Shown: in pieces, positions 1-64,000 of the stretch
Position numbering within the stretch: the first letter of the stretch is position 1
Layout: each line of letters starts with the position of its first letter
From: Bacteroidota bacterium
GTDB taxonomy: Bacteria; Bacteroidota; Bacteroidia; Bacteroidales; FEN-979
Assembly: GCA_026391835.1 (NCBI GenBank)
Contig: JAPLDF010000006.1
Location: 4,773-68,772 of the forward strand
DNA: 64,000 bases
Direction of reading: 5' to 3'
Notes under the pieces: model-generated
Database searches by the model: none
Told to the model about the DNA's origin: nothing
The model's input: only the letters and a program-made list of their open reading frames with translations
Program-made: the position numbers and the translations under genes

Positions 1-1164
1 TTCCTCCCCGAACAGGCCAATGTGTTTCCCGACAAATATGATTTCGGCAGATTTTTCTTTAACCAGGCGAGGCTTTCAGCCCAGGGGATCCCCCAGATTT
101 CCGTGGTGATGGGCTCGTGCACGGCAGGCGGCGCCTATGTTCCGGCCATGAGCGATGAAACCATCATTGTCCGCAACCAGGGAACCATCTTCATCGGTGG
201 CCCGCCCTTGGTAAAAGCCGCCACCGGCGAAGAGGTTTCGGCGGAGGAGCTTGGCGGGGCAGAAGTACATACCATGATCTCTGGGGTGGCCGATCACCTG
301 GCCGAAAACGATATTCATGCCATCCAGATCTGCAGGAACATCTTTGAATCCATCCATCGCCATGAATACCAGGCGCTTGACACCCATCCGATTGAAGAAC
401 CCGCCTATGATCTTGAAGAGCTCTACGGGATTCTCCCGATCGACCTGAAAAAGTCGGTCGACTCCAAAGAGATCATCGCGCGGATCGTCGACGGCAGTTT
501 GTTCCATGAATTCAAGGAGCGCTATGCCCCCACCCTCACCACAGGGTTTGCCCGGATCATGGGTTACCCGGTTGGCATACTTGCGAACAATGGCGTGCTG
601 TTTGGCGAAACAGCCCTGAAAGGGGCCCACTTTGTTGAACTCTGCACCTCGAGGAACATCCCGATCCTCTTTTTACAAAACATCACCGGATTCATCGTCG
701 GGAAACAGTATGAACGTGCCGGCATTGCCCGCGACGGCGCGAAATTCGTGCATGCCGTTGCAAATGCCAACGTGCCAAAATTCACTGTCGTATTTGGCGG
801 TTCCTTCGGGGCCGGCAACTACGCCATGGCAGGCCGCGCCTACGAGCCACGCTTTCTTTTCATGTATCCCAACTCCAAGATCTCGGTGATGGGGGGTGAA
901 CAGGCCGCCAATGTGCTGATTACCGTGAAGGAAGATCAACTCAAAGCCGCCGGAAAGACTTTATCCACCGATGAACGGGAGAAGATGCTGCAGACCATCT
1001 TGAAAAAATACGAAGAAGAAGGTTCGGCATATTTCAGTACCGCGCGCCTGTGGGATGACGGCATCATCGACCCGGTGGATACCCGAAAAATACTGGGACT
1101 GGCCATTGCCATCTCTCAGAACAAAAAATATGAAAAAACACAATTTGGAATTTTTCGAATGTAG
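1..1164 (+). CDS. Acyl-CoA carboxylase carboxyltransferase (beta) subunit, most likely 3-methylcrotonyl-CoA carboxylase beta. The 5' end is cut by the window edge.
   Basis: Frame 1 is open from base 1 ([12 protein letters not shown]...) to TAG at 1162-1164. Motifs [23 protein letters not shown] and [22 protein letters not shown] are typical of carboxyltransferase beta chains. The neighbours are leucine-catabolic genes. Confidence 0.85.
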
Positions 1165-1167
1165 AAA

Positions 1168-1254
1168 AAATGACAAAATACAAATGACAAATGACAAATG
1201 CATGAGCATAGTTAACACTTGTCATTTGTCACTTGTCATTTGTCATTTGTCATT
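1168..1254. repeat. Inverted pair of heptamer tandem arrays: (AAATGAC) x about 4.5 at 1168-1200, an 18-nt spacer, then (TTGTCAY) x 5 at 1219-1254
   Basis: Read directly: aaatgacaaaatacaaatgacaaatgacaaatg ... ttgtcatttgtcacttgtcatttgtcatttgtcat. The two arms are reverse complements of each other. Confidence 0.9.
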
Positions 1255-1266
1255 AAATTAGCACAT

Positions 1267-2049
1267 ATGAACAATTATAAAACCCTTGAAACCACAGTAG
1301 ACAATCGCGTCCTCACTATCTGGCTGAACCGTCCCGACCTGCACAACGCATTTGACAGAACAATGTTGGATGAGCTGACCAGTTGCTTTGAAACACTCGA
1401 TCCTCAAATGGTTTGCGTAGTCCTGCGTGGCAGGGGAAAATCATTTTGTGCCGGTGTCGACCTGAACTGGATGAAGGCGGTTTCGCAAAACAGTTATGAG
1501 CAGAATTATACCGAAAGCCTCCTGCTATCCAAGTGCTTCCTTACAATTTACAATTGCCCCAAACCTACGCTGGCGGTTGTTCACGGCGTGGCGCTCGGCG
1601 GGGCCAACGGCCTGCTTTCGGCATGCGACCTTGCATATTGCACCGACGATGCCACCTTTTCATTGAGTGAGGTGAAAATAGGGATCGTGCCGGCCTGCAT
1701 CTCACCCTATGTCATCAAGCGTGTTGGTGAATATGGCGCCAAAGAGTTGATGCTTACCGGCCGGAGGATCAAAGGCAGGGAAGCTGAACACTTCAGGCTC
1801 GTAAACAAATCGGTTCCTGCAGATGTCCTGGAAGAAACCCTTGCGGAGGTGATCGCCCTGCTCCGTACGAGCGGACCGAAAGCCATGGGGCAATGTAAAA
1901 CACTGATTCACGAAGTGGCCAACCATCTCTCACTTTCCGAAGCCTATGACTATACAGCCCGCATGATCGCCGAGATCAGGGCATCTGAAGAAGGCCAGGA
2001 GGGAATGAATGCATTTCTTGAAAAACGCAAACCGAACTGGGTGAAATAA
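1267..2049 (+). CDS. Enoyl-CoA hydratase/isomerase family protein, by context methylglutaconyl-CoA hydratase
   Basis: MNNYKTLETTVDNRVLTIWLNRPDLHNAF..., GRGKSFCAGVDLNWM and ALGGANGLLSACD fit the crotonase fold. ATG 1267 is preferred over the track start at 1219, which lies inside the heptamer array. Confidence 0.85.
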   Translation: MNNYKTLETTVDNRVLTIWLNRPDLHNAFDRTMLDELTSCFETLDPQMVCVVLRGRGKSFCAGVDLNWMKAVSQNSYEQNYTESLLLSKCFLTIYNCPKPTLAVVHGVALGGANGLLSACDLAYCTDDATFSLSEVKIGIVPACISPYVIKRVGEYGAKELMLTGRRIKGREAEHFRLVNKSVPADVLEETLAEVIALLRTSGPKAMGQCKTLIHEVANHLSLSEAYDYTARMIAEIRASEEGQEGMNAFLEKRKPNWVK

Positions 2050-2050
2050 C

Positions 2051-4063
2051 ATGAAGGCGATCCACAAAATACTCATCGCAAACCGCGGCGAAATTGCCGT
2101 CAGGGTATTGCGCACCGCAAGGAAACTTGGCATAAAGACCGTTTCCGTCTATTCGCAGGTTGATGCTGATTCGCTGCATGTAACCTTGGCCGATGAAGCC
2201 TGGTGCATCGGTGAGGTAGAACTCGGCGATACCTACCTGAACATTGCGAAGATCGTGGCTGTTGCAAAAGAGACCGGGTGCGATGCCATTCACCCGGGTT
2301 ACGGTTTCCTGGCAGAAAATCCGTTGTTCGTTGATGCCTGCGACGAAGCCGGGATTATCTTCATCGGGCCGCGTTCCGAAGTCATGCGGATTATGGGTAA
2401 CAAGATCGAAGCACGTGCTTTTGTGAAAAAGATCAACATCCCGATGACCGAAGGGGTGACCGGGACGCATGAGGAACTGGAAAAAACCGCCCACCGGATC
2501 GGGTTCCCTGTCCTGCTTAAAGCTGCTGCCGGCGGCGGTGGCAAAGGAATGCGCATCGTTTATGAAGAAAAAGAGCTTGCCGAAGCCATTGAGTCGACCA
2601 GCCGCCAGGCAAAAGCATATTTCGGTGACGCAACGGTGTATATCGAAAAATTTATTGAAGAACCACGCCACATCGAAGTCCAGATCCTCGGGGACAATTT
2701 CGGCAATGTGATCCATCTTTTCGAGCGCGAATGTTCCATCCAGCGGCGCTATCAAAAAATCATTGAAGAGTCTCCCTCCCCTACCATCACACCTGAGGTG
2801 CGCGAAAAAATGGGGGCGGCAGCCGTTGCCATCGGGCAGGCGATCGGTTACAACAATGCAGGAACCATAGAATTCCTGGTCGACAGGGAGATGAACTTTT
2901 ATTTTCTTGAGATGAATACCCGCATCCAGGTTGAACATCCCGTTACCGAAATGGTAACGGGCATCGACCTGGTTGAAGAGCAGATCTTCGTGGCAGCCGG
3001 GAACACCCTCAGGCTTAAGCCTGAGGACATCCGCCAGAATGGCCATGCCATCGAATGCCGCATCTATGCTGAAGATCCTGCCAACAATTTTCAGCCATCC
3101 CCGGGGAAGATGACGTTTTACAAAGAGCCGGAAGTTCCCGGAATCCGCATCGATACAGGTATTACAGCAGGAACGGAAATAAAAAGCTCGTTTGATCCGA
3201 TGATCTGCAAACTGGTGGTATGGGGAAAAGACCGCCACGAAGCCACCCTTTCCATGTTGCTGGCACTCGACGACTACATCATCCATGGCATCAGCACAAA
3301 CCTTACATACCTTGTTAAATTGCTTCAGAGCGAAGCGTTTATTTCCAACAGCATTTCGACGAAATTCTGTGATGAACACACCGCCGCGCTTACCGGGGCG
3401 ATTTTAGCCGAAAAAAATGAAATCCCGCCCCATGTTCCCATGATCGGGTACCTGATGTATACGCTGAAACGCAACCTGAAAACTGAACCGGTGTGCTGCC
3501 AAAAACCCAGTCTCTGGGAGACCATTGGTTACTGGCGCAACCAGATGACCATCAGGCTGCAATTTGAAGAATCGGAAATCACCGTGAAGGTGCCGGGATA
3601 TTCCGAGAGCCATTACGTTTTTGAGATCAGCGGGATTGAATACCATTCATCACCACTGGCCTTTTCGCCCAGCCACATCGAGTTTACCATAGATCATTGC
3701 AACTATGTTGCGTGGATATCAGAAGATGAAGAAAACCAGGCATATGTAAGTACCGGCGGGCATATATTCAGGCTGAAGCGCCATGACATTCTTGCCGAAT
3801 CGGTCTTTGCTTCCGGATTTGACACCCATGGCCACGACAGCAACCATGTTACCTCCCCCATGCCCGGCAAGGTGATCCGGATCCACGTGAAGGCAGGCGA
3901 CCAGGTGAAAAAAGGAGAAACCCTGCTGATCATTGAAGCCATGAAGATGGAAAACCTGATCCTTTCCCCCCGCGATGCTGTGGTTAAATCAATTAATGTA
4001 GCAGTAAATGAAAGGGTGGAGAGCAGTACGGCGCTGGTGGAATTTGAGGATTTGAAAATTTGA
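2051..4063 (+). CDS. Biotin carboxylase plus biotin-carboxyl-carrier (alpha) subunit of an acyl-CoA carboxylase, by context methylcrotonyl-CoA carboxylase alpha
   Basis: The N-terminus KILIANRGEIAVRVLRTARKLGI and the ATP-grasp core match biotin carboxylases. The C-terminus carries the biotinylation motif IIEAMKMEN. The gene starts 1 nt after the hydratase stop. Confidence 0.92.
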   Translation: MKAIHKILIANRGEIAVRVLRTARKLGIKTVSVYSQVDADSLHVTLADEAWCIGEVELGDTYLNIAKIVAVAKETGCDAIHPGYGFLAENPLFVDACDEAGIIFIGPRSEVMRIMGNKIEARAFVKKINIPMTEGVTGTHEELEKTAHRIGFPVLLKAAAGGGGKGMRIVYEEKELAEAIESTSRQAKAYFGDATVYIEKFIEEPRHIEVQILGDNFGNVIHLFERECSIQRRYQKIIEESPSPTITPEVREKMGAAAVAIGQAIGYNNAGTIEFLVDREMNFYFLEMNTRIQVEHPVTEMVTGIDLVEEQIFVAAGNTLRLKPEDIRQNGHAIECRIYAEDPANNFQPSPGKMTFYKEPEVPGIRIDTGITAGTEIKSSFDPMICKLVVWGKDRHEATLSMLLALDDYIIHGISTNLTYLVKLLQSEAFISNSISTKFCDEHTAALTGAILAEKNEIPPHVPMIGYLMYTLKRNLKTEPVCCQKPSLWETIGYWRNQMTIRLQFEESEITVKVPGYSESHYVFEISGIEYHSSPLAFSPSHIEFTIDHCNYVAWISEDEENQAYVSTGGHIFRLKRHDILAESVFASGFDTHGHDSNHVTSPMPGKVIRIHVKAGDQVKKGETLLIIEAMKMENLILSPRDAVVKSINVAVNERVESSTALVEFEDLKI

Positions 4064-4081
4064 AAATTTGAAAATTTGAAA
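4042..4081. repeat. Octamer tandem array (ATTTGAAA) x about 5 covering the 3' end and stop codon of the carboxylase alpha gene
   Basis: atttgagg atttgaaa atttgaaa atttgaaa atttgaaa. The stop TGA at 4061-4063 lies inside the array. Confidence 0.9.
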
Positions 4082-4147
4082 ATGAGGGGCAATGTGGACG
4101 GGAATTTCAAAACAGTGTGTTTTTTAAATGTTGTATTAAAATTTTAA

Positions 4148-5161
4148 ATGATGAATTATCCTAAGAAAGTTACAATTGGCGACATAACCGTCAGGGACGG
4201 GTTCCAGCACGAAGAGATGTTTATCCCCACCGATGCCAAGGTTTGGCTGGCGGAACAATTGATTCTCTCCGGATTCCGTCACATCGAAGTGACCAACCTG
4301 GGCAATCCCTCCGGGATGCCGCAATTCAGGGATGCGGATGAAGTGCTGAAACGCATACGTGCCAGTAAAACAGTGGCACCCCTCCTTGACAAGGTCTCTA
4401 TAACAGCCATAACCATCCGTGAGAAAGCAATCGAGCGTGCCATCCAGGCCAGGAAAGAGGGCTGGGGCCCCGACCGCATCCTGTTGATGGTATCGACCAG
4501 CGAATCGCATCACCGTAAAAATTCCGGGCTCAGCCTCGAGGATTACTGGAAGATGGCTGAAAAATATGTCCCCATGGCCCGTGAAGCCGGGTTGAAAGTA
4601 AACGGTACTGTGAGCACCATCTGGGGTTGCCCGATCGAGGGGCCGACGAAAATGGAGAAAGCGATCGAATTCACCAAACGCTGGCTCGACATCGGGGTAA
4701 ATGACGTGGAACATGCTGATCACGACGGTTCGGCTTCTCCTGATCGCGTTTACCGGTACTATTCGATGCTGCTTGACTCCGGTGTAAGGGTTGAAAAGCA
4801 AATCGTCCATTTCCACACCACGCGCGGATGGGGACTTGCCAATGTGCTGGCCGCGCTGCAGGCCGGCATGGTCAACTATGAATCGACCATGGGAGGTATC
4901 GGCGGTCAGCCGGCGAATTTCGTAAGCGGCGTGCCGGTTGCCGGCACCGGGAGCTATTATTACAAGGATCCGAACCTCGTTGGGCTGGTCTCCACCGAAG
5001 ATATGGCGGTAATGATGGACGAAATGGGGATCGACACCCAGCTTGACATCGACAAAATACTCGAGGTAGGCTCAATGGTTGAAAGGATTGTCGGAAGGCG
5101 CCTCCGCTCAGAATCGATCAGGAACGGCAGGATCCCGAAATCGCTGACCGGCAAAGCATGA
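4148..5161 (+). CDS. HMGL-like (hydroxymethylglutaryl-CoA lyase family) TIM-barrel protein, long paralogue
   Basis: VTIGDITVRDGFQHEE, and HFHTTRGWGLANVLAALQAGM...GGIGGQP followed by an insertion relative to classical lyases. Confidence 0.75.
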   Translation: MMNYPKKVTIGDITVRDGFQHEEMFIPTDAKVWLAEQLILSGFRHIEVTNLGNPSGMPQFRDADEVLKRIRASKTVAPLLDKVSITAITIREKAIERAIQARKEGWGPDRILLMVSTSESHHRKNSGLSLEDYWKMAEKYVPMAREAGLKVNGTVSTIWGCPIEGPTKMEKAIEFTKRWLDIGVNDVEHADHDGSASPDRVYRYYSMLLDSGVRVEKQIVHFHTTRGWGLANVLAALQAGMVNYESTMGGIGGQPANFVSGVPVAGTGSYYYKDPNLVGLVSTEDMAVMMDEMGIDTQLDIDKILEVGSMVERIVGRRLRSESIRNGRIPKSLTGKA

Positions 5162-6009
5162 TGAAGATCATCGAATCACCGCGCGAAGCCATGCAGGGGT
5201 TTCACCGTATCATTCCCACCGGTGAGAAGGTCCGCTATATTGACCATCTTCTCCGCACAGGATTTGATACTGTTGAGATCGGGAGTATTGTCTCACCCGT
5301 GGCTGTTCCCAACATGGCTGATTCACTGGAAGTGCTTGGTCAACTTGATCTTTCAGGCATCACGACAAACCGCATGTTCCTCGCGGCCAACACCCGGGGA
5401 GCCGAAATCCTTGCAGGGATTGATGGCATCACACACATCTCGTACCCGTTTTCATTTTCCCCGGCATTCCAGAAAATGAATGTCAATGCAACAGTTGAGC
5501 AATCGCTTGATACGGTCAAACTTATTTCCAGCCTGTGTGAGAAAAGCGGTAAACAAGCCGTGATCTATATATCGATGGCCTTTGGAAATCCTTATGGCGA
5601 TCCTTGGAACATTGATATGCTTGCAGAATGGATCGGCAAACTCCACCAGTCCGGAATCCGGATCATCCCGCTTTCGAATGTTTCGGTGGAGACCGGTGCT
5701 GCGATGATCAGGGAGGTCTTTTCCACCCTGGTGCCGATGTTTCCGGATGTGGAATTCGGGTTACACCTCCATACCGGCAACCAGGGATGGTACGAAAAGG
5801 TGCATGCAGCCTACACTTCAGGATGCCGTCGTTTTGATGGTGTCATCAATGGACTTGGCGGCTGTCCGATGGCCGGCAAAGAGATGCTTGGAAACCTTAA
5901 AACCCAGAACCTGCTGGAATTTGCATCGAAGGAGAAACTCGCCCTCATGCTGGACCGGGAGACTTTTAATGAGGATTGCAGGGCGGCACGGGAGCTGTTT
6001 GCTGCATAA
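5158..6009 (+). CDS. Hydroxymethylglutaryl-CoA lyase-like protein, short paralogue
   Basis: IIESPREAMQG, HLHTGN and NGLGGCPMAGKEMLGNLKTQNL. Its start overlaps the upstream stop (ATGA). Confidence 0.8.
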   Translation: MMKIIESPREAMQGFHRIIPTGEKVRYIDHLLRTGFDTVEIGSIVSPVAVPNMADSLEVLGQLDLSGITTNRMFLAANTRGAEILAGIDGITHISYPFSFSPAFQKMNVNATVEQSLDTVKLISSLCEKSGKQAVIYISMAFGNPYGDPWNIDMLAEWIGKLHQSGIRIIPLSNVSVETGAAMIREVFSTLVPMFPDVEFGLHLHTGNQGWYEKVHAAYTSGCRRFDGVINGLGGCPMAGKEMLGNLKTQNLLEFASKEKLALMLDRETFNEDCRAARELFAA

Positions 6010-6079
6010 TGAACATTGAAAATAAAATCGAATACTGAACTGAAAACGGAGTTAATTAACAACCCTAAAAAGCAATACG

Positions 6080-7225
6080 ATGTACTTGACTGAAGAGCAC
6101 AACATGATTCGCAAAACGGTACGTGATTTCGCCGAGCGTGAAATAAAACCGGTCGCACAGGAACTTGATGAAAAAGCTGAATTTTCGGTGGCACTCACCA
6201 AAAGAATGGGAGACCTGGGTTTTTTCGGACTCCGGACTCCGCAGGAATTCGGCGGGATTGACATGGACACACTTGCCTATGTGATTGCTGTGGAGGAGCT
6301 TGCACGCGTCGACAGTTCACAGGCAGCGACACTGGCCGCACATATTTCACTGGGGATTGGCCCCATCATGAATTACGGAACCGACGAGCAGAAAAAGAAA
6401 TACCTTCCCATGCTTTCAACCGGCGATTCGCTCTGGGCTTTTGGCCTCACCGAGCCTGATGCAGGGAGCGATTCGCGGGCAACAAAGACGACTGCCCGCC
6501 TCGAAGATGATCACTGGATCATCAACGGGTCGAAGATTTTCATCACCAATGGTGCCTCTTCCATTAACAAAGGTGCCACCGTGCAGGTGGTTTCGGGTGA
6601 GGTAAACGGCCAGAAGGAGTTTTCGACCATCCTGGTGGACGCAGATACCCCTGGATTTAAGAGGGTTCCCATGCATGGCAAGATGATGTGGCGGGCTTCG
6701 GATACCGCACAACTGTTTTTTGATGAGTGCAGGGTTCCGGCTTCCAACATCCTGGGCAAGCGCGGCGAAGGTTCTAAGATCATGCTCGGTACCCTCGACA
6801 GCGGCCGGCTGGCGATCGGTGCAATAGGACTGGGCCTTGCCCAGGGGGCCTTTGAGATCGCCCTGACCTATGCAAAAAGCCGGAAACAATTCGGCAAGCC
6901 CATTGCACAATTCCAGGTAAATGCTTTCAAACTGGCCGACATGGCCACCAAGATCGAACTGGCCCGGAACCTCCTCTACAAAGGTGCCTGGCTCAAATCG
7001 AGCGACCTCCCCTATGCAAAGGAGGCTGCCATGGCCAAGCTCTATTGTTCCGAAATTGCCCGTGAAGTTGCCGATGAGGCTGTTCAACTCCATGGCGGTT
7101 ATGGCCTCATGAAAGATTATGATATCGAACGTTTTTATCGCGACCAGCGCCTTCTTCAGATCGGCGAAGGCACTTCCGAAATCCAGCGGATGGTGATTTC
7201 GAGGTATATCGGGTGTTTTGATTGA
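6080..7225 (+). CDS. Acyl-CoA dehydrogenase, by context isovaleryl-CoA dehydrogenase
   Basis: 381 aa, with LTEEHNMIRKTVRDFAEREIKP, GLTEPDAGSD and QLHGGYGLMKDYDIERFYRDQRLLQIGEGTSEIQ. Confidence 0.88.
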   Translation: MYLTEEHNMIRKTVRDFAEREIKPVAQELDEKAEFSVALTKRMGDLGFFGLRTPQEFGGIDMDTLAYVIAVEELARVDSSQAATLAAHISLGIGPIMNYGTDEQKKKYLPMLSTGDSLWAFGLTEPDAGSDSRATKTTARLEDDHWIINGSKIFITNGASSINKGATVQVVSGEVNGQKEFSTILVDADTPGFKRVPMHGKMMWRASDTAQLFFDECRVPASNILGKRGEGSKIMLGTLDSGRLAIGAIGLGLAQGAFEIALTYAKSRKQFGKPIAQFQVNAFKLADMATKIELARNLLYKGAWLKSSDLPYAKEAAMAKLYCSEIAREVADEAVQLHGGYGLMKDYDIERFYRDQRLLQIGEGTSEIQRMVISRYIGCFD

Positions 7226-7257
7226 AAAAAAACCGCCGGGCTTCCCCGGCGGTTTTA
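7226..7257 (+). terminator. Rho-independent, potentially bidirectional terminator between convergent genes
   Basis: An A-run, then stem ccgccggg (7233-7240), loop cttc, stem cccggcgg (7245-7252), then tttt. Confidence 0.8.
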
Positions 7258-7296
7258 TCGATTTCCCTGACCTGACAGGAATTCCCTGGCCCAGGC

Positions 7297-8232
7297 TTAC
7301 AGCAAGAGGTAGACCGTTCCCGAATGATTGTTTTTCTGCCAGTCAACCTTATATTTGACCGGGCATTCATCACCGGTGATGAGTTGATTGTTGCCATCGT
7401 ACCCGAAAGTAAGCGTGGCACTTTTTGAATCAGCAGGGATCGAATGTTTCTTGACCCCGGCGCATGGATCCCAGTCACAAACCTGGCGGTGAACAACCGG
7501 CTGGATGATCTGGGTGTAGAAATTCTCTCCCTTGCGGTTGATCCCCCAAACCACCAGGCTGCCCAATCCTTCTGAAATCCCAAATCCATCGGTCGTCAGC
7601 ACAAGAGAATCGGGAGGATGCCCGGAATAGGTTTTCTGACGGGCTATGTTCCAGATCCTGGTTGTAGTGTCGCTGAAGGTAACATTGACATGCCCCCATG
7701 TCCTGTGTACAACCTGGGTGATACCCCCGGTTCCAAGCTGCGGGATCAACCCACCACTTACATTTTTATGAACTTTGACCCCGTTCAAAGTTATTGTCTT
7801 CTGGTTGGAAACCTTGGTGATGGTGAAATTGATATGCCTGATGATCACAGTAGCGCCCTGCTGAATCCATTGGGTGCCCACCTGCATTTGTACCTCTACC
7901 TTTCCGGTGCGGAAACGGGTTTGGCTGCAGTTAAGTCCATTGTAGGTGATGTAATAGGTGATGGAGTCATTGATAGTGGCTGTTGAATCAACAGTTGCAT
8001 TGCATGGAATAAAACTGGTTGATTTCAGTCCCTCCCCGGAAAGGAAGTTGTTGACGTCGTTCATCGATTCATCCAGGGCAGACTCCATGGATATCTCGTC
8101 GCCTGAAAGTTGCTGCAGCGAAGAGGAGTCGGCGGACAGATCGGGATTTTTGTCTTTTTTGCATCCGGCCAGTGAAAGACCGGCAATGGCAAGGGCGAGG
8201 AATGCAAGACGGAACAGGTTCTTTGATTTCAT
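7297..8232 (-). CDS. Hypothetical lipoprotein
   Basis: An internal ATG at 8232 gives MKSKNLFRLAFLALAIAGLSLAGCKKDK, a lipobox with Cys. I recognise no family for the remainder. Confidence 0.6.
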   Translation of the reverse strand: MKSKNLFRLAFLALAIAGLSLAGCKKDKNPDLSADSSSLQQLSGDEISMESALDESMNDVNNFLSGEGLKSTSFIPCNATVDSTATINDSITYYITYNGLNCSQTRFRTGKVEVQMQVGTQWIQQGATVIIRHINFTITKVSNQKTITLNGVKVHKNVSGGLIPQLGTGGITQVVHRTWGHVNVTFSDTTTRIWNIARQKTYSGHPPDSLVLTTDGFGISEGLGSLVVWGINRKGENFYTQIIQPVVHRQVCDWDPCAGVKKHSIPADSKSATLTFGYDGNNQLITGDECPVKYKVDWQKNNHSGTVYLLL

Positions 8233-8415
8233 TGTTTCAGGATTTAATGATTGTTCAATTGGGTTTTCTGATGATAATACACCCGGATTAAAGGTTACCC
8301 TGATACACGATAAAAATAAATTGATTCGCGACAATCTTTCGTCGTCCAGGAATTCCATGGTGATTTTTTTGTAAATTTATACATTAATCCGTCCTGCAAT
8401 GCACCATCCTTAACC

Positions 8416-11070
8416 ATGAAAACACGATTGCTTTTTTACCTGCTGCTGTTCTCGGTCCCATGCCGGATTTTTGCCCAGGGAAGCTGGAACCCGACGGGTT
8501 TTGATCCTTCATACCCAAGGACATTGCTCGACAGCACCGCCATTCCAGTCATCAGGGCATCGCTGGACAATCCGGACCACCTTACTTTATATGGCAACAC
8601 CTGGCTGAATGCCAATTCGGCCATTCCTCCGGGAAATTCAACCATCGAAGAACGGTCGGCGCGTGCCATGATCGCACGGGATGCGGCATTTGTTTACCTC
8701 ATGGACAGGAAGTTTTCGGCCAACACCATTATTCCCTTGTCGCAGGGCGCCCGTGATTCGCTGCTTACCAGGGTACTGGGGCTCCTGGCACAAATGAACA
8801 CCGACGTGGATGTTGGATCCGGCTGGACCTTTTACAATCCATGGCAACATCGTTCAAAAGAACTCATATCATTCCTCATAGCCCATGATTTGCTGAAAGG
8901 TGCCGGAGTGGCGCAAACATTGCTGGAAACCTCAAAATCCAACATACTCACATTTACTGCCAACCTTTACCAGAAGTCAATGGCAACCTATGTGGTTTAC
9001 CTCTTCTTCACGATGAAGTTTTTCACGTTCCAGGTTAACAACCACAGCATCATGACTGCTTCGGCTTTGGGACTGGCAGCCGTGGTGTTCAATGATTATT
9101 CAAGCACCAACGTAAATTACCAGCCCCAGAACTGGATCAATGCGGGGCTATATAACCTTGACAATACTTTGTGGAGGGAAAATGGCACTTATCCCCGCGT
9201 TTCGGAACCTGACACACTGGCGGGTTACGCCGAAGGCCCTAACTACTTCAAATATGCTTTTGAAAATGCTTTCCCGTTTATCCGTTCCATGGGAAATTTC
9301 CTGCCTGACGGAAACTATTCGGCCACCTTTAACAATACCACCCGGAGCATCAGGAATCCCTGGTTTGATCCAAGATACGACCGGTTATACGACTGGATGA
9401 ACAAGATCCGCCTGCCCGATGGAAGCTGCCCGGCCATCCACGACTGCGCTATGTTTTTCGGAACGGGCATCATGGCCCTTTCGGGAAAGCCGCAATTCAA
9501 CTGGCCCAATCCGGTTTATCCGCCTGATGATCCCGCCATACGGACACAATATATCGCCACCAATGTAACCCATGCTGCCATTGCCGACAGTCCCTTCCAG
9601 TCATTGCCGGCGGCCGGGAGCCTGGTTTTCAGGTCATCCTGGGAACCTTCCGCGGTATACATGCATTTTATCGGCAAACACGGCATTGCGCTAACAGGAG
9701 CAAAAGCCCACCACCAGGGTGATGCCACAGCGTTTTCGCTGATGGCGTATGGCGAACTCCTTGCCATTGATCCCGGGTATCCGGGCGCTTCGGTGGCCGA
9801 AATTGAAAACAAAGCCATCGACCACAGCCTGATCCTTGTCAACGGTACCGGGCCGTTGCCCCCTACCGGGGAGTCCGTCAGCACCTCAACGAATACGGCA
9901 TATATCGAACATTCTTTCGATACCCCCTTTCTCGATTATGGTGAGGTGAGGGTTTCATACCAGGGGGCCGACATCATCCGGAAGAACCTGTTTGTCAGGA
10001 ATAAATATTTTCTTCTTTCCGACTTTGTGTCGTCTGCCACGGCAAAAAACTTTACGTTTCAACTGCATGGGAATGGATTATACGGAGGCACACCTGCTTC
10101 ATTAACAGGGGCTTTCGTTCCCGGTTTCAGCAACGGCCGGGGCACCTATACGAGAAATGAGGTGTCGTTGCTGGCCCAGGTAAACGTTCCTGGAAATGCT
10201 TCAGGATATTCGTATGAGCAGGACAGCATGGCCATCTTCGGGAGTTACAGGAAATATTCGAAGATACTGGTACAAAAAAACAACACTACGGGAACCCTGT
10301 TTCTCTCCACGCTGTTTCCCTACACAACACCTCCCCCGGATGTTGCACAGGCGAGTCAAAGCACCGCAGCCACTTCAGTCAGGATACTTGCGGATAATTC
10401 AAGGGATCTCATTTTCTGCTCACCAGGAGGGATCCTTTATACGGTTTCTGCAGACTCCTCGGGCCTGAACATACCGGTGAAAGGCAACGGAAAAATCAAC
10501 TTCCTGTCAGAAACAACCGACGGCATCTTTACCTCCGCTTTTCTTCAAAACGGGGACAGTCTTGTAGCCGGAACTCAAACCATCATCCGGACCGGTAAAA
10601 AAACAGATGTTGCCTGGATGAAAATAGATTCTGACCTATCCGGGGGGTATGTTTCAGATTTCGGCACCATCCAGCTTTTTTCCGGCAGGGCGGTTCAACT
10701 GCTTACAGGGCCCGTCTCGGCCATTTCAAATGACACTGTAAATCATCTTGCTGCGGTTACGTTCACCGGCAAAGGGAATTTTATTTTCGGACCGGCAGAT
10801 CTGACATGGGTATGGAATGGCCAGGCAAACGAGGATTGGCATAACCCGGCAAACTGGCATATGCTCAATCATACATCTTTCAGCGGGGTGCCTGTTGCAA
10901 CAAACAACGTCATAATCCCGTCGGGAGTGCCGCACATGCCGGTCATTTCTTCGGTAAACCCTGCCATCTGTCACAACCTGACTATCCGCCCTGAAGCTTC
11001 CTTAACGGTCGGTTCACTGAAATTCCTGACCATTGAAGGAACAATGACGATTGAGGACAACCTCCCTTAA
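8416..11070 (+). CDS. Secreted heparinase II/III-like (polysaccharide lyase-like) protein
   Basis: Signal peptide MKTRLLFYLLLFSVPCRIFAQ. The central block HHQGDATAFSLMAYGELLAIDPGYPG resembles the heparinase II/III C-terminal domain signature. Family assignment is from memory. Confidence 0.55.
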   Translation: MKTRLLFYLLLFSVPCRIFAQGSWNPTGFDPSYPRTLLDSTAIPVIRASLDNPDHLTLYGNTWLNANSAIPPGNSTIEERSARAMIARDAAFVYLMDRKFSANTIIPLSQGARDSLLTRVLGLLAQMNTDVDVGSGWTFYNPWQHRSKELISFLIAHDLLKGAGVAQTLLETSKSNILTFTANLYQKSMATYVVYLFFTMKFFTFQVNNHSIMTASALGLAAVVFNDYSSTNVNYQPQNWINAGLYNLDNTLWRENGTYPRVSEPDTLAGYAEGPNYFKYAFENAFPFIRSMGNFLPDGNYSATFNNTTRSIRNPWFDPRYDRLYDWMNKIRLPDGSCPAIHDCAMFFGTGIMALSGKPQFNWPNPVYPPDDPAIRTQYIATNVTHAAIADSPFQSLPAAGSLVFRSSWEPSAVYMHFIGKHGIALTGAKAHHQGDATAFSLMAYGELLAIDPGYPGASVAEIENKAIDHSLILVNGTGPLPPTGESVSTSTNTAYIEHSFDTPFLDYGEVRVSYQGADIIRKNLFVRNKYFLLSDFVSSATAKNFTFQLHGNGLYGGTPASLTGAFVPGFSNGRGTYTRNEVSLLAQVNVPGNASGYSYEQDSMAIFGSYRKYSKILVQKNNTTGTLFLSTLFPYTTPPPDVAQASQSTAATSVRILADNSRDLIFCSPGGILYTVSADSSGLNIPVKGNGKINFLSETTDGIFTSAFLQNGDSLVAGTQTIIRTGKKTDVAWMKIDSDLSGGYVSDFGTIQLFSGRAVQLLTGPVSAISNDTVNHLAAVTFTGKGNFIFGPADLTWVWNGQANEDWHNPANWHMLNHTSFSGVPVATNNVIIPSGVPHMPVISSVNPAICHNLTIRPEASLTVGSLKFLTIEGTMTIEDNLP

Positions 11071-11097
11071 TTTGACTGAAAGATATTCGATGGAGGC

Positions 11098-11532
11098 TTA
11101 AAACGAGATCGTGTATTCATAGGTAACAGGACCGGGGTTGTCCTGGTTGGTTTCTGCCGTGGCTGGGGGCACCTCTTTTGATGTAACCGAATAGTTTATC
11201 TGAACTCCCGGTGGCAACTTGAAATGGATCGTAGTTTTAGTGGTCATCTTCACCCTGACGCCCCTGTTTTTAACCGTTTCAAAACGGAGCATGCCAACAA
11301 CCCGGAGCGCTTCTTCATCACACCCGTAACCGATCCCTTTTAACACCTTTGGATTGCGCACCATCCCGTTGTCGTGGATGTCGTATTCAACAACCACTGA
11401 ACCCTCCACCCTGGCATCACGCGCTTTGTCGGGATACTGCAGGTTTGCGGCGATAAACTCCCTGAAAGCGACGCTTCCACCGATATACCTGGGCAGTTTG
11501 AGGAAATGCTTTTTATTGTGGTGATCAGGCAT
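11098..11532 (-). CDS. TonB C-terminal-domain protein with no recognisable N-terminal membrane anchor
   Basis: FREFIAANLQYPDKARDARVEGSVVVEYDIHDNGMVRNPKVLKGIGYGCDEEALRVV matches the TonB_C fold pattern. Confidence 0.7.
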   Translation of the reverse strand: MPDHHNKKHFLKLPRYIGGSVAFREFIAANLQYPDKARDARVEGSVVVEYDIHDNGMVRNPKVLKGIGYGCDEEALRVVGMLRFETVKNRGVRVKMTTKTTIHFKLPPGVQINYSVTSKEVPPATAETNQDNPGPVTYEYTISF

Positions 11533-11932
11533 AGTTCAGGACAGGGTTACTTTTAATTGTTGAATAAATCATTGTAAAGGTAATAATTTTTATTGTGACT
11601 GTACCTCCTCTCCCGGGTCCCAGCACACAGAAAATGACGCAAACAGGTCATTGTGCACCTGTTTTTAAGTTTGTATTTTGCTCAAAATTCTACAGGTTAC
11701 TGCCTGCAAAAAAAATGTTGGCAGCTGTTACGGCATCCTGGTTATTTGACATAACATTTACAGATGTTATGCATATAAGTGCATATATAAGTGGACAACT
11801 TTTTTCATAATATTTTGAATATAATATTTATTTATTATATATCTTTACTCATTACAATAGTCTCTGATTTTTTCAAATATAGTGATATCCCGAATGAATA
11901 TTTCCAACCACTTAATTTAAAACCACTTAATT

Positions 11933-14900
11933 ATGAAAAATCATTTACATTTTCTGACAAACAAACTTTCAGGAAAAGTTTTGTTATTGGGAATCATCTC
12001 ATTTTTCACCGTGGGCCTTGAAACACTGAACGCCCAGGTCAACTTCACCCAAACACTCAATACCGATTTCAATAAAGGCGTGTTGAACAATGTAGTTGTT
12101 GCAAGCGACAATGTTTCGCTGCAATTTGCAGCAAACGAAGTGGGCTCGTGGCTTACGACCACCGTTCTTCCCCAAACCCTGACGGGGCACCGCACTGTTT
12201 CGTGGAATGACAGGTATGCTTACATGATAGGCGGTTATAATAATTTAAATTATGTCAATACCGTTTATGTTGCGACAATTCAATCAGGCGGGATCACCTC
12301 ATGGACATCCCTGAATCCATTGCCCGTAGCTTTGCGTGACCCGGCAGTCGTTATCGGGACGAATACAATTTATGTCATGGGAGGCCGTGACGGATCCCAG
12401 GTTTACAATACCATTTATTATGCAGCCCTCAACACAGACGGTACGATCGGGGCCTGGCAGACTTCAGCCGTAACCCTCCCGGCAAATCTCTGGGGGCACA
12501 CGGCAACCTACCTGATGGGTTACATTTATGTGATCGGCGGCTCCAGTTCAATGACTGAGAACACCGCATTGAATACAGTCTACTATGCCAAGGTCAATGC
12601 ATTGAACACCCTGTCGGCCTTTACCTCCGGTACGATGCTGGCGGCCCGGAACCGGCACAGCACCCTAACCTATAACAGCAGACTCTATGTAATGGGCGGT
12701 TATGACAACTCCGGGAACAAATCAAACCTGGTTTATATGGCCACGCCGGGGTTAAACGGAACAATTTCAGACTGGTCAATGAACTCGGTTTTGCCACAAC
12801 CCATCAGCAACCACTCCTCTGCAGTTACAAATGGGATTATTTCGGTGATGGCAGGTGCTGAAGGCGCCACGCTGAGCAACAAAGTCTATTATGCAAACGC
12901 CGATGCCGTGGGAGCTTTATCCTGGCAGACCTCTGCCAACGTGATGTACGACTACACCAAAGATGGTTCTGCATTTACCGGGAACGGCCAGGTATACTAC
13001 ACCGGAGGTCTGAATCTTTCAGGAACCCCCATCATCAACTGCAGGTTTGCAAACATGGCTTTGACAGCCAATTACATATCCCATGGCGTCTTCGTTTCGA
13101 ATCCTTTTTACGAGTTGGGCGCCGAGCGTTTGATCAACCAGATCGCATTCAACAAAACAGCAACGTTACCGGCAAAAGTGGAGGTCAACTACCGGACTGC
13201 CGGAAGCGACGGAATCTGGAGTGACTGGACTGCACTTACCGCTATTTCCCCCATCCCGGTAACCCTTACCAAGCAGTACCTTCAGTACGCAGTCAACCTT
13301 TCAGGGTCGGCAACACTCAATGCATCATTGCTGGACATGACTTTAACCACCCCGGGAACACAGCTGACGGGAAATCTTAACGGCACCACCACATTTACAG
13401 CCGCACTCAGCCCTTACTGGGCAACTTCCGACATTTCATTTACAGCTGGTACACATACATTCCAGGCAGGTACAACCATCCTGTTCCTGCCCGGAACGGG
13501 GTTGACCGTAAGCCAGGCGAATGTGATCTGCAGCGGAACGCCCGCAGATTCAGTTAAATTCACCTATTTTACCAATGAAACCGGGCAATGGGACGGAATT
13601 TATTTTGACGACAACAGTGATAACGGTGTCTCCTCCCAGCTTAACTATACCGTGATCTCCAGTGCAGGGTTTGGAACCAACAATGCAAACCTTTCCTGTA
13701 ATAACACCAGCGAGCCGCTTCTTTCACATTGCACCATCCGCTATGCCTCCGGGAATGGAGTCAGCCTCAACTCGTCGCATCTTAATATCCAGAATTCAAG
13801 TATCAGGGCAAATACAGAAAACGGCCTCTACCTGAATCTGTCAAGCCCGACCCTGATAGCCTCATCACTCTCCTACAATGGCGGTGCTGGTGTATTTCTG
13901 ACCGGGACTGCTTCAAATCCCAATTTCAGCAGCGGCAGCACAACAATTGATCATAATACATACGCCATAAGATATCCGACACCCAACCTGACTTTTTATC
14001 AGCCAAGCGGCTCACCAGCATTAACCTTAAACACCTATAACGGAATTGCCATCGACGGCGGGGATATCTCTTCAAGCCAGCGCTGGAATTCGATCACCTA
14101 TGATTATATCCTGCTGGGTATAGTCAGAATCGGCATTTATGCGGGCGCAAACCGCCTGACCATTGAACCCGGGAACACCATCAAGGGACTTCCCGGTGTT
14201 CAGATTCAAATTGGCATTGGAGGTTCCTATGGTGGCGAACTGTATGCAATTGGAACCGCAGACAGTGCGATCACCTTCACGTCGCACAATGGCCTCGCAG
14301 GCGGGTGGAATGGAATATATTTTACCGACTACAGCGATAACTGGGGGGGCCATTCCCAGCTGGATTATTGTATTATTGAAAAAGGATATGACTATAACTA
14401 CTACTCCCTGAATACGGTACAGCCTGATCTGATCAACCATACCATTATCAGGAATTCATTCACTGATGGAGCGAGGTACAGCAATTCAACCGGCAGCATC
14501 ACCAATTGCCAGTTTCTCAACAATGGCAGGTATCCATTGTATTTCCTTAATCCTGAAGCCAACCCTGTGCATACAGCAAACACCTATACCGGCAATTCCA
14601 TCAACTATATTGCACTTTCTGGCGGAAATTACTCATTTGACAGGACCTATAATTATGATGGCATTCCATATTATGTACTGGATGATCTGATCATGGCCCA
14701 GTATGCCGGTAAAAGCAGATTGACCATTGATCCCGGGGTATCATTGGCGTTTGCAGTTGGAAAGAAGCTTCAACTTGGCGCTTCAAGTTCTTATGGGGGA
14801 GAACTTTATGCAGTAGGCACCCCAGGAAGCCAGATCACCTTCAGGGCATACAACACCACTTCAGGGGGCTGGGAAGGGATTCATTTTACCCAGTGGAATG

Positions 14901-17089
14901 ATGACTGGGGCGGTGTTTCCACCATGGAGTATTGTAAGGTTCGCCATGGAAATTCCCAAAATATTCTTATTGAAAGATCATCCCAGCCATCCATCAACAA
15001 CTGCACGATCCATCTGTCAGCAGGACAGGGAATCACCCTGTATCAATCAAGCCCAACAATTAAAAACACCCTGTTCACTTCAAACAACGGTTACCCTTTG
15101 AAATTTAACGACTGGACGTGCAACCCCTACCTGAGAACCAACACGTACACTTCAAATGTACCCAACTATATAGCCCTGTCAGGAGGCTCGTATGATGCAA
15201 ACCGAACCGTTTATTTCGATAATATTCCTTACCATGTACTGAGTGACATCGTGATGGCAGAATATGGCAGTCATTCAAGATTGACTGTACAGCCAGGTGT
15301 GACCATGGCCTTTGATCCGGGGGTTAAGATTCAGCTTGGATGGCCCAATTCATATGGGGGTGACCTTTGGGCCGAAGGGAAGGTTGACAGCCTTATCAAT
15401 TTCAAGCCCTATAACAATACCGCCGGAGGATGGGGAGGAATATATTTCTCCGACTGGAACGACAATTGGAGTGGAGCCTCATTGTTAAAATATTGTGTCA
15501 TCGAGAAAGGCGCCACGTACAATATCAATTGTGTGAATTCCGGCCAGCCAACACTTGACCATTGCACGATCACCCAGTCAACCGGTAACGGGTTAAACAT
15601 TTCCAGTTCCAGCCTCACCATTAAAAACTCCAGTTTCACCTACAACGCCAGCAATGGCATCTACCTCGACGGAACTGGAACCGCCACCCTCGGGAATGCC
15701 GATACATATACCTGCAACCTATACAACAACGGGACATACGAATTGTACAACAACTCAACTGCCGAAGTCAACGCAAGGTATAATTTCTGGAGGTCGGGCG
15801 ACTCAACCATGGTAGCATACAGGATTTACGACAAAGCTGACAACACTGCCAAAGGCAGGGTTAATTTCGGCCCTTTTGCACAGGTTCCCAGTTTATTTAC
15901 CACCAACACGGTACTGAGCGGTACCGTAAAATATGCAAATGCCGGCGCAAACCCGATAAAAAATGCAGCAATGGTTGTAAAGAACTTTGCCAATACCACG
16001 ATAGCCTCCACAACTACCAATATATCCGGGGTTTATACATTCCCTTCATTTGCTTCCGGCAACTACCGGATGACTGTCACTCCTTCGGCAGCATGGGGTG
16101 GTGTGAACTCTACCGATGCCCTGAACATTTTGAATCATTTTGCCCAGATCACGCCGCTAACCGGCATGAACCTGGCTGCAGCTGACGTCAATTTCAGTCA
16201 CAGTGCGAACGGAACCGATGCCCTTCTTGTAATGAAGCGTTATTCGGGGTTGATTACCTCGTTCCCTGCCGGCGATTATCTTTATAATTATGATACGCTG
16301 ATTATGAACGGAAGCAATGTGACAGGCAACCTGGAAATGATCTGTTTTGGAGATGTCAATTCATCCTATGCCCCTGCCAAAAAGAGCTCAGCTTCTGTCG
16401 GACTGGTTCATGAAGGCTCACTCCTTGTTGAATCATTTTCTGAATTTGATTTCCCGGTTAAGTTAAAATCGACAATGCAGATTGGTGCTATTTCACTTGG
16501 TTTCTATTACCCGGAAAAATACCTCGAAATTACCGGCGCACGCCTCGCCAATGGCACGTCGGGATTCTCATGGACTGCCATCAGCGGATTGTTCAGAATG
16601 GGATGGTGCGACATGAATGCAATAAACATCGACGACGATGATGTTGTTGTCATCCTGACGATGAAGGCAAAAGATTTGTCGGGACTCACCACGGGTATCG
16701 CGCTGGATATCTTTGAAGATTGCGAGTTTGCGGATGCGCTTGCCGTACCCAATGACATGGAAGTTGTTTCAATCCCAACGATCAATACAACACTCACCGG
16801 CATCAATCCGGGAAACGGACTCACAGGATTTTCCGTGTACCCAAACCCGGTCGATCAAAATTCGGTGATTGAGTTTTCGCTCGCTCAACCGGGAAAGATG
16901 AAAATTTCCCTGCTGAACATTGCCGGAACCCATGTCATGGACGTTTCAGCAGGTGACTTGCCGAAGGGCAATCATAAGGTTACACTAAATGCATCGGGCT
17001 TGAAACCAGGAATATATTTGTTAAAAATCGAAAACACCAGCAACGGACAAACACTTACCGGCATGATCAAGTTAGTGGTATCTAATTAA
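11933..17089 (+). CDS. Giant secreted T9SS cargo protein. Domain order: Kelch propeller, about 4 parallel beta-helix modules, CarboxypepD_reg-like, dockerin-like, cohesin-like, type A C-terminal sorting domain.
   Basis: It has a signal peptide. Kelch-like blades show as IGGYNN, VMGGRDG, VIGGSS and VMGGYDN. Repeated modules begin near 13440, 14030, 14580 and 15140. The dockerin-like stretch is GGVNSTDALNILNHF...DVNFSHSANGTDALLVMKRY. The C-terminus is VYPNPVDQNSVIEFSL...GIYLLKIEN. Confidence 0.85.
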   Translation: MKNHLHFLTNKLSGKVLLLGIISFFTVGLETLNAQVNFTQTLNTDFNKGVLNNVVVASDNVSLQFAANEVGSWLTTTVLPQTLTGHRTVSWNDRYAYMIGGYNNLNYVNTVYVATIQSGGITSWTSLNPLPVALRDPAVVIGTNTIYVMGGRDGSQVYNTIYYAALNTDGTIGAWQTSAVTLPANLWGHTATYLMGYIYVIGGSSSMTENTALNTVYYAKVNALNTLSAFTSGTMLAARNRHSTLTYNSRLYVMGGYDNSGNKSNLVYMATPGLNGTISDWSMNSVLPQPISNHSSAVTNGIISVMAGAEGATLSNKVYYANADAVGALSWQTSANVMYDYTKDGSAFTGNGQVYYTGGLNLSGTPIINCRFANMALTANYISHGVFVSNPFYELGAERLINQIAFNKTATLPAKVEVNYRTAGSDGIWSDWTALTAISPIPVTLTKQYLQYAVNLSGSATLNASLLDMTLTTPGTQLTGNLNGTTTFTAALSPYWATSDISFTAGTHTFQAGTTILFLPGTGLTVSQANVICSGTPADSVKFTYFTNETGQWDGIYFDDNSDNGVSSQLNYTVISSAGFGTNNANLSCNNTSEPLLSHCTIRYASGNGVSLNSSHLNIQNSSIRANTENGLYLNLSSPTLIASSLSYNGGAGVFLTGTASNPNFSSGSTTIDHNTYAIRYPTPNLTFYQPSGSPALTLNTYNGIAIDGGDISSSQRWNSITYDYILLGIVRIGIYAGANRLTIEPGNTIKGLPGVQIQIGIGGSYGGELYAIGTADSAITFTSHNGLAGGWNGIYFTDYSDNWGGHSQLDYCIIEKGYDYNYYSLNTVQPDLINHTIIRNSFTDGARYSNSTGSITNCQFLNNGRYPLYFLNPEANPVHTANTYTGNSINYIALSGGNYSFDRTYNYDGIPYYVLDDLIMAQYAGKSRLTIDPGVSLAFAVGKKLQLGASSSYGGELYAVGTPGSQITFRAYNTTSGGWEGIHFTQWNDDWGGVSTMEYCKVRHGNSQNILIERSSQPSINNCTIHLSAGQGITLYQSSPTIKNTLFTSNNGYPLKFNDWTCNPYLRTNTYTSNVPNYIALSGGSYDANRTVYFDNIPYHVLSDIVMAEYGSHSRLTVQPGVTMAFDPGVKIQLGWPNSYGGDLWAEGKVDSLINFKPYNNTAGGWGGIYFSDWNDNWSGASLLKYCVIEKGATYNINCVNSGQPTLDHCTITQSTGNGLNISSSSLTIKNSSFTYNASNGIYLDGTGTATLGNADTYTCNLYNNGTYELYNNSTAEVNARYNFWRSGDSTMVAYRIYDKADNTAKGRVNFGPFAQVPSLFTTNTVLSGTVKYANAGANPIKNAAMVVKNFANTTIASTTTNISGVYTFPSFASGNYRMTVTPSAAWGGVNSTDALNILNHFAQITPLTGMNLAAADVNFSHSANGTDALLVMKRYSGLITSFPAGDYLYNYDTLIMNGSNVTGNLEMICFGDVNSSYAPAKKSSASVGLVHEGSLLVESFSEFDFPVKLKSTMQIGAISLGFYYPEKYLEITGARLANGTSGFSWTAISGLFRMGWCDMNAINIDDDDVVVILTMKAKDLSGLTTGIALDIFEDCEFADALAVPNDMEVVSIPTINTTLTGINPGNGLTGFSVYPNPVDQNSVIEFSLAQPGKMKISLLNIAGTHVMDVSAGDLPKGNHKVTLNASGLKPGIYLLKIENTSNGQTLTGMIKLVVSN

Positions 17090-17102
17090 AAATCTCTGCG
17101 CT

Positions 17103-20100
17103 ATGAAGACACTGATTTTGAAAATACTACCACTGGTACTGATGATGATCTGGGCAGGTTCCGGCTTTGCTCAGATCACCACCACTGCCGGGACAGTTAC
17201 GAGTTGTCCCGGAGATATTGTGGTACCCGTAAACGTGACCAACTGCAATGGTATCGGCGCTATTTCGCTGATACTGAACTATGACAACACCAAACTGACC
17301 TACCTTGGTTACCAGAACCTGAACAATTCTCTCACTGTCGGGCTTCTTATCATCAATTCCACCGGGAATAAAGTTGTCATCAGTTGGGCCAATACCACCG
17401 CGGCGAATCTTGGAAGCAGCACACTGGTTGAATTAAGGTTTAACTCGGTGCCCGGTACGACTACCCTGTCATGGGACACCCAGACTGCCGGGAATTGCGA
17501 GTACAGCGATATCAACGGCAACATCCTGCCTGCTACTTTTACCAATGGAACGGCAACAATCAATCAACCACCCGTGATAAACACGCAGCCGGTTGATAAA
17601 ACCGTGCTGGTCGGGCAGAATACTTCTTTTTCCGTTTCAGCATCCGGAGCAGGAATTGCCTACCTGTGGCAGATCAGCACCAATGGCGGTGGATTATGGA
17701 CAGATCTTATCAACAATGCGACCTATTCAAATGTCACCGGCAGTACGCTGTACCTTACAAATGCCCTGATCACCTACAATGGATACAAGTACAGGTGCAG
17801 GCTTACCGGCACCTGTGCCCCTGTAGTTTATACAAATGAAGTCACACTCTCCGTCATTTATCCGGTAACGACAATCTTGCCAACAGCAAGTTTTTGTCCG
17901 GGGAATATCATTGTTCCGGTTACGGTAACGAATTTTACCGGTGTTGCGGCATTTTCGCTGACTTTTTCATATAATTCTTCCTGCCTTACTTACAATGGTT
18001 ATCAAACCCTGAACGGGGCACTTTCAGGAGGTACATTTGTGGCCAATGCTTCCGGCGGCAAGATATACATGACATGGTCATCCACAACTGCAGCCACTTT
18101 TGGCAACGGAACGCTGGTTGAACTTTTATTTTCGGCGGGCACAGGCAGCAGTCCCCTTGTATGGGACATAGCTACTGAGGGCAACTGTGAATATTCGACA
18201 CTCAGCGGATCGCTGATTACTTCGGTTTTTACAAACGGAAATGAAACTATTTATGGCTTGCCGGCTGTTACTTCAGATCCCGCTAACAAGATCATCGCAA
18301 AAGGGCAGAACACATCATTCAGCGTAACTGCCTCCGGTTCGGGTTTGTCTTATTTATGGCAGGTCAGCACCAATGGCGGAGCAAGTTTTACTGACCTGGT
18401 GAATGGCGGATACTATTCCAATGTAACAACCTCCACGCTCACCATCACTGCAGCGCAACTTGCCATCAGCGGGTATCAATATCGTTGCAGGGTTAGCGGG
18501 AATTGTTTGCCTGTGGTTTTTTCAAATCCGGCTGTTCTTACGGTTCTGCCGAATGTCATTACCACCTGCGGTAACATTACAGGATGCCCGGGACAAATCA
18601 TAGTTCCTATAAATGTGACTGATTTTATAGGTGTTGCTGCCTTTTCACTGACACTCAATTTCAACCCGGCAATCCTGGCATATACCGGCTATCAGAATTT
18701 AAATGCTTCAGTTTCAGGAGGCATCTTCACAGCAAATGCCTCGGCCGGATCGGTTTACCTGACGTGGTCCAACATAACGGCTGCAACAATTGCCAACGGG
18801 GGGCTTCTGACAGAACTGAAATTCGCCGGCGTACCCGGGGCAAGTACCCTGATCTGGGACACACAAACCACGGGAAATTGTGAATACAGTGATGTAAGCG
18901 GACAGGTGATCTTCTCCACCTGGACAAACGGAAATGCAACCATCAATACACCACCTGCAATCACAACTGATCCCCTGAACCGCACAATTTATGCCTCAGG
19001 GAGCACTTCATTTTCGGTTTCAGGAACCGGGACCGGACTGGGATACTTATGGCAGGTCAGTACCAATGGCGGAACGATATGGTCAAACCTTTCGAATGTC
19101 TCTCCCTATTCTGGCGCAGGCAGCAATACACTAACTATCAATCCTGCGTCCACCGGCATGAACGGGTATTTTTATCGTTGCATTGTTTCAGGAACCTGCA
19201 CACCTTCGGCTACATCAGATTCTGCCCTGCTTACAGTAACCCAGGCTGCGATCAGCACCACCCCCGGAACAATCACCAATTCCTGCACCGGCAATGTGAA
19301 TATACCGGTCAACGTGACCAATTGCAGCAACGTGGGCAGTATTTCCCTGACAATGGTCTTTGACACCACCAAGATGACTTTTGAAGGATATCACTCTGTA
19401 AATGCCGCACTTTCCGGGGGCTTGCTCGTTGTAAACCGGTCGGGCAACCAAGTCATTATGTCATGGGCAGGCACGACTACAATCAACATCGGGGCAGGCG
19501 TCCTGGTCCAGTACCGTTTCAAAGCCAATGCGGGAATTTCGACAACCCTCACATGGGATACCCAAACCCCCGGAGCCTGCGAATACGCTGACCCGTTGGG
19601 GACAATTATCACCTCCCTTTACAATACCAGCACGATCGGTATCCAGGCGAATGCCCTGATTGTTAATGCCGGTCCTGATGTTGTCATGAGCGGAAGTCAG
19701 GTACAACTCAACGGTGATGCAACCGGGGGAACAACCCCATACACCTGGTTATGGTCACCTGCAGGATCTTTAAGCAACCCTGCAATACCAAACCCTTTAG
19801 CCTCCCCTGCTGTAACCACCACATATACCCTCACAGTCACCACAAACAATGCCTGTGTGGGAAGCGATGTTATGAATGTTGTTGTTAACGGACCTCCACA
19901 GGATCTTTCGCTGCAGGATATCACCATTCCCGGCGGAACAAGCAACTGTTACAATGCACTGCAGACCATTACCGTTGCAGGCGGGTTGACCACATTCATC
20001 GTTCAGAATGGCGGGAGCGCCATCATGATCGCCGGCCAGAAGATCAGCTATCTCCCGGGAACGAAGGTCAACCCCGGAGGATACATGCACGGGTATATTA

Positions 20101-20432
20101 CCACCAACGGGCAGTATTGCAACGGGTTGCCAGCCGCAATGGTTGCCACTGCCACCGGCGAATCACTCCCTGCAGTTCCTGTGGATGGATCGATGTTCCG
20201 GATTTATCCGAACCCTACCCCCGGGAAATTCACGATAGAACTGGAGCCCGGTGATTTATCGGGAAACACCTATGTAACCGTATATGGAACTTGCGGAGAG
20301 CTAATCCTGGGAGATGACATGACGAATGAAGTACACAGGGAAGTCTCCCTTGCCGGCAAACCAGACGGCTTGTACTTCGTCAGGATTGTATCAGGGAACA
20401 AGGGTTATACGGAAAAAATACTCAAGTATTGA
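17103..20432 (+). CDS. Secreted T9SS cargo protein with four tandem cohesin-like modules; the first three are each followed by an Ig-like module
   Basis: Signal peptide ...AGSGFAQ. The cohesin-like block occurs four times, e.g. CPGDIVVPVNVTNCNGIGAISLILNYDNTKLTYLGYQ. The Ig-like block is e.g. YLWQISTNGG...YKYRCRLTGTC. The C-terminus is FRIYPNPTPGKFTIEL...GLYFVRIV. Confidence 0.85.
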   Translation: MKTLILKILPLVLMMIWAGSGFAQITTTAGTVTSCPGDIVVPVNVTNCNGIGAISLILNYDNTKLTYLGYQNLNNSLTVGLLIINSTGNKVVISWANTTAANLGSSTLVELRFNSVPGTTTLSWDTQTAGNCEYSDINGNILPATFTNGTATINQPPVINTQPVDKTVLVGQNTSFSVSASGAGIAYLWQISTNGGGLWTDLINNATYSNVTGSTLYLTNALITYNGYKYRCRLTGTCAPVVYTNEVTLSVIYPVTTILPTASFCPGNIIVPVTVTNFTGVAAFSLTFSYNSSCLTYNGYQTLNGALSGGTFVANASGGKIYMTWSSTTAATFGNGTLVELLFSAGTGSSPLVWDIATEGNCEYSTLSGSLITSVFTNGNETIYGLPAVTSDPANKIIAKGQNTSFSVTASGSGLSYLWQVSTNGGASFTDLVNGGYYSNVTTSTLTITAAQLAISGYQYRCRVSGNCLPVVFSNPAVLTVLPNVITTCGNITGCPGQIIVPINVTDFIGVAAFSLTLNFNPAILAYTGYQNLNASVSGGIFTANASAGSVYLTWSNITAATIANGGLLTELKFAGVPGASTLIWDTQTTGNCEYSDVSGQVIFSTWTNGNATINTPPAITTDPLNRTIYASGSTSFSVSGTGTGLGYLWQVSTNGGTIWSNLSNVSPYSGAGSNTLTINPASTGMNGYFYRCIVSGTCTPSATSDSALLTVTQAAISTTPGTITNSCTGNVNIPVNVTNCSNVGSISLTMVFDTTKMTFEGYHSVNAALSGGLLVVNRSGNQVIMSWAGTTTINIGAGVLVQYRFKANAGISTTLTWDTQTPGACEYADPLGTIITSLYNTSTIGIQANALIVNAGPDVVMSGSQVQLNGDATGGTTPYTWLWSPAGSLSNPAIPNPLASPAVTTTYTLTVTTNNACVGSDVMNVVVNGPPQDLSLQDITIPGGTSNCYNALQTITVAGGLTTFIVQNGGSAIMIAGQKISYLPGTKVNPGGYMHGYITTNGQYCNGLPAAMVATATGESLPAVPVDGSMFRIYPNPTPGKFTIELEPGDLSGNTYVTVYGTCGELILGDDMTNEVHREVSLAGKPDGLYFVRIVSGNKGYTEKILKY
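17170..19650 (+). repeat. Four diverged tandem coding repeats of about 690 bp (cohesin-like module, plus an Ig-like module in the first three). Boundaries are approximate.
   Basis: Equivalent points lie near 17185, 17880, 18568 and 19263, giving periods of 695, 688 and 695 nt. Confidence 0.75.
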
Positions 20433-20479
20433 TGCCTGCTACCGAATAAGGCTGGAAAGACCGGCACACATGGCCCGGT

Positions 20480-20953
20480 TTAGTATGGTGTTTTGTCTGT
20501 CTTTTCAGCCCACTCCTTGAAGAGTTCTGCAGCTGTGGCGTGATTGACATGCAGGAAGTTGATTTTACGCTGTTCCGGAAGCAGGTTCAGTTCTTCGTAG
20601 ATGTGATTATCTTTAAATCCGATCGACGCCGCATCATGGCGTGTGGAACAATAGTAAACCGACCGGATGTTGGCCCAATAGATTGCCGAAAGACACATCG
20701 GGCAAGGCTCACAGGTTGCATACAGGACTGCACCCGTCAGGTCGAAGTTTGCAATATTCCGGCAGGCATCGCGGATGGCCACTATTTCGGCGTGGGCTGT
20801 GGGGTCATTTTGCGAACTTACACAGTTCCCGCCTTTCCCGATCACTTTTCCGTCCATCACAACAACGGCACCAAAAGGGCCCCCAACGTTGTTTCTTACC
20901 GAGTGAAATGCTTCACTGAAGGCTTCATTCATGTATGTTTCAACAGCTTCCAT
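20480..20953 (-). CDS. CDA-fold nucleoside/nucleobase deaminase, probably guanine deaminase of the B. subtilis GuaD type
   Basis: 157 aa with HAEIVAIRDA and CEPCPMCLSAIYWANI zinc motifs, ending in a C-terminal Tyr. It lies next to purine-catabolic genes. Confidence 0.65.
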   Translation of the reverse strand: MEAVETYMNEAFSEAFHSVRNNVGGPFGAVVVMDGKVIGKGGNCVSSQNDPTAHAEIVAIRDACRNIANFDLTGAVLYATCEPCPMCLSAIYWANIRSVYYCSTRHDAASIGFKDNHIYEELNLLPEQRKINFLHVNHATAAELFKEWAEKTDKTPY

Positions 20954-20981
20954 AAAGGATTTTCATTTGTTTGAAGAGTTA

Positions 20982-20989
20982 CAAAATTA
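20982..20989 (-). promoter_or_regulatory. Candidate Bacteroidota -7 box (TAATTTTG on the minus strand) for the deaminase gene
   Basis: Exact TAnnTTTG match 29 nt upstream of the ATG at 20953. The -33 element is not clear. Confidence 0.3.
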
Positions 20990-21075
20990 ACAGGTAAAAC
21001 GACGCAAAATACATTTTCCGGCACTAACTTCTCTAATAATTAACTTTTAGAGGGGCAATTCTCATGCATTATCTC

Positions 21076-21083
21076 TAATTTTG
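21076..21083 (+). promoter_or_regulatory. Candidate Bacteroidota -7 box (TAATTTTG) for the ygfK operon
   Basis: Exact TAnnTTTG match 35 nt upstream of GTG 21118. Confidence 0.3.
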
Positions 21084-21117
21084 GGGCAACTCATTCACCT
21101 GGAAAAAACAAGCAAAA

Positions 21118-24100
21118 GTGTCAGGAAATTTTCACCCGATAAAACTGCAGGGGCTGCTTCAGTTAACACTTGCCGAAATCAGGCAAAACAAATTCATGGG
21201 GATTCCCGGGAATTTGTTTTTTCGTCCGCAACCAACTGATAATTTTGGCTTTACAAGATATGGCCGGTACCTTGAAACACCTGTCGGCGTGGCTGCAGGT
21301 CCTCACACCCAGCTGGCACTCAACATTGTTGCCGCCTGGCTCTGCGGGGCACGGTATATTGAATTGAAGACCATCCAGACGCTTGATGAACTGGAAGTCT
21401 CAAAACCCTGCATCGACATGCAGGATGAGGGATATAACTGTGAATGGTCCCAGGAACTCAAGGTGCATGAGTCTTTTACAGAATATATGAATGCCTGGAT
21501 CATCATTCATATACTGCGCAGGGAGCTAGGCTTTCCGGAACCGTGCGGGACACTTTTCAACATGAGCGCCGGGTATAACCTTGAAGGGATCATGAACGCC
21601 AATGTTCAGTGGTTCTTTGACCGGATGCTCGATTGCAGTAAAGAGCTGATCCTTGCGAAAAATTCCATCCGTGCGATTTACCCTGCAATTGACACCATCG
21701 ATATCCCGTCGCTGATCTCGGATCACATTACCCTGAGCACCATGCATGGCTGCCCGCCTGACGAAATCGAAAAAATCGGTCTATACCTGATCAGGGAGAA
21801 GAAACTGCACACCACCATCAAGTTAAATCCAACGCTGCTCGGGGCTGAGGATCTCCGCAGAATCCTAAACACAAAGCTGGGGTTCACCGCAGTAGTACCC
21901 GACCTGGCCTTTGAACATGACCTGAAGTACCCTGATGCCCTGCAAATCCTGGCATCCCTCGGCCTTGCCGCCCGTGAAAACGGGGTAGCGTTTGGTGTGA
22001 AACTCACCAACACACTTGAAACCCTGAATAACAAAGATGTTTTTAGTCCTTCCGAGGCAATGATGTACCTGAGTGGCCGGCCCCTTCATCCCATCAGCAT
22101 CAGCCTGGCCCGCAAACTTCAAAACAGCATGAAAGGCGAACTTGATGCCTCATTTTCGGCAGGTGTGGATTGTTTCAACATCGCTGATGTGCTGGCCTGC
22201 GGAATGAAACCGGTGACCGTTTGCAGTGATTTGCTGAAGCCCGGGGGATACGGACGCCTGTACCAGTATATCGAAAACCTTCGCGCGGAGTTTGCACTGA
22301 AACAGGCCGACAGCATTGACGATTATGTGAGAAAGGCCGCCGGTTCTGCTGGCCCGGTAGTGCAGTCGGCACTTTTAAACCTGAACAACTATGCCGACCG
22401 GGTGGCAGAAAACCAGGCATATCATAAACAACTTTTATCCAATCCATCCATCAAGACTTCACGGGAACTCGGCTGGTTCGACTGCATCCATGCCCCCTGT
22501 GTTGATACCTGCCCTACAAACCAGGATATCCCCGAATACATGTATCATACTTCCCACGGGGATTTTCCGGCGGCATTTGATGCCATTTTCAGAACCAACC
22601 CATTCCCGTCTGTGACCGGGATGGTGTGCGATCATCTATGCCAGATGAAATGTACAAGGATCAATTATGATGAAGCGCTGCACATCCGGGAAATCAAAAG
22701 GTTTGTGGCTGAAACCAATCCCGGGGCGCCGGCAAAAGAGATGACACCACCCCAGGCCTCTCCTGTTCAAAGGGAGGGGATGCGGGCTGCCATCATAGGG
22801 GCAGGTCCGGCAGGCTTATCGTGCGCCTGGTTCCTGCGGAAGGCAGGCTTCGAAGTGGACCTTTTTGAACAGAAAAACCTGGCAGGCGGGATGGTTTCCG
22901 CAGCCATCCCGTCGTTCCGGCTCACATCCCAGGCCATTGAAACAGATATTGAGCGCATCCTTGCATCAGGGATCCATTTATATGACAACCATCCCGTTGA
23001 CCGTACCCGGTTTGAATCCCTGCAAAATGAATTTGATCCAATTTTCCTGGCCTCCGGGGCCCAAAAATCGGTGAAGCTCAGGATCGAAGGAGTGGACTCC
23101 GCGGGTGTGATTGATCCTCTTGAATTTTTGTTTGATGTGCGGCAAAACCTTTCAACCCTCCTCGGGCAGCATGTGGTAATCATCGGCGGCGGGAACACCG
23201 CCATGGATGCCGCACGTACTGCATACCGGATGGTTGGCCCGGGTGGCAGTGTAACCATCGTTTACCGCCGCACCATGAAAGAGATGCCGGCGGATCATGG
23301 TGAAATCGCAGCGGTACTGGAGGAAGGCATCAGCATCATGGAACTGACCAACCCCTGCAGTATCCTGTCGGCCGATGGCAGGGTTACGGGGCTTATCTGT
23401 ACCCGGAACACGCTGTCTGAAGCGACACCTGGAACCAGGCCATCCCCGGTTCCGATCCCGGGTTCTGAATTTGAAATTTCATGCGACACTATCATTCCGG
23501 CCATTGGCCAGCAACTGGCAGTCGACTTCATTGAACCGGATTTACTCAGGACCAATCAGGGAAGTTACAGGACACAAATTCCCGGACTTTACATAGGCGG
23601 TGATGCCCTGCGTGGCGCATCCACCGCCATCAATGCCATTGCCGACGGGCGGAAGGCAGCCCGGGAGATCATTGAGAATACGATCAACGTGCCATCTGAC
23701 ATTGCCCTCCAAATAACCTCATCACCTACGCATGTTCCTGTCAAAAATGTGAGCAGCCGGGCGATCAGCAATGTCAGTATCCAGGATCTGATGAAACGGA
23801 AGGCAACCAGGAAATATGGTATTCATCCGGCTGAGACAGCATTGGATCAGCGGCAAAATTTCGACCTGGTCATGTCTTCGCTTACGGCCGGGGAAGCCCG
23901 GCACGAGGCTGCGCGATGTCTTCAGTGCGATGAAATATGCAATGTCTGCGTATCGGTTTGTCCGAACCTTGCCAACTTCGGGTACGAGATTGAACCGGTA
24001 TCCTATATGCTGCAAAAGGCCATTTTGAAAGAAGACGGCACCATTGCATTCGAACCGGATAAGGTTTTTACGGCCGATCAGCAATTCCAGGTGCTGAATA

Positions 24101-24477
24101 TCCGCGATTTATGCAATGAATGTGGCAATTGTACTACATTTTGTCCATCCGGTGGCAGGCCGTTTGCCGATAAGCCCGGGGTTTCCCTTTCGGTGAAATC
24201 CCTGAACCGGGAGGGGACAGGTTTTTTACTGAGCCGTCTTGATGGAAAACAGGTCCTGATCTATAAAGAGCAGGAGAACATCCGGACACTGAGTTTAACC
24301 GATGGCAAATATCTCTATGAGACCAACCAGGTGAGGGCGGTCATCAATCTGGCTGATTTCACCCTCGTTGAAGTCAAATTCCTGACACCGTGTGTGAGGG
24401 AATTCCATTTTGAATTTGCAGCGGAGATGAGCATTGTTCTTGCCGGGGCGATGCAAATAACAATGAGCAATGAATAA
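21118..24477 (+). CDS. ygfK: YgfK-like multidomain oxidoreductase (the putative selenate reductase YgfK family): DHOD/DPD-like barrel, Fe-S, glutamate-synthase-small-subunit-like FAD/NAD(P) domain and ferredoxin-like C-terminus
   Basis: 1119 aa with ETPVGVAAGPHTQLALNIVAAWLCGARYIELKTIQ, GAGPAGLSCAWFLRKAGFEVDLFEQ, CLQCDEICNVCVSVCPN and CNECGNCTTFCPSG. GTG 21118 keeps the conserved HPIKLQGLL N-terminus as I recall it from E. coli YgfK. Confidence 0.88.
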   Translation: MSGNFHPIKLQGLLQLTLAEIRQNKFMGIPGNLFFRPQPTDNFGFTRYGRYLETPVGVAAGPHTQLALNIVAAWLCGARYIELKTIQTLDELEVSKPCIDMQDEGYNCEWSQELKVHESFTEYMNAWIIIHILRRELGFPEPCGTLFNMSAGYNLEGIMNANVQWFFDRMLDCSKELILAKNSIRAIYPAIDTIDIPSLISDHITLSTMHGCPPDEIEKIGLYLIREKKLHTTIKLNPTLLGAEDLRRILNTKLGFTAVVPDLAFEHDLKYPDALQILASLGLAARENGVAFGVKLTNTLETLNNKDVFSPSEAMMYLSGRPLHPISISLARKLQNSMKGELDASFSAGVDCFNIADVLACGMKPVTVCSDLLKPGGYGRLYQYIENLRAEFALKQADSIDDYVRKAAGSAGPVVQSALLNLNNYADRVAENQAYHKQLLSNPSIKTSRELGWFDCIHAPCVDTCPTNQDIPEYMYHTSHGDFPAAFDAIFRTNPFPSVTGMVCDHLCQMKCTRINYDEALHIREIKRFVAETNPGAPAKEMTPPQASPVQREGMRAAIIGAGPAGLSCAWFLRKAGFEVDLFEQKNLAGGMVSAAIPSFRLTSQAIETDIERILASGIHLYDNHPVDRTRFESLQNEFDPIFLASGAQKSVKLRIEGVDSAGVIDPLEFLFDVRQNLSTLLGQHVVIIGGGNTAMDAARTAYRMVGPGGSVTIVYRRTMKEMPADHGEIAAVLEEGISIMELTNPCSILSADGRVTGLICTRNTLSEATPGTRPSPVPIPGSEFEISCDTIIPAIGQQLAVDFIEPDLLRTNQGSYRTQIPGLYIGGDALRGASTAINAIADGRKAAREIIENTINVPSDIALQITSSPTHVPVKNVSSRAISNVSIQDLMKRKATRKYGIHPAETALDQRQNFDLVMSSLTAGEARHEAARCLQCDEICNVCVSVCPNLANFGYEIEPVSYMLQKAILKEDGTIAFEPDKVFTADQQFQVLNIRDLCNECGNCTTFCPSGGRPFADKPGVSLSVKSLNREGTGFLLSRLDGKQVLIYKEQENIRTLSLTDGKYLYETNQVRAVINLADFTLVEVKFLTPCVREFHFEFAAEMSIVLAGAMQITMSNE

Positions 24478-24507
24478 GAAGAAGTGAAAAAATAAAAGTG
24501 AAAAAAC

Positions 24508-25980
24508 ATGATACCAATTATTAAAGATGTCGTTGATCAGACAGTATTGAACAAGGCCGTCGGCCACTACCGCGAAAAAGGAATTATCCTGCCTACTTTT
24601 GCACAGATGCAGAACCCGGACCTGATTCCCGGACGCATCAAGGACAAACTGAAAAACATCGGTTTGTGGGACCTTCATCCCCTGAATCTTTTCCGGATAA
24701 CCTGGAAAAATGAGCCAAAGGCTTCGGGCGGGTTATACGGGGCGCCAAATTTCATTGAGTTGCCCAGATCACTCACCGGTATCGACGCCCGTATCATTGT
24801 GATGCTGGGCAAATGGTTCCCAACCGGTGCGCATAAAGTTGGCGCCGCTTATGGCTGCCTGGCCCCGCGCATCATTACCGGCGGGTTTGACCCCACATAT
24901 CATAAGGCCGTATGGCCCTCAACAGGCAATTACTGCCGCGGGGGCGCCTTCGATTCCTACCTGATGGATGTCACTGCCGTGGCCATTCTGCCGGAAGAGA
25001 TGAGCCGTGAACGGTTTGCCTGGCTTGAAGAGATCGGTGCCGAGGTGATTGCCACCCCGGGATGTGAGTCGAACGTGAAGGAGATTTATGACAAATGCTG
25101 GGAAATCAAAAGGACCCGCAAGGATTGCATGGTATTCAACCAGTTCGAGGAGTTTGGAAACTCCTGCTGGCACTATGAGGTTACCGGCAACGCCATTGAA
25201 GAGGCGTTCAGGATGGCTGCCGGGAAGGATGCCAACCTGGCTGCCTATATTTCAGCCACCGGGTCGGCAGGGACCATTGCCGCCGGCGATTACCTGCGTA
25301 CAAAATTCCCGCATCTGAAGGTGGTAGCATCAGAGGCATTGCAGTGCCCGACACTCCTGCAGAACGGTTTTGGCGGCCACCGGATCGAAGGAATCGGCGA
25401 CAAACATGTGCCCTGGATCCACAATGTCCGCAATACCGATGTGGTGACGGCCATTGATGACGAGGATTGCATGCGGCTGCTGAGGCTTTTCAATGAAAAG
25501 GAAGGCCACGAATACCTCGCGGCAAACGGCGTTGACAAGGAATTGCTCCCAATGCTCGACACGATCGGCATTTCGGGTATCGGAAATATTCTTTCAGCAA
25601 TCAAAACAGCAAAACATTTTGAGTTTACCAGTGAAGATGTCATGGTGACCATTGCCACCGATTCTGCCGAAATGTACGGATCGAGGCTGGAAGAACTGAC
25701 CGCGGAACGTGGTGCCTATTCATTCCTCCAGGCAGCCCGTGACCATGAAAAATGCATGCTCGGAACCGCCCCCTCTACCATGCAGGAACTTGGATACAAC
25801 GACCGGAAAGCCATTCATAACCTGAAATACTTTACCTGGATCGAACAACAGGGGAAAGAGGTGGAAGACCTCCGGCAGTTATGGGATGACCGTCATATCT
25901 GGCCGCAAATATTCAGCCAGCCCGCACGGTGGGACGAGCTGATCAACGAATTTAATGAAAGGACAGGACTGCTGAAATAA
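24508..25980 (+). CDS. Fold-type-II PLP-dependent enzyme with a TrpB-like lysine motif; specific function unknown
   Basis: 490 aa. FPTGAHKVGAAYGCL resembles the TrpB HTGAHK PLP-lysine loop. It lies 30 nt downstream of ygfK. Confidence 0.65.
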   Translation: MIPIIKDVVDQTVLNKAVGHYREKGIILPTFAQMQNPDLIPGRIKDKLKNIGLWDLHPLNLFRITWKNEPKASGGLYGAPNFIELPRSLTGIDARIIVMLGKWFPTGAHKVGAAYGCLAPRIITGGFDPTYHKAVWPSTGNYCRGGAFDSYLMDVTAVAILPEEMSRERFAWLEEIGAEVIATPGCESNVKEIYDKCWEIKRTRKDCMVFNQFEEFGNSCWHYEVTGNAIEEAFRMAAGKDANLAAYISATGSAGTIAAGDYLRTKFPHLKVVASEALQCPTLLQNGFGGHRIEGIGDKHVPWIHNVRNTDVVTAIDDEDCMRLLRLFNEKEGHEYLAANGVDKELLPMLDTIGISGIGNILSAIKTAKHFEFTSEDVMVTIATDSAEMYGSRLEELTAERGAYSFLQAARDHEKCMLGTAPSTMQELGYNDRKAIHNLKYFTWIEQQGKEVEDLRQLWDDRHIWPQIFSQPARWDELINEFNERTGLLK

Positions 25981-26038
25981 ACACATCATCAGTTTCAGTT
26001 GGCTAAAGCCAATTGAAATAGATAAAAGACAGGCAGAT

Positions 26039-26245
26039 GGAATTTATTGCAGGCAGCTTTAACTGACTGTTACAGAATGTGCTGAAAGTACATGGAATTT
26101 ATTGCAGTCAGCTTTAACTGACTGTTACAGAATGTGCTGAAAGTACATGGAATTTATTGCAGTCAGATTTAACTGACTGTTACAGAATGTGCTGAAAGTT
26201 CATGGAATTTATTGCAGTCAGCTAAAGCTGACTGTTAAGAGGATG
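26039..26245. repeat. 55-bp tandem repeat, about 3.7 copies, each containing the palindrome CAGTCAG-N6-CTGACTG
   Basis: Units start at 26039, 26094, 26149 and 26204 and are near-identical. Diverged copies lie at about 26826-26975 and 27139-27290. Confidence 0.9.
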
Positions 26246-26286
26246 GCTAAAGAACATTGGGGCTTCAGCCCCATAAATTGAACTTT

Positions 26287-26733
26287 ATGAGCTGGGTAAG
26301 AATTTGGGTACATTTGGTCTTTTCGACAAAAAACCGTGAACCATTTCTCCATTCCGAAGAGTTGAGAAAACAATTTTTTCAGCACATCAAATCAAATGCT
26401 GAGGAAAAGCAGATTTGGCTTGATAGCATCAGTGGATACGCCGAACATGCCCATTGCCTTGTATCCCTAGGAAAAGACCAATCTGTGAGCAAGATTGCCC
26501 AATTGATTAAGGGTGAATCATCTTTCTGGGTCAATAAACATTCATTGATCAGGGACAAGTTTATCTGGCAAGATGATTATTGGGCAGTGGGTGTAAGTGA
26601 GAGCCACCTGGATAAAGTGCGGTTATATATTCACGGCCAGGAAAAACATCATGGGAGTATGACCTTTGGGGAGGAGGTAGCTGAGTTTATGAATAGATAT
26701 GGGTGGACTTTTATACAGAATATAAAAGACTGA
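26287..26733 (+). CDS. IS200/IS605-type Y1 (HUH) transposase-like protein, a probable REP-associated tyrosine transposase (RAYT)
   Basis: MSWVRIWVHLVFSTKNREPFL..., HUH motif AEHAHCLVSL and catalytic-Tyr region VRLYIHGQEKHH. About 148 aa, flanked by REP-like hairpin arrays. Confidence 0.8.
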   Translation: MSWVRIWVHLVFSTKNREPFLHSEELRKQFFQHIKSNAEEKQIWLDSISGYAEHAHCLVSLGKDQSVSKIAQLIKGESSFWVNKHSLIRDKFIWQDDYWAVGVSESHLDKVRLYIHGQEKHHGSMTFGEEVAEFMNRYGWTFIQNIKD

Positions 26734-27020
26734 TGAAACAATAAATGTGGCTAAAGCCAAATGATCAGGAGCCCCTTATAAAACAGTTGGCTAAAGCCAA
26801 CTGCAATAGATGAAATACAGACAGGTGGAATTTATTGCAGTCAGCTTTTGATGACGATTACAGAATGCACTGCAAGGATATAGAATTTATTATTGTCAGC
26901 TTTAACTGACTGTTACAGAATGTGCCGAAAGCACTTCGAATTTATTGCAGTCAGCTTTAGCTGACTGTTTAGGAGAAGGGCTGATGATAATTGGGGCTTC
27001 AGCCCCATAAATTGAACTTT

Positions 27021-27050
27021 ATGAGTTGGGTGAGAAGGTGGGTACATTTG
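27021..27050 (+). pseudogene. Remnant of a second RAYT copy: the first 10 codons are joined directly to the RAYT 3' flank
   Basis: atgagttgggtgagaaggtgggtacatttg matches 26287-26316. It is followed at once by aaacaataaatgtggctaaagcc, which follows the intact gene at 26738 onward. Confidence 0.75.
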
Positions 27051-27356
27051 AAACAATAAATGTGGCTAAAGCCAAATGATCTCGCCACACATAAAATAGT
27101 TGGCTAAAGCCAACTGCAATAGTTGAAAGACAGACAGATGGAATTTATTGCAGTCAACTTTTGATGATTGTTGCAGAATGTGCTGAAAGCACAAGGAATT
27201 TATTGCAGTCAGTTTTAACTGACTGTTACCGAATGTGCTGAAAGCACAAGGAATTTATTGCAGTCAGCTTTAGCTGACTGTTTAGGAGGTTGCTGATGAA
27301 TTTTGGGGCTTCAGCCCCATTGATGAGAAGGGATAGTCAAGTCAGAAATAAAAATT

Positions 27357-28727
27357 ATGCCTGAAAAGTTTCACTTCAAATGTGTTGATTGCAACGCGGA
27401 ATACGCAGGAGATAAGGTTATCTACCTTTGCCCTGCCTGCGAAACATTGAACAGGCCAGGCTTTCCGCCGCTGGGTGTGCTGAAAACCGTATACAACTAT
27501 GAAACCATCCGCAGTGGATCTCGCGTAAACAACCTTTTTGAACGTATGGAAGGCGAGCATTTTCTTCCGTTGTTGCCAATAAAAAACAGGGATGCATGGC
27601 CGGACCTGCGGGTTGGGAATACGCCGATGTACAGGTTGGACGGGTGGACAGGCGGACGGGCGGACGGGCGGACAGGCGGACAGGCGGACAAGCGGACGGG
27701 CGGACAGGCGGACGGGCGGACGGGCGCACAAGCGGACGGGAAGATCTTGGATGATTTTGAGGTCTTTCTGAAAGATGATTCGCAGAACCCGACCTATTCT
27801 TTCAAGGACCGTGCATCCGCACTGGTTTCGGCATGGGCACGCGAACACGGTATTCATACACTGGCAGCCGCTTCAACAGGAAATGCAGGATCATCCCTTG
27901 CGGGAATTTGCGCGTCGCAGGGGCAACATGCGATCATCGTTGTTCCGGCTGCAGCCCCGTTGGCAAAACTTACACAGATATTGATGTATGGGGCCTCGTT
28001 GATCCCCGTCAGGGGCACGTATGATGATGCCTTTGACCTGAGTGTGGAGATATCGAAACAGTACGGGTTCTACAACCGGAATACCGCTTATAACCCCCTG
28101 ACCATCGAGGGAAAGAAGACTGTCTCCTTTGAGATATTCGGGCAGCTGAATCAGCAGGTACCCGACCGCATTTTTATCCCGGTGGGCGATGGGGTCATCT
28201 TTTCCGGTGTTTGCAAGGGTTTCGAAGACCTGTTGCTTCTCGGGATAATTGACCGGATGCCGGTCCTGGTCGCTGTCCAGGCAGCGGGAAGCAGCAACCT
28301 CATCAACAACCTGAAAAAAAAATCATTTGTTGCCGCACCCTCCAATACCATCGCCGATTCCATATCAGTTGACGTTCCACGATGCTTCCATATGACGGCA
28401 GGCTACCTGGATAAATATTATGGAGAGTCGGTCCTGGTATCGGATGAGGAAATACTCGCCGCATCACTTCAGCTTTCACGATCCACGGGGTTGTTTTCTG
28501 AACCTGCCGCCGTCGCTGCCTATGCCGGCATGCTGAAGTACCGGGATCAGGGACTGATTCCATCCGGATCAAAAAATGTTGTGTTGCTGACCGGAAGCGG
28601 GTTGAAGGATCTTTCAGCGGTTCAATCGTCCATACAAATTCCTGATCCAATAGATCCTGAGATCAAGTTTGTTGAGAAGCTTTTTGGCAACAATTCCCGC
28701 CCTGCCATTTTTCCGGAAGAACAATAG
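27357..28727 (+). CDS. Threonine-synthase-like fold-type-II PLP enzyme with an N-terminal zinc ribbon and a repeat-encoded loop insertion
   Basis: The CxxC...CxxC ribbon is FKCVDCNAEY...YLCPAC. The PLP-lysine motif is NPTYSFKDRAS. Also present: AASTGNAGSSLA. Confidence 0.75.
   Translation: MPEKFHFKCVDCNAEYAGDKVIYLCPACETLNRPGFPPLGVLKTVYNYETIRSGSRVNNLFERMEGEHFLPLLPIKNRDAWPDLRVGNTPMYRLDGWTGGRADGRTGGQADKRTGGQADGRTGAQADGKILDDFEVFLKDDSQNPTYSFKDRASALVSAWAREHGIHTLAAASTGNAGSSLAGICASQGQHAIIVVPAAAPLAKLTQILMYGASLIPVRGTYDDAFDLSVEISKQYGFYNRNTAYNPLTIEGKKTVSFEIFGQLNQQVPDRIFIPVGDGVIFSGVCKGFEDLLLLGIIDRMPVLVAVQAAGSSNLINNLKKKSFVAAPSNTIADSISVDVPRCFHMTAGYLDKYYGESVLVSDEEILAASLQLSRSTGLFSEPAAVAAYAGMLKYRDQGLIPSGSKNVVLLTGSGLKDLSAVQSSIQIPDPIDPEIKFVEKLFGNNSRPAIFPEEQ
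27638..27741. repeat. 13 tandem octamers (GGACGGGC / GGACAGGC / GGACAAGC) inside the threonine-synthase-like CDS
   Basis: Counted unit by unit from 27638. They encode an 8-aa periodic peptide: GRADGRTG GQADKRTG GQADGRTG AQADG. Confidence 0.92.
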
Positions 28728-28749
28728 CTGCGGACCACATAAAGCTGAA

Positions 28750-29811
28750 ATGAAAAAAAAGATCTTTACATATCTCGCATTCACTTTATTGATTTGCACA
28801 GGTATTTTCCTGTTTCTCCTATTTTATCCACGGAAATACAACGTCCCTCAGTTGCAGGGCAGAAAAAATATCCAATACTGGACTTTACCTACAGGCTCGC
28901 GGATTGCATATACCTTCATTGCTTCCAAAGGTGCAAAAATGCCATACCCTGTTATCTATTTACATGGCGGCCCGGGTGGGTTTATATCCGACGCAACCGT
29001 ACAACGCTTTTTACCACTCTCAGAAGACGGATTTGATGTGTACCTGTACGACCAGGTTGGGAGCGGCTATTCCGGCCGGTTGGAAAATATTGAAGGGTAC
29101 ACCGCCGACCGGCATAAAAGGGACCTGGCAGAAATAATAAAAAAAACAGGCGCAGAAAAAGTAATCCTGATCGGACAATCCTGGGGAGCCATTCTTGCAA
29201 CCTTATATGTGGCTGACCATCCCGGCAGGGTCGAAAAACTCATCTTTACCGGGCCGGGGCCGGTATACCCGGTCAGGAAAGAGCTGGGAGCCATTGTACC
29301 ACCCGACAGCCTGCATTTAAAACAACCACTTTACTCAAACAGGCAGGCAAATGAAAAAATTGAGAACCTGAGAAGTAAAACGGTATTCCTGTATGCAAAG
29401 ATTTTCGACATAAAATTGGCTTCAGACAAGGAGATGGATGACTTTGAAACCTCGCTGTCGAATGAAACAGCGAAAACAACCGTTTGTGATACTTCAAAGG
29501 CAGGGAAAGCAAAAGGCGGGGCGGGATATTATGTGCGGATTATGACCCTGCGGAGCTTGTTTGAGATGCGGGACCCCAGGCCTCAATTGAAAAACTCACC
29601 GGTTCCGTTATTCATTATGCGGGGGGAATGCGACAATCAGAAATGGGGTTATCTTACCGAGTACATGGAGCTTTTCCCAAACCACCAACTGGTGGTCATC
29701 CCCGGCGCCGGGCATGCCATTTCGGTGGAGCAACCAGGGTTGTACCTGAAAACATTGCGTGCATTTTTACATGAACAGACACCGGCACCAGCCAAAGAAC
29801 TGAAGATATGA
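28750..29811 (+). CDS. Membrane-anchored alpha/beta hydrolase, proline-iminopeptidase-like (S33-like)
   Basis: An internal ATG at 28750 gives MKKKIFTYLAFTLLICTGIFLFLLF, an N-terminal TM helix. Also present are YLHGGPGG and the nucleophile elbow GQSWGA. Confidence 0.7.
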   Translation: MKKKIFTYLAFTLLICTGIFLFLLFYPRKYNVPQLQGRKNIQYWTLPTGSRIAYTFIASKGAKMPYPVIYLHGGPGGFISDATVQRFLPLSEDGFDVYLYDQVGSGYSGRLENIEGYTADRHKRDLAEIIKKTGAEKVILIGQSWGAILATLYVADHPGRVEKLIFTGPGPVYPVRKELGAIVPPDSLHLKQPLYSNRQANEKIENLRSKTVFLYAKIFDIKLASDKEMDDFETSLSNETAKTTVCDTSKAGKAKGGAGYYVRIMTLRSLFEMRDPRPQLKNSPVPLFIMRGECDNQKWGYLTEYMELFPNHQLVVIPGAGHAISVEQPGLYLKTLRAFLHEQTPAPAKELKI

Positions 29812-32453
29812 TCACATTTTACCTCAACAACCTGAAAACAGAATACACCGGGGATGAGAACCTTACGCTGCTGAATTATCTCAGGGAGCGTGCAGGGATC
29901 ACCTCCGTAAAAGACGGCTGTTCAGGCCAGGCAGCCTGCGGAGCCTGCATGGTGGAAATAGACGGGAAGGCGAAGTTGTCCTGTACCCGGAAGATGAAAT
30001 TCCTTGAAGGAAACAGGGTCATTACCATGGAGGGCATTCCTGCCGAGGTCAGGGAGGTTATAGCCAGGGCATACGTGGAGAAAGGTGCCGTACAGTGTGG
30101 TTTTTGCACCCCCGGCCTGATCATGCGAACAAAAATTCTTTTTTCTGAAAACCCCGATCCTGACCGGGAACAGATCAAAAAAGCAATCAACCTGAACCTG
30201 TGCCGGTGTACCGGTTATGTAAAAATCATTGATGCAATTGAGACTGCTCTTAAAAATCTCCGTCCCTCCTCATCTCCGGAAATGAACCCTGGCGCGAACC
30301 GGCAGCCGCAAACGGATACAGTTTCAATGTCGGCCGGGTTTTCTGCCGGTATCGGTGAATCTTTGGCAAAGTACCAGGCTTACGACACCGCAATCGGCAA
30401 AAGGCTGTTTGTCAACGACATGAAGGCTGACGGCCTGCTGCATGGCGCCCTTCGGTTCAGTGATCATCCAAAGGCGCGGGTTATTTCAATCGATCCTTTT
30501 CTGGCAACAAAACTGGAGGGCGTGATCAGGGTATTTACGGCGGGTGACGTACCGGGCGAACGTTATACCGGGCTGATCATCAACGACTGGCCATTGATGA
30601 TCTCACAGGGTGAAACCACAAGATACATCGGTGATGTCATTGCCGGGGTTGTTGCCATTGATGAAGACACTGCCCGCAGGGCCGCGGAACTCATCCGGGT
30701 GGAATATGAAGTGTTTGACCCGGTTTCGGATGTGCACCTGGCCATTGAGCCGGGCGCTGCACAGGTTCACCCGGGAAAACCGAACATCCTTGAGAAGTGC
30801 ATCGTCCGCAGGAGTGATTTTACCGGTTCGCCCCTGGCACAAACTGCATACCGGTCGTCAGGCATTTATGAAACCCAGCGGATCGAGCATGCTTTCCTGG
30901 AAACGGAAGCGGCTCTGGCCCTGCCGGAGGCAACCGGAATTCATCTTTACAGCCAGGGACAAGGCATCTACGTTGATCAGCGGCAGGTGGCATCGCTGCT
31001 TGGACTGGATGAAGACCAGGTCAGGGTCACCCTCGTCCCATGTGGTGGCGGATTTGGCGGACGGGAAGATATGACCGTACAGGGACATGTGTCGCTGTTC
31101 GCTTTTCTTTTGCAACAACCGGTGAAACTGCACCTTTCGCGGGAGGAGTCCATCAGGATGCACCCCAAGCGGCATCCAGTCTGGATGAACATTTCGGTTG
31201 GCTGTGACGCACACGGGATGCTCACCGACCTGAAACTCCGTGCCATCGGCGATACCGGCGCCTATGCTTCGGTCGGAACCAAAGTGATGGAACGGGTTGC
31301 CGGTCATGCCTGCGGCGGGTATCACATTCCTTCGGTCGACATTGAGTCACTTACCGTTTACACCAACAACATCCCTTCGGGTGCCATGCGCGGATTTGGA
31401 GCCAACCAGGTAGCTTTTGCATTGGAAAGCTGCATCGATGAACTGTGTGCGCAAGGAGGCTTCGACCGCTGGAAATTCAGGTTCGACAATGCCCTGGATG
31501 ACGGAAAAATGACGGCTACCGGCCAGGTCCTGGGCAAAGGCGTCGGGATCAGGGCTTGTCTTCTTGCCCTGAAAGATCAATTCTATGCGGCAAAGTATAC
31601 CGGTCTCGCCTGCGGGATCAAGAATTCGGGCGTGGGCAATGGCATGACCGACTTTTGTGATGTAAAGATCAGCATCCTGGAAAACGGACGGGTGCTGATC
31701 GAACACGGATGGACCGAAATGGGACAGGGAGTACAGAACATGGCCATCCAAACCCTGCACCAGGAGACGGCTATAAACGCTTCCCTGATCGATGTCGTGG
31801 TAGATACAAACGCCCTGCTACCTACCGGTATGACAACTTCTTCGCGTGCAACCGCTTTGCTGGGGAATGCCATCATCGATGCCTCCGCGGCAATCAGGCA
31901 GGACCTTGATCAATTCAGTCCCGAATGTTCCGACCTGCAAGGGGATTCATCGGAACATGCGCTGCTGCTTCTGGCAGGGAATGTTTACCCGGGAAAATAT
32001 TATTGCGACTGGACCACCAAACCCGGCGCTGAAGTGGAAAAGATCATCACCCATTATTCATACGGATATGCCGCCCAGCTAGTGGTTTTGAATGAAACCG
32101 GGGAAATCGAAACGGTGTATGCCGCCCACGATGCGGGGAAGATTATGAACCCGATGCTTTTTGAAGGACAGATCGAGGGAGCCGTTCACATGGGGCTTGG
32201 ATATGCCCTTACCGAAGATCTTCCCATGAAAGATGGCCGGCTGGTGAGTTCGAAATTGTCTGATTGTGGTGTACTCAAGGCGCTGCAAACACCAAAGATC
32301 ATTGTTATTGGCGTTGAAGAAGCCGATCCCGTTGGCCCTTACGGCGCCAAAGGCATCGGGGAGATCGGGCTGGTGCCGACCGCCGCCGCGGTTGCCAATG
32401 CATTGTGCCGGTTCGATGGGATCAGGCGAACGAAATTACCCATGAAAAGATAG
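29808..32453 (+). CDS. xdhD: XdhD-like molybdenum hydroxylase: two [2Fe-2S] domains fused to a molybdopterin-binding domain, with no FAD domain
   Basis: GCSGQAACGACMVEIDG, CGFCTPGLIM and NLCRCTGY, then an aldehyde-oxidase/xanthine-dehydrogenase-type Mo domain (GGGFGGRED, GAMRGFG). Its start overlaps the upstream stop (ATGA). Confidence 0.85.
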   Translation: MITFYLNNLKTEYTGDENLTLLNYLRERAGITSVKDGCSGQAACGACMVEIDGKAKLSCTRKMKFLEGNRVITMEGIPAEVREVIARAYVEKGAVQCGFCTPGLIMRTKILFSENPDPDREQIKKAINLNLCRCTGYVKIIDAIETALKNLRPSSSPEMNPGANRQPQTDTVSMSAGFSAGIGESLAKYQAYDTAIGKRLFVNDMKADGLLHGALRFSDHPKARVISIDPFLATKLEGVIRVFTAGDVPGERYTGLIINDWPLMISQGETTRYIGDVIAGVVAIDEDTARRAAELIRVEYEVFDPVSDVHLAIEPGAAQVHPGKPNILEKCIVRRSDFTGSPLAQTAYRSSGIYETQRIEHAFLETEAALALPEATGIHLYSQGQGIYVDQRQVASLLGLDEDQVRVTLVPCGGGFGGREDMTVQGHVSLFAFLLQQPVKLHLSREESIRMHPKRHPVWMNISVGCDAHGMLTDLKLRAIGDTGAYASVGTKVMERVAGHACGGYHIPSVDIESLTVYTNNIPSGAMRGFGANQVAFALESCIDELCAQGGFDRWKFRFDNALDDGKMTATGQVLGKGVGIRACLLALKDQFYAAKYTGLACGIKNSGVGNGMTDFCDVKISILENGRVLIEHGWTEMGQGVQNMAIQTLHQETAINASLIDVVVDTNALLPTGMTTSSRATALLGNAIIDASAAIRQDLDQFSPECSDLQGDSSEHALLLLAGNVYPGKYYCDWTTKPGAEVEKIITHYSYGYAAQLVVLNETGEIETVYAAHDAGKIMNPMLFEGQIEGAVHMGLGYALTEDLPMKDGRLVSSKLSDCGVLKALQTPKIIVIGVEEADPVGPYGAKGIGEIGLVPTAAAVANALCRFDGIRRTKLPMKR

Positions 32454-32477
32454 ATGGCAGCAATGCTTTAATTTGTG

Positions 32478-32708
32478 TTATTTGGCGGGTTCCCAGTAAC
32501 AGTTTTTTGGTGAGGTGATCTTCCCTTCTGTCTTCAGTTTTTTCATTCCTTTATCCACCTCTTTCCTGTCAAGGCCCGATAACTCTACGATCTGGCCTGC
32601 GCTGACCGGTTTTCCGGCCTGAACAATTGCTGATAAAACTTTTTCTGCCAATTCCATAATATCCGTTTTTTTGTTAGATGAACGTATGCTCCCAACTTTT
32701 TTCGCCAT
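32478..32708 (-). CDS. Small winged-helix (Z-alpha/DsrD-like) putative DNA-binding protein
   Basis: 76 aa starting at the internal ATG 32708: MAKKVGS...[54 protein letters not shown]. Confidence 0.55.
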
Positions 32709-32873
32709 GCAGCTAACCGACAACCAACAGGGAAATAATTCGCATAAGGTTGCTGTTGAACTTTTCGTGACATTGCAAAGAAAAGAAATTTTTCAATTAT
32801 TGCGGCAGGAAAAAGATCGGAGACTTCGTTCCGATGAACAATAAATATTTTTATAAACAGAAATAAAACGAGG

Positions 32874-32881
32874 TATCTTTG
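32874..32881 (+). promoter_or_regulatory. Candidate -7 box (TATCTTTG) for ssnA-hyuA
   Basis: Exact TAnnTTTG match 22 nt upstream of ATG 32903. Confidence 0.3.
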
Positions 32882-32902
32882 GTATCTGATAGAAAAAACC
32901 CT

Positions 32903-34168
32903 ATGATATTATTAAAAAACGGCACATTCATCAACTGGCAAACACTCGAATTTACAAAGGCCGACATCCTTGTTGAGGAAGGCCCGACCGGATCGGCGAC
33001 ATTTTTCACCCCTGGTGAACACCTTGCTGGCACAACCCCTGTATTGGACTGCACCGGCAAATTCATCACCAAATCGTTTGCAAACGGGCACCATCATGTC
33101 TATTCCGCTCTTTCCCGCGGAATGCCTGCACCAAAGAAAAATCCCGGTAATTTCCTGGAAATCCTTAAGTATATCTGGTGGAACCTCGACAAGGCGCTTG
33201 ATTTGGAGATGATAAGGTCGAGTGCGCTCGTAACGGCCATGGCATGTGCCAAAAGCGGGGTTACCTTCGTGATCGATCACCATGCATCCCCGTACGCATT
33301 GGAAGGCAGCCTGGAAACCATCGCCAGGGCATTTGACGAGGTCGGTGTAGGTCACCTGCTGTGTTACGAGATCTCCGACCGCGACGGTATGGAAATCGCA
33401 CGGAAAGGACTCACCGAAACAGCTGACTACCTGTCCCGCCACCAGGGCCTGGTCGGGTTGCATGCTTCCTTTACCATTGGAAAAGAGACTTTGAACCAGG
33501 CGGTTAAAATGGCTGGCCTGAACAAATCAGGCATTCATATTCATGTGGCTGAGGATGAATCGGATGAGCAACACTGTATTGAAAATCATCATCAAAGAGT
33601 CATTGAACGGTTGTCGGATGCCGGCGTCCTGCAGTTTCCGAAGACCATCCTTGCCCATTGTCTACACCTCGACAATCACGAACGCGGGCTGGTTGAAGGT
33701 TCGCCTGCATGGGTGGTTCAGAATATGGAGAGCAACCTGAACAATTCTGTTGGATTTTTTAATTCAAAAGGACTTGGAACAAGGATCATGTTCGGTACCG
33801 ACGGCATGCACAGCGACATGCTGCGCAGCGCCAAAGCTGCTTTCTTTGCCGGGCACAATTTCGACACCATCGACTACGGTGAGACCTACCGGCGGCTCAG
33901 GAACGTGCATCATTACCTTCATTCCAACGAATTTGCCGGAGATGGCGAAAACAACCTGGTTGTCCTGGATTACGATGCGCCGACTCCTCTGTCGGCCGGT
34001 AACTTTTTCGGGCATTTCCTGTTCGGCATTGAATCAAGCCATGTGGCTCATGTGATATCCAGTGGAAAACTCATTGTATCGGGGGGCAGGGTACTTAGGG
34101 TTAATGAGCAGGAAATTCTTGAAAAATCCCACATACAGGCAATGCGGCTATGGAAGAAAATGCATTAG
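32903..34168 (+). CDS. ssnA: SsnA-like amidohydrolase (putative aminohydrolase SsnA family)
   Basis: MILLKNGTFINW..., the metal motif ANGHHHVYSAL, and HVAEDESD. It is about the size of E. coli SsnA and sits beside hyuA and xdhD homologues. Confidence 0.8.
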   Translation: MILLKNGTFINWQTLEFTKADILVEEGPTGSATFFTPGEHLAGTTPVLDCTGKFITKSFANGHHHVYSALSRGMPAPKKNPGNFLEILKYIWWNLDKALDLEMIRSSALVTAMACAKSGVTFVIDHHASPYALEGSLETIARAFDEVGVGHLLCYEISDRDGMEIARKGLTETADYLSRHQGLVGLHASFTIGKETLNQAVKMAGLNKSGIHIHVAEDESDEQHCIENHHQRVIERLSDAGVLQFPKTILAHCLHLDNHERGLVEGSPAWVVQNMESNLNNSVGFFNSKGLGTRIMFGTDGMHSDMLRSAKAAFFAGHNFDTIDYGETYRRLRNVHHYLHSNEFAGDGENNLVVLDYDAPTPLSAGNFFGHFLFGIESSHVAHVISSGKLIVSGGRVLRVNEQEILEKSHIQAMRLWKKMH

Positions 34169-35502
34169 ATAAGATCCTGATCATCAACGGCACCCTTGTC
34201 ACAGCTGAAACAAGCGTAAAAGAGGACATTGCTGTTGAAAATGGAAAAATAAAAGACTGCGGGAATTTAAACCCCGCATCTCATCCGGGCTACCGGGTGA
34301 TTGATGCTTCGGGAAAATTTATCCTTCCCGGGGGATTCGATCCGCATGTACATTTATCGCTGCCAACACCTGCCGGAAAATCGTGCGACGATTTCAGGTC
34401 GGGAAGCCTGGCTGCGCTGGCAGGTGGCACGACCTATATGATGGATTTCGTCACTCCCCGCCGCGGACAATCCATCAGGGAGGCATTGCGACTGCGAAGC
34501 GCTGAAGCTGCTGAAAGCATTGCCGGTTGCGGCTTGCACGTGGGAATCAGTGAATGGAACCCGACGGTTGCAGCAGAGATTGTCCCCTGTATTGAGCAGG
34601 ATGGCATCAGGTCGTTCAAAGCGTACCTGGCCTACCGCGAATCGATTGGAATCGGTTACGGTGAGTTACACGAACTCATGCTGATTGTTGGGTCGGCGGG
34701 CGGATTGGTCATGGTCCATTGTGAGGATGGGGAGATGATCAGCCGGTTGCAAGCGGAATTATTACAGCAGGGAAAAACGCGGGCCTGTTATCATGCCATG
34801 TCACATCCCCCGGAGGCTGAGATTCGTTCGATTGAAAAAGTTATTGAGCTGTCGGCCGTGACAAACTGCCCGGTTTACATTGTACATACATCAACCGCGA
34901 GGGGGGCCGATTTAATTGCAGCTGCCAGGAAATCCGGGATCAGGGTATTTTCCGAAACATGCCCGCACTATCTTTTACTGGATGACGCTGTGTATGATTC
35001 CGCTCTGGATGACATGAAAGTAATGCCATACATCGTGTCACCGCCCATCCGGGGCAGGTCTGATCAGCAACGGCTGTGGGAAGGGCTTTCAGATGGCACC
35101 TTTGATGTGGTGGCCACCGACCATTGTCCATTTAACCTCCATGGGCAGAAAGACCGGGGTGCCAATAATTTTACGAAAATCCCCAACGGGGCAGGCAGCA
35201 TCGAACACCGTCTGCGTTTGCTTTACACCTATGGCGTCCTGGCAAATAAAATAACCATGAACCAGTTTGTCAGCCTTGTCTCCACCCGACCGGCTGAAAT
35301 CTTCGGGCTGGGTCACCGGAAAGGGAAACTACTCCCGGGCTATGATGCCGATATCGTGATCTGGGACCCGGAATATACAGGAACCATCTCCGTAAAAAAT
35401 CACCTTGAACACTGCGATTCAGAAATTTACGAAGGCTTCCAGGTCCTTGGAGGCCCCGACACAGTTATCCTAAGCGGCAAAATCGTAAATCGTAAATCGT
35501 AA
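34150..35502 (+). CDS. hyuA: Cyclic amidohydrolase: D-hydantoinase/dihydropyrimidinase (HyuA-like)
   Basis: GGFDPHVHLSLP, SFKAYLAY (carbamylated-Lys region), MVHCEDGE and ATDHCPF. It overlaps the ssnA 3' end by 19 nt. Confidence 0.85.
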   Translation: MEENALDKILIINGTLVTAETSVKEDIAVENGKIKDCGNLNPASHPGYRVIDASGKFILPGGFDPHVHLSLPTPAGKSCDDFRSGSLAALAGGTTYMMDFVTPRRGQSIREALRLRSAEAAESIAGCGLHVGISEWNPTVAAEIVPCIEQDGIRSFKAYLAYRESIGIGYGELHELMLIVGSAGGLVMVHCEDGEMISRLQAELLQQGKTRACYHAMSHPPEAEIRSIEKVIELSAVTNCPVYIVHTSTARGADLIAAARKSGIRVFSETCPHYLLLDDAVYDSALDDMKVMPYIVSPPIRGRSDQQRLWEGLSDGTFDVVATDHCPFNLHGQKDRGANNFTKIPNGAGSIEHRLRLLYTYGVLANKITMNQFVSLVSTRPAEIFGLGHRKGKLLPGYDADIVIWDPEYTGTISVKNHLEHCDSEIYEGFQVLGGPDTVILSGKIVNRKS

Positions 35503-35544
35503 ATCGAAACTTGTCACTTGTCACTTGTCATTTGTAACTTGTCA
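35480..35544. repeat. Two adjacent heptamer arrays: (AAATCGT) x 4 at 35480-35507 and (CTTGTCA) x 5 at 35510-35544, between convergent hyuA and ygeW
   Basis: Read directly. The hyuA stop TAA at 35500-35502 lies inside the first array. The ygeW stop begins at 35546. Confidence 0.9.
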
Positions 35545-35545
35545 C

Positions 35546-36736
35546 TCACTTCACCCTCTGCCTCCCCTTCTCTTCCAAATCCCCCAGGATCCCCGCCGGA
35601 TCAGGAAACCGGTTGGTAAGCATCATTGCCGCAATGATATAGGGCTTAAAGCCCGCCTGTTTGTACAGTGGTACCCGGTAACGCTCAAAAACAGTGGCGG
35701 CAACTTCTCCGGCCACACATGAAACTCCCGAAATATCTGCCGGGAGGCAATGCATATATAAAGCCTTCCCTTCCCTGGTGAGTTTCATTTTCTCTTCGGT
35801 GCATTCCCAGTCTTTATGTTTTGCATTGTTGGCAAGACACTCTTTTTCAAGGCCTTTCAAACCATCGTGGTCATTCCTGCGGAGCAGTTCGGTGCGCCGC
35901 TGCATCACATGGAACGGGGCCCAGCTCTTGGGATAAACGATATCGGCACCCGAAAAGGCCTCTTCCATTGAATTGACCACATTGAAAGAACCACCGCTTT
36001 CACCGGCCTGTCTTCCGGCCAGTTCAACCACTTCGGGAATAAGCCCGTAACCTTCGGGGAAGGCAAGATTGACCTGCATTCCAAGCCGTGTCATCAGCCC
36101 GATGATCCCCTGGGGTACCGAAAGCGGCTTGCCATAACTGGGGGAATAGGCCCATGTCATCGCAATTTTTTTCCCTTTCAGGTTTTCAAGTGAACCGAAA
36201 ACTGTTTTCAGATGCAACAAATCGGCCATCGACTGCGTGGGATGGTCGATGTCGCATTGGAGGTTGATGATTCCCGGGCGCTGGGGCAGCACTCCGTCGG
36301 CAAAGGCCTCGTCGAGTGCGGCACCGACTTCACGCATATAGGCATTTCCTGCACCCAGGAACATGTCGTCGCGGATACCGATGATGTCGCTCAGGAACGA
36401 GATCATCGCAGAGGTTTCGCGCACGGTTTCGCCATGGGCAATCTGCGATTTGCCTTCGTCGAGATCCTGCACCGCAAGGCCAAGAAGATTGGCGGCGGAG
36501 GCAAACGAAAACCTGGTGCGCGTTGAGTTATCACGGAAATTTGAAATGGCCAGCCCTGAGTCAAAGCAACGCGGGGAGATGTTCTGGTCGCGGAGCATCT
36601 TAAGGTCTTCGGCAACAGACAGGATGGTCTCAAGGTCTTCACGTTTCTTTTCCCACGTGAGGAGGAAGTCTTTGCCGAACAGTCCGTCGGTTGAGCTGGC
36701 GGCTTTTGTAGTTATTTCTGTGTTTGGTGTGTTCAT
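35546..36736 (-). CDS. ygeW: YgeW-type knotted carbamoyltransferase
   Basis: 396 aa with NFRDNSTRTRFSF (the STRTR carbamoyl-phosphate motif), DIDHPTQSMADL and MHCLPA. Size and order match E. coli YgeW. Confidence 0.88.
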   Translation of the reverse strand: MNTPNTEITTKAASSTDGLFGKDFLLTWEKKREDLETILSVAEDLKMLRDQNISPRCFDSGLAISNFRDNSTRTRFSFASAANLLGLAVQDLDEGKSQIAHGETVRETSAMISFLSDIIGIRDDMFLGAGNAYMREVGAALDEAFADGVLPQRPGIINLQCDIDHPTQSMADLLHLKTVFGSLENLKGKKIAMTWAYSPSYGKPLSVPQGIIGLMTRLGMQVNLAFPEGYGLIPEVVELAGRQAGESGGSFNVVNSMEEAFSGADIVYPKSWAPFHVMQRRTELLRRNDHDGLKGLEKECLANNAKHKDWECTEEKMKLTREGKALYMHCLPADISGVSCVAGEVAATVFERYRVPLYKQAGFKPYIIAAMMLTNRFPDPAGILGDLEEKGRQRVK

Positions 36737-36742
36737 GGGTGT

Positions 36743-36778
36743 GTTGATGGATGGGTTGATGGATGGGTTGATGGGTTT
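36743..36778. repeat. 12-mer tandem repeat (GTTGATGGATGG) x about 2.7, starting 7 nt upstream of the ygeW start codon
   Basis: gttgatggatgg gttgatggatgg gttgatgg, read directly. The ygeW ATG occupies 36736-36734 on the minus strand. Confidence 0.85.
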
Positions 36779-36786
36779 GTATTGTT

Positions 36787-36846
36787 GGTGAAAAAGGGCG
36801 GAGGTCCTGGTGAAAAAGGGCGGAGGTCCTGGTGAAAAAGGGCGGA
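36787..36846. repeat. 22-bp tandem repeat (GGTGAAAAAGGGCGGAGGTCCT) x 2.7; the last copy merges into the ygeY terminator
   Basis: Units lie at 36787-36808, 36809-36830 and 36831-36846 (partial). Confidence 0.9.
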
Positions 36847-36859
36847 TATGAATCCGCCC
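36831..36859 (-). terminator. Rho-independent terminator of ygeY
   Basis: The minus strand reads GGGCGGAT-TCAT-ATCCGCCC followed by TTTTTCACC, 22 nt downstream of the ygeY stop. Confidence 0.7.
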
Positions 36860-36880
36860 AGACAGGGGCGGGGATGTATC

Positions 36881-38074
36881 TTACTCTGACAGGTAGTACA
36901 CCAGCGCAGTGTAGAAGGCAGATGCGGCCACCAGGTCGCTCACAGGCACCTTTTCGTTGGGGGCATGTGCCAGCACCTCATTCCCGGGGCCAAACCCGAT
37001 GCATGGGATCTTGTAGTACCCGTTGATGGTGACACCATTGGTAGAGAAGGTCCATTTGTCGGTAATCGGCTCTTTGTCGAAAAGGCCGGCAAAGGCCTCC
37101 TGCGCGCGGACAACCAGGTGATGGTCTTCTTCAATCTTCCAGGTAGGATAATACTTCTCCATGCCATAGCGAAGCCCGGTATACGCTGTTTCTTCATATT
37201 GCAGCACTTCAACCACGGCGTCCATATCCTTGATGATTTCACTTATTTCAGCTACGGCAGATTCTTTGGTCTCGCCCCAGGTAAGGCGGCGGTCGAGATG
37301 GATACGGGCATAGTCGGCCACGGCGCATAAGGAAGGGCTCCCGGAGACAAATTCCGAAACGGTCACGCTGCCTTTCCCAAGAAAATCATCGGAGGTCAAT
37401 CTTTCGTTCAGTTTTTCGATCTCCAGGCATACACGCGAGGCCATGTAGATCGCATTTTTTCCACGTTCGGGTGCTGATCCGTGTGAAGAGATGCCCTTGA
37501 AGGTGACGGCAATTTCCATCCTTCCGCGGTGGCCGCGATAGATGTTGAGATTGGTTGGTTCGGTGATGACAACAAAATCAGGAATGATCTTGTCCTCTTC
37601 AACGATATATTTCCAGCACAGGCCATCGCAATCCTCCTCGATGACGGTCCCGGTGAAATAAATCGTGAGGTCGCGGTCGAACGCAAGTTCCTTCAGGATA
37701 CGGCCGGCTGTGACAAACGCGGCAGGACCGCCTTTCTGGTCCACGGTTCCGCGGCCAAAAACAAAACCATCACGTATGTCCCCTGAAAACGGATCATCTG
37801 TCCAGTTGGCAAGGTTCCCGGTATCTACCGTATCGATATGTCCGTCGAAAGCAAGGATTTTGCTGCCGTTGCCAATACGGCCGATCACATTGCCCAGGCC
37901 ATCGGTGCGGACCTCATCGAATCCGGCTTCCACCATCTGCCGCTTCAACTCTTCGGCCATGGCTTGTTCACCGGTGCTGAGCGATTTGATTTTTACGAGT
38001 TTTGAGAGGTTCCCGGCAGTGTAATCTTTGTAAGATTCCGCCAGGGAGTTGATTTTTAAGAGAAGTTCTTCCAA
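36881..38074 (-). CDS. ygeY: YgeY-family M20 metallohydrolase (selenium metabolism-linked hydrolase family)
   Basis: 397 aa with LVKIKSLSTGEQAMAEELKRQMVEAGFDEV, GHIDTVD and VIEEDCDG. The apparent start is TTG at 38074; the first in-frame ATG would delete conserved N-terminal sequence. Confidence 0.85.
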   Translation of the reverse strand: MEELLLKINSLAESYKDYTAGNLSKLVKIKSLSTGEQAMAEELKRQMVEAGFDEVRTDGLGNVIGRIGNGSKILAFDGHIDTVDTGNLANWTDDPFSGDIRDGFVFGRGTVDQKGGPAAFVTAGRILKELAFDRDLTIYFTGTVIEEDCDGLCWKYIVEEDKIIPDFVVITEPTNLNIYRGHRGRMEIAVTFKGISSHGSAPERGKNAIYMASRVCLEIEKLNERLTSDDFLGKGSVTVSEFVSGSPSLCAVADYARIHLDRRLTWGETKESAVAEISEIIKDMDAVVEVLQYEETAYTGLRYGMEKYYPTWKIEEDHHLVVRAQEAFAGLFDKEPITDKWTFSTNGVTINGYYKIPCIGFGPGNEVLAHAPNEKVPVSDLVAASAFYTALVYYLSE

Positions 38075-38163
38075 GGTTCACGCAATTTAAAGGTTCAAAT
38101 TGCCGGTAAAGTTACGAATCTTCTTTTCAATCACGGTGATGAATCCGGGCACGACAAGGAAGA

Positions 38164-39684
38164 TCAGATGTAGTTTTCATTCATCCGCCTGATTCGCAGG
38201 TTCCTCCGTGACTGGTAGCGGCCGATGCCGATGCCGATGATGAGCAAGATGGGCAGCAGGAAGTTGAGGTACTTGAGCATCACCTTTTTTGCATCATCCA
38301 TCTGGTCGATCGGGCGGGAAGTCACCTCCTTGGTACGCAGGTCGATCAGCCCGGTATCGTCCGACAGCCAGTCGATCGAATTGACCATGAGGTTCAGGTT
38401 GTCAGGCTGGATCTGCCTTGCCTGCTGTCCTTCCCCGTTGGCCGGGAAATCACCGTCGGAGATAATGATCATGCGGGAATTCATGTTTCCCGACAGCCTG
38501 CCACTGGCAAGGGCGCCCACGATCAATCCCGACCGGGGAAAGTCCTGCTGCTGCCAGTTCCTGTTGATGTTAAAGGTCAATGGCGGATTTTCGGTCCCCG
38601 ACTTATCAGAAGTGGTGGCGAGGGAAGTCAGGGTGATGCCACCGCCCTGGGGAAGGAAATCGATGGAACTTGCAAATTGAAGCAGTACCGAGGTGAGTCC
38701 CTTCGTCACCGGGTGGTCGGCGAATTTTGTAATGACCGGCAGGTAAGGGAACCGCATGTTCGACTGGAAGGACATATAGCCCTGTTGCTGGTTCACCATC
38801 ACGGTCCCGCAGTTCTGGTCGACGATGAAGTTGGGGTTTACCCGGACACCTTTGGTTTCAAGCCATTTTTCCAGCCCGGTTTTTATTTCGGTTCCCGAAA
38901 CCGTCTGAAGATCGCCATTCACGCGGTTCATGGCGATACAGATGCTTTTTCCCGCAGCCAGGAATTCGTCAAGTTTTCCAAGATGCGCGGGCGGAAAACT
39001 ATCCCGCGGACTGATGATTACCAGTGTTTTATAGTTCATAAGGTTGATTGAAACCTCATCCAGTTTTACCGGCTCAACGTCGTATAGCACCAAAAGGGAT
39101 TGCATGACCTGTGCAAGAGAATTCAGGGACGTTTCACCATGTCCCTGGAGGATACCCACCTTGGGTTTATTTTCGACTGTCATCTTTTTAATGCTGGTCG
39201 ACAGGCTGTACTCCATGGCCGAACCCGACTGGATTAAGGGGATCACCTCTTTCTGATCTCCATAATGAACAACTGCGCCCAGGTATGCTTTCTGCTGCTT
39301 TACCTGGTCCTTTTCGCGGACATTGATCAGTACCGGGCTGATCCCTTCCTGCATTGTTTTTTGTTCGGTCGCGTCATCCTTGTTCGGGTTGATGAATTCA
39401 AACATCACCTTCCCCTTCGACCGGTTCGAATATTCAATGAGTTCCTCCCTGAAATCGCGGCGCAGCTGGGCGAACTGCTGGGGAAGTTCCTCACTGATGT
39501 AGGCTGTGACCGTTACCGGCTTCTTCAGTGTTTCGAGGATGTTTTTGGTGGGTTCGCTCAGGGTGTATCGTTTATCGGCGGTGAAATCGAGGCGGAGAAA
39601 GAAACGGTCACCCAGGAGATTGACAAAAATGATCACCCCGACGATCAATAAAATGTATGTGTAGACTGATTTACTGCTCTTCAT
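38164..39684 (-). CDS. gldG: Gliding-motility ABC transporter auxiliary protein GldG
   Basis: ATG 39684 gives MKSSKSVYTYILLIVGVIIFVNLLGDRFFLRLDFTADKRYTLS. A C-terminal TM segment is present. It lies downstream of gldA and gldF. Confidence 0.8.
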   Translation of the reverse strand: MKSSKSVYTYILLIVGVIIFVNLLGDRFFLRLDFTADKRYTLSEPTKNILETLKKPVTVTAYISEELPQQFAQLRRDFREELIEYSNRSKGKVMFEFINPNKDDATEQKTMQEGISPVLINVREKDQVKQQKAYLGAVVHYGDQKEVIPLIQSGSAMEYSLSTSIKKMTVENKPKVGILQGHGETSLNSLAQVMQSLLVLYDVEPVKLDEVSINLMNYKTLVIISPRDSFPPAHLGKLDEFLAAGKSICIAMNRVNGDLQTVSGTEIKTGLEKWLETKGVRVNPNFIVDQNCGTVMVNQQQGYMSFQSNMRFPYLPVITKFADHPVTKGLTSVLLQFASSIDFLPQGGGITLTSLATTSDKSGTENPPLTFNINRNWQQQDFPRSGLIVGALASGRLSGNMNSRMIIISDGDFPANGEGQQARQIQPDNLNLMVNSIDWLSDDTGLIDLRTKEVTSRPIDQMDDAKKVMLKYLNFLLPILLIIGIGIGRYQSRRNLRIRRMNENYI

Positions 39685-39721
39685 AGTTCTTTCCTGTTTA
39701 AGCTTTTGACAAATCCGGAAA

Positions 39722-40447
39722 TTAATTTGACACGCTGCGTCTTGAAAGGACCAGCTCCGTTCCAAGAAGTCCGCCGAAAATGATGGAGATGAAATAAAGG
39801 ATATCCTTTGAATCGATCACTCCGCGGGCCATCGATTCAAAATGCGTGGCGAGGCTCAGGTAGCCGAGCAGCCCTGCAAACCATCCTCCCGAAGTGCTGC
39901 TCACAAGGCCGAAGATGAGATGGAAGAATATCCCGATGAAGAGGGCAACCAGGAATGCCACAATCTGGTTGGATGTAATGCTGCTGGCCAGGATGCCGAT
40001 GCTGATGTAGGATGCGCTCATGAACAGAAGCCCGAGATAGCCCATGAGTACTGCCCCGTGATCGATCTTGCCGATGTTGGCGACCGTGAGGTAATATGGC
40101 AGGGTAAGCAACAGGGTGATGCAGATCAGCAGGAATGCTGCCAGGAATTTACCGGCAATGATCTGCCAATCGCTCACGGGCTTGGTAACCAGCAATTCAA
40201 GGGTTCCCGATTTCCGTTCCTCCGCAAGCAACCCCATCGTGATGGCGGGAATGAAGAAAAAGAGCGTCCAGAATGAGATTCCGAAAAAGGATTGCAGGCT
40301 GGCCTGCCCGACAAGAAAAATGTCACTTCCGAAGATCCAGGTAAAGAAACCGCTGAATCCCAGGAACAGGATGATGATGACATAGGCCATCAGAGAATCG
40401 AAGAATGACCTGAGTTCTCTCTTGGCGATGATCCAGATCTTGTTCAT
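39722..40447 (-). CDS. gldF: Gliding-motility ABC transporter permease GldF
   Basis: 241 aa with FFDSLMAYVIIILFLGFSGFF and IPAITMGLLAEERKSGTLELLVTKPVS. Confidence 0.82.
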   Translation of the reverse strand: MNKIWIIAKRELRSFFDSLMAYVIIILFLGFSGFFTWIFGSDIFLVGQASLQSFFGISFWTLFFFIPAITMGLLAEERKSGTLELLVTKPVSDWQIIAGKFLAAFLLICITLLLTLPYYLTVANIGKIDHGAVLMGYLGLLFMSASYISIGILASSITSNQIVAFLVALFIGIFFHLIFGLVSSTSGGWFAGLLGYLSLATHFESMARGVIDSKDILYFISIIFGGLLGTELVLSRRSVSN

Positions 40448-40575
40448 ATATCTGTTTGTTTATGTATTGGTTGAAGTTTACATTTCAGGTAAATTACCTC
40501 ATCCCCCGACCCCTGCTCCTCAAGGGGAAGGGGAGTTTCCTCTCCTTGAGGAGAGGGTTTGGGTGATGTATTTGA

Positions 40576-41508
40576 TCAATTTGTTACAGTAAGGTCACGG
40601 AACACCTCTTCGAGTTTCCGTTCAACGGGTGTCATTTCTGTGAGCGACCATCCTTTGTCGACGCACAGTCTAAAAATGGCCTTGCGCGAGTTCATGGCCG
40701 CCTTGCTCTGCACCTCGAAGGCCTGGGTGTTGTGCGGGAGAAGGTCGACAAGTTCAACGGTTTCAAGGCCCTGGAGACTGCTGTATATTTCGTTCCGGTC
40801 CCCGTCTTCAATGGTCACCTTTACAATCTCTTTGTCCTGGGCTTGTTTGCGAAGTGTGGTTGCAGTGCTGTCGGCAACCAGCTTCCCCTTGTTGATGATG
40901 AGGATGCGGTCGCAGGTGGCTTCCACTTCGGCAAGGATATGCGAACTGAGGATCACGGTCTTTTCGCGGCCGATCTTTTTGATGAGCTCCCTGATTTCGA
41001 CGATCTGGTTGGGATCGAGTCCGGAGGTAGGCTCGTCGAGTATTAGCACGGCAGGATCATGGATCAGCGCCTGTGCCAGGCCGACGCGCTGCTGGTAGCC
41101 CTTGGAGAGTTCGCCGATTTTCTTGAACTTCTCGCCTTTCAACCCGCAAACGTTGACCATTTCGAAGATCCGGTCGCGGATTCTTGGCTTGGGCACATTC
41201 TGGATCTCCGCAACAAATTTCAGGTAGTCGATTACCGGCATCTCCTTGTAGAGCGGGTTTGTCTCCGGGAGATAACCGATGTGCCGTTTCACCTCCTCGG
41301 GATTGGCCTGCACCGACATCCCTCCTACCTTTACATCTCCTTCGTTGGGGGCCATGAAACAGGTGATGATCTTCATGGTGGTGGTTTTGCCGGCGCCGTT
41401 TGGCCCGAGAAAGCCGACAATCTCACCCGTATTCACCTTGAACGAGATGGAGTCTACCGCTTTCTGAAAGCCATAGCTTTTCGTCAGGTTTTCAACACTT
41501 ACTTCCAT
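40576..41508 (-). CDS. gldA: Gliding-motility ABC transporter ATP-binding protein GldA
   Basis: VENLTKSYGFQKAVDSISFKVNTGEIVGFLGPNGAGKTTTMKIIT, the signature LSKGYQQR, and LILDEPTSGLD. Confidence 0.85.
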   Translation of the reverse strand: MEVSVENLTKSYGFQKAVDSISFKVNTGEIVGFLGPNGAGKTTTMKIITCFMAPNEGDVKVGGMSVQANPEEVKRHIGYLPETNPLYKEMPVIDYLKFVAEIQNVPKPRIRDRIFEMVNVCGLKGEKFKKIGELSKGYQQRVGLAQALIHDPAVLILDEPTSGLDPNQIVEIRELIKKIGREKTVILSSHILAEVEATCDRILIINKGKLVADSTATTLRKQAQDKEIVKVTIEDGDRNEIYSSLQGLETVELVDLLPHNTQAFEVQSKAAMNSRKAIFRLCVDKGWSLTEMTPVERKLEEVFRDLTVTN

Positions 41509-41552
41509 AAGTATTTCATTTTAAACAGATGCTGAACGTTACAAATCGGCGA

Positions 41553-41560
41553 CAAAAATA
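41553..41560 (-). promoter_or_regulatory. Candidate -7 box (TATTTTTG on the minus strand) for gldA
   Basis: Exact TAnnTTTG match 45 nt upstream of ATG 41508. Confidence 0.25.
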
Positions 41561-41703
41561 AAAAAAAAGCAAAAAATCAAAAGCATGCTCGCATGTTTTT
41601 TTTACTTTTAGCAATGAAATGATGCAAAGTGATTTATTGGCAGGAATTTACGCCTGGCAACATAAATTACGTCGGACCAGGAATACTTATACCAATTGAA
41701 AAA

Positions 41704-44661
41704 ATGAGCAACGACGAACTGCTGGAAACAAGGGAAAGCCTGGAACTTATCTTCAACCTCAGCCCTGATATGATTCTGATTAGCCGCCTGACTGATGGTT
41801 GTCTTGTACGTGTCAATGACGGCTTTACCCGGCTTACCGGCTATATGCATACCGAGGCGATTGGCAAATCCACACTGGAAGTCAATCTCTGGAAAAATCC
41901 CGGGGATCGTCAAAAGTTGCTCACCATACTTACCGAAACCGGGATGTGTGAAAACCTGGAAACGATTTTTCGGCGCAAAGACGGAAGTGAATTCGTTGGC
42001 ATGGTCGCGGCCAAACTCATATCCTTGCAGGGCGTACCCCACATCATCAGCGTGACAAGGGATTTTACCAGGCACAAACAGGCAGAAAAGTCTCTCAGCG
42101 AATCAGAGGCCCGTTACCAGGATCTGTACGAAAACGCACCTGATATGTTCCTCTCCGTCGAACCCCAAACACGAAAAATAGTACAGTGTAATCAAACGAC
42201 CATGAGGATGACGGGCTTTGAAAAGCATGAAATCATCGGCAGGCCGATCTTTGATTTGTACCACCCTGGTTGTATTGAGATTGCCAAACAGGCTTTTCAA
42301 CATTTTATTGAAACAGGGAAAGTGCAAGATACTGAACTCCAGGTTTGCTGCAAGGATGGAAGTTTGCTCGATATAAGTCTGAATGTTACGGCAGTAAAGG
42401 ATGAAAAGGGCAACATCATTCTGAGCCGGTCAAGTTGGCGTGACATCACCGAACACAGGAAGGCAGAACAAGCGTCCAGGCAGAGTGAAGAGAAATTCCG
42501 TTCGCTCTATGCCAATATGAACGAAGGTTCAGGCCTGCACACCCTTGTATATAACGACGAGGGTGTTCCTGAAGATTATCGAATCATTGAGATCAACCCG
42601 GCGTTCGAGGCTCAACTTGGAATTTCGCGCGAAACTGTCATTAACAAAACAAGCAGGGAAGCTTACGGAGTTACGGAGCCTCCCTACTTTGACATCTATT
42701 CAAGGGTTGCCATGACAGGAAAACCTGAGGTTTTCGAAACCTATTTTGCCCCGATGCAAAAACATTTCTCGATTTCGGTCTACTGTCCATACAAGGACAG
42801 TTTTGCAACCATCTTTGAAAACATCACCGACCGGAAGAATGCCGACCTAGCATTAAATATAAGTCTTACCAAATACAAAGCTCTGTTCGATGTTCTTCCC
42901 GTCGGAATTACAATTTCGGATGCTGAAGGCCATATCATCGAGTCAAATAAAGTTGCCGGGACGTTACTGGGGATCTCGCCCGAAGAGCAGGAAAAGCGTT
43001 TGATAAACGGGGAAGAATGGAGCATCATCAGGCCTGATGGCACCATCATGCCCGCATCTGAATATCCCAGCGTCCGCGCTCTGACCGAAAGACGCCAGAT
43101 AGACAACAAGGTGATGGGCATCGTTAAAGATGGCCGCCAGGTTACCTGGATCAATGTTTCGGCTGCTCCAGTACCGCTTGAAGGATATGGCGTAGCCATT
43201 GCTTACAGCGACATCACCGAACAAAAAAAAGGGGAAGCAGGTCTCTTAAAGGCCATGCTGGATGCGGAAACGGCTAACAAGGCAAAGAGTATGTTCCTGG
43301 CCAATATGAGCCATGAGATCAGGACACCGTTGAATGCAATTATCGGGTTTTCCCAACTTTTGAAACGCGATAAAACATTATCGGAAATCCAGAAAGAGTA
43401 TAATGTTTCCATTATCCGTGCCGGTGAGCATCTCTTGACGCTGATCAACGACATTCTTGAACTTTCGAAAGTGGAAGCAGGCCGGATTGTGTTAAATCCT
43501 GTCAATGTTGATCTGCATAAGTTTTGCAAAGACCTCCAGCTGATTTTCAGGGAGAGGGCGCAATCAAAACATCTTCAGTTTGTTTTTGAAACCGCCGATA
43601 ATCTCCCGCGTCACGCAGCCATTGACGAAAGTAAATTACGACAGATATTTATCAATTTAATAGGCAATGCGATAAAATTCACGGATGAAGGCGGGGTCAC
43701 GGTGCGTGTCCGTTACAAGAAAGTCATCAATGGCTCCGGCTACCTCCATGTGGAAATTCAGGATACCGGTGCAGGCATTGCCGATGATGAACTCACGAAC
43801 CTGTTTAAACCCTTCATACAAACAACCACCGGAATTAAAAAAGGGAGCGGCAGTGGTTTAGGGCTTGCTCTGAGCCGCGAACTGGCCATTCTCATGGGGG
43901 GAGACATCACGGTATCAAGTAAGGCTGGTGCAGGTTCAGTGTTTGCTTTTCATGTCGGAATAAACGAAGGACAGCGCCCTGATGGAGAATCGGCCACCAC
44001 AAAACATGTTGTCAGCATTGATAAAGCCCGGAAGACGTACCGTATATTGGTGGTCGACGATAAACCGGAGAACCTGCAGGCTGTTGTAACCCTCCTGCGG
44101 GTGGTGGGATTTGAAACACATGAAGCAGCGAACGGGGAGGATGCGATTGGTCAGGTTGAGAAGTGGGCACCTGATCTCATTATCATGGATTTGCGCATGC
44201 CGGTGATGGATGGGTATGAAGCGACCCGCCGGATAAAATCAACAGGGAAAGGAGCGGATATACCGGTTATTGTACTTACTGCCAGCACCTTTGTCGACGA
44301 CCGGGATAGAATTGAAGCCATCGGTATACAAGGGTTTGTCTGTAAACCGTTCCTTGAAAACGAATTGTTTGATGTTATCGGGAAAGTGCTTAACATTACA
44401 TACGTTTACGAGGATGAAATTTCTTCGTCGCAAACCTACAAGGATGATGTTGAAGTTTTCACCGCTGATGTGGAAAAATTGCCGGACGGTTTGCGGTTGA
44501 AGATGTTGGAAGCCCTGGGTGTTGCAGATATCCGGCAGCTGAAAAAACTCATCAGCACCATTGACCGGAATAATTCCAGCCTTGCACAGGTTCTCATGAC
44601 CCTGGCTAAAAATTATGACTATGATCATTTAAAACTTATCCTGACTAAAAACACAAAATGA
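41704..44661 (+). CDS. Hybrid sensor histidine kinase: about 4 PAS domains, HisKA, HATPase_c, receiver, and a helical C-terminal domain
   Basis: H-box MFLANMSHEIRTPLNAIIGF, the G-boxes, and receiver ILVVDDKPENL...DLIIMDLRMPVMDG. ATG 41704 is preferred over GTG 41629. Confidence 0.85.
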   Translation: MSNDELLETRESLELIFNLSPDMILISRLTDGCLVRVNDGFTRLTGYMHTEAIGKSTLEVNLWKNPGDRQKLLTILTETGMCENLETIFRRKDGSEFVGMVAAKLISLQGVPHIISVTRDFTRHKQAEKSLSESEARYQDLYENAPDMFLSVEPQTRKIVQCNQTTMRMTGFEKHEIIGRPIFDLYHPGCIEIAKQAFQHFIETGKVQDTELQVCCKDGSLLDISLNVTAVKDEKGNIILSRSSWRDITEHRKAEQASRQSEEKFRSLYANMNEGSGLHTLVYNDEGVPEDYRIIEINPAFEAQLGISRETVINKTSREAYGVTEPPYFDIYSRVAMTGKPEVFETYFAPMQKHFSISVYCPYKDSFATIFENITDRKNADLALNISLTKYKALFDVLPVGITISDAEGHIIESNKVAGTLLGISPEEQEKRLINGEEWSIIRPDGTIMPASEYPSVRALTERRQIDNKVMGIVKDGRQVTWINVSAAPVPLEGYGVAIAYSDITEQKKGEAGLLKAMLDAETANKAKSMFLANMSHEIRTPLNAIIGFSQLLKRDKTLSEIQKEYNVSIIRAGEHLLTLINDILELSKVEAGRIVLNPVNVDLHKFCKDLQLIFRERAQSKHLQFVFETADNLPRHAAIDESKLRQIFINLIGNAIKFTDEGGVTVRVRYKKVINGSGYLHVEIQDTGAGIADDELTNLFKPFIQTTTGIKKGSGSGLGLALSRELAILMGGDITVSSKAGAGSVFAFHVGINEGQRPDGESATTKHVVSIDKARKTYRILVVDDKPENLQAVVTLLRVVGFETHEAANGEDAIGQVEKWAPDLIIMDLRMPVMDGYEATRRIKSTGKGADIPVIVLTASTFVDDRDRIEAIGIQGFVCKPFLENELFDVIGKVLNITYVYEDEISSSQTYKDDVEVFTADVEKLPDGLRLKMLEALGVADIRQLKKLISTIDRNNSSLAQVLMTLAKNYDYDHLKLILTKNTK

Positions 44662-47600
44662 GCAATGATCATGCATTATACCTGATTACCAGGTTGAAAT
44701 ACCCGCTGCTTCTCCTGGTGTGGCTTTTCACATTACCGGGGTATCCGTCCGGGCAGGCCAGGATTGACAGCCTGGCCAACACCCTGAAATCAGAACAGAA
44801 TCCCCTGAAAAGACTCGGGAAAATGCTCCTTTTGGCAGAAAATGAGTATAACTACCAAACTGCGGTCTCTTTTGCCGAAAGTGCGATAAACCTGGCTGAC
44901 TCGCTCCGTATTGAGACTGATAAAGCAAAAGCATTAACCCTTAGCGGTATCGCATGGAAAAACTGGGGGGACAATTCGAAATCGGTTGACCGCCTGTTTG
45001 CTGCCCTGGACATTTACCAGCGGCTAAATGACCAGACTGCAATTGCCAATGTGCTCATGAATATCGGAGAAACCTTTCGCGCTAGCAACAACCATCAGCA
45101 ATCCCTTGAATATCTTAACAAGGCATTGGGCATTTATGAAAAAACCAACGATACCAGAGGGTTGGCAAGAACATACAACAGGCTCGCCGCAACGAATTAT
45201 GAAATTTTATATACCCTGCCGGATTTTGAGAAACTGGTCAATGAATCATACCCTGCCTATGCGGATTTTTACCAGGAAGTTATTTCAGATAGCCGGTTAA
45301 AAAGAGCACTGGACAATTCGTCGAGCTACATCGACAGTGCTGACCACTATGCAAAGCTCTCAAAACTTGACCAGTTAATGGTATCGGACGACATCCTGAG
45401 AGCAGCCATTTATTCAGCAACAAATCAACTGGACAAAGCACTTTTAAGTTACGGCAAGATCTTGCATGACATTGACAAAACGGGTGCCCGCCAGGAACTA
45501 CCGCTTGCATTGATCAACCTTTCCGGAATCTACAGAAAGAAGAAGGATATCGTTAAATCCATTGACTGCGCAAACCAGGCATTTGAGATCGCACAAAAGG
45601 AAAATATTAAAGTCTACCTTTTAATGTCTTGTTACAAATTATTGGAAATTTACCAGGACATGAAAGATTATAAGAGGATGTATGAAATGTTATCCATCAT
45701 TCATCTGACAAATGAACAATACCATAAAGATGACTTTGAAGTACTGTTAAGCGCCATCAGGCAGCAGGAGAAGATTACAACAAGGGAGTCGGAAATAAGC
45801 CATCGAAAGACACAACTCCGATTTCTGTATATTTTCTTTTCAATCATCCTGCTCTCTTTTTCAATTTTCATCTTCACCTTGTTCAGGAAAAACAGGCGGC
45901 TTAAATTGCTGTTGCAGGAGATAAACAAAAAAAACCAGATCATCAGGCAACAAAATGATGAACTATCTCTTGTCAACACTGAAAAAGACAAATTCTTCTC
46001 CATCCTAGCCCATGATATGCGTGGCTCCTTCAATGGATTTTTAGGGTTAACATCCCTGATGACAGAAGAACTGCAAACCATGACATTTGAGCAGATCAAG
46101 AACATCGCTCTCAGTATGAAAAGATCAGCGACAAACCTCTACCGCCTGCTCGAAAACCTGCTTCAATGGGCCAGCATGCAACAGGGACTGATTCCTTTCA
46201 GGCCCGAACGGGTTTCCCTGCGTTCTGCTGCAACTGAAAGTGTGAACGTGTTTCACGAAGCCGCTAAAAATAAAGGAATTGACATCGTATATGATATCCC
46301 GAACGACCTGGTTGTTTCAGCTGACATCAACATCCTTCAAACCATCATCCGGAACCTGGTTTCAAATGCGGTAAAGTACACGCCTTCAGGCGGAAAAATA
46401 AATATTGCTGCAAGCAAAACCGGAGATTTGTCCGTAGAAGTCTGCATCAGCGACACAGGCATCGGGATGAGCCGGGAATTGGTTGACACTCTTTTCCGAC
46501 TCGACGTTCAAACAAACCGCCAGGGCACCGAAGGGGAACCTGGCACCGGTCTTGGTTTGATCATCTGCAAGGACTTTATTGAAAAACAGGGAGGGAGATT
46601 GCTGGCAGAAAGCGAAGTGGGAAAAGGCTCAAGGTTCACCTTCCAGCTTGAACTGGCACCTGCAACGGATGATTCGGTTGAAAAACATGCATCCCGGCTG
46701 GAACCAGGCAACGGGCATGAAATTGCGGATAAAAATGATCAATTGCAGGATGGTTGGCGATTGAAAAGGCTGGAAGATTTTAATGCCACAGTTCCAAACA
46801 TTCTTATTGTTGACGATGTACCGGCCAACCTGCGCATCCTGGGCGACATTCTCGAAAACGATGGTTATAAGGTAAGGCCGGTTCTTAGCGGCATGCAGGC
46901 ATTGCAGGTATCGGAAAAAGAGAAGCCTGACCTGGTTCTGCTCGACGTCATGATGAGTGACATGGATGGATTTGAAGTTTGCCGCCTGTTTAAAGGGAAT
47001 CCAATTCTCAGCGATGTGCCCGTTATCTTTATCAGTGCGCTGAACGATATCAATGATGTTGTAAAGGCTTTAACAGCCGGGGGTGCAGATTATATCACCA
47101 AACCATTTCAGCCGGAAGAAGTAAAAGCACGGGTGGCCACGCATCTTAAAATATACCACCAAAGCAGGGAACTACGGGAGCTCAACAGAACCCTTGACAA
47201 CCGTGTTGAAGCGCGCACCACGCAACTTGAACTCACAAATAAGGAACTTGAATTTCACCTCAGGGAAATAGAGCAGTTTACCTTCATCACTTCCCATGAT
47301 CTCCAGGAACCGTTGCTGACCCTGACCAACTTTACCCAGCTTATCCGGGAAGAGTATGCAGGGAAACTGGATGAAGACTGGAATAAATACCTTGAATTTA
47401 TCAACGATTCTGCGAACCGGATGAAAGCCCTTGTAAAAGGGTTGCTCGACTATGCATTGCTGGGCAAAGACAGCACCAGGTGCAATTTTGACAGCAATAA
47501 ATTAGTCCGCGATGTTATTCATGAACTTGCCGGTGTGATTAACGCAAACAAGGCAAATTTAATAACACGGGAACTCCCGCGGCTCCATGCTTACGAACCC

Positions 47601-47939
47601 GAATTGAAACTCCTGTTCCTCAACCTGGTAACCAATGCTTTAAAATTCAGGAGAACAGGCGTCGATCCTGAAATAGAAATTTCAGCTGAAATCCAGGGGA
47701 AAGAATGGATCTTTTCGGTTGCTGACAATGGAATCGGGATTGAAGAAAAGCAACATGAAAAGGTTTTCGTAATTTTCCAGCGTTTGCACAATCGTGATGA
47801 GTTTGGCGGGATAGGAATCGGCCTGGCCCACTGCAAAAAAATAGTGGAAATGCATGGGGGCAGAATATGGCTTGAGACAAACAGAAATGGTGGTTCAACA
47901 TTCAGATTTTCCATCCCCATTGTCCCGGATATCGCCTAA
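44658..47939 (+). CDS. TPR-sensor multidomain kinase: TPR repeats, TM, kinase core 1, receiver, coiled coil, kinase core 2
   Basis: Kinase core 1 has FFSILAHDMRGSF and GTGLGLIICKDF. The receiver has ILIVDDVPANL...DLVLLDVMMSDMDG. Kinase core 2 has FTFITSHDLQEPLLTL and GIGIGLAHCKKI. The start overlaps the upstream stop (ATGA). Confidence 0.85.
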   Translation: MSNDHALYLITRLKYPLLLLVWLFTLPGYPSGQARIDSLANTLKSEQNPLKRLGKMLLLAENEYNYQTAVSFAESAINLADSLRIETDKAKALTLSGIAWKNWGDNSKSVDRLFAALDIYQRLNDQTAIANVLMNIGETFRASNNHQQSLEYLNKALGIYEKTNDTRGLARTYNRLAATNYEILYTLPDFEKLVNESYPAYADFYQEVISDSRLKRALDNSSSYIDSADHYAKLSKLDQLMVSDDILRAAIYSATNQLDKALLSYGKILHDIDKTGARQELPLALINLSGIYRKKKDIVKSIDCANQAFEIAQKENIKVYLLMSCYKLLEIYQDMKDYKRMYEMLSIIHLTNEQYHKDDFEVLLSAIRQQEKITTRESEISHRKTQLRFLYIFFSIILLSFSIFIFTLFRKNRRLKLLLQEINKKNQIIRQQNDELSLVNTEKDKFFSILAHDMRGSFNGFLGLTSLMTEELQTMTFEQIKNIALSMKRSATNLYRLLENLLQWASMQQGLIPFRPERVSLRSAATESVNVFHEAAKNKGIDIVYDIPNDLVVSADINILQTIIRNLVSNAVKYTPSGGKINIAASKTGDLSVEVCISDTGIGMSRELVDTLFRLDVQTNRQGTEGEPGTGLGLIICKDFIEKQGGRLLAESEVGKGSRFTFQLELAPATDDSVEKHASRLEPGNGHEIADKNDQLQDGWRLKRLEDFNATVPNILIVDDVPANLRILGDILENDGYKVRPVLSGMQALQVSEKEKPDLVLLDVMMSDMDGFEVCRLFKGNPILSDVPVIFISALNDINDVVKALTAGGADYITKPFQPEEVKARVATHLKIYHQSRELRELNRTLDNRVEARTTQLELTNKELEFHLREIEQFTFITSHDLQEPLLTLTNFTQLIREEYAGKLDEDWNKYLEFINDSANRMKALVKGLLDYALLGKDSTRCNFDSNKLVRDVIHELAGVINANKANLITRELPRLHAYEPELKLLFLNLVTNALKFRRTGVDPEIEISAEIQGKEWIFSVADNGIGIEEKQHEKVFVIFQRLHNRDEFGGIGIGLAHCKKIVEMHGGRIWLETNRNGGSTFRFSIPIVPDIA

Positions 47940-49120
47940 CAACTCATTTCACCTGCATTTTTCTTAGCCGATAACAGGTTATACGCCCCTTTTATGACCA
48001 CTTTGGCTGTTTTGGCATCCATCCCTTCAGGCAGCCTGATCTCTGTAAATCCGCCGTCAGTCACTCCTTTATGGACCTCGACCATTTTGTACTCGGTAAA
48101 CTGCTTGCCGCCTTCTTCTTTGTTTTTCTCAAAAAGGAAAATATAGTCCTTGTCATCGAAGCTGACAATGGCTTCGGACGGAAGGGAGGTAACCTCGTTT
48201 GCAGTGGCCTCAATGGTGGCATTTACGTACATGCCGGGAAGTAAATTCTTGCAGGTACCGGTCACGGTGGCATATACCTTATAGGTTTTATCTGAGTTCA
48301 CCGATCGCCCGGTCTGGTATATGACCGCTTCATGCTGTTCCGTTTCATTGTTGATAAAAAAGCGGATTCTCTGGCCTGCCGCCACCTTGTCGGCATCTTT
48401 TTCAAAAAGGATCAGTTCAAGGTACAACTTATCGCTGTTCACAATCTCAAACAGCACATCGGTTGGCGCCACATACTTGCCGATATTGATGTTTACCGAT
48501 TTTACAAAACCGGATATCGGTGAAACCACCGCCACCGATCTGCTGATATCGTCTTCGTGCAGATTGGCCGGGGTGATGCCAATCAATGCCAGCTTTTGTT
48601 CCAGTGCCCGCACCTGGGCTTTCAGGCTTTTATAATCAGCCGTTACTTTTTGCAGGTTTTGCTGTGAATACACATCCTCCTTGTACAATTCGGTATGCCG
48701 GAGATATTCTGCTTCGGCGAATTCGAGTTTGCTTTTGGCTTCGAGATAATTTTGCTGAATATCGACAAACTCCTGGTTTTCAAGAATCGCGAGTGTTTGT
48801 CCCCGGGTAACCACATTGCCTGGCATCAGCATGGTGCTTTTTACAAAACCTCCAAAAGGCATGCAAACTGTGGCAAGATTCTGCGGTGGTACGCCCACGG
48901 AACCATTGACCTTCAGATTTCCGCTGAGCGATCGCATTTCGATGGCACCGGTTTCGATATTTGCCAGTTTAACCTGGTCGGCTCTCAGTTCCACAATGTC
49001 GGGAGCAAGAATCTCGGTGGCCTGAACTTCAGGATTGGCCTTTTTTCCCTGGTTGCAGGAGACAAGCAGGGCCAGGAGAATGATGGAGGCTATGGCTGTG
49101 ATGGAAAAGTATTTCTTCAT
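47936..49120 (-). CDS. RND efflux periplasmic adaptor (membrane fusion protein, CzcB/HlyD-like) lipoprotein
   Basis: Lipobox LLALLVSC. It has a coiled-coil/barrel-sandwich pattern and lies directly downstream of the RND pump. Confidence 0.82.
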   Translation of the reverse strand: MKKYFSITAIASIILLALLVSCNQGKKANPEVQATEILAPDIVELRADQVKLANIETGAIEMRSLSGNLKVNGSVGVPPQNLATVCMPFGGFVKSTMLMPGNVVTRGQTLAILENQEFVDIQQNYLEAKSKLEFAEAEYLRHTELYKEDVYSQQNLQKVTADYKSLKAQVRALEQKLALIGITPANLHEDDISRSVAVVSPISGFVKSVNINIGKYVAPTDVLFEIVNSDKLYLELILFEKDADKVAAGQRIRFFINNETEQHEAVIYQTGRSVNSDKTYKVYATVTGTCKNLLPGMYVNATIEATANEVTSLPSEAIVSFDDKDYIFLFEKNKEEGGKQFTEYKMVEVHKGVTDGGFTEIRLPEGMDAKTAKVVIKGAYNLLSAKKNAGEMSC

Positions 49121-49132
49121 GAGGCTGGTTTG

Positions 49133-53524
<4,392 letters not shown>

Positions 53525-53675
53525 GTTGAAATTGAATTAAATATTCACAAAATTCCAATGTCTTTTTTATAGCAGCAACACAAAGGGGGAAATGAGGCAT
53601 GCTCAAATGCAGATTCTTAGCGCCTTACCGCCTGGGCGGTACAAAAGCTGTAAAAGAAAATCGCGGGATAAAGGG

Positions 53676-53990
53676 TTAGCCTATTTTTGGCGGTTGCCAG
53701 AAAGTCATGTCGAAGAAAGAGAGGAATGCAGTTGATCCGGGGTGGACAGGCCGCTTGAAGGAGGAAAAAGGCTGGCTGATGACCGTGACAGGCGCGATGG
53801 TAACCGGGACACTGCAGCAGGAACAAATACAAAAGGGGGAACAGGCATCGGCATGATCAGAAGTTGTACCGGACGGTTGATGTTCTGTCTGGCCGGGATC
53901 CTGCTTATGTATGGACATTCCTTCATCCACGCATGGCGCGGAGGCCAGGCAGAAGATGTAAACGCTCAGGATGAAGGCAATATATTTCAT
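53676..53990 (-). CDS. Small Cys-rich secreted or membrane protein. It resembles the Bacteroidota family I recall as DUF6660; the name needs checking.
   Basis: ATG 53990 gives MKYIAFILSVYIFCLASAPCVDE...DACSPFCICSCC...FWQPPKIG. It lies upstream of the czc-type operon. Confidence 0.6.
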   Translation of the reverse strand: MKYIAFILSVYIFCLASAPCVDEGMSIHKQDPGQTEHQPSGTTSDHADACSPFCICSCCSVPVTIAPVTVISQPFSSFKRPVHPGSTAFLSFFDMTFWQPPKIG

Positions 53991-54064
53991 GATCTTTTGA
54001 TACAAAGGTACCGTTGGCAAAAATACAACAAATGACTATGCAATAGGGTATCTGGCGCTAAAAA

Positions 54065-54427
54065 TTATAACAGCCGTTGCCTGCTTCCCGACTTATGCAG
54101 CACGATGTTCACTTTTTCAAGGGTTATCAGGCCTCCTTTGGGGATTTTTTCGAAATAGGGAAGAATGGTTTCTATAAAGCCCTCGATCTTTGCAGGTTCA
54201 TCGATGATCTCAATCACGATGGGCAGCTTTTCCGTGATCTCCCAGAGATTTTGAGAACTCACGACACTGCTGGCACCGAAACCCATAAAACCTTTCAAAA
54301 CAGTTGCCCCGGTGAGTCCGTAGCGCTTGGCAGCAAAGACCACCACTTCATACAACGGCGCATGTTTGAATTTATCCGTCGAACTGACAAATATACGCAA
54401 CAACCTCGCTTCATCTGAAATTTCCAT
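54065..54427 (-). CDS. DUF190 (PII-like) protein, a common partner of CrcB
   Basis: ARLLRIFVSSTDKFKHAPLYEVVVFAAKRYGLTGATVLKGFMGFG. It lies 3 nt downstream of crcB. Confidence 0.75.
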   Translation of the reverse strand: MEISDEARLLRIFVSSTDKFKHAPLYEVVVFAAKRYGLTGATVLKGFMGFGASSVVSSQNLWEITEKLPIVIEIIDEPAKIEGFIETILPYFEKIPKGGLITLEKVNIVLHKSGSRQRLL

Positions 54428-54430
54428 TTG

Positions 54431-54811
54431 TCATATAACTTTAAGGATGAACATATTACCGACATATGTCGCCAAAAGCCCCAGGAAAACGCTCAGGCCT
54501 GCGTACAAGGCAAAGTAAAAGAAGTTCCCGTCTTTCAGCAGGGCAAGATTTTCGCTGGCAAACGTTGAAAAAGTTGTAAACCCTCCGCAAAAACCAACCG
54601 TAAGGAACATTCTCCATTCGGGGGTAAGGATATTGCCTTTTTGTGAGAAGCCGAAAATCATACCGATAAGCAGGCAACCGGTAACGTTCACGATGAAGGT
54701 ACCAAAAGGGAAAGCGGAAAAAAACAGGTTCTGGAAATAGCGTGAAACGAGGAACCTCGAAACTGTTCCCAAAAAACCGCCGGCACCCGCAATCAGGATC
54801 AGCCTTATCAT
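54431..54811 (-). CDS. crcB: Fluoride ion channel CrcB/FluC
   Basis: 126 aa with four TM segments, GGFLGTVSRF and GFCGGFTTFSTFASE. Confidence 0.88.
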   Translation of the reverse strand: MIRLILIAGAGGFLGTVSRFLVSRYFQNLFFSAFPFGTFIVNVTGCLLIGMIFGFSQKGNILTPEWRMFLTVGFCGGFTTFSTFASENLALLKDGNFFYFALYAGLSVFLGLLATYVGNMFILKVI

Positions 54812-57120
54812 ACAACCCGGTAAAATAGTTTCTCTGCCGACATCAGGATCACTTCGCCGGTTGCGGGCAATGAGAAATCTGGTTCAATTTCATGGCCGGA
54901 TACTGCAGAAATTGCATCCTTGATCGCCAGCCACACCGACAGTGCCAGCATGAACGGAGGCTCTCCCACCGCTTTGCTCCTGCGAATGGCGCCGGGATTC
55001 GGCACATCGTGCAGGAATTCCACCCTGAAATCCTTTGGAATATCGTTTATGGTAGGAATTTTATAGGTGTCGGGAGAATGCGTAAGCAGGTTGCCATCCT
55101 TGTCCCATTTGATCTCCTCGGTCGTGCACCATCCGACACCCTGGATAAATCCGCCTTCTACCTGCCCTTTGTCAATGCCTTCGTTGATGGAATCGCCCAC
55201 ATCATGAATGATGTCGGTGCGAATGAGCAGGTGTGCACCGGTGAGGGTGTCGATCATCACCTCCGAAACGGCCATCCCGTATGCATAGTAATGGAAAGGC
55301 TTTCCCTGCCCGGTTTCCCGGTCGAAATGGACCCCGGGGGTTTTATAAAAACCCGTTGCACTCAGGCTGACCTGGTTCAGCCGCGCAAGGTTGCAAAGCT
55401 GGTCAAAGGGAATTTTATACGCGGGGTGTTCTTTGTCAAAAACGCAATTTTCGAGGAAAGTGATATTTTCCTGGTGAAAAGAACACCCGGGGTGATTTGC
55501 CGTAAGTTCTGCGACGGCAAGCCTGGCCAGCCGCTCCTTGATGGTATCGATGGCATTTTTAACCGCCATGCCGTTGAGGTCACTTCCCGTGGAGGCGGCT
55601 GTGGGCGAGGTATTGGGAACCTTCGAAGTATTGGTGGCGTTCACCCTGACATGTTCGGGGGCAACACCCAATTCGGCCGAAGCAATCCGGAGAATTTTTG
55701 TATGAAGCCCCTGCCCCATCTCTGTTCCGCCATGGTTGACCAGTACCGTGCCGTCGGTGTAAATGTTGACCAAAGCCCCGGCCTGGTTCAGAAAGGCTGT
55801 GGTAAAGGAGATCCCGAATTTTACCGGTGTAAGGGCAAGGCCTTTCTTGAAAAATTCCTGCTTCCGGTTGAATTTCTCGATCTCCTGCCTTCGGTTTTGA
55901 TAGCATGATGTGCTGTACAACTTGTCGAACATCCTGAAAAGATGGTTGTTTTCGACCTTTTCACCATACGGGGTAAGGTTGCATTCATCGTTCCGGTAAA
56001 AGTTCAGGAACCGGATATCGGCTGCATCTTTCTTCAGGAAACGGGCAATGCGGTCGATGGCATTTTCGATGACGGCCATTCCCTGCGGACCGCCAAATCC
56101 ACGGAATGCGGTATTCGACGGGAGGTTGGTCTTCCAGGCTTGCCCGGTGATGGAAATATTTGGGAAGTAGTATGCATTATCTGCATGAAGCATCGCCCGT
56201 TCAAGAATTGCACGCGAAAGATCCGTCGATGATCCCGCATCGGAGTTCAACTCCACCTTGTACGCCTGGATCAGCCCCTGGTCGTCGAAGCCGATTTCAT
56301 ACTTCGACAGGAAGCGGTGCCGTTTACCGGTCATGATCTGGTCGTCATCGCGAAACAGGTGTATCTTTACCGGGCGTTTCGTGGCATTTGCGAGCAATGC
56401 AGCCCAGGCTGCCACATGATTTCCCTGTGTCTCTTTTCCTCCGAACGCACCGCCCATGCGCCTTACCTCTACTTCAACATCGTTTTTCTGTATCCCGAGC
56501 ACTTCTGCGACGATCTGCTGGGTTTCGGCAGGATTCTGGCTCGAAGCATGCATCTGCATCTCCTTTCCCTCCCCGGGAATGGCAAGTGCCGTTTGTGTTT
56601 CAAGGTACCAGTGCTCCTGTGCCCCGGTAACCAACTCTCCTTTTAACACATGCCTGGCGCTTTTCAGTGCAGCCTCCGCGTTGCCCCGTTCAATTTTCCG
56701 GGCAGGGGCCAGGATGTTGTTTGCAGCCATTGCCGCTCCGATGTCAAGGATGGCAGGCAGCAGTTCATAGTTGATGTTGATGCATTTTTCCGCTTCGAGG
56801 GCAGCCTCCTCGTTTTCGGCGGCTATCAGCACAACGGCCTGCCCGATAAAGTTCACCTCCTTGTCGGCAAGGCAGGGCTCGTCGTGAATTACCGGTCCCA
56901 TTTGGTTTTCACCGGGAATATCCTTTGCTGTAAGAATGGCGTGAATGCCGGGTATTGCCAGTGCTTCATTGATATCAATTTGCCGGATGACTGCATGGGG
57001 GTGTTTGCTGTACACAACTTTCCCGTGCAGCAGTTGACTGTTTACCAGCATATCTTCAATGAAAACCGATTCTCCGGTTACATGTTTCTCGGCACTGTCG
57101 TGTGGTTGTTGGTGTAGCAT
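54808..57120 (-). CDS. xdhB: Xanthine dehydrogenase molybdopterin-binding large subunit (XdhB in Rhodobacter/Pseudomonas nomenclature)
   Basis: 770 aa with HVTGESVFIEDM, RRMGGAFGGKE, AFRGFGGPQG and GGTEMGQGLHTK. Confidence 0.9.
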   Translation of the reverse strand: MLHQQPHDSAEKHVTGESVFIEDMLVNSQLLHGKVVYSKHPHAVIRQIDINEALAIPGIHAILTAKDIPGENQMGPVIHDEPCLADKEVNFIGQAVVLIAAENEEAALEAEKCININYELLPAILDIGAAMAANNILAPARKIERGNAEAALKSARHVLKGELVTGAQEHWYLETQTALAIPGEGKEMQMHASSQNPAETQQIVAEVLGIQKNDVEVEVRRMGGAFGGKETQGNHVAAWAALLANATKRPVKIHLFRDDDQIMTGKRHRFLSKYEIGFDDQGLIQAYKVELNSDAGSSTDLSRAILERAMLHADNAYYFPNISITGQAWKTNLPSNTAFRGFGGPQGMAVIENAIDRIARFLKKDAADIRFLNFYRNDECNLTPYGEKVENNHLFRMFDKLYSTSCYQNRRQEIEKFNRKQEFFKKGLALTPVKFGISFTTAFLNQAGALVNIYTDGTVLVNHGGTEMGQGLHTKILRIASAELGVAPEHVRVNATNTSKVPNTSPTAASTGSDLNGMAVKNAIDTIKERLARLAVAELTANHPGCSFHQENITFLENCVFDKEHPAYKIPFDQLCNLARLNQVSLSATGFYKTPGVHFDRETGQGKPFHYYAYGMAVSEVMIDTLTGAHLLIRTDIIHDVGDSINEGIDKGQVEGGFIQGVGWCTTEEIKWDKDGNLLTHSPDTYKIPTINDIPKDFRVEFLHDVPNPGAIRRSKAVGEPPFMLALSVWLAIKDAISAVSGHEIEPDFSLPATGEVILMSAEKLFYRVV

Positions 57121-57157
57121 CGCTTGTGGTTGAGTTAATGCTCACCAGGCCCCCCTC

Positions 57158-58633
57158 CTAATCGCTGGAACGGGGCACTGGGTCGGGTACATTTGAATCA
57201 ATGAAAAACTTCAGTAACAAATTTTTTGCAGCTGTATTCCGGAATTCGGCTTCTCCCCTTGCATCCGAAATCGGGGTAAATTCTTTGCTTAAAATGAACA
57301 TGGCATGTTCAATGTTTTCACGCGACCACTCTTTCCCCCTCAAAAAGGCTTCGGTTTTAACCGCACGTGCCGGTGTGGAAGCCATACCTCCGAAAGCAAG
57401 GATGATCCCCGCCACGGTTTCCTGCTGCCTGGTAAGCCTGAAAGCCCCGCTTACCGTTGAAATATCCATATCCCTGCGCCGCGAAACCTTGTATGAATTC
57501 ACATATGTTCCGGCAACGGTTTTCGGGATGGTGATCTCCATTATCAATTCATCATCGTTCAATGCGGTTTTCCGGTACCCTGTAAGAAAATCTTCGATGC
57601 CGATGATTCTCTCAGCAGCCAGGGAACGTACTTTAACCTTTGCCCTGTAAGCGATCAGCATTGGAAGGGTGTCGCCGATCGGGGAAGCTGAACCTACATT
57701 TCCCCCCAGGGTGGCCATATTCCTGATTTGCAAAGAACCGAACACTTTCAGCATGGCATGCAGGGCAGGCAACTTCCCTTCCGAAAAAAGCCTGACCTTT
57801 TCGAGCGGCAGGCCGGCGCCAATGATATACCCGTCGGGCGTTTCACTGCAGTGACGCAGTTCTTCAACACCCGAAAGATCGATGATGCCTGTCAGCAACT
57901 CCTTTTTCTTTGTCTGGCGCAATGTCACATCGGTTGAACCATTGATCACGGTGGACGTTGGATTGTCTCTTCTCAGCAATAACGCTTCTTTCAGGGTAAA
58001 CGGTTTGGCATAATGTTGTTTACCTCTTTTCTTTTTAAAGGTCTCTGTATTTGCAGTGATCTCCTGCAGCATTTCGATCACCCCCGATTCATATTGTGAA
58101 AAATGATCGACACCGGTTCCTGAACAAGCCTTTTGGGCTGCTTCCAGGATAGGCAGATACCCGGTACAACGGCACAAATTTCCGGTCAGGGCATCTTCAA
58201 TCGTTTCCCGCGACGGATTCTGATGGTTTTTAAACAGTCCGAAAAGCGACATAACCACACCAGGCGTGCAATAACCGCACTGGCTGCCATTGGTTGCCAC
58301 CATCATTTCCTGGACAGGATGAAGGACCTTGTGCTTTTCTTTTAAAAAGGCAAGGTTCTCGACAGTTATAAGTTGTTTCCCGTGAATCATCGGGAGAAAA
58401 ACCAGGCATGAATCAACAGTATTGTATACAAGTTTGCCATTGCTGCCTACTTCGGCAAGCACCACGGTACATGCACCGCAATCCCCCTCGGCACACCCTT
58501 CCTTGACCCCCTTGTGCATCGGCAGGGAACGGAGGTAATTCAATACGGTGGTTGTTGGTTTGAACCTGGAAGATTTGGAAAACTCAACTTCCACAATGCG
58601 ATCATCAAAGACAAACCGGATCGTTTCCTGCAT
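57158..58633 (-). CDS. xdhA: Xanthine dehydrogenase small subunit: two [2Fe-2S] domains plus an FAD-binding domain (XdhA in Rhodobacter nomenclature)
   Basis: GCAEGDCGACTV, CGYCTPGVVMS, NLCRCTGY and an FAD-binding PCMH-type region GGNVGSASPIGD. Confidence 0.9.
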   Translation of the reverse strand: MQETIRFVFDDRIVEVEFSKSSRFKPTTTVLNYLRSLPMHKGVKEGCAEGDCGACTVVLAEVGSNGKLVYNTVDSCLVFLPMIHGKQLITVENLAFLKEKHKVLHPVQEMMVATNGSQCGYCTPGVVMSLFGLFKNHQNPSRETIEDALTGNLCRCTGYLPILEAAQKACSGTGVDHFSQYESGVIEMLQEITANTETFKKKRGKQHYAKPFTLKEALLLRRDNPTSTVINGSTDVTLRQTKKKELLTGIIDLSGVEELRHCSETPDGYIIGAGLPLEKVRLFSEGKLPALHAMLKVFGSLQIRNMATLGGNVGSASPIGDTLPMLIAYRAKVKVRSLAAERIIGIEDFLTGYRKTALNDDELIMEITIPKTVAGTYVNSYKVSRRRDMDISTVSGAFRLTRQQETVAGIILAFGGMASTPARAVKTEAFLRGKEWSRENIEHAMFILSKEFTPISDARGEAEFRNTAAKNLLLKFFIDSNVPDPVPRSSD

Positions 58634-58644
58634 GATTTCTTTTT

Positions 58645-59439
58645 TTACCGGTTATGGGATAAGGATGTATTTCTTACATCGATCAGTTTTGCCAGGATGC
58701 TGATGGCAATCTCCTGGGGCGTTTCTGCCTTGAACTTTATACCGATGGGCATGTCAGTATTGGATAATTCTTCAGCCGTAAGGATGTTTTCTTCAAGAAA
58801 CCGTTGTTTCAGCAGTTCCACCTTTCGGGCGCTCCCGATCATCCCCAGGTAAGCATGTGGCTTTCTCGCCACCGCAGCGAGGATATCCTCGTCGGAAATG
58901 TGTTTTGGTGTGACAATCACGATGTAGGTATTGTCGTCAAAAACCGCTTCACCGATCGCCTGGAAATAGTCCTTGTTGAAGATGTTGAATCCCCTGAAGG
59001 CGTCATCCCTGAAAATTTCATCGCGCGGGTCAAAAAGGGTAACAGAAAAATCGAGTTCCCGGGCAAATCCGGCAAGTGATTTCCCGATATGCCCGGCCCC
59101 GAAAATGAACAGTTTCTTTTGTGGATTCAGGGGTTCAATATATATTTCCATTGTTCCCCCGCAATGCATGCCAAGATCCTTGCCGAGGTTAAAAGTTGCT
59201 TTTGCAGGGGTACCTGTGCTGATGAGTTTTCCCGCCATTTCGGCCACCTCCTTTTCAATACTTCCTCCACCAATGCTTCCATAGATCGTACCATCGGCAT
59301 ACACGATCATTTTCGCCCCCTGTTTCCGGGGAGTCGATCCATGGGTATCAATGACAATGCATAGCGCAGCGGGTTGCTGTCCCTGAATGATTTCTTCGGT
59401 TTTTGCAAAAATTCGCTGCATGGAGATAACCTGGTTCAA
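58645..59439 (-). CDS. xdhC: XdhC/CoxI-family molybdenum-hydroxylase maturation protein
   Basis: 264 aa with ALCIVIDTHGSTPRKQGAKMIV and a Rossmann-like FIFGAGHIG. Confidence 0.82.
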   Translation of the reverse strand: MNQVISMQRIFAKTEEIIQGQQPAALCIVIDTHGSTPRKQGAKMIVYADGTIYGSIGGGSIEKEVAEMAGKLISTGTPAKATFNLGKDLGMHCGGTMEIYIEPLNPQKKLFIFGAGHIGKSLAGFARELDFSVTLFDPRDEIFRDDAFRGFNIFNKDYFQAIGEAVFDDNTYIVIVTPKHISDEDILAAVARKPHAYLGMIGSARKVELLKQRFLEENILTAEELSNTDMPIGIKFKAETPQEIAISILAKLIDVRNTSLSHNR

Positions 59440-59472
59440 TAAGCAAACGCATCATTTGGTGTAAAATTACAA

Positions 59473-60063
59473 CTATTTCTCCGAATCGCGCTGCCAATCG
59501 ATGAATTCTTTGTAATCCCCCGGCGTATTTATATTCCAGCGTATCCTTTCGTCGGGGAATGACACCCCGGTGCGGGTAAAACGCCGGAGCGAATCGCGGA
59601 AATCAGGATAATCGGGCTCTTGGCGGAACCAATCAACCACTTTTTCACCCAGCAGCACGGGATGGCCTCCGCCTCCCGGGCTGACCGGCACGGCGTAACC
59701 ATCAGGGGGTGCCGATCCAAGCAGTATATCGAGCAGGCCTGGCTCCAGGAAGGGATTGTCAATGTTCTGGATAAAGCAGGCACTGCCCTGCGGGACATGC
59801 TTCAGGCCGAGATGAATCGACCACGATCGCCCTTTCTCCAAATGGTGGTTCACAACCGTGACGATGTTCTCTCCCTTGAACGGGCTGGCATCAAACTGGC
59901 TGTTCACCACAAGTACAACCGGTTTACATCCGTACGCCCCGAAACAATTCACCAGGTGCCCGGCGAACGTAAACCCGCGGCCGTTGGCGAGCATTGCCTT
60001 GTCGCTGCCCATCCGCCCTGAATTACCTGCTGCTGCGATTATTGCTGAAAATTGATGCCGCAC
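59473..60063 (-). CDS. mocA: MobA-like NTP transferase, probable molybdenum cofactor cytidylyltransferase
   Basis: 196 aa with AIIAAAGNSGRMGSDKAML. It is the first gene of the xdh operon. Confidence 0.75.
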   Translation of the reverse strand: MRHQFSAIIAAAGNSGRMGSDKAMLANGRGFTFAGHLVNCFGAYGCKPVVLVVNSQFDASPFKGENIVTVVNHHLEKGRSWSIHLGLKHVPQGSACFIQNIDNPFLEPGLLDILLGSAPPDGYAVPVSPGGGGHPVLLGEKVVDWFRQEPDYPDFRDSLRRFTRTGVSFPDERIRWNINTPGDYKEFIDWQRDSEK

Positions 60064-60094
60064 CGGAAAATGTTTTATGCAATATTATTAAAAA

Positions 60095-60167
60095 AATGAC
60101 GAATAGGGGAATGACGAATGTCGGCGCGCTCAACATTCGTCATTCATGTCATTCGCATATTCGTCAT
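60095..60167. repeat. Inverted AATGACG / CGTCATT heptamer-type arrays forming a long hairpin over the 3' end of the YjbR-like gene
   Basis: gaatgacgaatg (60109-60120) pairs perfectly with cattcgtcattc (60134-60145). Outer arms aatgacgaat (60095-60104) and attcgtcatt (60158-60167) also pair. On the minus strand a T-run follows. Confidence 0.88.
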
Positions 60168-60507
60168 TTAGAATCCTTTCCCGGGTTTTCCTTGGCAGCT
60201 TCGATTTGACAAGGTCATAGGATTGAACGATATACTGTTCCCACTCCTTCCTGCTGAACCTGCTTTCTTCCAGGATGGTCATCCACTGGCGGCGCGCGAA
60301 ATGGGATGCCTGCACAATCTCACCTGATTGCGTCAACTCGTCAAACTGATCCTCGGGTACTTTTAATGCAACCTGCATTGGAGGATCCAGCCCGGTCAGG
60401 CAGAATATTTTGTCCGCAACAGAAAAAACCAGGTGGTTTTCCCACTTTATATCTTCGGTTACTGCCGGAAGAGTCAAACAAAACTCACGAAGTTCCTCGA
60501 TGTTCAT
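60130..60507 (-). CDS. MmcQ/YjbR-family protein
   Basis: MNIEELREFCLTLPAVTEDIKWENHLVFSVADKIFCL. The C-terminal tail NDEYANDMNDEC is encoded by the repeat array. Confidence 0.75.
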   Translation of the reverse strand: MNIEELREFCLTLPAVTEDIKWENHLVFSVADKIFCLTGLDPPMQVALKVPEDQFDELTQSGEIVQASHFARRQWMTILEESRFSRKEWEQYIVQSYDLVKSKLPRKTRERILNDEYANDMNDEC

Positions 60508-60599
60508 GGATCAAAGTTAAGGATTTTTTTTGCAGGTCATCCATCTCAGGGAAAATGTTCATTAAATGGCAATTAACCCTTTTATAATGTGAAATAAAC

Positions 60600-60630
60600 T
60601 TGACAATTACATGCCAATTTCATACTTTTG
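60600..60630 (+). promoter_or_regulatory. Candidate Bacteroidota promoter: -33 TTG (60600-60602) and -7 TACTTTTG (60623-60630), 20-nt spacer
   Basis: Both elements are present with consensus-like spacing, 25 nt upstream of ATG 60655. Confidence 0.4.
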
Positions 60631-60654
60631 TCAAACAACCAAAACCTATTCCCT

Positions 60655-62337
60655 ATGAGAAAAATACTATGCTGCAGCATGGCCCTCATATTGTTTCTTG
60701 GGCTTAACAATACCTTTTCGCAGGTTGGTATCGGAACCACCAACCCCGATCCTTCTTCAATGCTCGACGTGGTGAGTGTAACCCAGGGGTTGTTACTCCC
60801 CAGGATGACCTTTGCTGAGCGGGATGCCATTGCAAGTCCGGCCACAGGTCTGCTTGTATACTGTACCAACGACAACCATTTTTATGTAAACAAGGGAACA
60901 GCGGTATCGCCCAGTTGGGTTATGATGAGCACCCAATGGCTCAGGACCGGTTCCGACATATGGTATTCAACCGGCAAAGTTGGGATCGGTGCTACACCGG
61001 TCTGGTTATTTGATGTGGCCGGAGACATTAACTTTACCGGGATCCTCAGGAAAAACGGGACGCCTGTCGCAACCGGCGTTTCCGCGGTCACAGCAACAGC
61101 CCCACTTTTATGTACAGGAGGTGCAAACCCCAATATATCAATACCTCCGGCCAACGGAACAAATTCAGGGTACCTCTCATCTGCCGACTGGAATACGTTT
61201 AACAATAAACAAAATGCCCTTATCCTGGGGAATGTGACCTCGGGCGACATGGCCATCACCGGCGGAAGCGGTGCCGTGATCGGCCCCGGACTTGGGCTGA
61301 CCATCAATAAGGGAAACCTGTTGTCGCCGGATATGATCATCGCAGGGGGCACGAATGCAGTGCTGGGAGGCGGAGCCAATATGATCATTAAAAAGAACAA
61401 CCTGACTGAAACAACTTCATCGGTATTGAATATCCTTGGTGGTGCAAATTCAGTACTTGGAACCGGCACCTCCATTGAAGTGAAGCAGGCAGGAGCTTTC
61501 CAGCCAGGGTACCTTTCCAGTGCCGACTGGACAACTTTTAACAATAAAATCAGCAGCCAGTGGATCACTTCCGGTCCGAATATTTATTATACTCCTGGCT
61601 CTGTGGGAATCGGGGCAACCGCACCCGCAACAAATCTCCATATCTCTGAAAACAATGGTGATGTGAATCCGTCACTTCAGGTCGAGCAGATGGGAACCGG
61701 GGATGCCTCCATGCAATTCAAACAGAATTTCAATTCAGTTTCTGAGGGGATCCATTACACCGATAACTTGTCGTATAAAATCTGCAGCAGCCCTGCCCTG
61801 ATCGGTCAAACTTACAACGCCCCGGATCAACTGTTCAGGATCCAAACCATCGCGCTCAAAAAAGGAATTACCGACATCAATCACCAGAGCAGGGTCAGGG
61901 CATACATGAACGCCTCCCCGGCAATCCAATCCGGTATATGGACCCCCCTTGCCTTCCAGCAAGTCAGTTATGATGAACACAATGAATTTACCCCGATGCA
62001 GCAATACTTCGTTGCCCTGCAGGAAGGGTATTACCAGGTCAATGCAAGGGTTGAATTCCAGGTGATCGCCCCGGTAGGAAACGTGAACGGGTATGTTTCC
62101 ATTGCTGTCTATAAAAATAATGGCATGTATGCACAAGGGAACAACCTGCAAATCGGCGACAAGGTTGGAGCTGCCATGCCCTTTAACAATGCACCGAATG
62201 TGAGTGATGTTCTTTTTCTTTCGGCGGGAGATATGGTGGATATCCGGGTTTTTCAGAATTATTCCATTCCCCCGGCAACATTGCAACTTCTTCCTGCCAT
62301 TGCAAAAACTTATTTCTCTATCCATAAAATCAGCTGA
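60655..62337 (+). CDS. Secreted fibre-like protein with a repeated GYLSSADW-TFNNK motif and a C-terminal C1q/TNF-like jelly-roll head
   Basis: Signal peptide MRKILCCSMALILFLGLNNTFSQ. The motif occurs at about 61170 and 61506. The C-terminus (FVALQEGYYQVNARVEF...SIAVYKNNG...VLFLSAGDMVDIRVFQN...YFSIHKI) follows the gC1q pattern. Confidence 0.6.
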   Translation: MRKILCCSMALILFLGLNNTFSQVGIGTTNPDPSSMLDVVSVTQGLLLPRMTFAERDAIASPATGLLVYCTNDNHFYVNKGTAVSPSWVMMSTQWLRTGSDIWYSTGKVGIGATPVWLFDVAGDINFTGILRKNGTPVATGVSAVTATAPLLCTGGANPNISIPPANGTNSGYLSSADWNTFNNKQNALILGNVTSGDMAITGGSGAVIGPGLGLTINKGNLLSPDMIIAGGTNAVLGGGANMIIKKNNLTETTSSVLNILGGANSVLGTGTSIEVKQAGAFQPGYLSSADWTTFNNKISSQWITSGPNIYYTPGSVGIGATAPATNLHISENNGDVNPSLQVEQMGTGDASMQFKQNFNSVSEGIHYTDNLSYKICSSPALIGQTYNAPDQLFRIQTIALKKGITDINHQSRVRAYMNASPAIQSGIWTPLAFQQVSYDEHNEFTPMQQYFVALQEGYYQVNARVEFQVIAPVGNVNGYVSIAVYKNNGMYAQGNNLQIGDKVGAAMPFNNAPNVSDVLFLSAGDMVDIRVFQNYSIPPATLQLLPAIAKTYFSIHKIS

Positions 62338-62532
62338 TATTCTGAACGATTGAGTTTGTTATTTTTTCAAACCCGAATAATCTCAGTCTGCTGTACACTA
62401 AACTTTGCGATGGCCTGGTACCCCCAATTTGGTACTGCCGGGATATGTGTTTTATGCTTATCTTTGCATTTGAAATTTCAGAGGGATGGTCCCGTAAAAT
62501 TAACCGGAACATTTTTCTGTAAACGGCAGACC

Positions 62533-64000
62533 ATGGAAGAAACCTCAAGGCTGACTTTCCCCGCATTTTTTTCAGCAACATTAAACCGGTATGGCCATCG
62601 CAATGCTATGGCCCTCGTTGGGAAACAACCGATCACCTATCAGGAAGTCAATGACCGGATCCTGGCTACGATTGCCTTCCTGGAAAAACTGGGAGTTCAG
62701 CCCGGTGATAAAGTTGCCATCCTGAGCACAAATCAGCCCAACTGGGGCGTAGCCTATTACGCGGTTACCTTTATGGGAGCAGTGGTGGTGCCGCTGTTAC
62801 CGGAATTCCTTCCCGTGGAAATTTCAGCACTTCTTGAGCATTCCGAAACCCGTGTTATTTTTGCATCAGAAGGGTTACTGCCTAAACTCGTGGGACTTTC
62901 GACCGATTTTCTTGAGGAGGTGGTTAAAATTGAAGATTTTTCGGTGGTCAGATCCTATGAAAGCTGGCCTGCCTTCGATGCAAATGCAAAACCAACCGGC
63001 GTATATGATATAGAAGAAGACGCACTGGCCGCCATCATCTATACCTCCGGAACCACCGGAACACCCAAAGGGGTTATGCTTTCGCATAAAAATATTTGTT
63101 TCACAGCCATCAAAGGCCATGAAATCCAACCAATCAACGAAACCGACCGGTTTCTCTCCATCCTCCCGCTTTCGCACACTTACGAAAACACGCTCGGACT
63201 GATTCTTCCCATGTACCGTGGTGCCTGTATTTATTACCTTGGCAAGCCACCCACACCGGCCATGCTGCTGCCGGCGCTGCTGGAGGTGAAACCCACCCTC
63301 ATTCTTACGGTTCCGATGATCATCGAAAAAATATTCCGTTCGAAGATCCTTCCTGCTTTCACCGAGAACAAGGCAATGAATCTGCTGTATAAAATCCCGC
63401 CCGTGAGGAAGGTTTTACACCGTGTTGCCGGTAAAAAGCTGATGGAGACCTTTGGCGGTGAACTTAATTTCTTCGGTGTGGGAGGGGCAAAACTAAACAA
63501 AACAGTCGAACGCTTTCTCATTGAAGCCCGCTTTCCGTATGCAGTGGGATATGGACTCACCGAATGTGCACCGTTGCTTGCAGGGTTCAACCCCCACCAC
63601 CCCAGACTGCAATCAACAGGACCGGCCTGCATCGGCGTCGACCTGAAAATTGTAAAGGTAGATGATCGCACCAACGAGGGAGAAATATGGGCCAAAGGCC
63701 CGAATGTCATGAAGGGTTACTACAAGGAACCTCAATTGACAAAGGAAATCATGACACCCGACGGATGGTTGAAAACCGGTGACCTCGGTGCCTTTGATCC
63801 CGAAGGCAACCTTTACATAAAGGGACGGGTTAAAAGCATGATCGTCAGGTCAAACGGAGAAAATGTGTATCCCGAAGACATTGAATCGGTGATCAACAAC
63901 TTTCGTCATGTGGTTGAATCACTGGTTGTTGAGAAAAAAGGCAAACTTATCGCTCTCGTTCATTTTAACAAGGAAGAAATTGAGCTCCGCTACCAGTATC
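62533..64000 (+). CDS. AMP-forming long-chain acyl-CoA synthetase (FadD-like). The 3' end is cut by the window edge.
   Basis: My own translation of frame 1 from ATG 62533 gives MEETSRLTFPAFFSATLNRYGHRNAMALVG...IIYTSGTTGTPKGVMLSHKN. This ORF is not in the supplied track and is open to the window end. Confidence 0.85.
   Translation, partial: MEETSRLTFPAFFSATLNRYGHRNAMALVGKQPITYQEVNDRILATIAFLEKLGVQPGDKVAILSTNQPNWGVAYYAVTFMGAVVVPLLPEFLPVEISALLEHSETRVIFASEGLLPKLVGLSTDFLEEVVKIEDFSVVRSYESWPAFDANAKPTGVYDIEEDALAAIIYTSGTTGTPKGVMLSHKNICFTAIKGHEIQPINETDRFLSILPLSHTYENTLGLILPMYRGACIYYLGKPPTPAMLLPALLEVKPTLILTVPMIIEKIFRSKILPAFTENKAMNLLYKIPPVRKVLHRVAGKKLMETFGGELNFFGVGGAKLNKTVERFLIEARFPYAVGYGLTECAPLLAGFNPHHPRLQSTGPACIGVDLKIVKVDDRTNEGEIWAKGPNVMKGYYKEPQLTKEIMTPDGWLKTGDLGAFDPEGNLYIKGRVKSMIVRSNGENVYPEDIESVINNFRHVVESLVVEKKGKLIALVHFNKEEIELRYQY

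What the first reader, a model, noticed from the sequence alone, without database searches (positions are those of the whole stretch)
20480..38074. Bacteroidota variant of the ygfK-ssnA-xdhD-hyuA-ygeW-ygeY locus (selenium-dependent Mo-hydroxylase / anaerobic purine-urate catabolism), rearranged and with replaced parts
Six signature families of the E. coli ygeW...xdhD region are present. They are ygfK (21118-24477), xdhD (29808-32453), ssnA (32903-34168), hyuA (34150-35502), ygeW (35546-36736) and ygeY (36881-38074), plus a guanine-deaminase-like gene at 20480. NCBI family names tie YgeY and YgfK to selenium-dependent molybdenum hydroxylases. As I recall, 2023 studies linked this cluster in gut anaerobes to anaerobic uric acid and purine degradation, but the step-by-step chemistry remains incompletely assigned. 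Here I recognise no homologue of ygeX (diaminopropionate ammonia-lyase), yqeA (carbamate kinase), ygfM or yqeB/yqeC in the window. Three unrelated enzymes sit inside the ygfK-xdhD operon instead. This may therefore be a variant pathway with different downstream steps.
Basis: partly seen in the sequence, partly recalled or inferred. Interest (0 to 1): 0.7.

Follow-up and report, generated by a model that had tools for sequence, protein, structure and literature searches.

The report
Bacteroidales purine-degradation cluster, new PLP pair
This stretch of an environmental Bacteroidales genome encodes the recently solved oxygen-free pathway for breaking down uric acid and other purines, but the usual last enzyme (YgeX) is missing and two conserved, uncharacterised vitamin-B6 enzymes sit in the cluster instead.

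Summary
The observation largely holds. YgfK, HyuA, YgeW and YgeY pass NCBIfam's curated cut-offs at the stated coordinates. The SsnA-like gene is a best hit below cut-off. The "xdhD" is not the E. coli XdhD family. It is the FAD-less Fe-S/Mo type (TIGR03311) with the domain architecture of clostridial 2,8-dioxopurine dehydrogenase. The gene at 20480 is a B. subtilis-type guanine deaminase.

It also missed that the inserted genes number four: two fold-type-II PLP enzymes, a Y1-transposase/hairpin-repeat element and a membrane-anchored alpha/beta hydrolase.

The chemistry is no longer open. Two 2025 studies solved the pathway: urate to 2,8-dioxopurine, then on to 2,3-diaminopropionate and pyruvate.

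What is new is the variant. Across 80 related, mostly Bacteroidales loci the order YgfK-PLP1-PLP2-Mo enzyme-SsnA-HyuA / YgeW-YgeY is conserved. YgeX and carbamate kinase never appear. An unrelated metagenomic contig (L091) also has PLP1-PLP2-SsnA-YgfK beside YgeY-YgeW-YqeA, again without YgeX.

Best reading: a guanine/xanthine to urate to pyruvate route whose last step is done by the PLP1/PLP2 module. It is a new variant of a known kind, of moderate interest.

The parts
20480..20953 (-). GuaD-type (cytidine-deaminase fold) guanine deaminase, divergent from ygfK
   Evidence: Matches PDB 1WKQ/1TIY B. subtilis guanine deaminase, E = 4e-42, residues 5-155 of 157. The HAE and PCxxC zinc motifs are present, Asp115 aligns with bGD Asp114, and the protein ends in Tyr. 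The TadA model scores 75 against a cut-off of 150. Present in the same place in 23-24 related loci.
20954..21117 (.). Divergent intergenic region (probable promoters) between guaD and ygfK
   Evidence: Sequence read. TAATTTTG at 21076-21083 fits the Bacteroides -7 element TAnnTTTG; this is an inference from my own knowledge and was not tested. No Rfam family matches.
21118..24477 (+). YgfK (NAD(P)H:2,8-dioxopurine oxidoreductase, DOPOR)
   Evidence: TIGR03315, 846.4 bits against cut-off 835.3. 35% identical to E. coli YgfK over 1065 aa. Pfam domains: Fer4_20, Pyr_redox_2 and a C-terminal 4Fe-4S dicluster.
24508..25980 (+). PLP1: 490-aa CysK/beta-substituted-alanine-synthase-like PLP enzyme of an uncharacterised family
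   Evidence: PALP, 56.6 bits. CysK model 102 against cut-off 351. AF2 model pLDDT 93.8. Foldseek finds a CysK / beta-cyanoalanine synthase / CBS core, TMt 0.8-0.88. The lysine in FPTGAHK and the STGNYCRGG, GSAGT and GIGDKH motifs are conserved. Median 82% identity across 54 loci, as conserved as YgeW and YgeY.
25981..27356 (+). Hairpin-repeat element carrying an IS200/RAYT-like Y1 transposase gene (ATG 26287 to 26733), inserted in the PLP1-PLP2 spacer
   Evidence: Y1_Tnp, 80.4 bits. NF033573 54 against 55; REP_Tyr_transpos 40 against 80. 55-nt tandem hairpin units at 26037-26237, 26828-26969 and 27140-27282. A 313-nt module is duplicated, including a remnant of the gene's 5' end. The repeats occur nowhere else in the window. 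The same gene and hairpins lie in the same spacer in L003, L007, L008, L014 and L072.
27357..28727 (+). PLP2: threonine-synthase-like PLP enzyme with an N-terminal zinc ribbon and a hypervariable repeat linker. Not a threonine synthase.
   Evidence: PALP, 214 bits. NF006050 201.7 against 303; TIGR00260 163.3 against 167.1. The four solved ThrCs have NPxR[IL]EG where PLP2 has NPLTIEG, so the conserved Arg is Thr here and non-Arg in 53 of 62 orthologues that match the motif. A zinc ribbon is present in 62 of 62. A 24-nt tandem repeat lies at 27639-27740.
28750..29811 (+). Alpha/beta hydrolase (S33-like) with a predicted N-terminal membrane anchor. A lineage-specific insertion, probably not a pathway enzyme.
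   Evidence: Abhydrolase_1, 98.6 bits. TIGR01250 91 against 168. GQSWG nucleophile motif and a hydrophobic N-terminus after Met28 of the ORF that starts at 28669. Found in only 4 of 80 related loci, plus the window.
29808..32453 (+). Fe-S/Mo hydroxylase of the XdhAC type (candidate 2,8-dioxopurine dehydrogenase), with no FAD domain
   Evidence: TIGR03311, 816.2 against 830.45; TIGR03313 (EcXdhD family) 182.5 against 1101.9. Pfam: Fer2, Fer2_2, Ald_Xan_dh_C, MoCoBD_1 and MoCoBD_2 only. This is the architecture described for C. sporogenes XdhAC. EcXdhD Glu606 lies in an insertion absent here.
32879..34168 (+). SsnA-like amidohydrolase (probable start at 32903)
   Evidence: NF005540, 360 against 444; TIGR03314, 319.8 against 455.5. 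31% identical to EcSsnA over 450 aa. Syntenic in 56 related loci.
34150..35502 (+). HyuA (D-hydantoinase/dihydropyrimidinase)
   Evidence: TIGR02033, 463.1 against 393.25. 37% identical to EcHyuA.
35546..36736 (-). YgeW knotted carbamoyltransferase
   Evidence: NF005538, 690.9 against 453. 70% identical to EcYgeW.
36881..38074 (-). YgeY M20 ureido-group hydrolase
   Evidence: NF009555, 520.2 against 321. 51% identical to EcYgeY.
54808..57120 (-). Canonical xanthine dehydrogenase Mo-binding subunit (XdhB type)
   Evidence: TIGR02965, 1029.4 against 849.5. In many relatives this operon lies directly next to ygeY.
57158..58633 (-). Xanthine dehydrogenase small subunit (2Fe-2S plus FAD)
   Evidence: TIGR02963, 525.8 against 467.
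58645..59439 (-). XdhC-family Mo-cofactor insertion factor
   Evidence: TIGR02964, 146.6 against 161.6; NF045664, 208.8 against 350. 31% identical to residues 3-254 of EcYqeB.
59473..60063 (-). MocA-like Mo-cofactor cytidylyltransferase
   Evidence: TIGR03310, 83.1 against 186.45. 27% identical to EcMocA.

Best explanation
The locus encodes an anaerobic purine-to-pyruvate route in a free-living Bacteroidales bacterium.

Proposed steps (all functions are inferred from homology and synteny; none was tested):
1. Guanine is deaminated to xanthine by the GuaD-type deaminase (20480).
2. Xanthine is oxidised to urate by the canonical XDH (54808-58633).
3. Urate is dehydroxylated to 2,8-dioxopurine by the FAD-less Fe-S/Mo enzyme (29808). 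Its electron donor is unknown and is probably not NAD(P)H.
4. YgfK reduces the ring and SsnA opens it.
5. HyuA opens the second ring, giving 2,3-diureidopropionate.
6. YgeW removes one ureido group by phosphorolysis, yielding carbamoyl phosphate. YgeY hydrolyses the other, giving 2,3-diaminopropionate.

This follows the pathway shown in E. coli and clostridia in 2025.

The usual terminal enzyme YgeX (diaminopropionate ammonia-lyase) is absent. Its job is proposed to be done by the conserved, tightly linked PLP1/PLP2 pair: release of the C3 unit as pyruvate plus ammonia by PLP-dependent beta-elimination from diaminopropionate, or possibly from beta-ureidoalanine. PLP1 is CysK-like and PLP2 is threonine-synthase-like with the conserved ThrC Arg replaced. 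The division of labour between the two is not resolved. They could form a heteromer, handle the D and L isomers separately, or catalyse consecutive steps.

No carbamate kinase is linked to the cluster, so ATP gain from carbamoyl phosphate depends on a gene elsewhere in the genome or is forgone.

Sub-confidences: the locus is a reductive urate/purine cluster, about 0.85. PLP1/PLP2 belong to the pathway, about 0.8. They perform the YgeX step, about 0.55.
For: - Family scores and identities to the E. coli proteins.
- The pathway and enzyme roles come from PMC12507026 and 10.1101/2025.04.24.650524.
- Synteny: CDA(-) | YgfK PLP1 PLP2 Mo-enzyme SsnA HyuA | YgeW(-) YgeY(-) [XdhB...] is conserved in related loci down to about 50% YgfK identity. 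Eighteen loci hold all eight core genes. PLP2 is present in 63-64 of 80 loci and PLP1 in 54.
- No YgeX, YqeA, YqeC or purine permease lies within +-10 kb in any of the 80 loci.
- PLP1 and PLP2 are separated by -4 to +30 nt in about 20 loci.
- Independent recurrence: contig L091 has GuaD-YqeA-YgeW-YgeY | PLP1 (61% identity)-PLP2-SsnA-YgfK and no YgeX hit even at E < 1. L092 has PLP2..PLP1..HyuA.
- PLP1-family proteins pair with ThrC-like proteins in two further contexts, L088 and L090.
- PLP1 has the fold and motifs of beta-substituted-alanine enzymes. Diaminopropionate and beta-ureidoalanine are beta-substituted alanines.
- PLP2 has Thr where all four solved ThrCs have Arg in NPxR[IL]EG. From my own knowledge this is the phosphate-binding Arg160, so PLP2 is unlikely to be a threonine synthase.
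- GuaD assignment.
Against: - There is no biochemical or genetic evidence for any gene here.
- SsnA and the Mo enzyme score below NCBIfam cut-offs.
- A true YgeX, a carbamate kinase, SelD and YqeB/YqeC could lie elsewhere in the genome. Only 64 kb was visible, and the 117.6-kb source contig could not be fetched.
- Why two PLP enzymes are needed for a step that YgeX does alone is unexplained.
- CysK-like enzymes typically do beta-replacement rather than net elimination.
- PLP1-family members also occur in contexts with no purine genes: an F420/CoA-transferase context in L085 and a MoaA-like context in L083.
- The L091 contig shows no Mo enzyme or HyuA within its 16 kb.
Confidence: 0.68

Rival explanations
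1. PLP1/PLP2 are cofactor-maturation enzymes, not catabolic ones. They would release sulfide or selenide from (seleno)cysteine to build the sulfido/selenido ligand of the Mo hydroxylase. This would stand in for the YqeB/YqeC selenium-cofactor system, which is missing from the cluster.
For: - PLP2 directly precedes the Mo enzyme, often with overlapping stop and start, in most loci. This is the most frequently observed adjacency.
- L024 has YgeY-PLP2-Mo enzyme without PLP1 or YgfK nearby.
- PLP1's structural neighbours include H2S-producing CysK-like enzymes, Fn1220 and Fn1055.
- One PLP1 homologue lies next to a MoaA-like radical-SAM gene in L083.
- No YqeB, YqeC or SelD is found in the window or in the related loci.
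Against: - In L091 the pair sits with SsnA and YgfK, and no Mo enzyme is on the contig.
- L090 has the pair with no Mo enzyme within 10 kb.
- The complementary distribution with YgeX is explained more simply by replacement of the lyase.
- From my own knowledge, known Mo-cofactor sulfuration uses fold-type-I NifS-like desulfurases together with XdhC. An XdhC gene is present at 58645.
Confidence: 0.1
2. The PLP pair does not make pyruvate. Instead it salvages the C3 amino acid by beta-replacement, for example diaminopropionate or beta-ureidoalanine plus sulfide giving cysteine, or plus water giving serine. The pathway would then end in an amino acid rather than in central carbon metabolism.
For: - PLP1's closest structural and sequence relatives are beta-replacement enzymes: O-acetylserine sulfhydrylase, beta-cyanoalanine synthase, CBS and O-ureidoserine synthase.
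- No carbamate kinase is linked to the cluster, which is compatible with an assimilatory rather than an energy-yielding role.
Against: - Two PLP enzymes are still unexplained.
- L091 links the pair to a carbamate kinase, which points to a catabolic, ATP-yielding setting.
- In all characterised versions the pathway ends in pyruvate.
Confidence: 0.12
3. The two PLP genes are ordinary threonine synthase and cysteine synthase genes that happen to lie in the cluster, as public annotations name them. YgeX is encoded elsewhere.
For: NCBI and JGI name the relatives 'threonine synthase' and 'cysteine synthase'. PLP2 scores 163.3 against a cut-off of 167.1 for TIGR00260.
Against: - PLP1 scores 102 against 351 for CysK and has about 180 extra conserved residues.
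- PLP2 has Thr where all four solved ThrCs have Arg.
- The pair is kept inside the operon across deep divergence and in a second lineage.
- PLP1 is as conserved as YgeW and YgeY.
Confidence: 0.04
4. The cluster degrades a different N-heterocycle, not urate via 2,8-dioxopurine. The Mo enzyme, YgfK and SsnA homologues would have diverged substrate specificity.
For: The Mo enzyme and SsnA fall below family cut-offs. They are only 25% and 31% identical to the E. coli proteins.
Against: - YgeW is 70% and YgeY 51% identical to the E. coli enzymes, which implies the same ureido-propionate intermediates.
- YgfK passes its equivalog cut-off.
- A guanine deaminase and a canonical XDH are linked in the window and in relatives.
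- The C. difficile enzyme accepted as XdhD is likewise only about 26% identical to EcXdhD.
Confidence: 0.06

Closest known systems
E. coli ygeW-ygeX-ygeY-hyuA-yqeA ... ygfK-ssnA-ygfM-xdhD reductive uric-acid cluster (Li et al. 2025, PMC12507026)
   Same: YgfK, SsnA-like, HyuA, YgeW and YgeY are present with 31-70% identity. Purine-feeding genes are linked, as in E. coli. The implied intermediates are the same.
   Different: There is no YgeX, YqeA, YgfM, YqeB, YqeC or permease in the cluster. The Mo enzyme is not the XdhD family and lacks the insertion carrying Glu606. The guanine deaminase is the small CDA-fold type, not the amidohydrolase GuaD. Two extra conserved PLP enzymes are present. The gene order differs.
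Clostridium sporogenes / C. difficile 2,8-dioxopurine pathway cluster (Liu et al. 2025, bioRxiv 10.1101/2025.04.24.650524)
   Same: The Fe-S/Mo enzyme has no FAD subunit (XdhAC architecture, TIGR03311-like). As in C. sporogenes, carbamate kinase is not in the cluster. A separate XDH feeds urate into the pathway.
   Different: The clostridial clusters keep YgeX and carry the selenium-cofactor trait (YqeB/YqeC/SelD). Here these were not found in the window or in +-10 kb of 80 relatives. The phylum and the habitat (anoxic lakes, sediments, caves) differ from the gut Bacillota described.
YgeX, 2,3-diaminopropionate ammonia-lyase (PDB 4D9G family)
   Same: Same Pfam superfamily (PALP, fold type II) as PLP1 and PLP2. 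It occupies the same logical position, as the only PLP step of the pathway.
   Different: Similarity is remote: PLP2 27% over 127 aa, PLP1 33% over 46 aa. The lengths and extra domains differ, and there are two proteins instead of one.
CysK / beta-substituted alanine synthases and threonine synthase (PRK08197-type, with zinc ribbon)
   Same: PLP1 has the CysK fold with the Schiff-base Lys, Asn loop and phosphate loop. PLP2 is 1e-42 to 1e-46 from solved threonine synthases and has the zinc ribbon of PRK08197-type proteins.
   Different: PLP1 has conserved N- and C-terminal extensions (TM-score 0.55 normalised to the query) and no characterised close relative. PLP2 has Thr in place of the conserved ThrC Arg and scores below the family cut-offs.
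Bacillus subtilis guanine deaminase GuaD (1WKQ)
   Same: Full-length match, zinc ligands, Asp114 equivalent and C-terminal Tyr.
   Different: No difference was detected at the sequence level. Activity was not tested.

Membership tests
Reductive uric-acid / 2,8-dioxopurine pathway gene cluster | YgfK (DOPOR) orthologue | tested here: met
   TIGR03315, 846.4 against cut-off 835.3.
Reductive uric-acid / 2,8-dioxopurine pathway gene cluster | Mo hydroxylase of the XdhD or XdhAC (DOPDH) type next to the reductase | tested here: inconclusive
   TIGR03311, 816.2 against 830.45, just below cut-off. The domain architecture equals XdhAC. No diagnostic residue for 6-dehydroxylation of urate was available to test; EcXdhD Glu606 lies in an insertion absent here.
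Reductive uric-acid / 2,8-dioxopurine pathway gene cluster | SsnA ring-opening amidohydrolase (IPR017700/TIGR03314) | tested here: inconclusive
   Best hit, but 360 against 444 and 319.8 against 455.5. Syntenic with YgfK and HyuA in 56 related loci.
Reductive uric-acid / 2,8-dioxopurine pathway gene cluster | HyuA, YgeW and YgeY | tested here: met
   All three are above their curated cut-offs.
Reductive uric-acid / 2,8-dioxopurine pathway gene cluster | YgeX diaminopropionate ammonia-lyase | tested here: not met
   No orthologue in the window or in 80 related loci. Only remote PALP paralogues are present.
Reductive uric-acid / 2,8-dioxopurine pathway gene cluster | Carbamate kinase YqeA (in the cluster in 33 of 39 gut strains, so not obligatory) | tested here: not met
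   No hit in the window or in the related loci. The rest of the genome was not visible.
Reductive uric-acid / 2,8-dioxopurine pathway gene cluster | Anaerobic urate consumption and induction by purines | not testable with these tools
   Needs culture work or transcriptomics.
Selenium-dependent molybdenum hydroxylase trait | YqeB (TIGR03309), YqeC (TIGR03172) and SelD in the genome | tested here: inconclusive
   None is in the 64-kb window or in +-10 kb of relatives. Only a 264-aa XdhC-family protein and MocA are present. A whole genome was not available.
Threonine synthase (TIGR00260 / NF006050) | Score above cut-off, and the Arg conserved in the NPxR[IL]EG motif of solved ThrCs (phosphate-binding Arg160 of T. 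thermophilus ThrC, from my own knowledge) | tested here: not met
   163.3 against 167.1 and 201.7 against 303. The Arg is replaced by Thr: 53 of 62 orthologues have NP[LF]T..EGKKT, and L091 has NPYLMEG.
Cysteine synthase CysK/CysM | Score above cut-off and a length of about 300-330 aa | tested here: not met
   102.2 against 350.95. The protein is 490 aa with conserved extensions.
B. subtilis-type guanine deaminase | CDA fold with H/C/C zinc site, Asp114 equivalent and C-terminal Tyr | tested here: met
Canonical xanthine dehydrogenase (XdhA small / XdhB large) | Both subunits above equivalog cut-offs | tested here: met
   525.8 against 467 and 1029.4 against 849.5.
IS200/IS605 TnpA or REP-associated tyrosine transposase | Y1 HUH fold, flanking hairpin repeats, and dispersed REP copies in the genome (for a RAYT) | tested here: inconclusive
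   Pfam Y1_Tnp, 80.4 against 23, is met. NF033573 scores 54 against 55 and the RAYT model 40 against 80. Hairpin arrays flank the gene, but no copy lies elsewhere in the 64-kb window.

The most novel reading that the evidence does not exclude
PLP1 and PLP2 form a previously uncharacterised two-protein PLP system. PLP1 founds a family of about 350 clusters at 50% identity with no studied member. The pair would be an alternative terminal module of the anaerobic urate pathway in at least two bacterial lineages. Its chemistry may differ from YgeX, for example direct elimination of urea from beta-ureidoalanine, stereospecific handling of D-diaminopropionate, or channelling between the two enzymes. 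The pathway would thereby extend to free-living Bacteroidota, a phylum reported as lacking urate consumption among human gut isolates.
Probability: 0.5. Interest if true: 0.62.

Novelty: new variant of a known kind. Interest (0 to 1): 0.52.

Why it matters
The anaerobic urate pathway was worked out only in 2025. It is being pursued for gout and hyperuricaemia probiotics and for understanding nitrogen recycling in guts.

Published surveys marked clusters by SsnA (IPR017700) and by the broad Pfam PF00291 as a stand-in for YgeX. They listed no Bacteroidota, and an earlier screen of gut isolates found urate use 'notably absent in Bacteroidetes'.

The variant described here has three consequences.
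- The pathway is common in anoxic-water and sediment Bacteroidales.
- Marker-based surveys probably miss it, because its SsnA scores below the family cut-off.
- The terminal step has a non-orthologous solution involving two uncharacterised enzymes. This gives a concrete, cheap biochemical experiment and corrects the widespread 'threonine synthase' and 'cysteine synthase' annotations of these genes.

Tried and rejected
- I tried to extend beyond the window by looking up window proteins on their source contig. All three look-ups found nothing on record, so the window's own contig appears to be unavailable. SelD, carbamate kinase and YgeX elsewhere in the genome therefore could not be checked.
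- The EcXdhD Glu606 marker proposed by Li et al. was uninformative. It lies in an insertion that this enzyme lacks.
- An Rfam scan of the whole window found no riboswitch or other family.
- The supplementary files held for Liu et al. 2025 contain no Bacteroidota entries, but only two files were searchable.
- The contexts of PLP1 homologues P0155 and P0181 were too short or uninformative.
- P0151 sits next to UacX-like and XdhAC-like genes (L089). I first took this as strong support, but it lacks the Schiff-base lysine (GSYQVG). I treat it only as weak support.
- Small extra ORFs in relatives are unrelated hitch-hikers, not pathway genes: 23S-rRNA-IVP four-helix proteins, a BRO-N protein, a CoA-binding protein and a 214-aa unknown.
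- I considered the alpha/beta hydrolase as a RutD-like aminoacrylate hydrolase (33.6 bits against a cut-off of 238.5). I rejected this because of its membrane anchor and its presence in only 4 of 80 related loci plus the window.

Full report
**What is in the window.** The region 20480-38074 carries eleven long ORFs plus a small Y1-transposase gene. NCBIfam and Pfam scans give the following.

| Coordinates | Assignment | Best model, score against cut-off |
|---|---|---|
| 20480-20953 (-) | cytidine-deaminase-fold deaminase | TadA 75 / 150 |
| 21118-24477 | YgfK | TIGR03315, 846.4 / 835.3 |
| 24508-25980 | PLP1, 490-aa PALP protein, only weakly CysK-like | CysK 102 / 351 |
| 26257-26733 | Y1 transposase (real start probably ATG 26287) | Pfam Y1_Tnp 80.4 / 23 |
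| 27357-28727 | PLP2, threonine-synthase-like PALP protein | 201.7 / 303; 163.3 / 167.1 |
| 28669-29811 | alpha/beta hydrolase | TIGR01250, 91 / 168 |
| 29808-32453 | 881-aa 2Fe-2S plus Mo-cofactor protein | TIGR03311, 816.2 / 830.45 |
| 32879-34168 | SsnA-like | 360 / 444 |
| 34150-35502 | HyuA | 463.1 / 393.25 |
| 35546-36736 (-) | YgeW | 690.9 / 453 |
| 36881-38074 (-) | YgeY | 520.2 / 321 |

The Mo enzyme scores only 182.5 against 1101.9 for the E. coli XdhD family. Identities to the E. coli K-12 proteins fetched are YgeW 70%, YgeY 51%, HyuA 37%, YgfK 35%, SsnA 31% and XdhD 25%. The Bacteroidota call is sound. GldA/F/G follow directly (38164-41508), T9SS sorting domains precede the region, and the closest relatives are Bacteroidales MAGs.

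- tblastn with the E. coli proteins and NCBIfam show a second, canonical xanthine dehydrogenase operon on the minus strand. It comprises the Mo subunit at 54808-57120 (TIGR02965, 1029 against 849.5), the Fe-S/FAD subunit at 57158-58633 (TIGR02963, 526 against 467), an XdhC-family factor at 58645-59439 and a MocA-like gene at 59473-60063.
- In many relatives this operon lies immediately after ygeY. It belongs functionally to the same system.
- In the window it is separated from the cluster by the gld genes, two hybrid kinases and an RND pump.
- The deaminase at 20480 matches B. subtilis guanine deaminase over its full length (1WKQ, E = 4e-42). The Asp114 equivalent and the C-terminal Tyr are present.

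**State of knowledge.** The pathway is no longer 'incompletely assigned'. Two 2025 studies established these steps:
1. Urate is converted to 2,8-dioxopurine by XdhD in E. coli or by the FAD-less XdhAC (DOPDH) in C. sporogenes.
2. YgfK reduces the ring.
3. SsnA opens the first ring and HyuA opens the second, giving 2,3-diureidopropionate.
4. YgeW performs phosphorolysis. With carbamate kinase YqeA this yields ATP.
5. YgeY hydrolyses the remaining ureido group, giving 2,3-diaminopropionate.
6. YgeX converts diaminopropionate to pyruvate plus ammonia.

The window's Mo enzyme has exactly the XdhAC architecture: two 2Fe-2S domains plus Mo-cofactor domains and no FAD domain. Li et al. note that the accepted C. 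difficile XdhD is also only about 26% identical to EcXdhD. None of the papers read mentions Bacteroidota. The 2022 preprint states that urate consumption was 'notably absent in Bacteroidetes' among 206 gut isolates.

**Comparative genomics.**
- A scan of one genome per GTDB species with the Mo enzyme returned 226 relatives. The best 80 loci were kept. They are mostly MAGs labelled Bacteroidales or Bacteroidota, and their isolate names point to lakes, sediments, a sulfidic cave, permafrost and deep subsurface sites.
- Mapping the window's proteins onto them shows a conserved order: guanine deaminase(-) | YgfK PLP1 PLP2 Mo-enzyme SsnA HyuA | YgeW(-) YgeY(-), often followed by the XDH operon. Eighteen loci hold all eight core genes. 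Most others are truncated contigs.
- PLP2 is found in 63-64 of 80 loci and PLP1 in 54.
- PLP1 is among the most conserved proteins of the cluster. Median identities are PLP1 82%, YgeW 85%, YgeY 85%, Mo enzyme 71.5%, SsnA 68.5%, YgfK 63%, HyuA 61% and PLP2 60%.
- PLP1 and PLP2 are separated by -4 to +30 nt in about 20 loci.
- None of the 80 loci contains YgeX, YqeA, YqeC, a full YqeB or a purine permease within +-10 kb.
- The alpha/beta hydrolase occurs in only 4 of the 80 related loci, plus the window. Its likely start (Met at about 28750) is followed by a hydrophobic anchor. I regard it as a lineage-specific passenger.

**What PLP1 and PLP2 are.**

PLP1:
- It founds a distinct family. An exhaustive search gives 351 representative clusters at E <= 1e-30, with full-length members of 460-500 aa down to about 31% identity.
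- The conserved motifs are FPTGAHK (Schiff-base Lys), STGNYCRGG (Asn loop), GSAGT (phosphate loop), GIGDKH, and a conserved C-terminal helical region.
- Its AlphaFold model is confident: pLDDT 93.8, pTM 0.94.
- Its core superposes on O-acetylserine sulfhydrylases, beta-cyanoalanine synthase, CBS and O-ureidoserine synthase. TM-score is 0.8-0.88 on the target but only about 0.55 on the query, because of the extensions. These are enzymes that act on beta-substituted alanines.

PLP2:
- It is 1e-42 to 1e-46 from solved threonine synthases.
- Where all four solved ThrCs have NPxR[IL]EG it has NPLTIEG. From my own knowledge that Arg is the phosphate-binding Arg160 of T. thermophilus ThrC. The position is non-Arg in 53 of 62 orthologues that match the motif.
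- All 62 orthologues carry an N-terminal CxxC...CxxC ribbon.

Both proteins are only remotely related to YgeX. Public records call them 'cysteine synthase' and 'threonine synthase'. Those names fail the membership tests.

**Independent recurrence.**
- A metagenome scan seeded with a distant PLP1 homologue found contig L091 (16.2 kb, GC 0.43).
- Its gene order is amidohydrolase-type GuaD(-), YqeA carbamate kinase(-), YgeW(-), YgeY(-) | PLP1, PLP2, SsnA, YgfK.
- Identities to E. coli are YqeA 64.5%, YgeW 67%, YgeY 61%, SsnA 34% and YgfK 43%. Identities to the window are PLP1 61% and PLP2 36%.
- L091 PLP1 keeps all the motifs. L091 PLP2 has the zinc ribbon and NPYLMEG, again without the Arg.
- There is no YgeX hit even at E < 1.
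- Its YgeW, YgeY and YgfK are closer to E. coli than the window's are. I take this as a different lineage that made the same substitution.
- L092 shows PLP2..PLP1..HyuA.
- PLP1-family genes are also paired with ThrC-like genes in L088 (overlapping) and L090 (divergent).

The pair is therefore a module, and it is repeatedly embedded in the urate cluster exactly where YgeX is lacking.

**Mechanism proposed.** Guanine goes to xanthine, then urate, then 2,8-dioxopurine, then through ring reduction and two ring openings to 2,3-diureidopropionate, then diaminopropionate as in the published pathway. PLP1/PLP2 would then convert the beta-substituted alanine to pyruvate and ammonia. What is shown is family membership, synteny, the complementary distribution with YgeX, and the loss of the conserved ThrC Arg in PLP2. 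What is inferred is every catalytic activity, the substrate of each PLP enzyme, the electron donor of the Mo enzyme and the fate of carbamoyl phosphate.

Rivals are a role in sulfur or selenium delivery to the Mo cofactor, assimilatory beta-replacement, a different heterocyclic substrate, and mere co-location. They are listed with their evidence in the rival-explanations section. The first two cannot be excluded.

**Caveats.**
- Only 64 kb of the genome was visible, and the source contig (117.6 kb) could not be fetched. Absence of YgeX, carbamate kinase, SelD and YqeB/YqeC is therefore shown for the neighbourhoods, not for the genomes.
- SsnA and the Mo enzyme are below curated cut-offs.
- PLP1 homologues also occur in non-purine contexts (L083, L085).
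- One homologue next to UacX-like and XdhAC-like genes has lost the catalytic lysine (L089).

**Verdict.** It is a new variant of a known kind. It is notable for the phylum and habitat, for probably escaping the published marker-based surveys, and for a concrete candidate pair of uncharacterised PLP enzymes at the terminal step.

Noticed in passing
window 25981-27356 (also L003, L007, L008, L014, L072): A Y1 (IS200/RAYT-like) transposase gene (ATG 26287, 148 aa, HAH and Tyr motifs intact) sits in the PLP1-PLP2 spacer. It lies between three copies of a hairpin module: GTTGGCTAAAGCCAAC, 55-nt tandem CAGTCAGCTTTAACTGACTG units and GGGGCTTCAGCCCC. One module carries a deleted remnant of the gene's 5' end. 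The same gene (74-78% aa identity) and the same hairpins occupy the same spacer in five related MAGs. This suggests a long-resident or site-specific element rather than a recent insertion. No copy of the repeats lies elsewhere in the 64 kb.
   Followed up: partly
window 27639-27740 (inside PLP2): A 24-nt (8-nt sub-unit GGACAGGC) tandem repeat encodes a (T)GGQADxR-type linker between the zinc ribbon and the catalytic domain. This linker is hypervariable in length and sequence among orthologues of 413-460 aa, and close relatives have similar repeats.
   Followed up: partly
window 36726-36846 and 35480-35546: The ygeY-ygeW spacer is almost entirely tandem repeats: a 12-mer GGTGTGTTGATG x4.6 and a perfect 22-mer TGGTGAAAAAGGGCGGAGGTCC x2.8. 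The convergent hyuA/ygeW junction has two heptamer arrays (AAATCGT, ACTTGTC). Function unknown.
   Followed up: no
window 49133-53524 (-): A 1463-aa CusA/CzcA-type RND permease whose C-terminal ~330 residues match a TolC-family outer-membrane factor (TIGR01844, E = 1.8e-9). This is an apparent permease/outer-membrane-factor fusion, next to an RND adaptor at 47936-49120.
   Followed up: no
window 54065-54811 (-): CrcB fluoride channel and DUF190 genes lie directly downstream of the xanthine dehydrogenase large subunit.
   Followed up: no
window 22-7225: A leucine/isovalerate-type catabolic set: a carboxyltransferase, an enoyl-CoA hydratase, a biotin carboxylase with BCCP, two HMG-CoA-lyase-like genes in tandem and an acyl-CoA dehydrogenase.
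   Followed up: no
L089 4291-9524: In an unrelated metagenomic contig a UacX-like (DHO_dh plus Fer4) gene and an XdhAC-like gene are followed by a PLP1-family protein. Its Schiff-base lysine is replaced by Gln (GSYQVG), so it may be a pseudo-enzyme. A class-I aminotransferase gene comes next.
   Followed up: partly
L085 / L086: A PLP1-family gene (44% identity) sits between an F420-biosynthesis operon (CofC, CofD, CofGH, F420 ligase) and CoA-transferase plus luciferase-family (F420-dependent) oxidoreductase genes. This recalls the F420-type variant that Li et al. noted in Chloroflexota.
   Followed up: no
related loci L016-L018, L025, L029, L035-L037, L071: In many relatives the canonical XDH operon directly abuts ygeY. 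In the window it lies about 17 kb away, behind gldAFG, two hybrid histidine kinases and the RND pump. This suggests an insertion or rearrangement in this lineage.
   Followed up: partly
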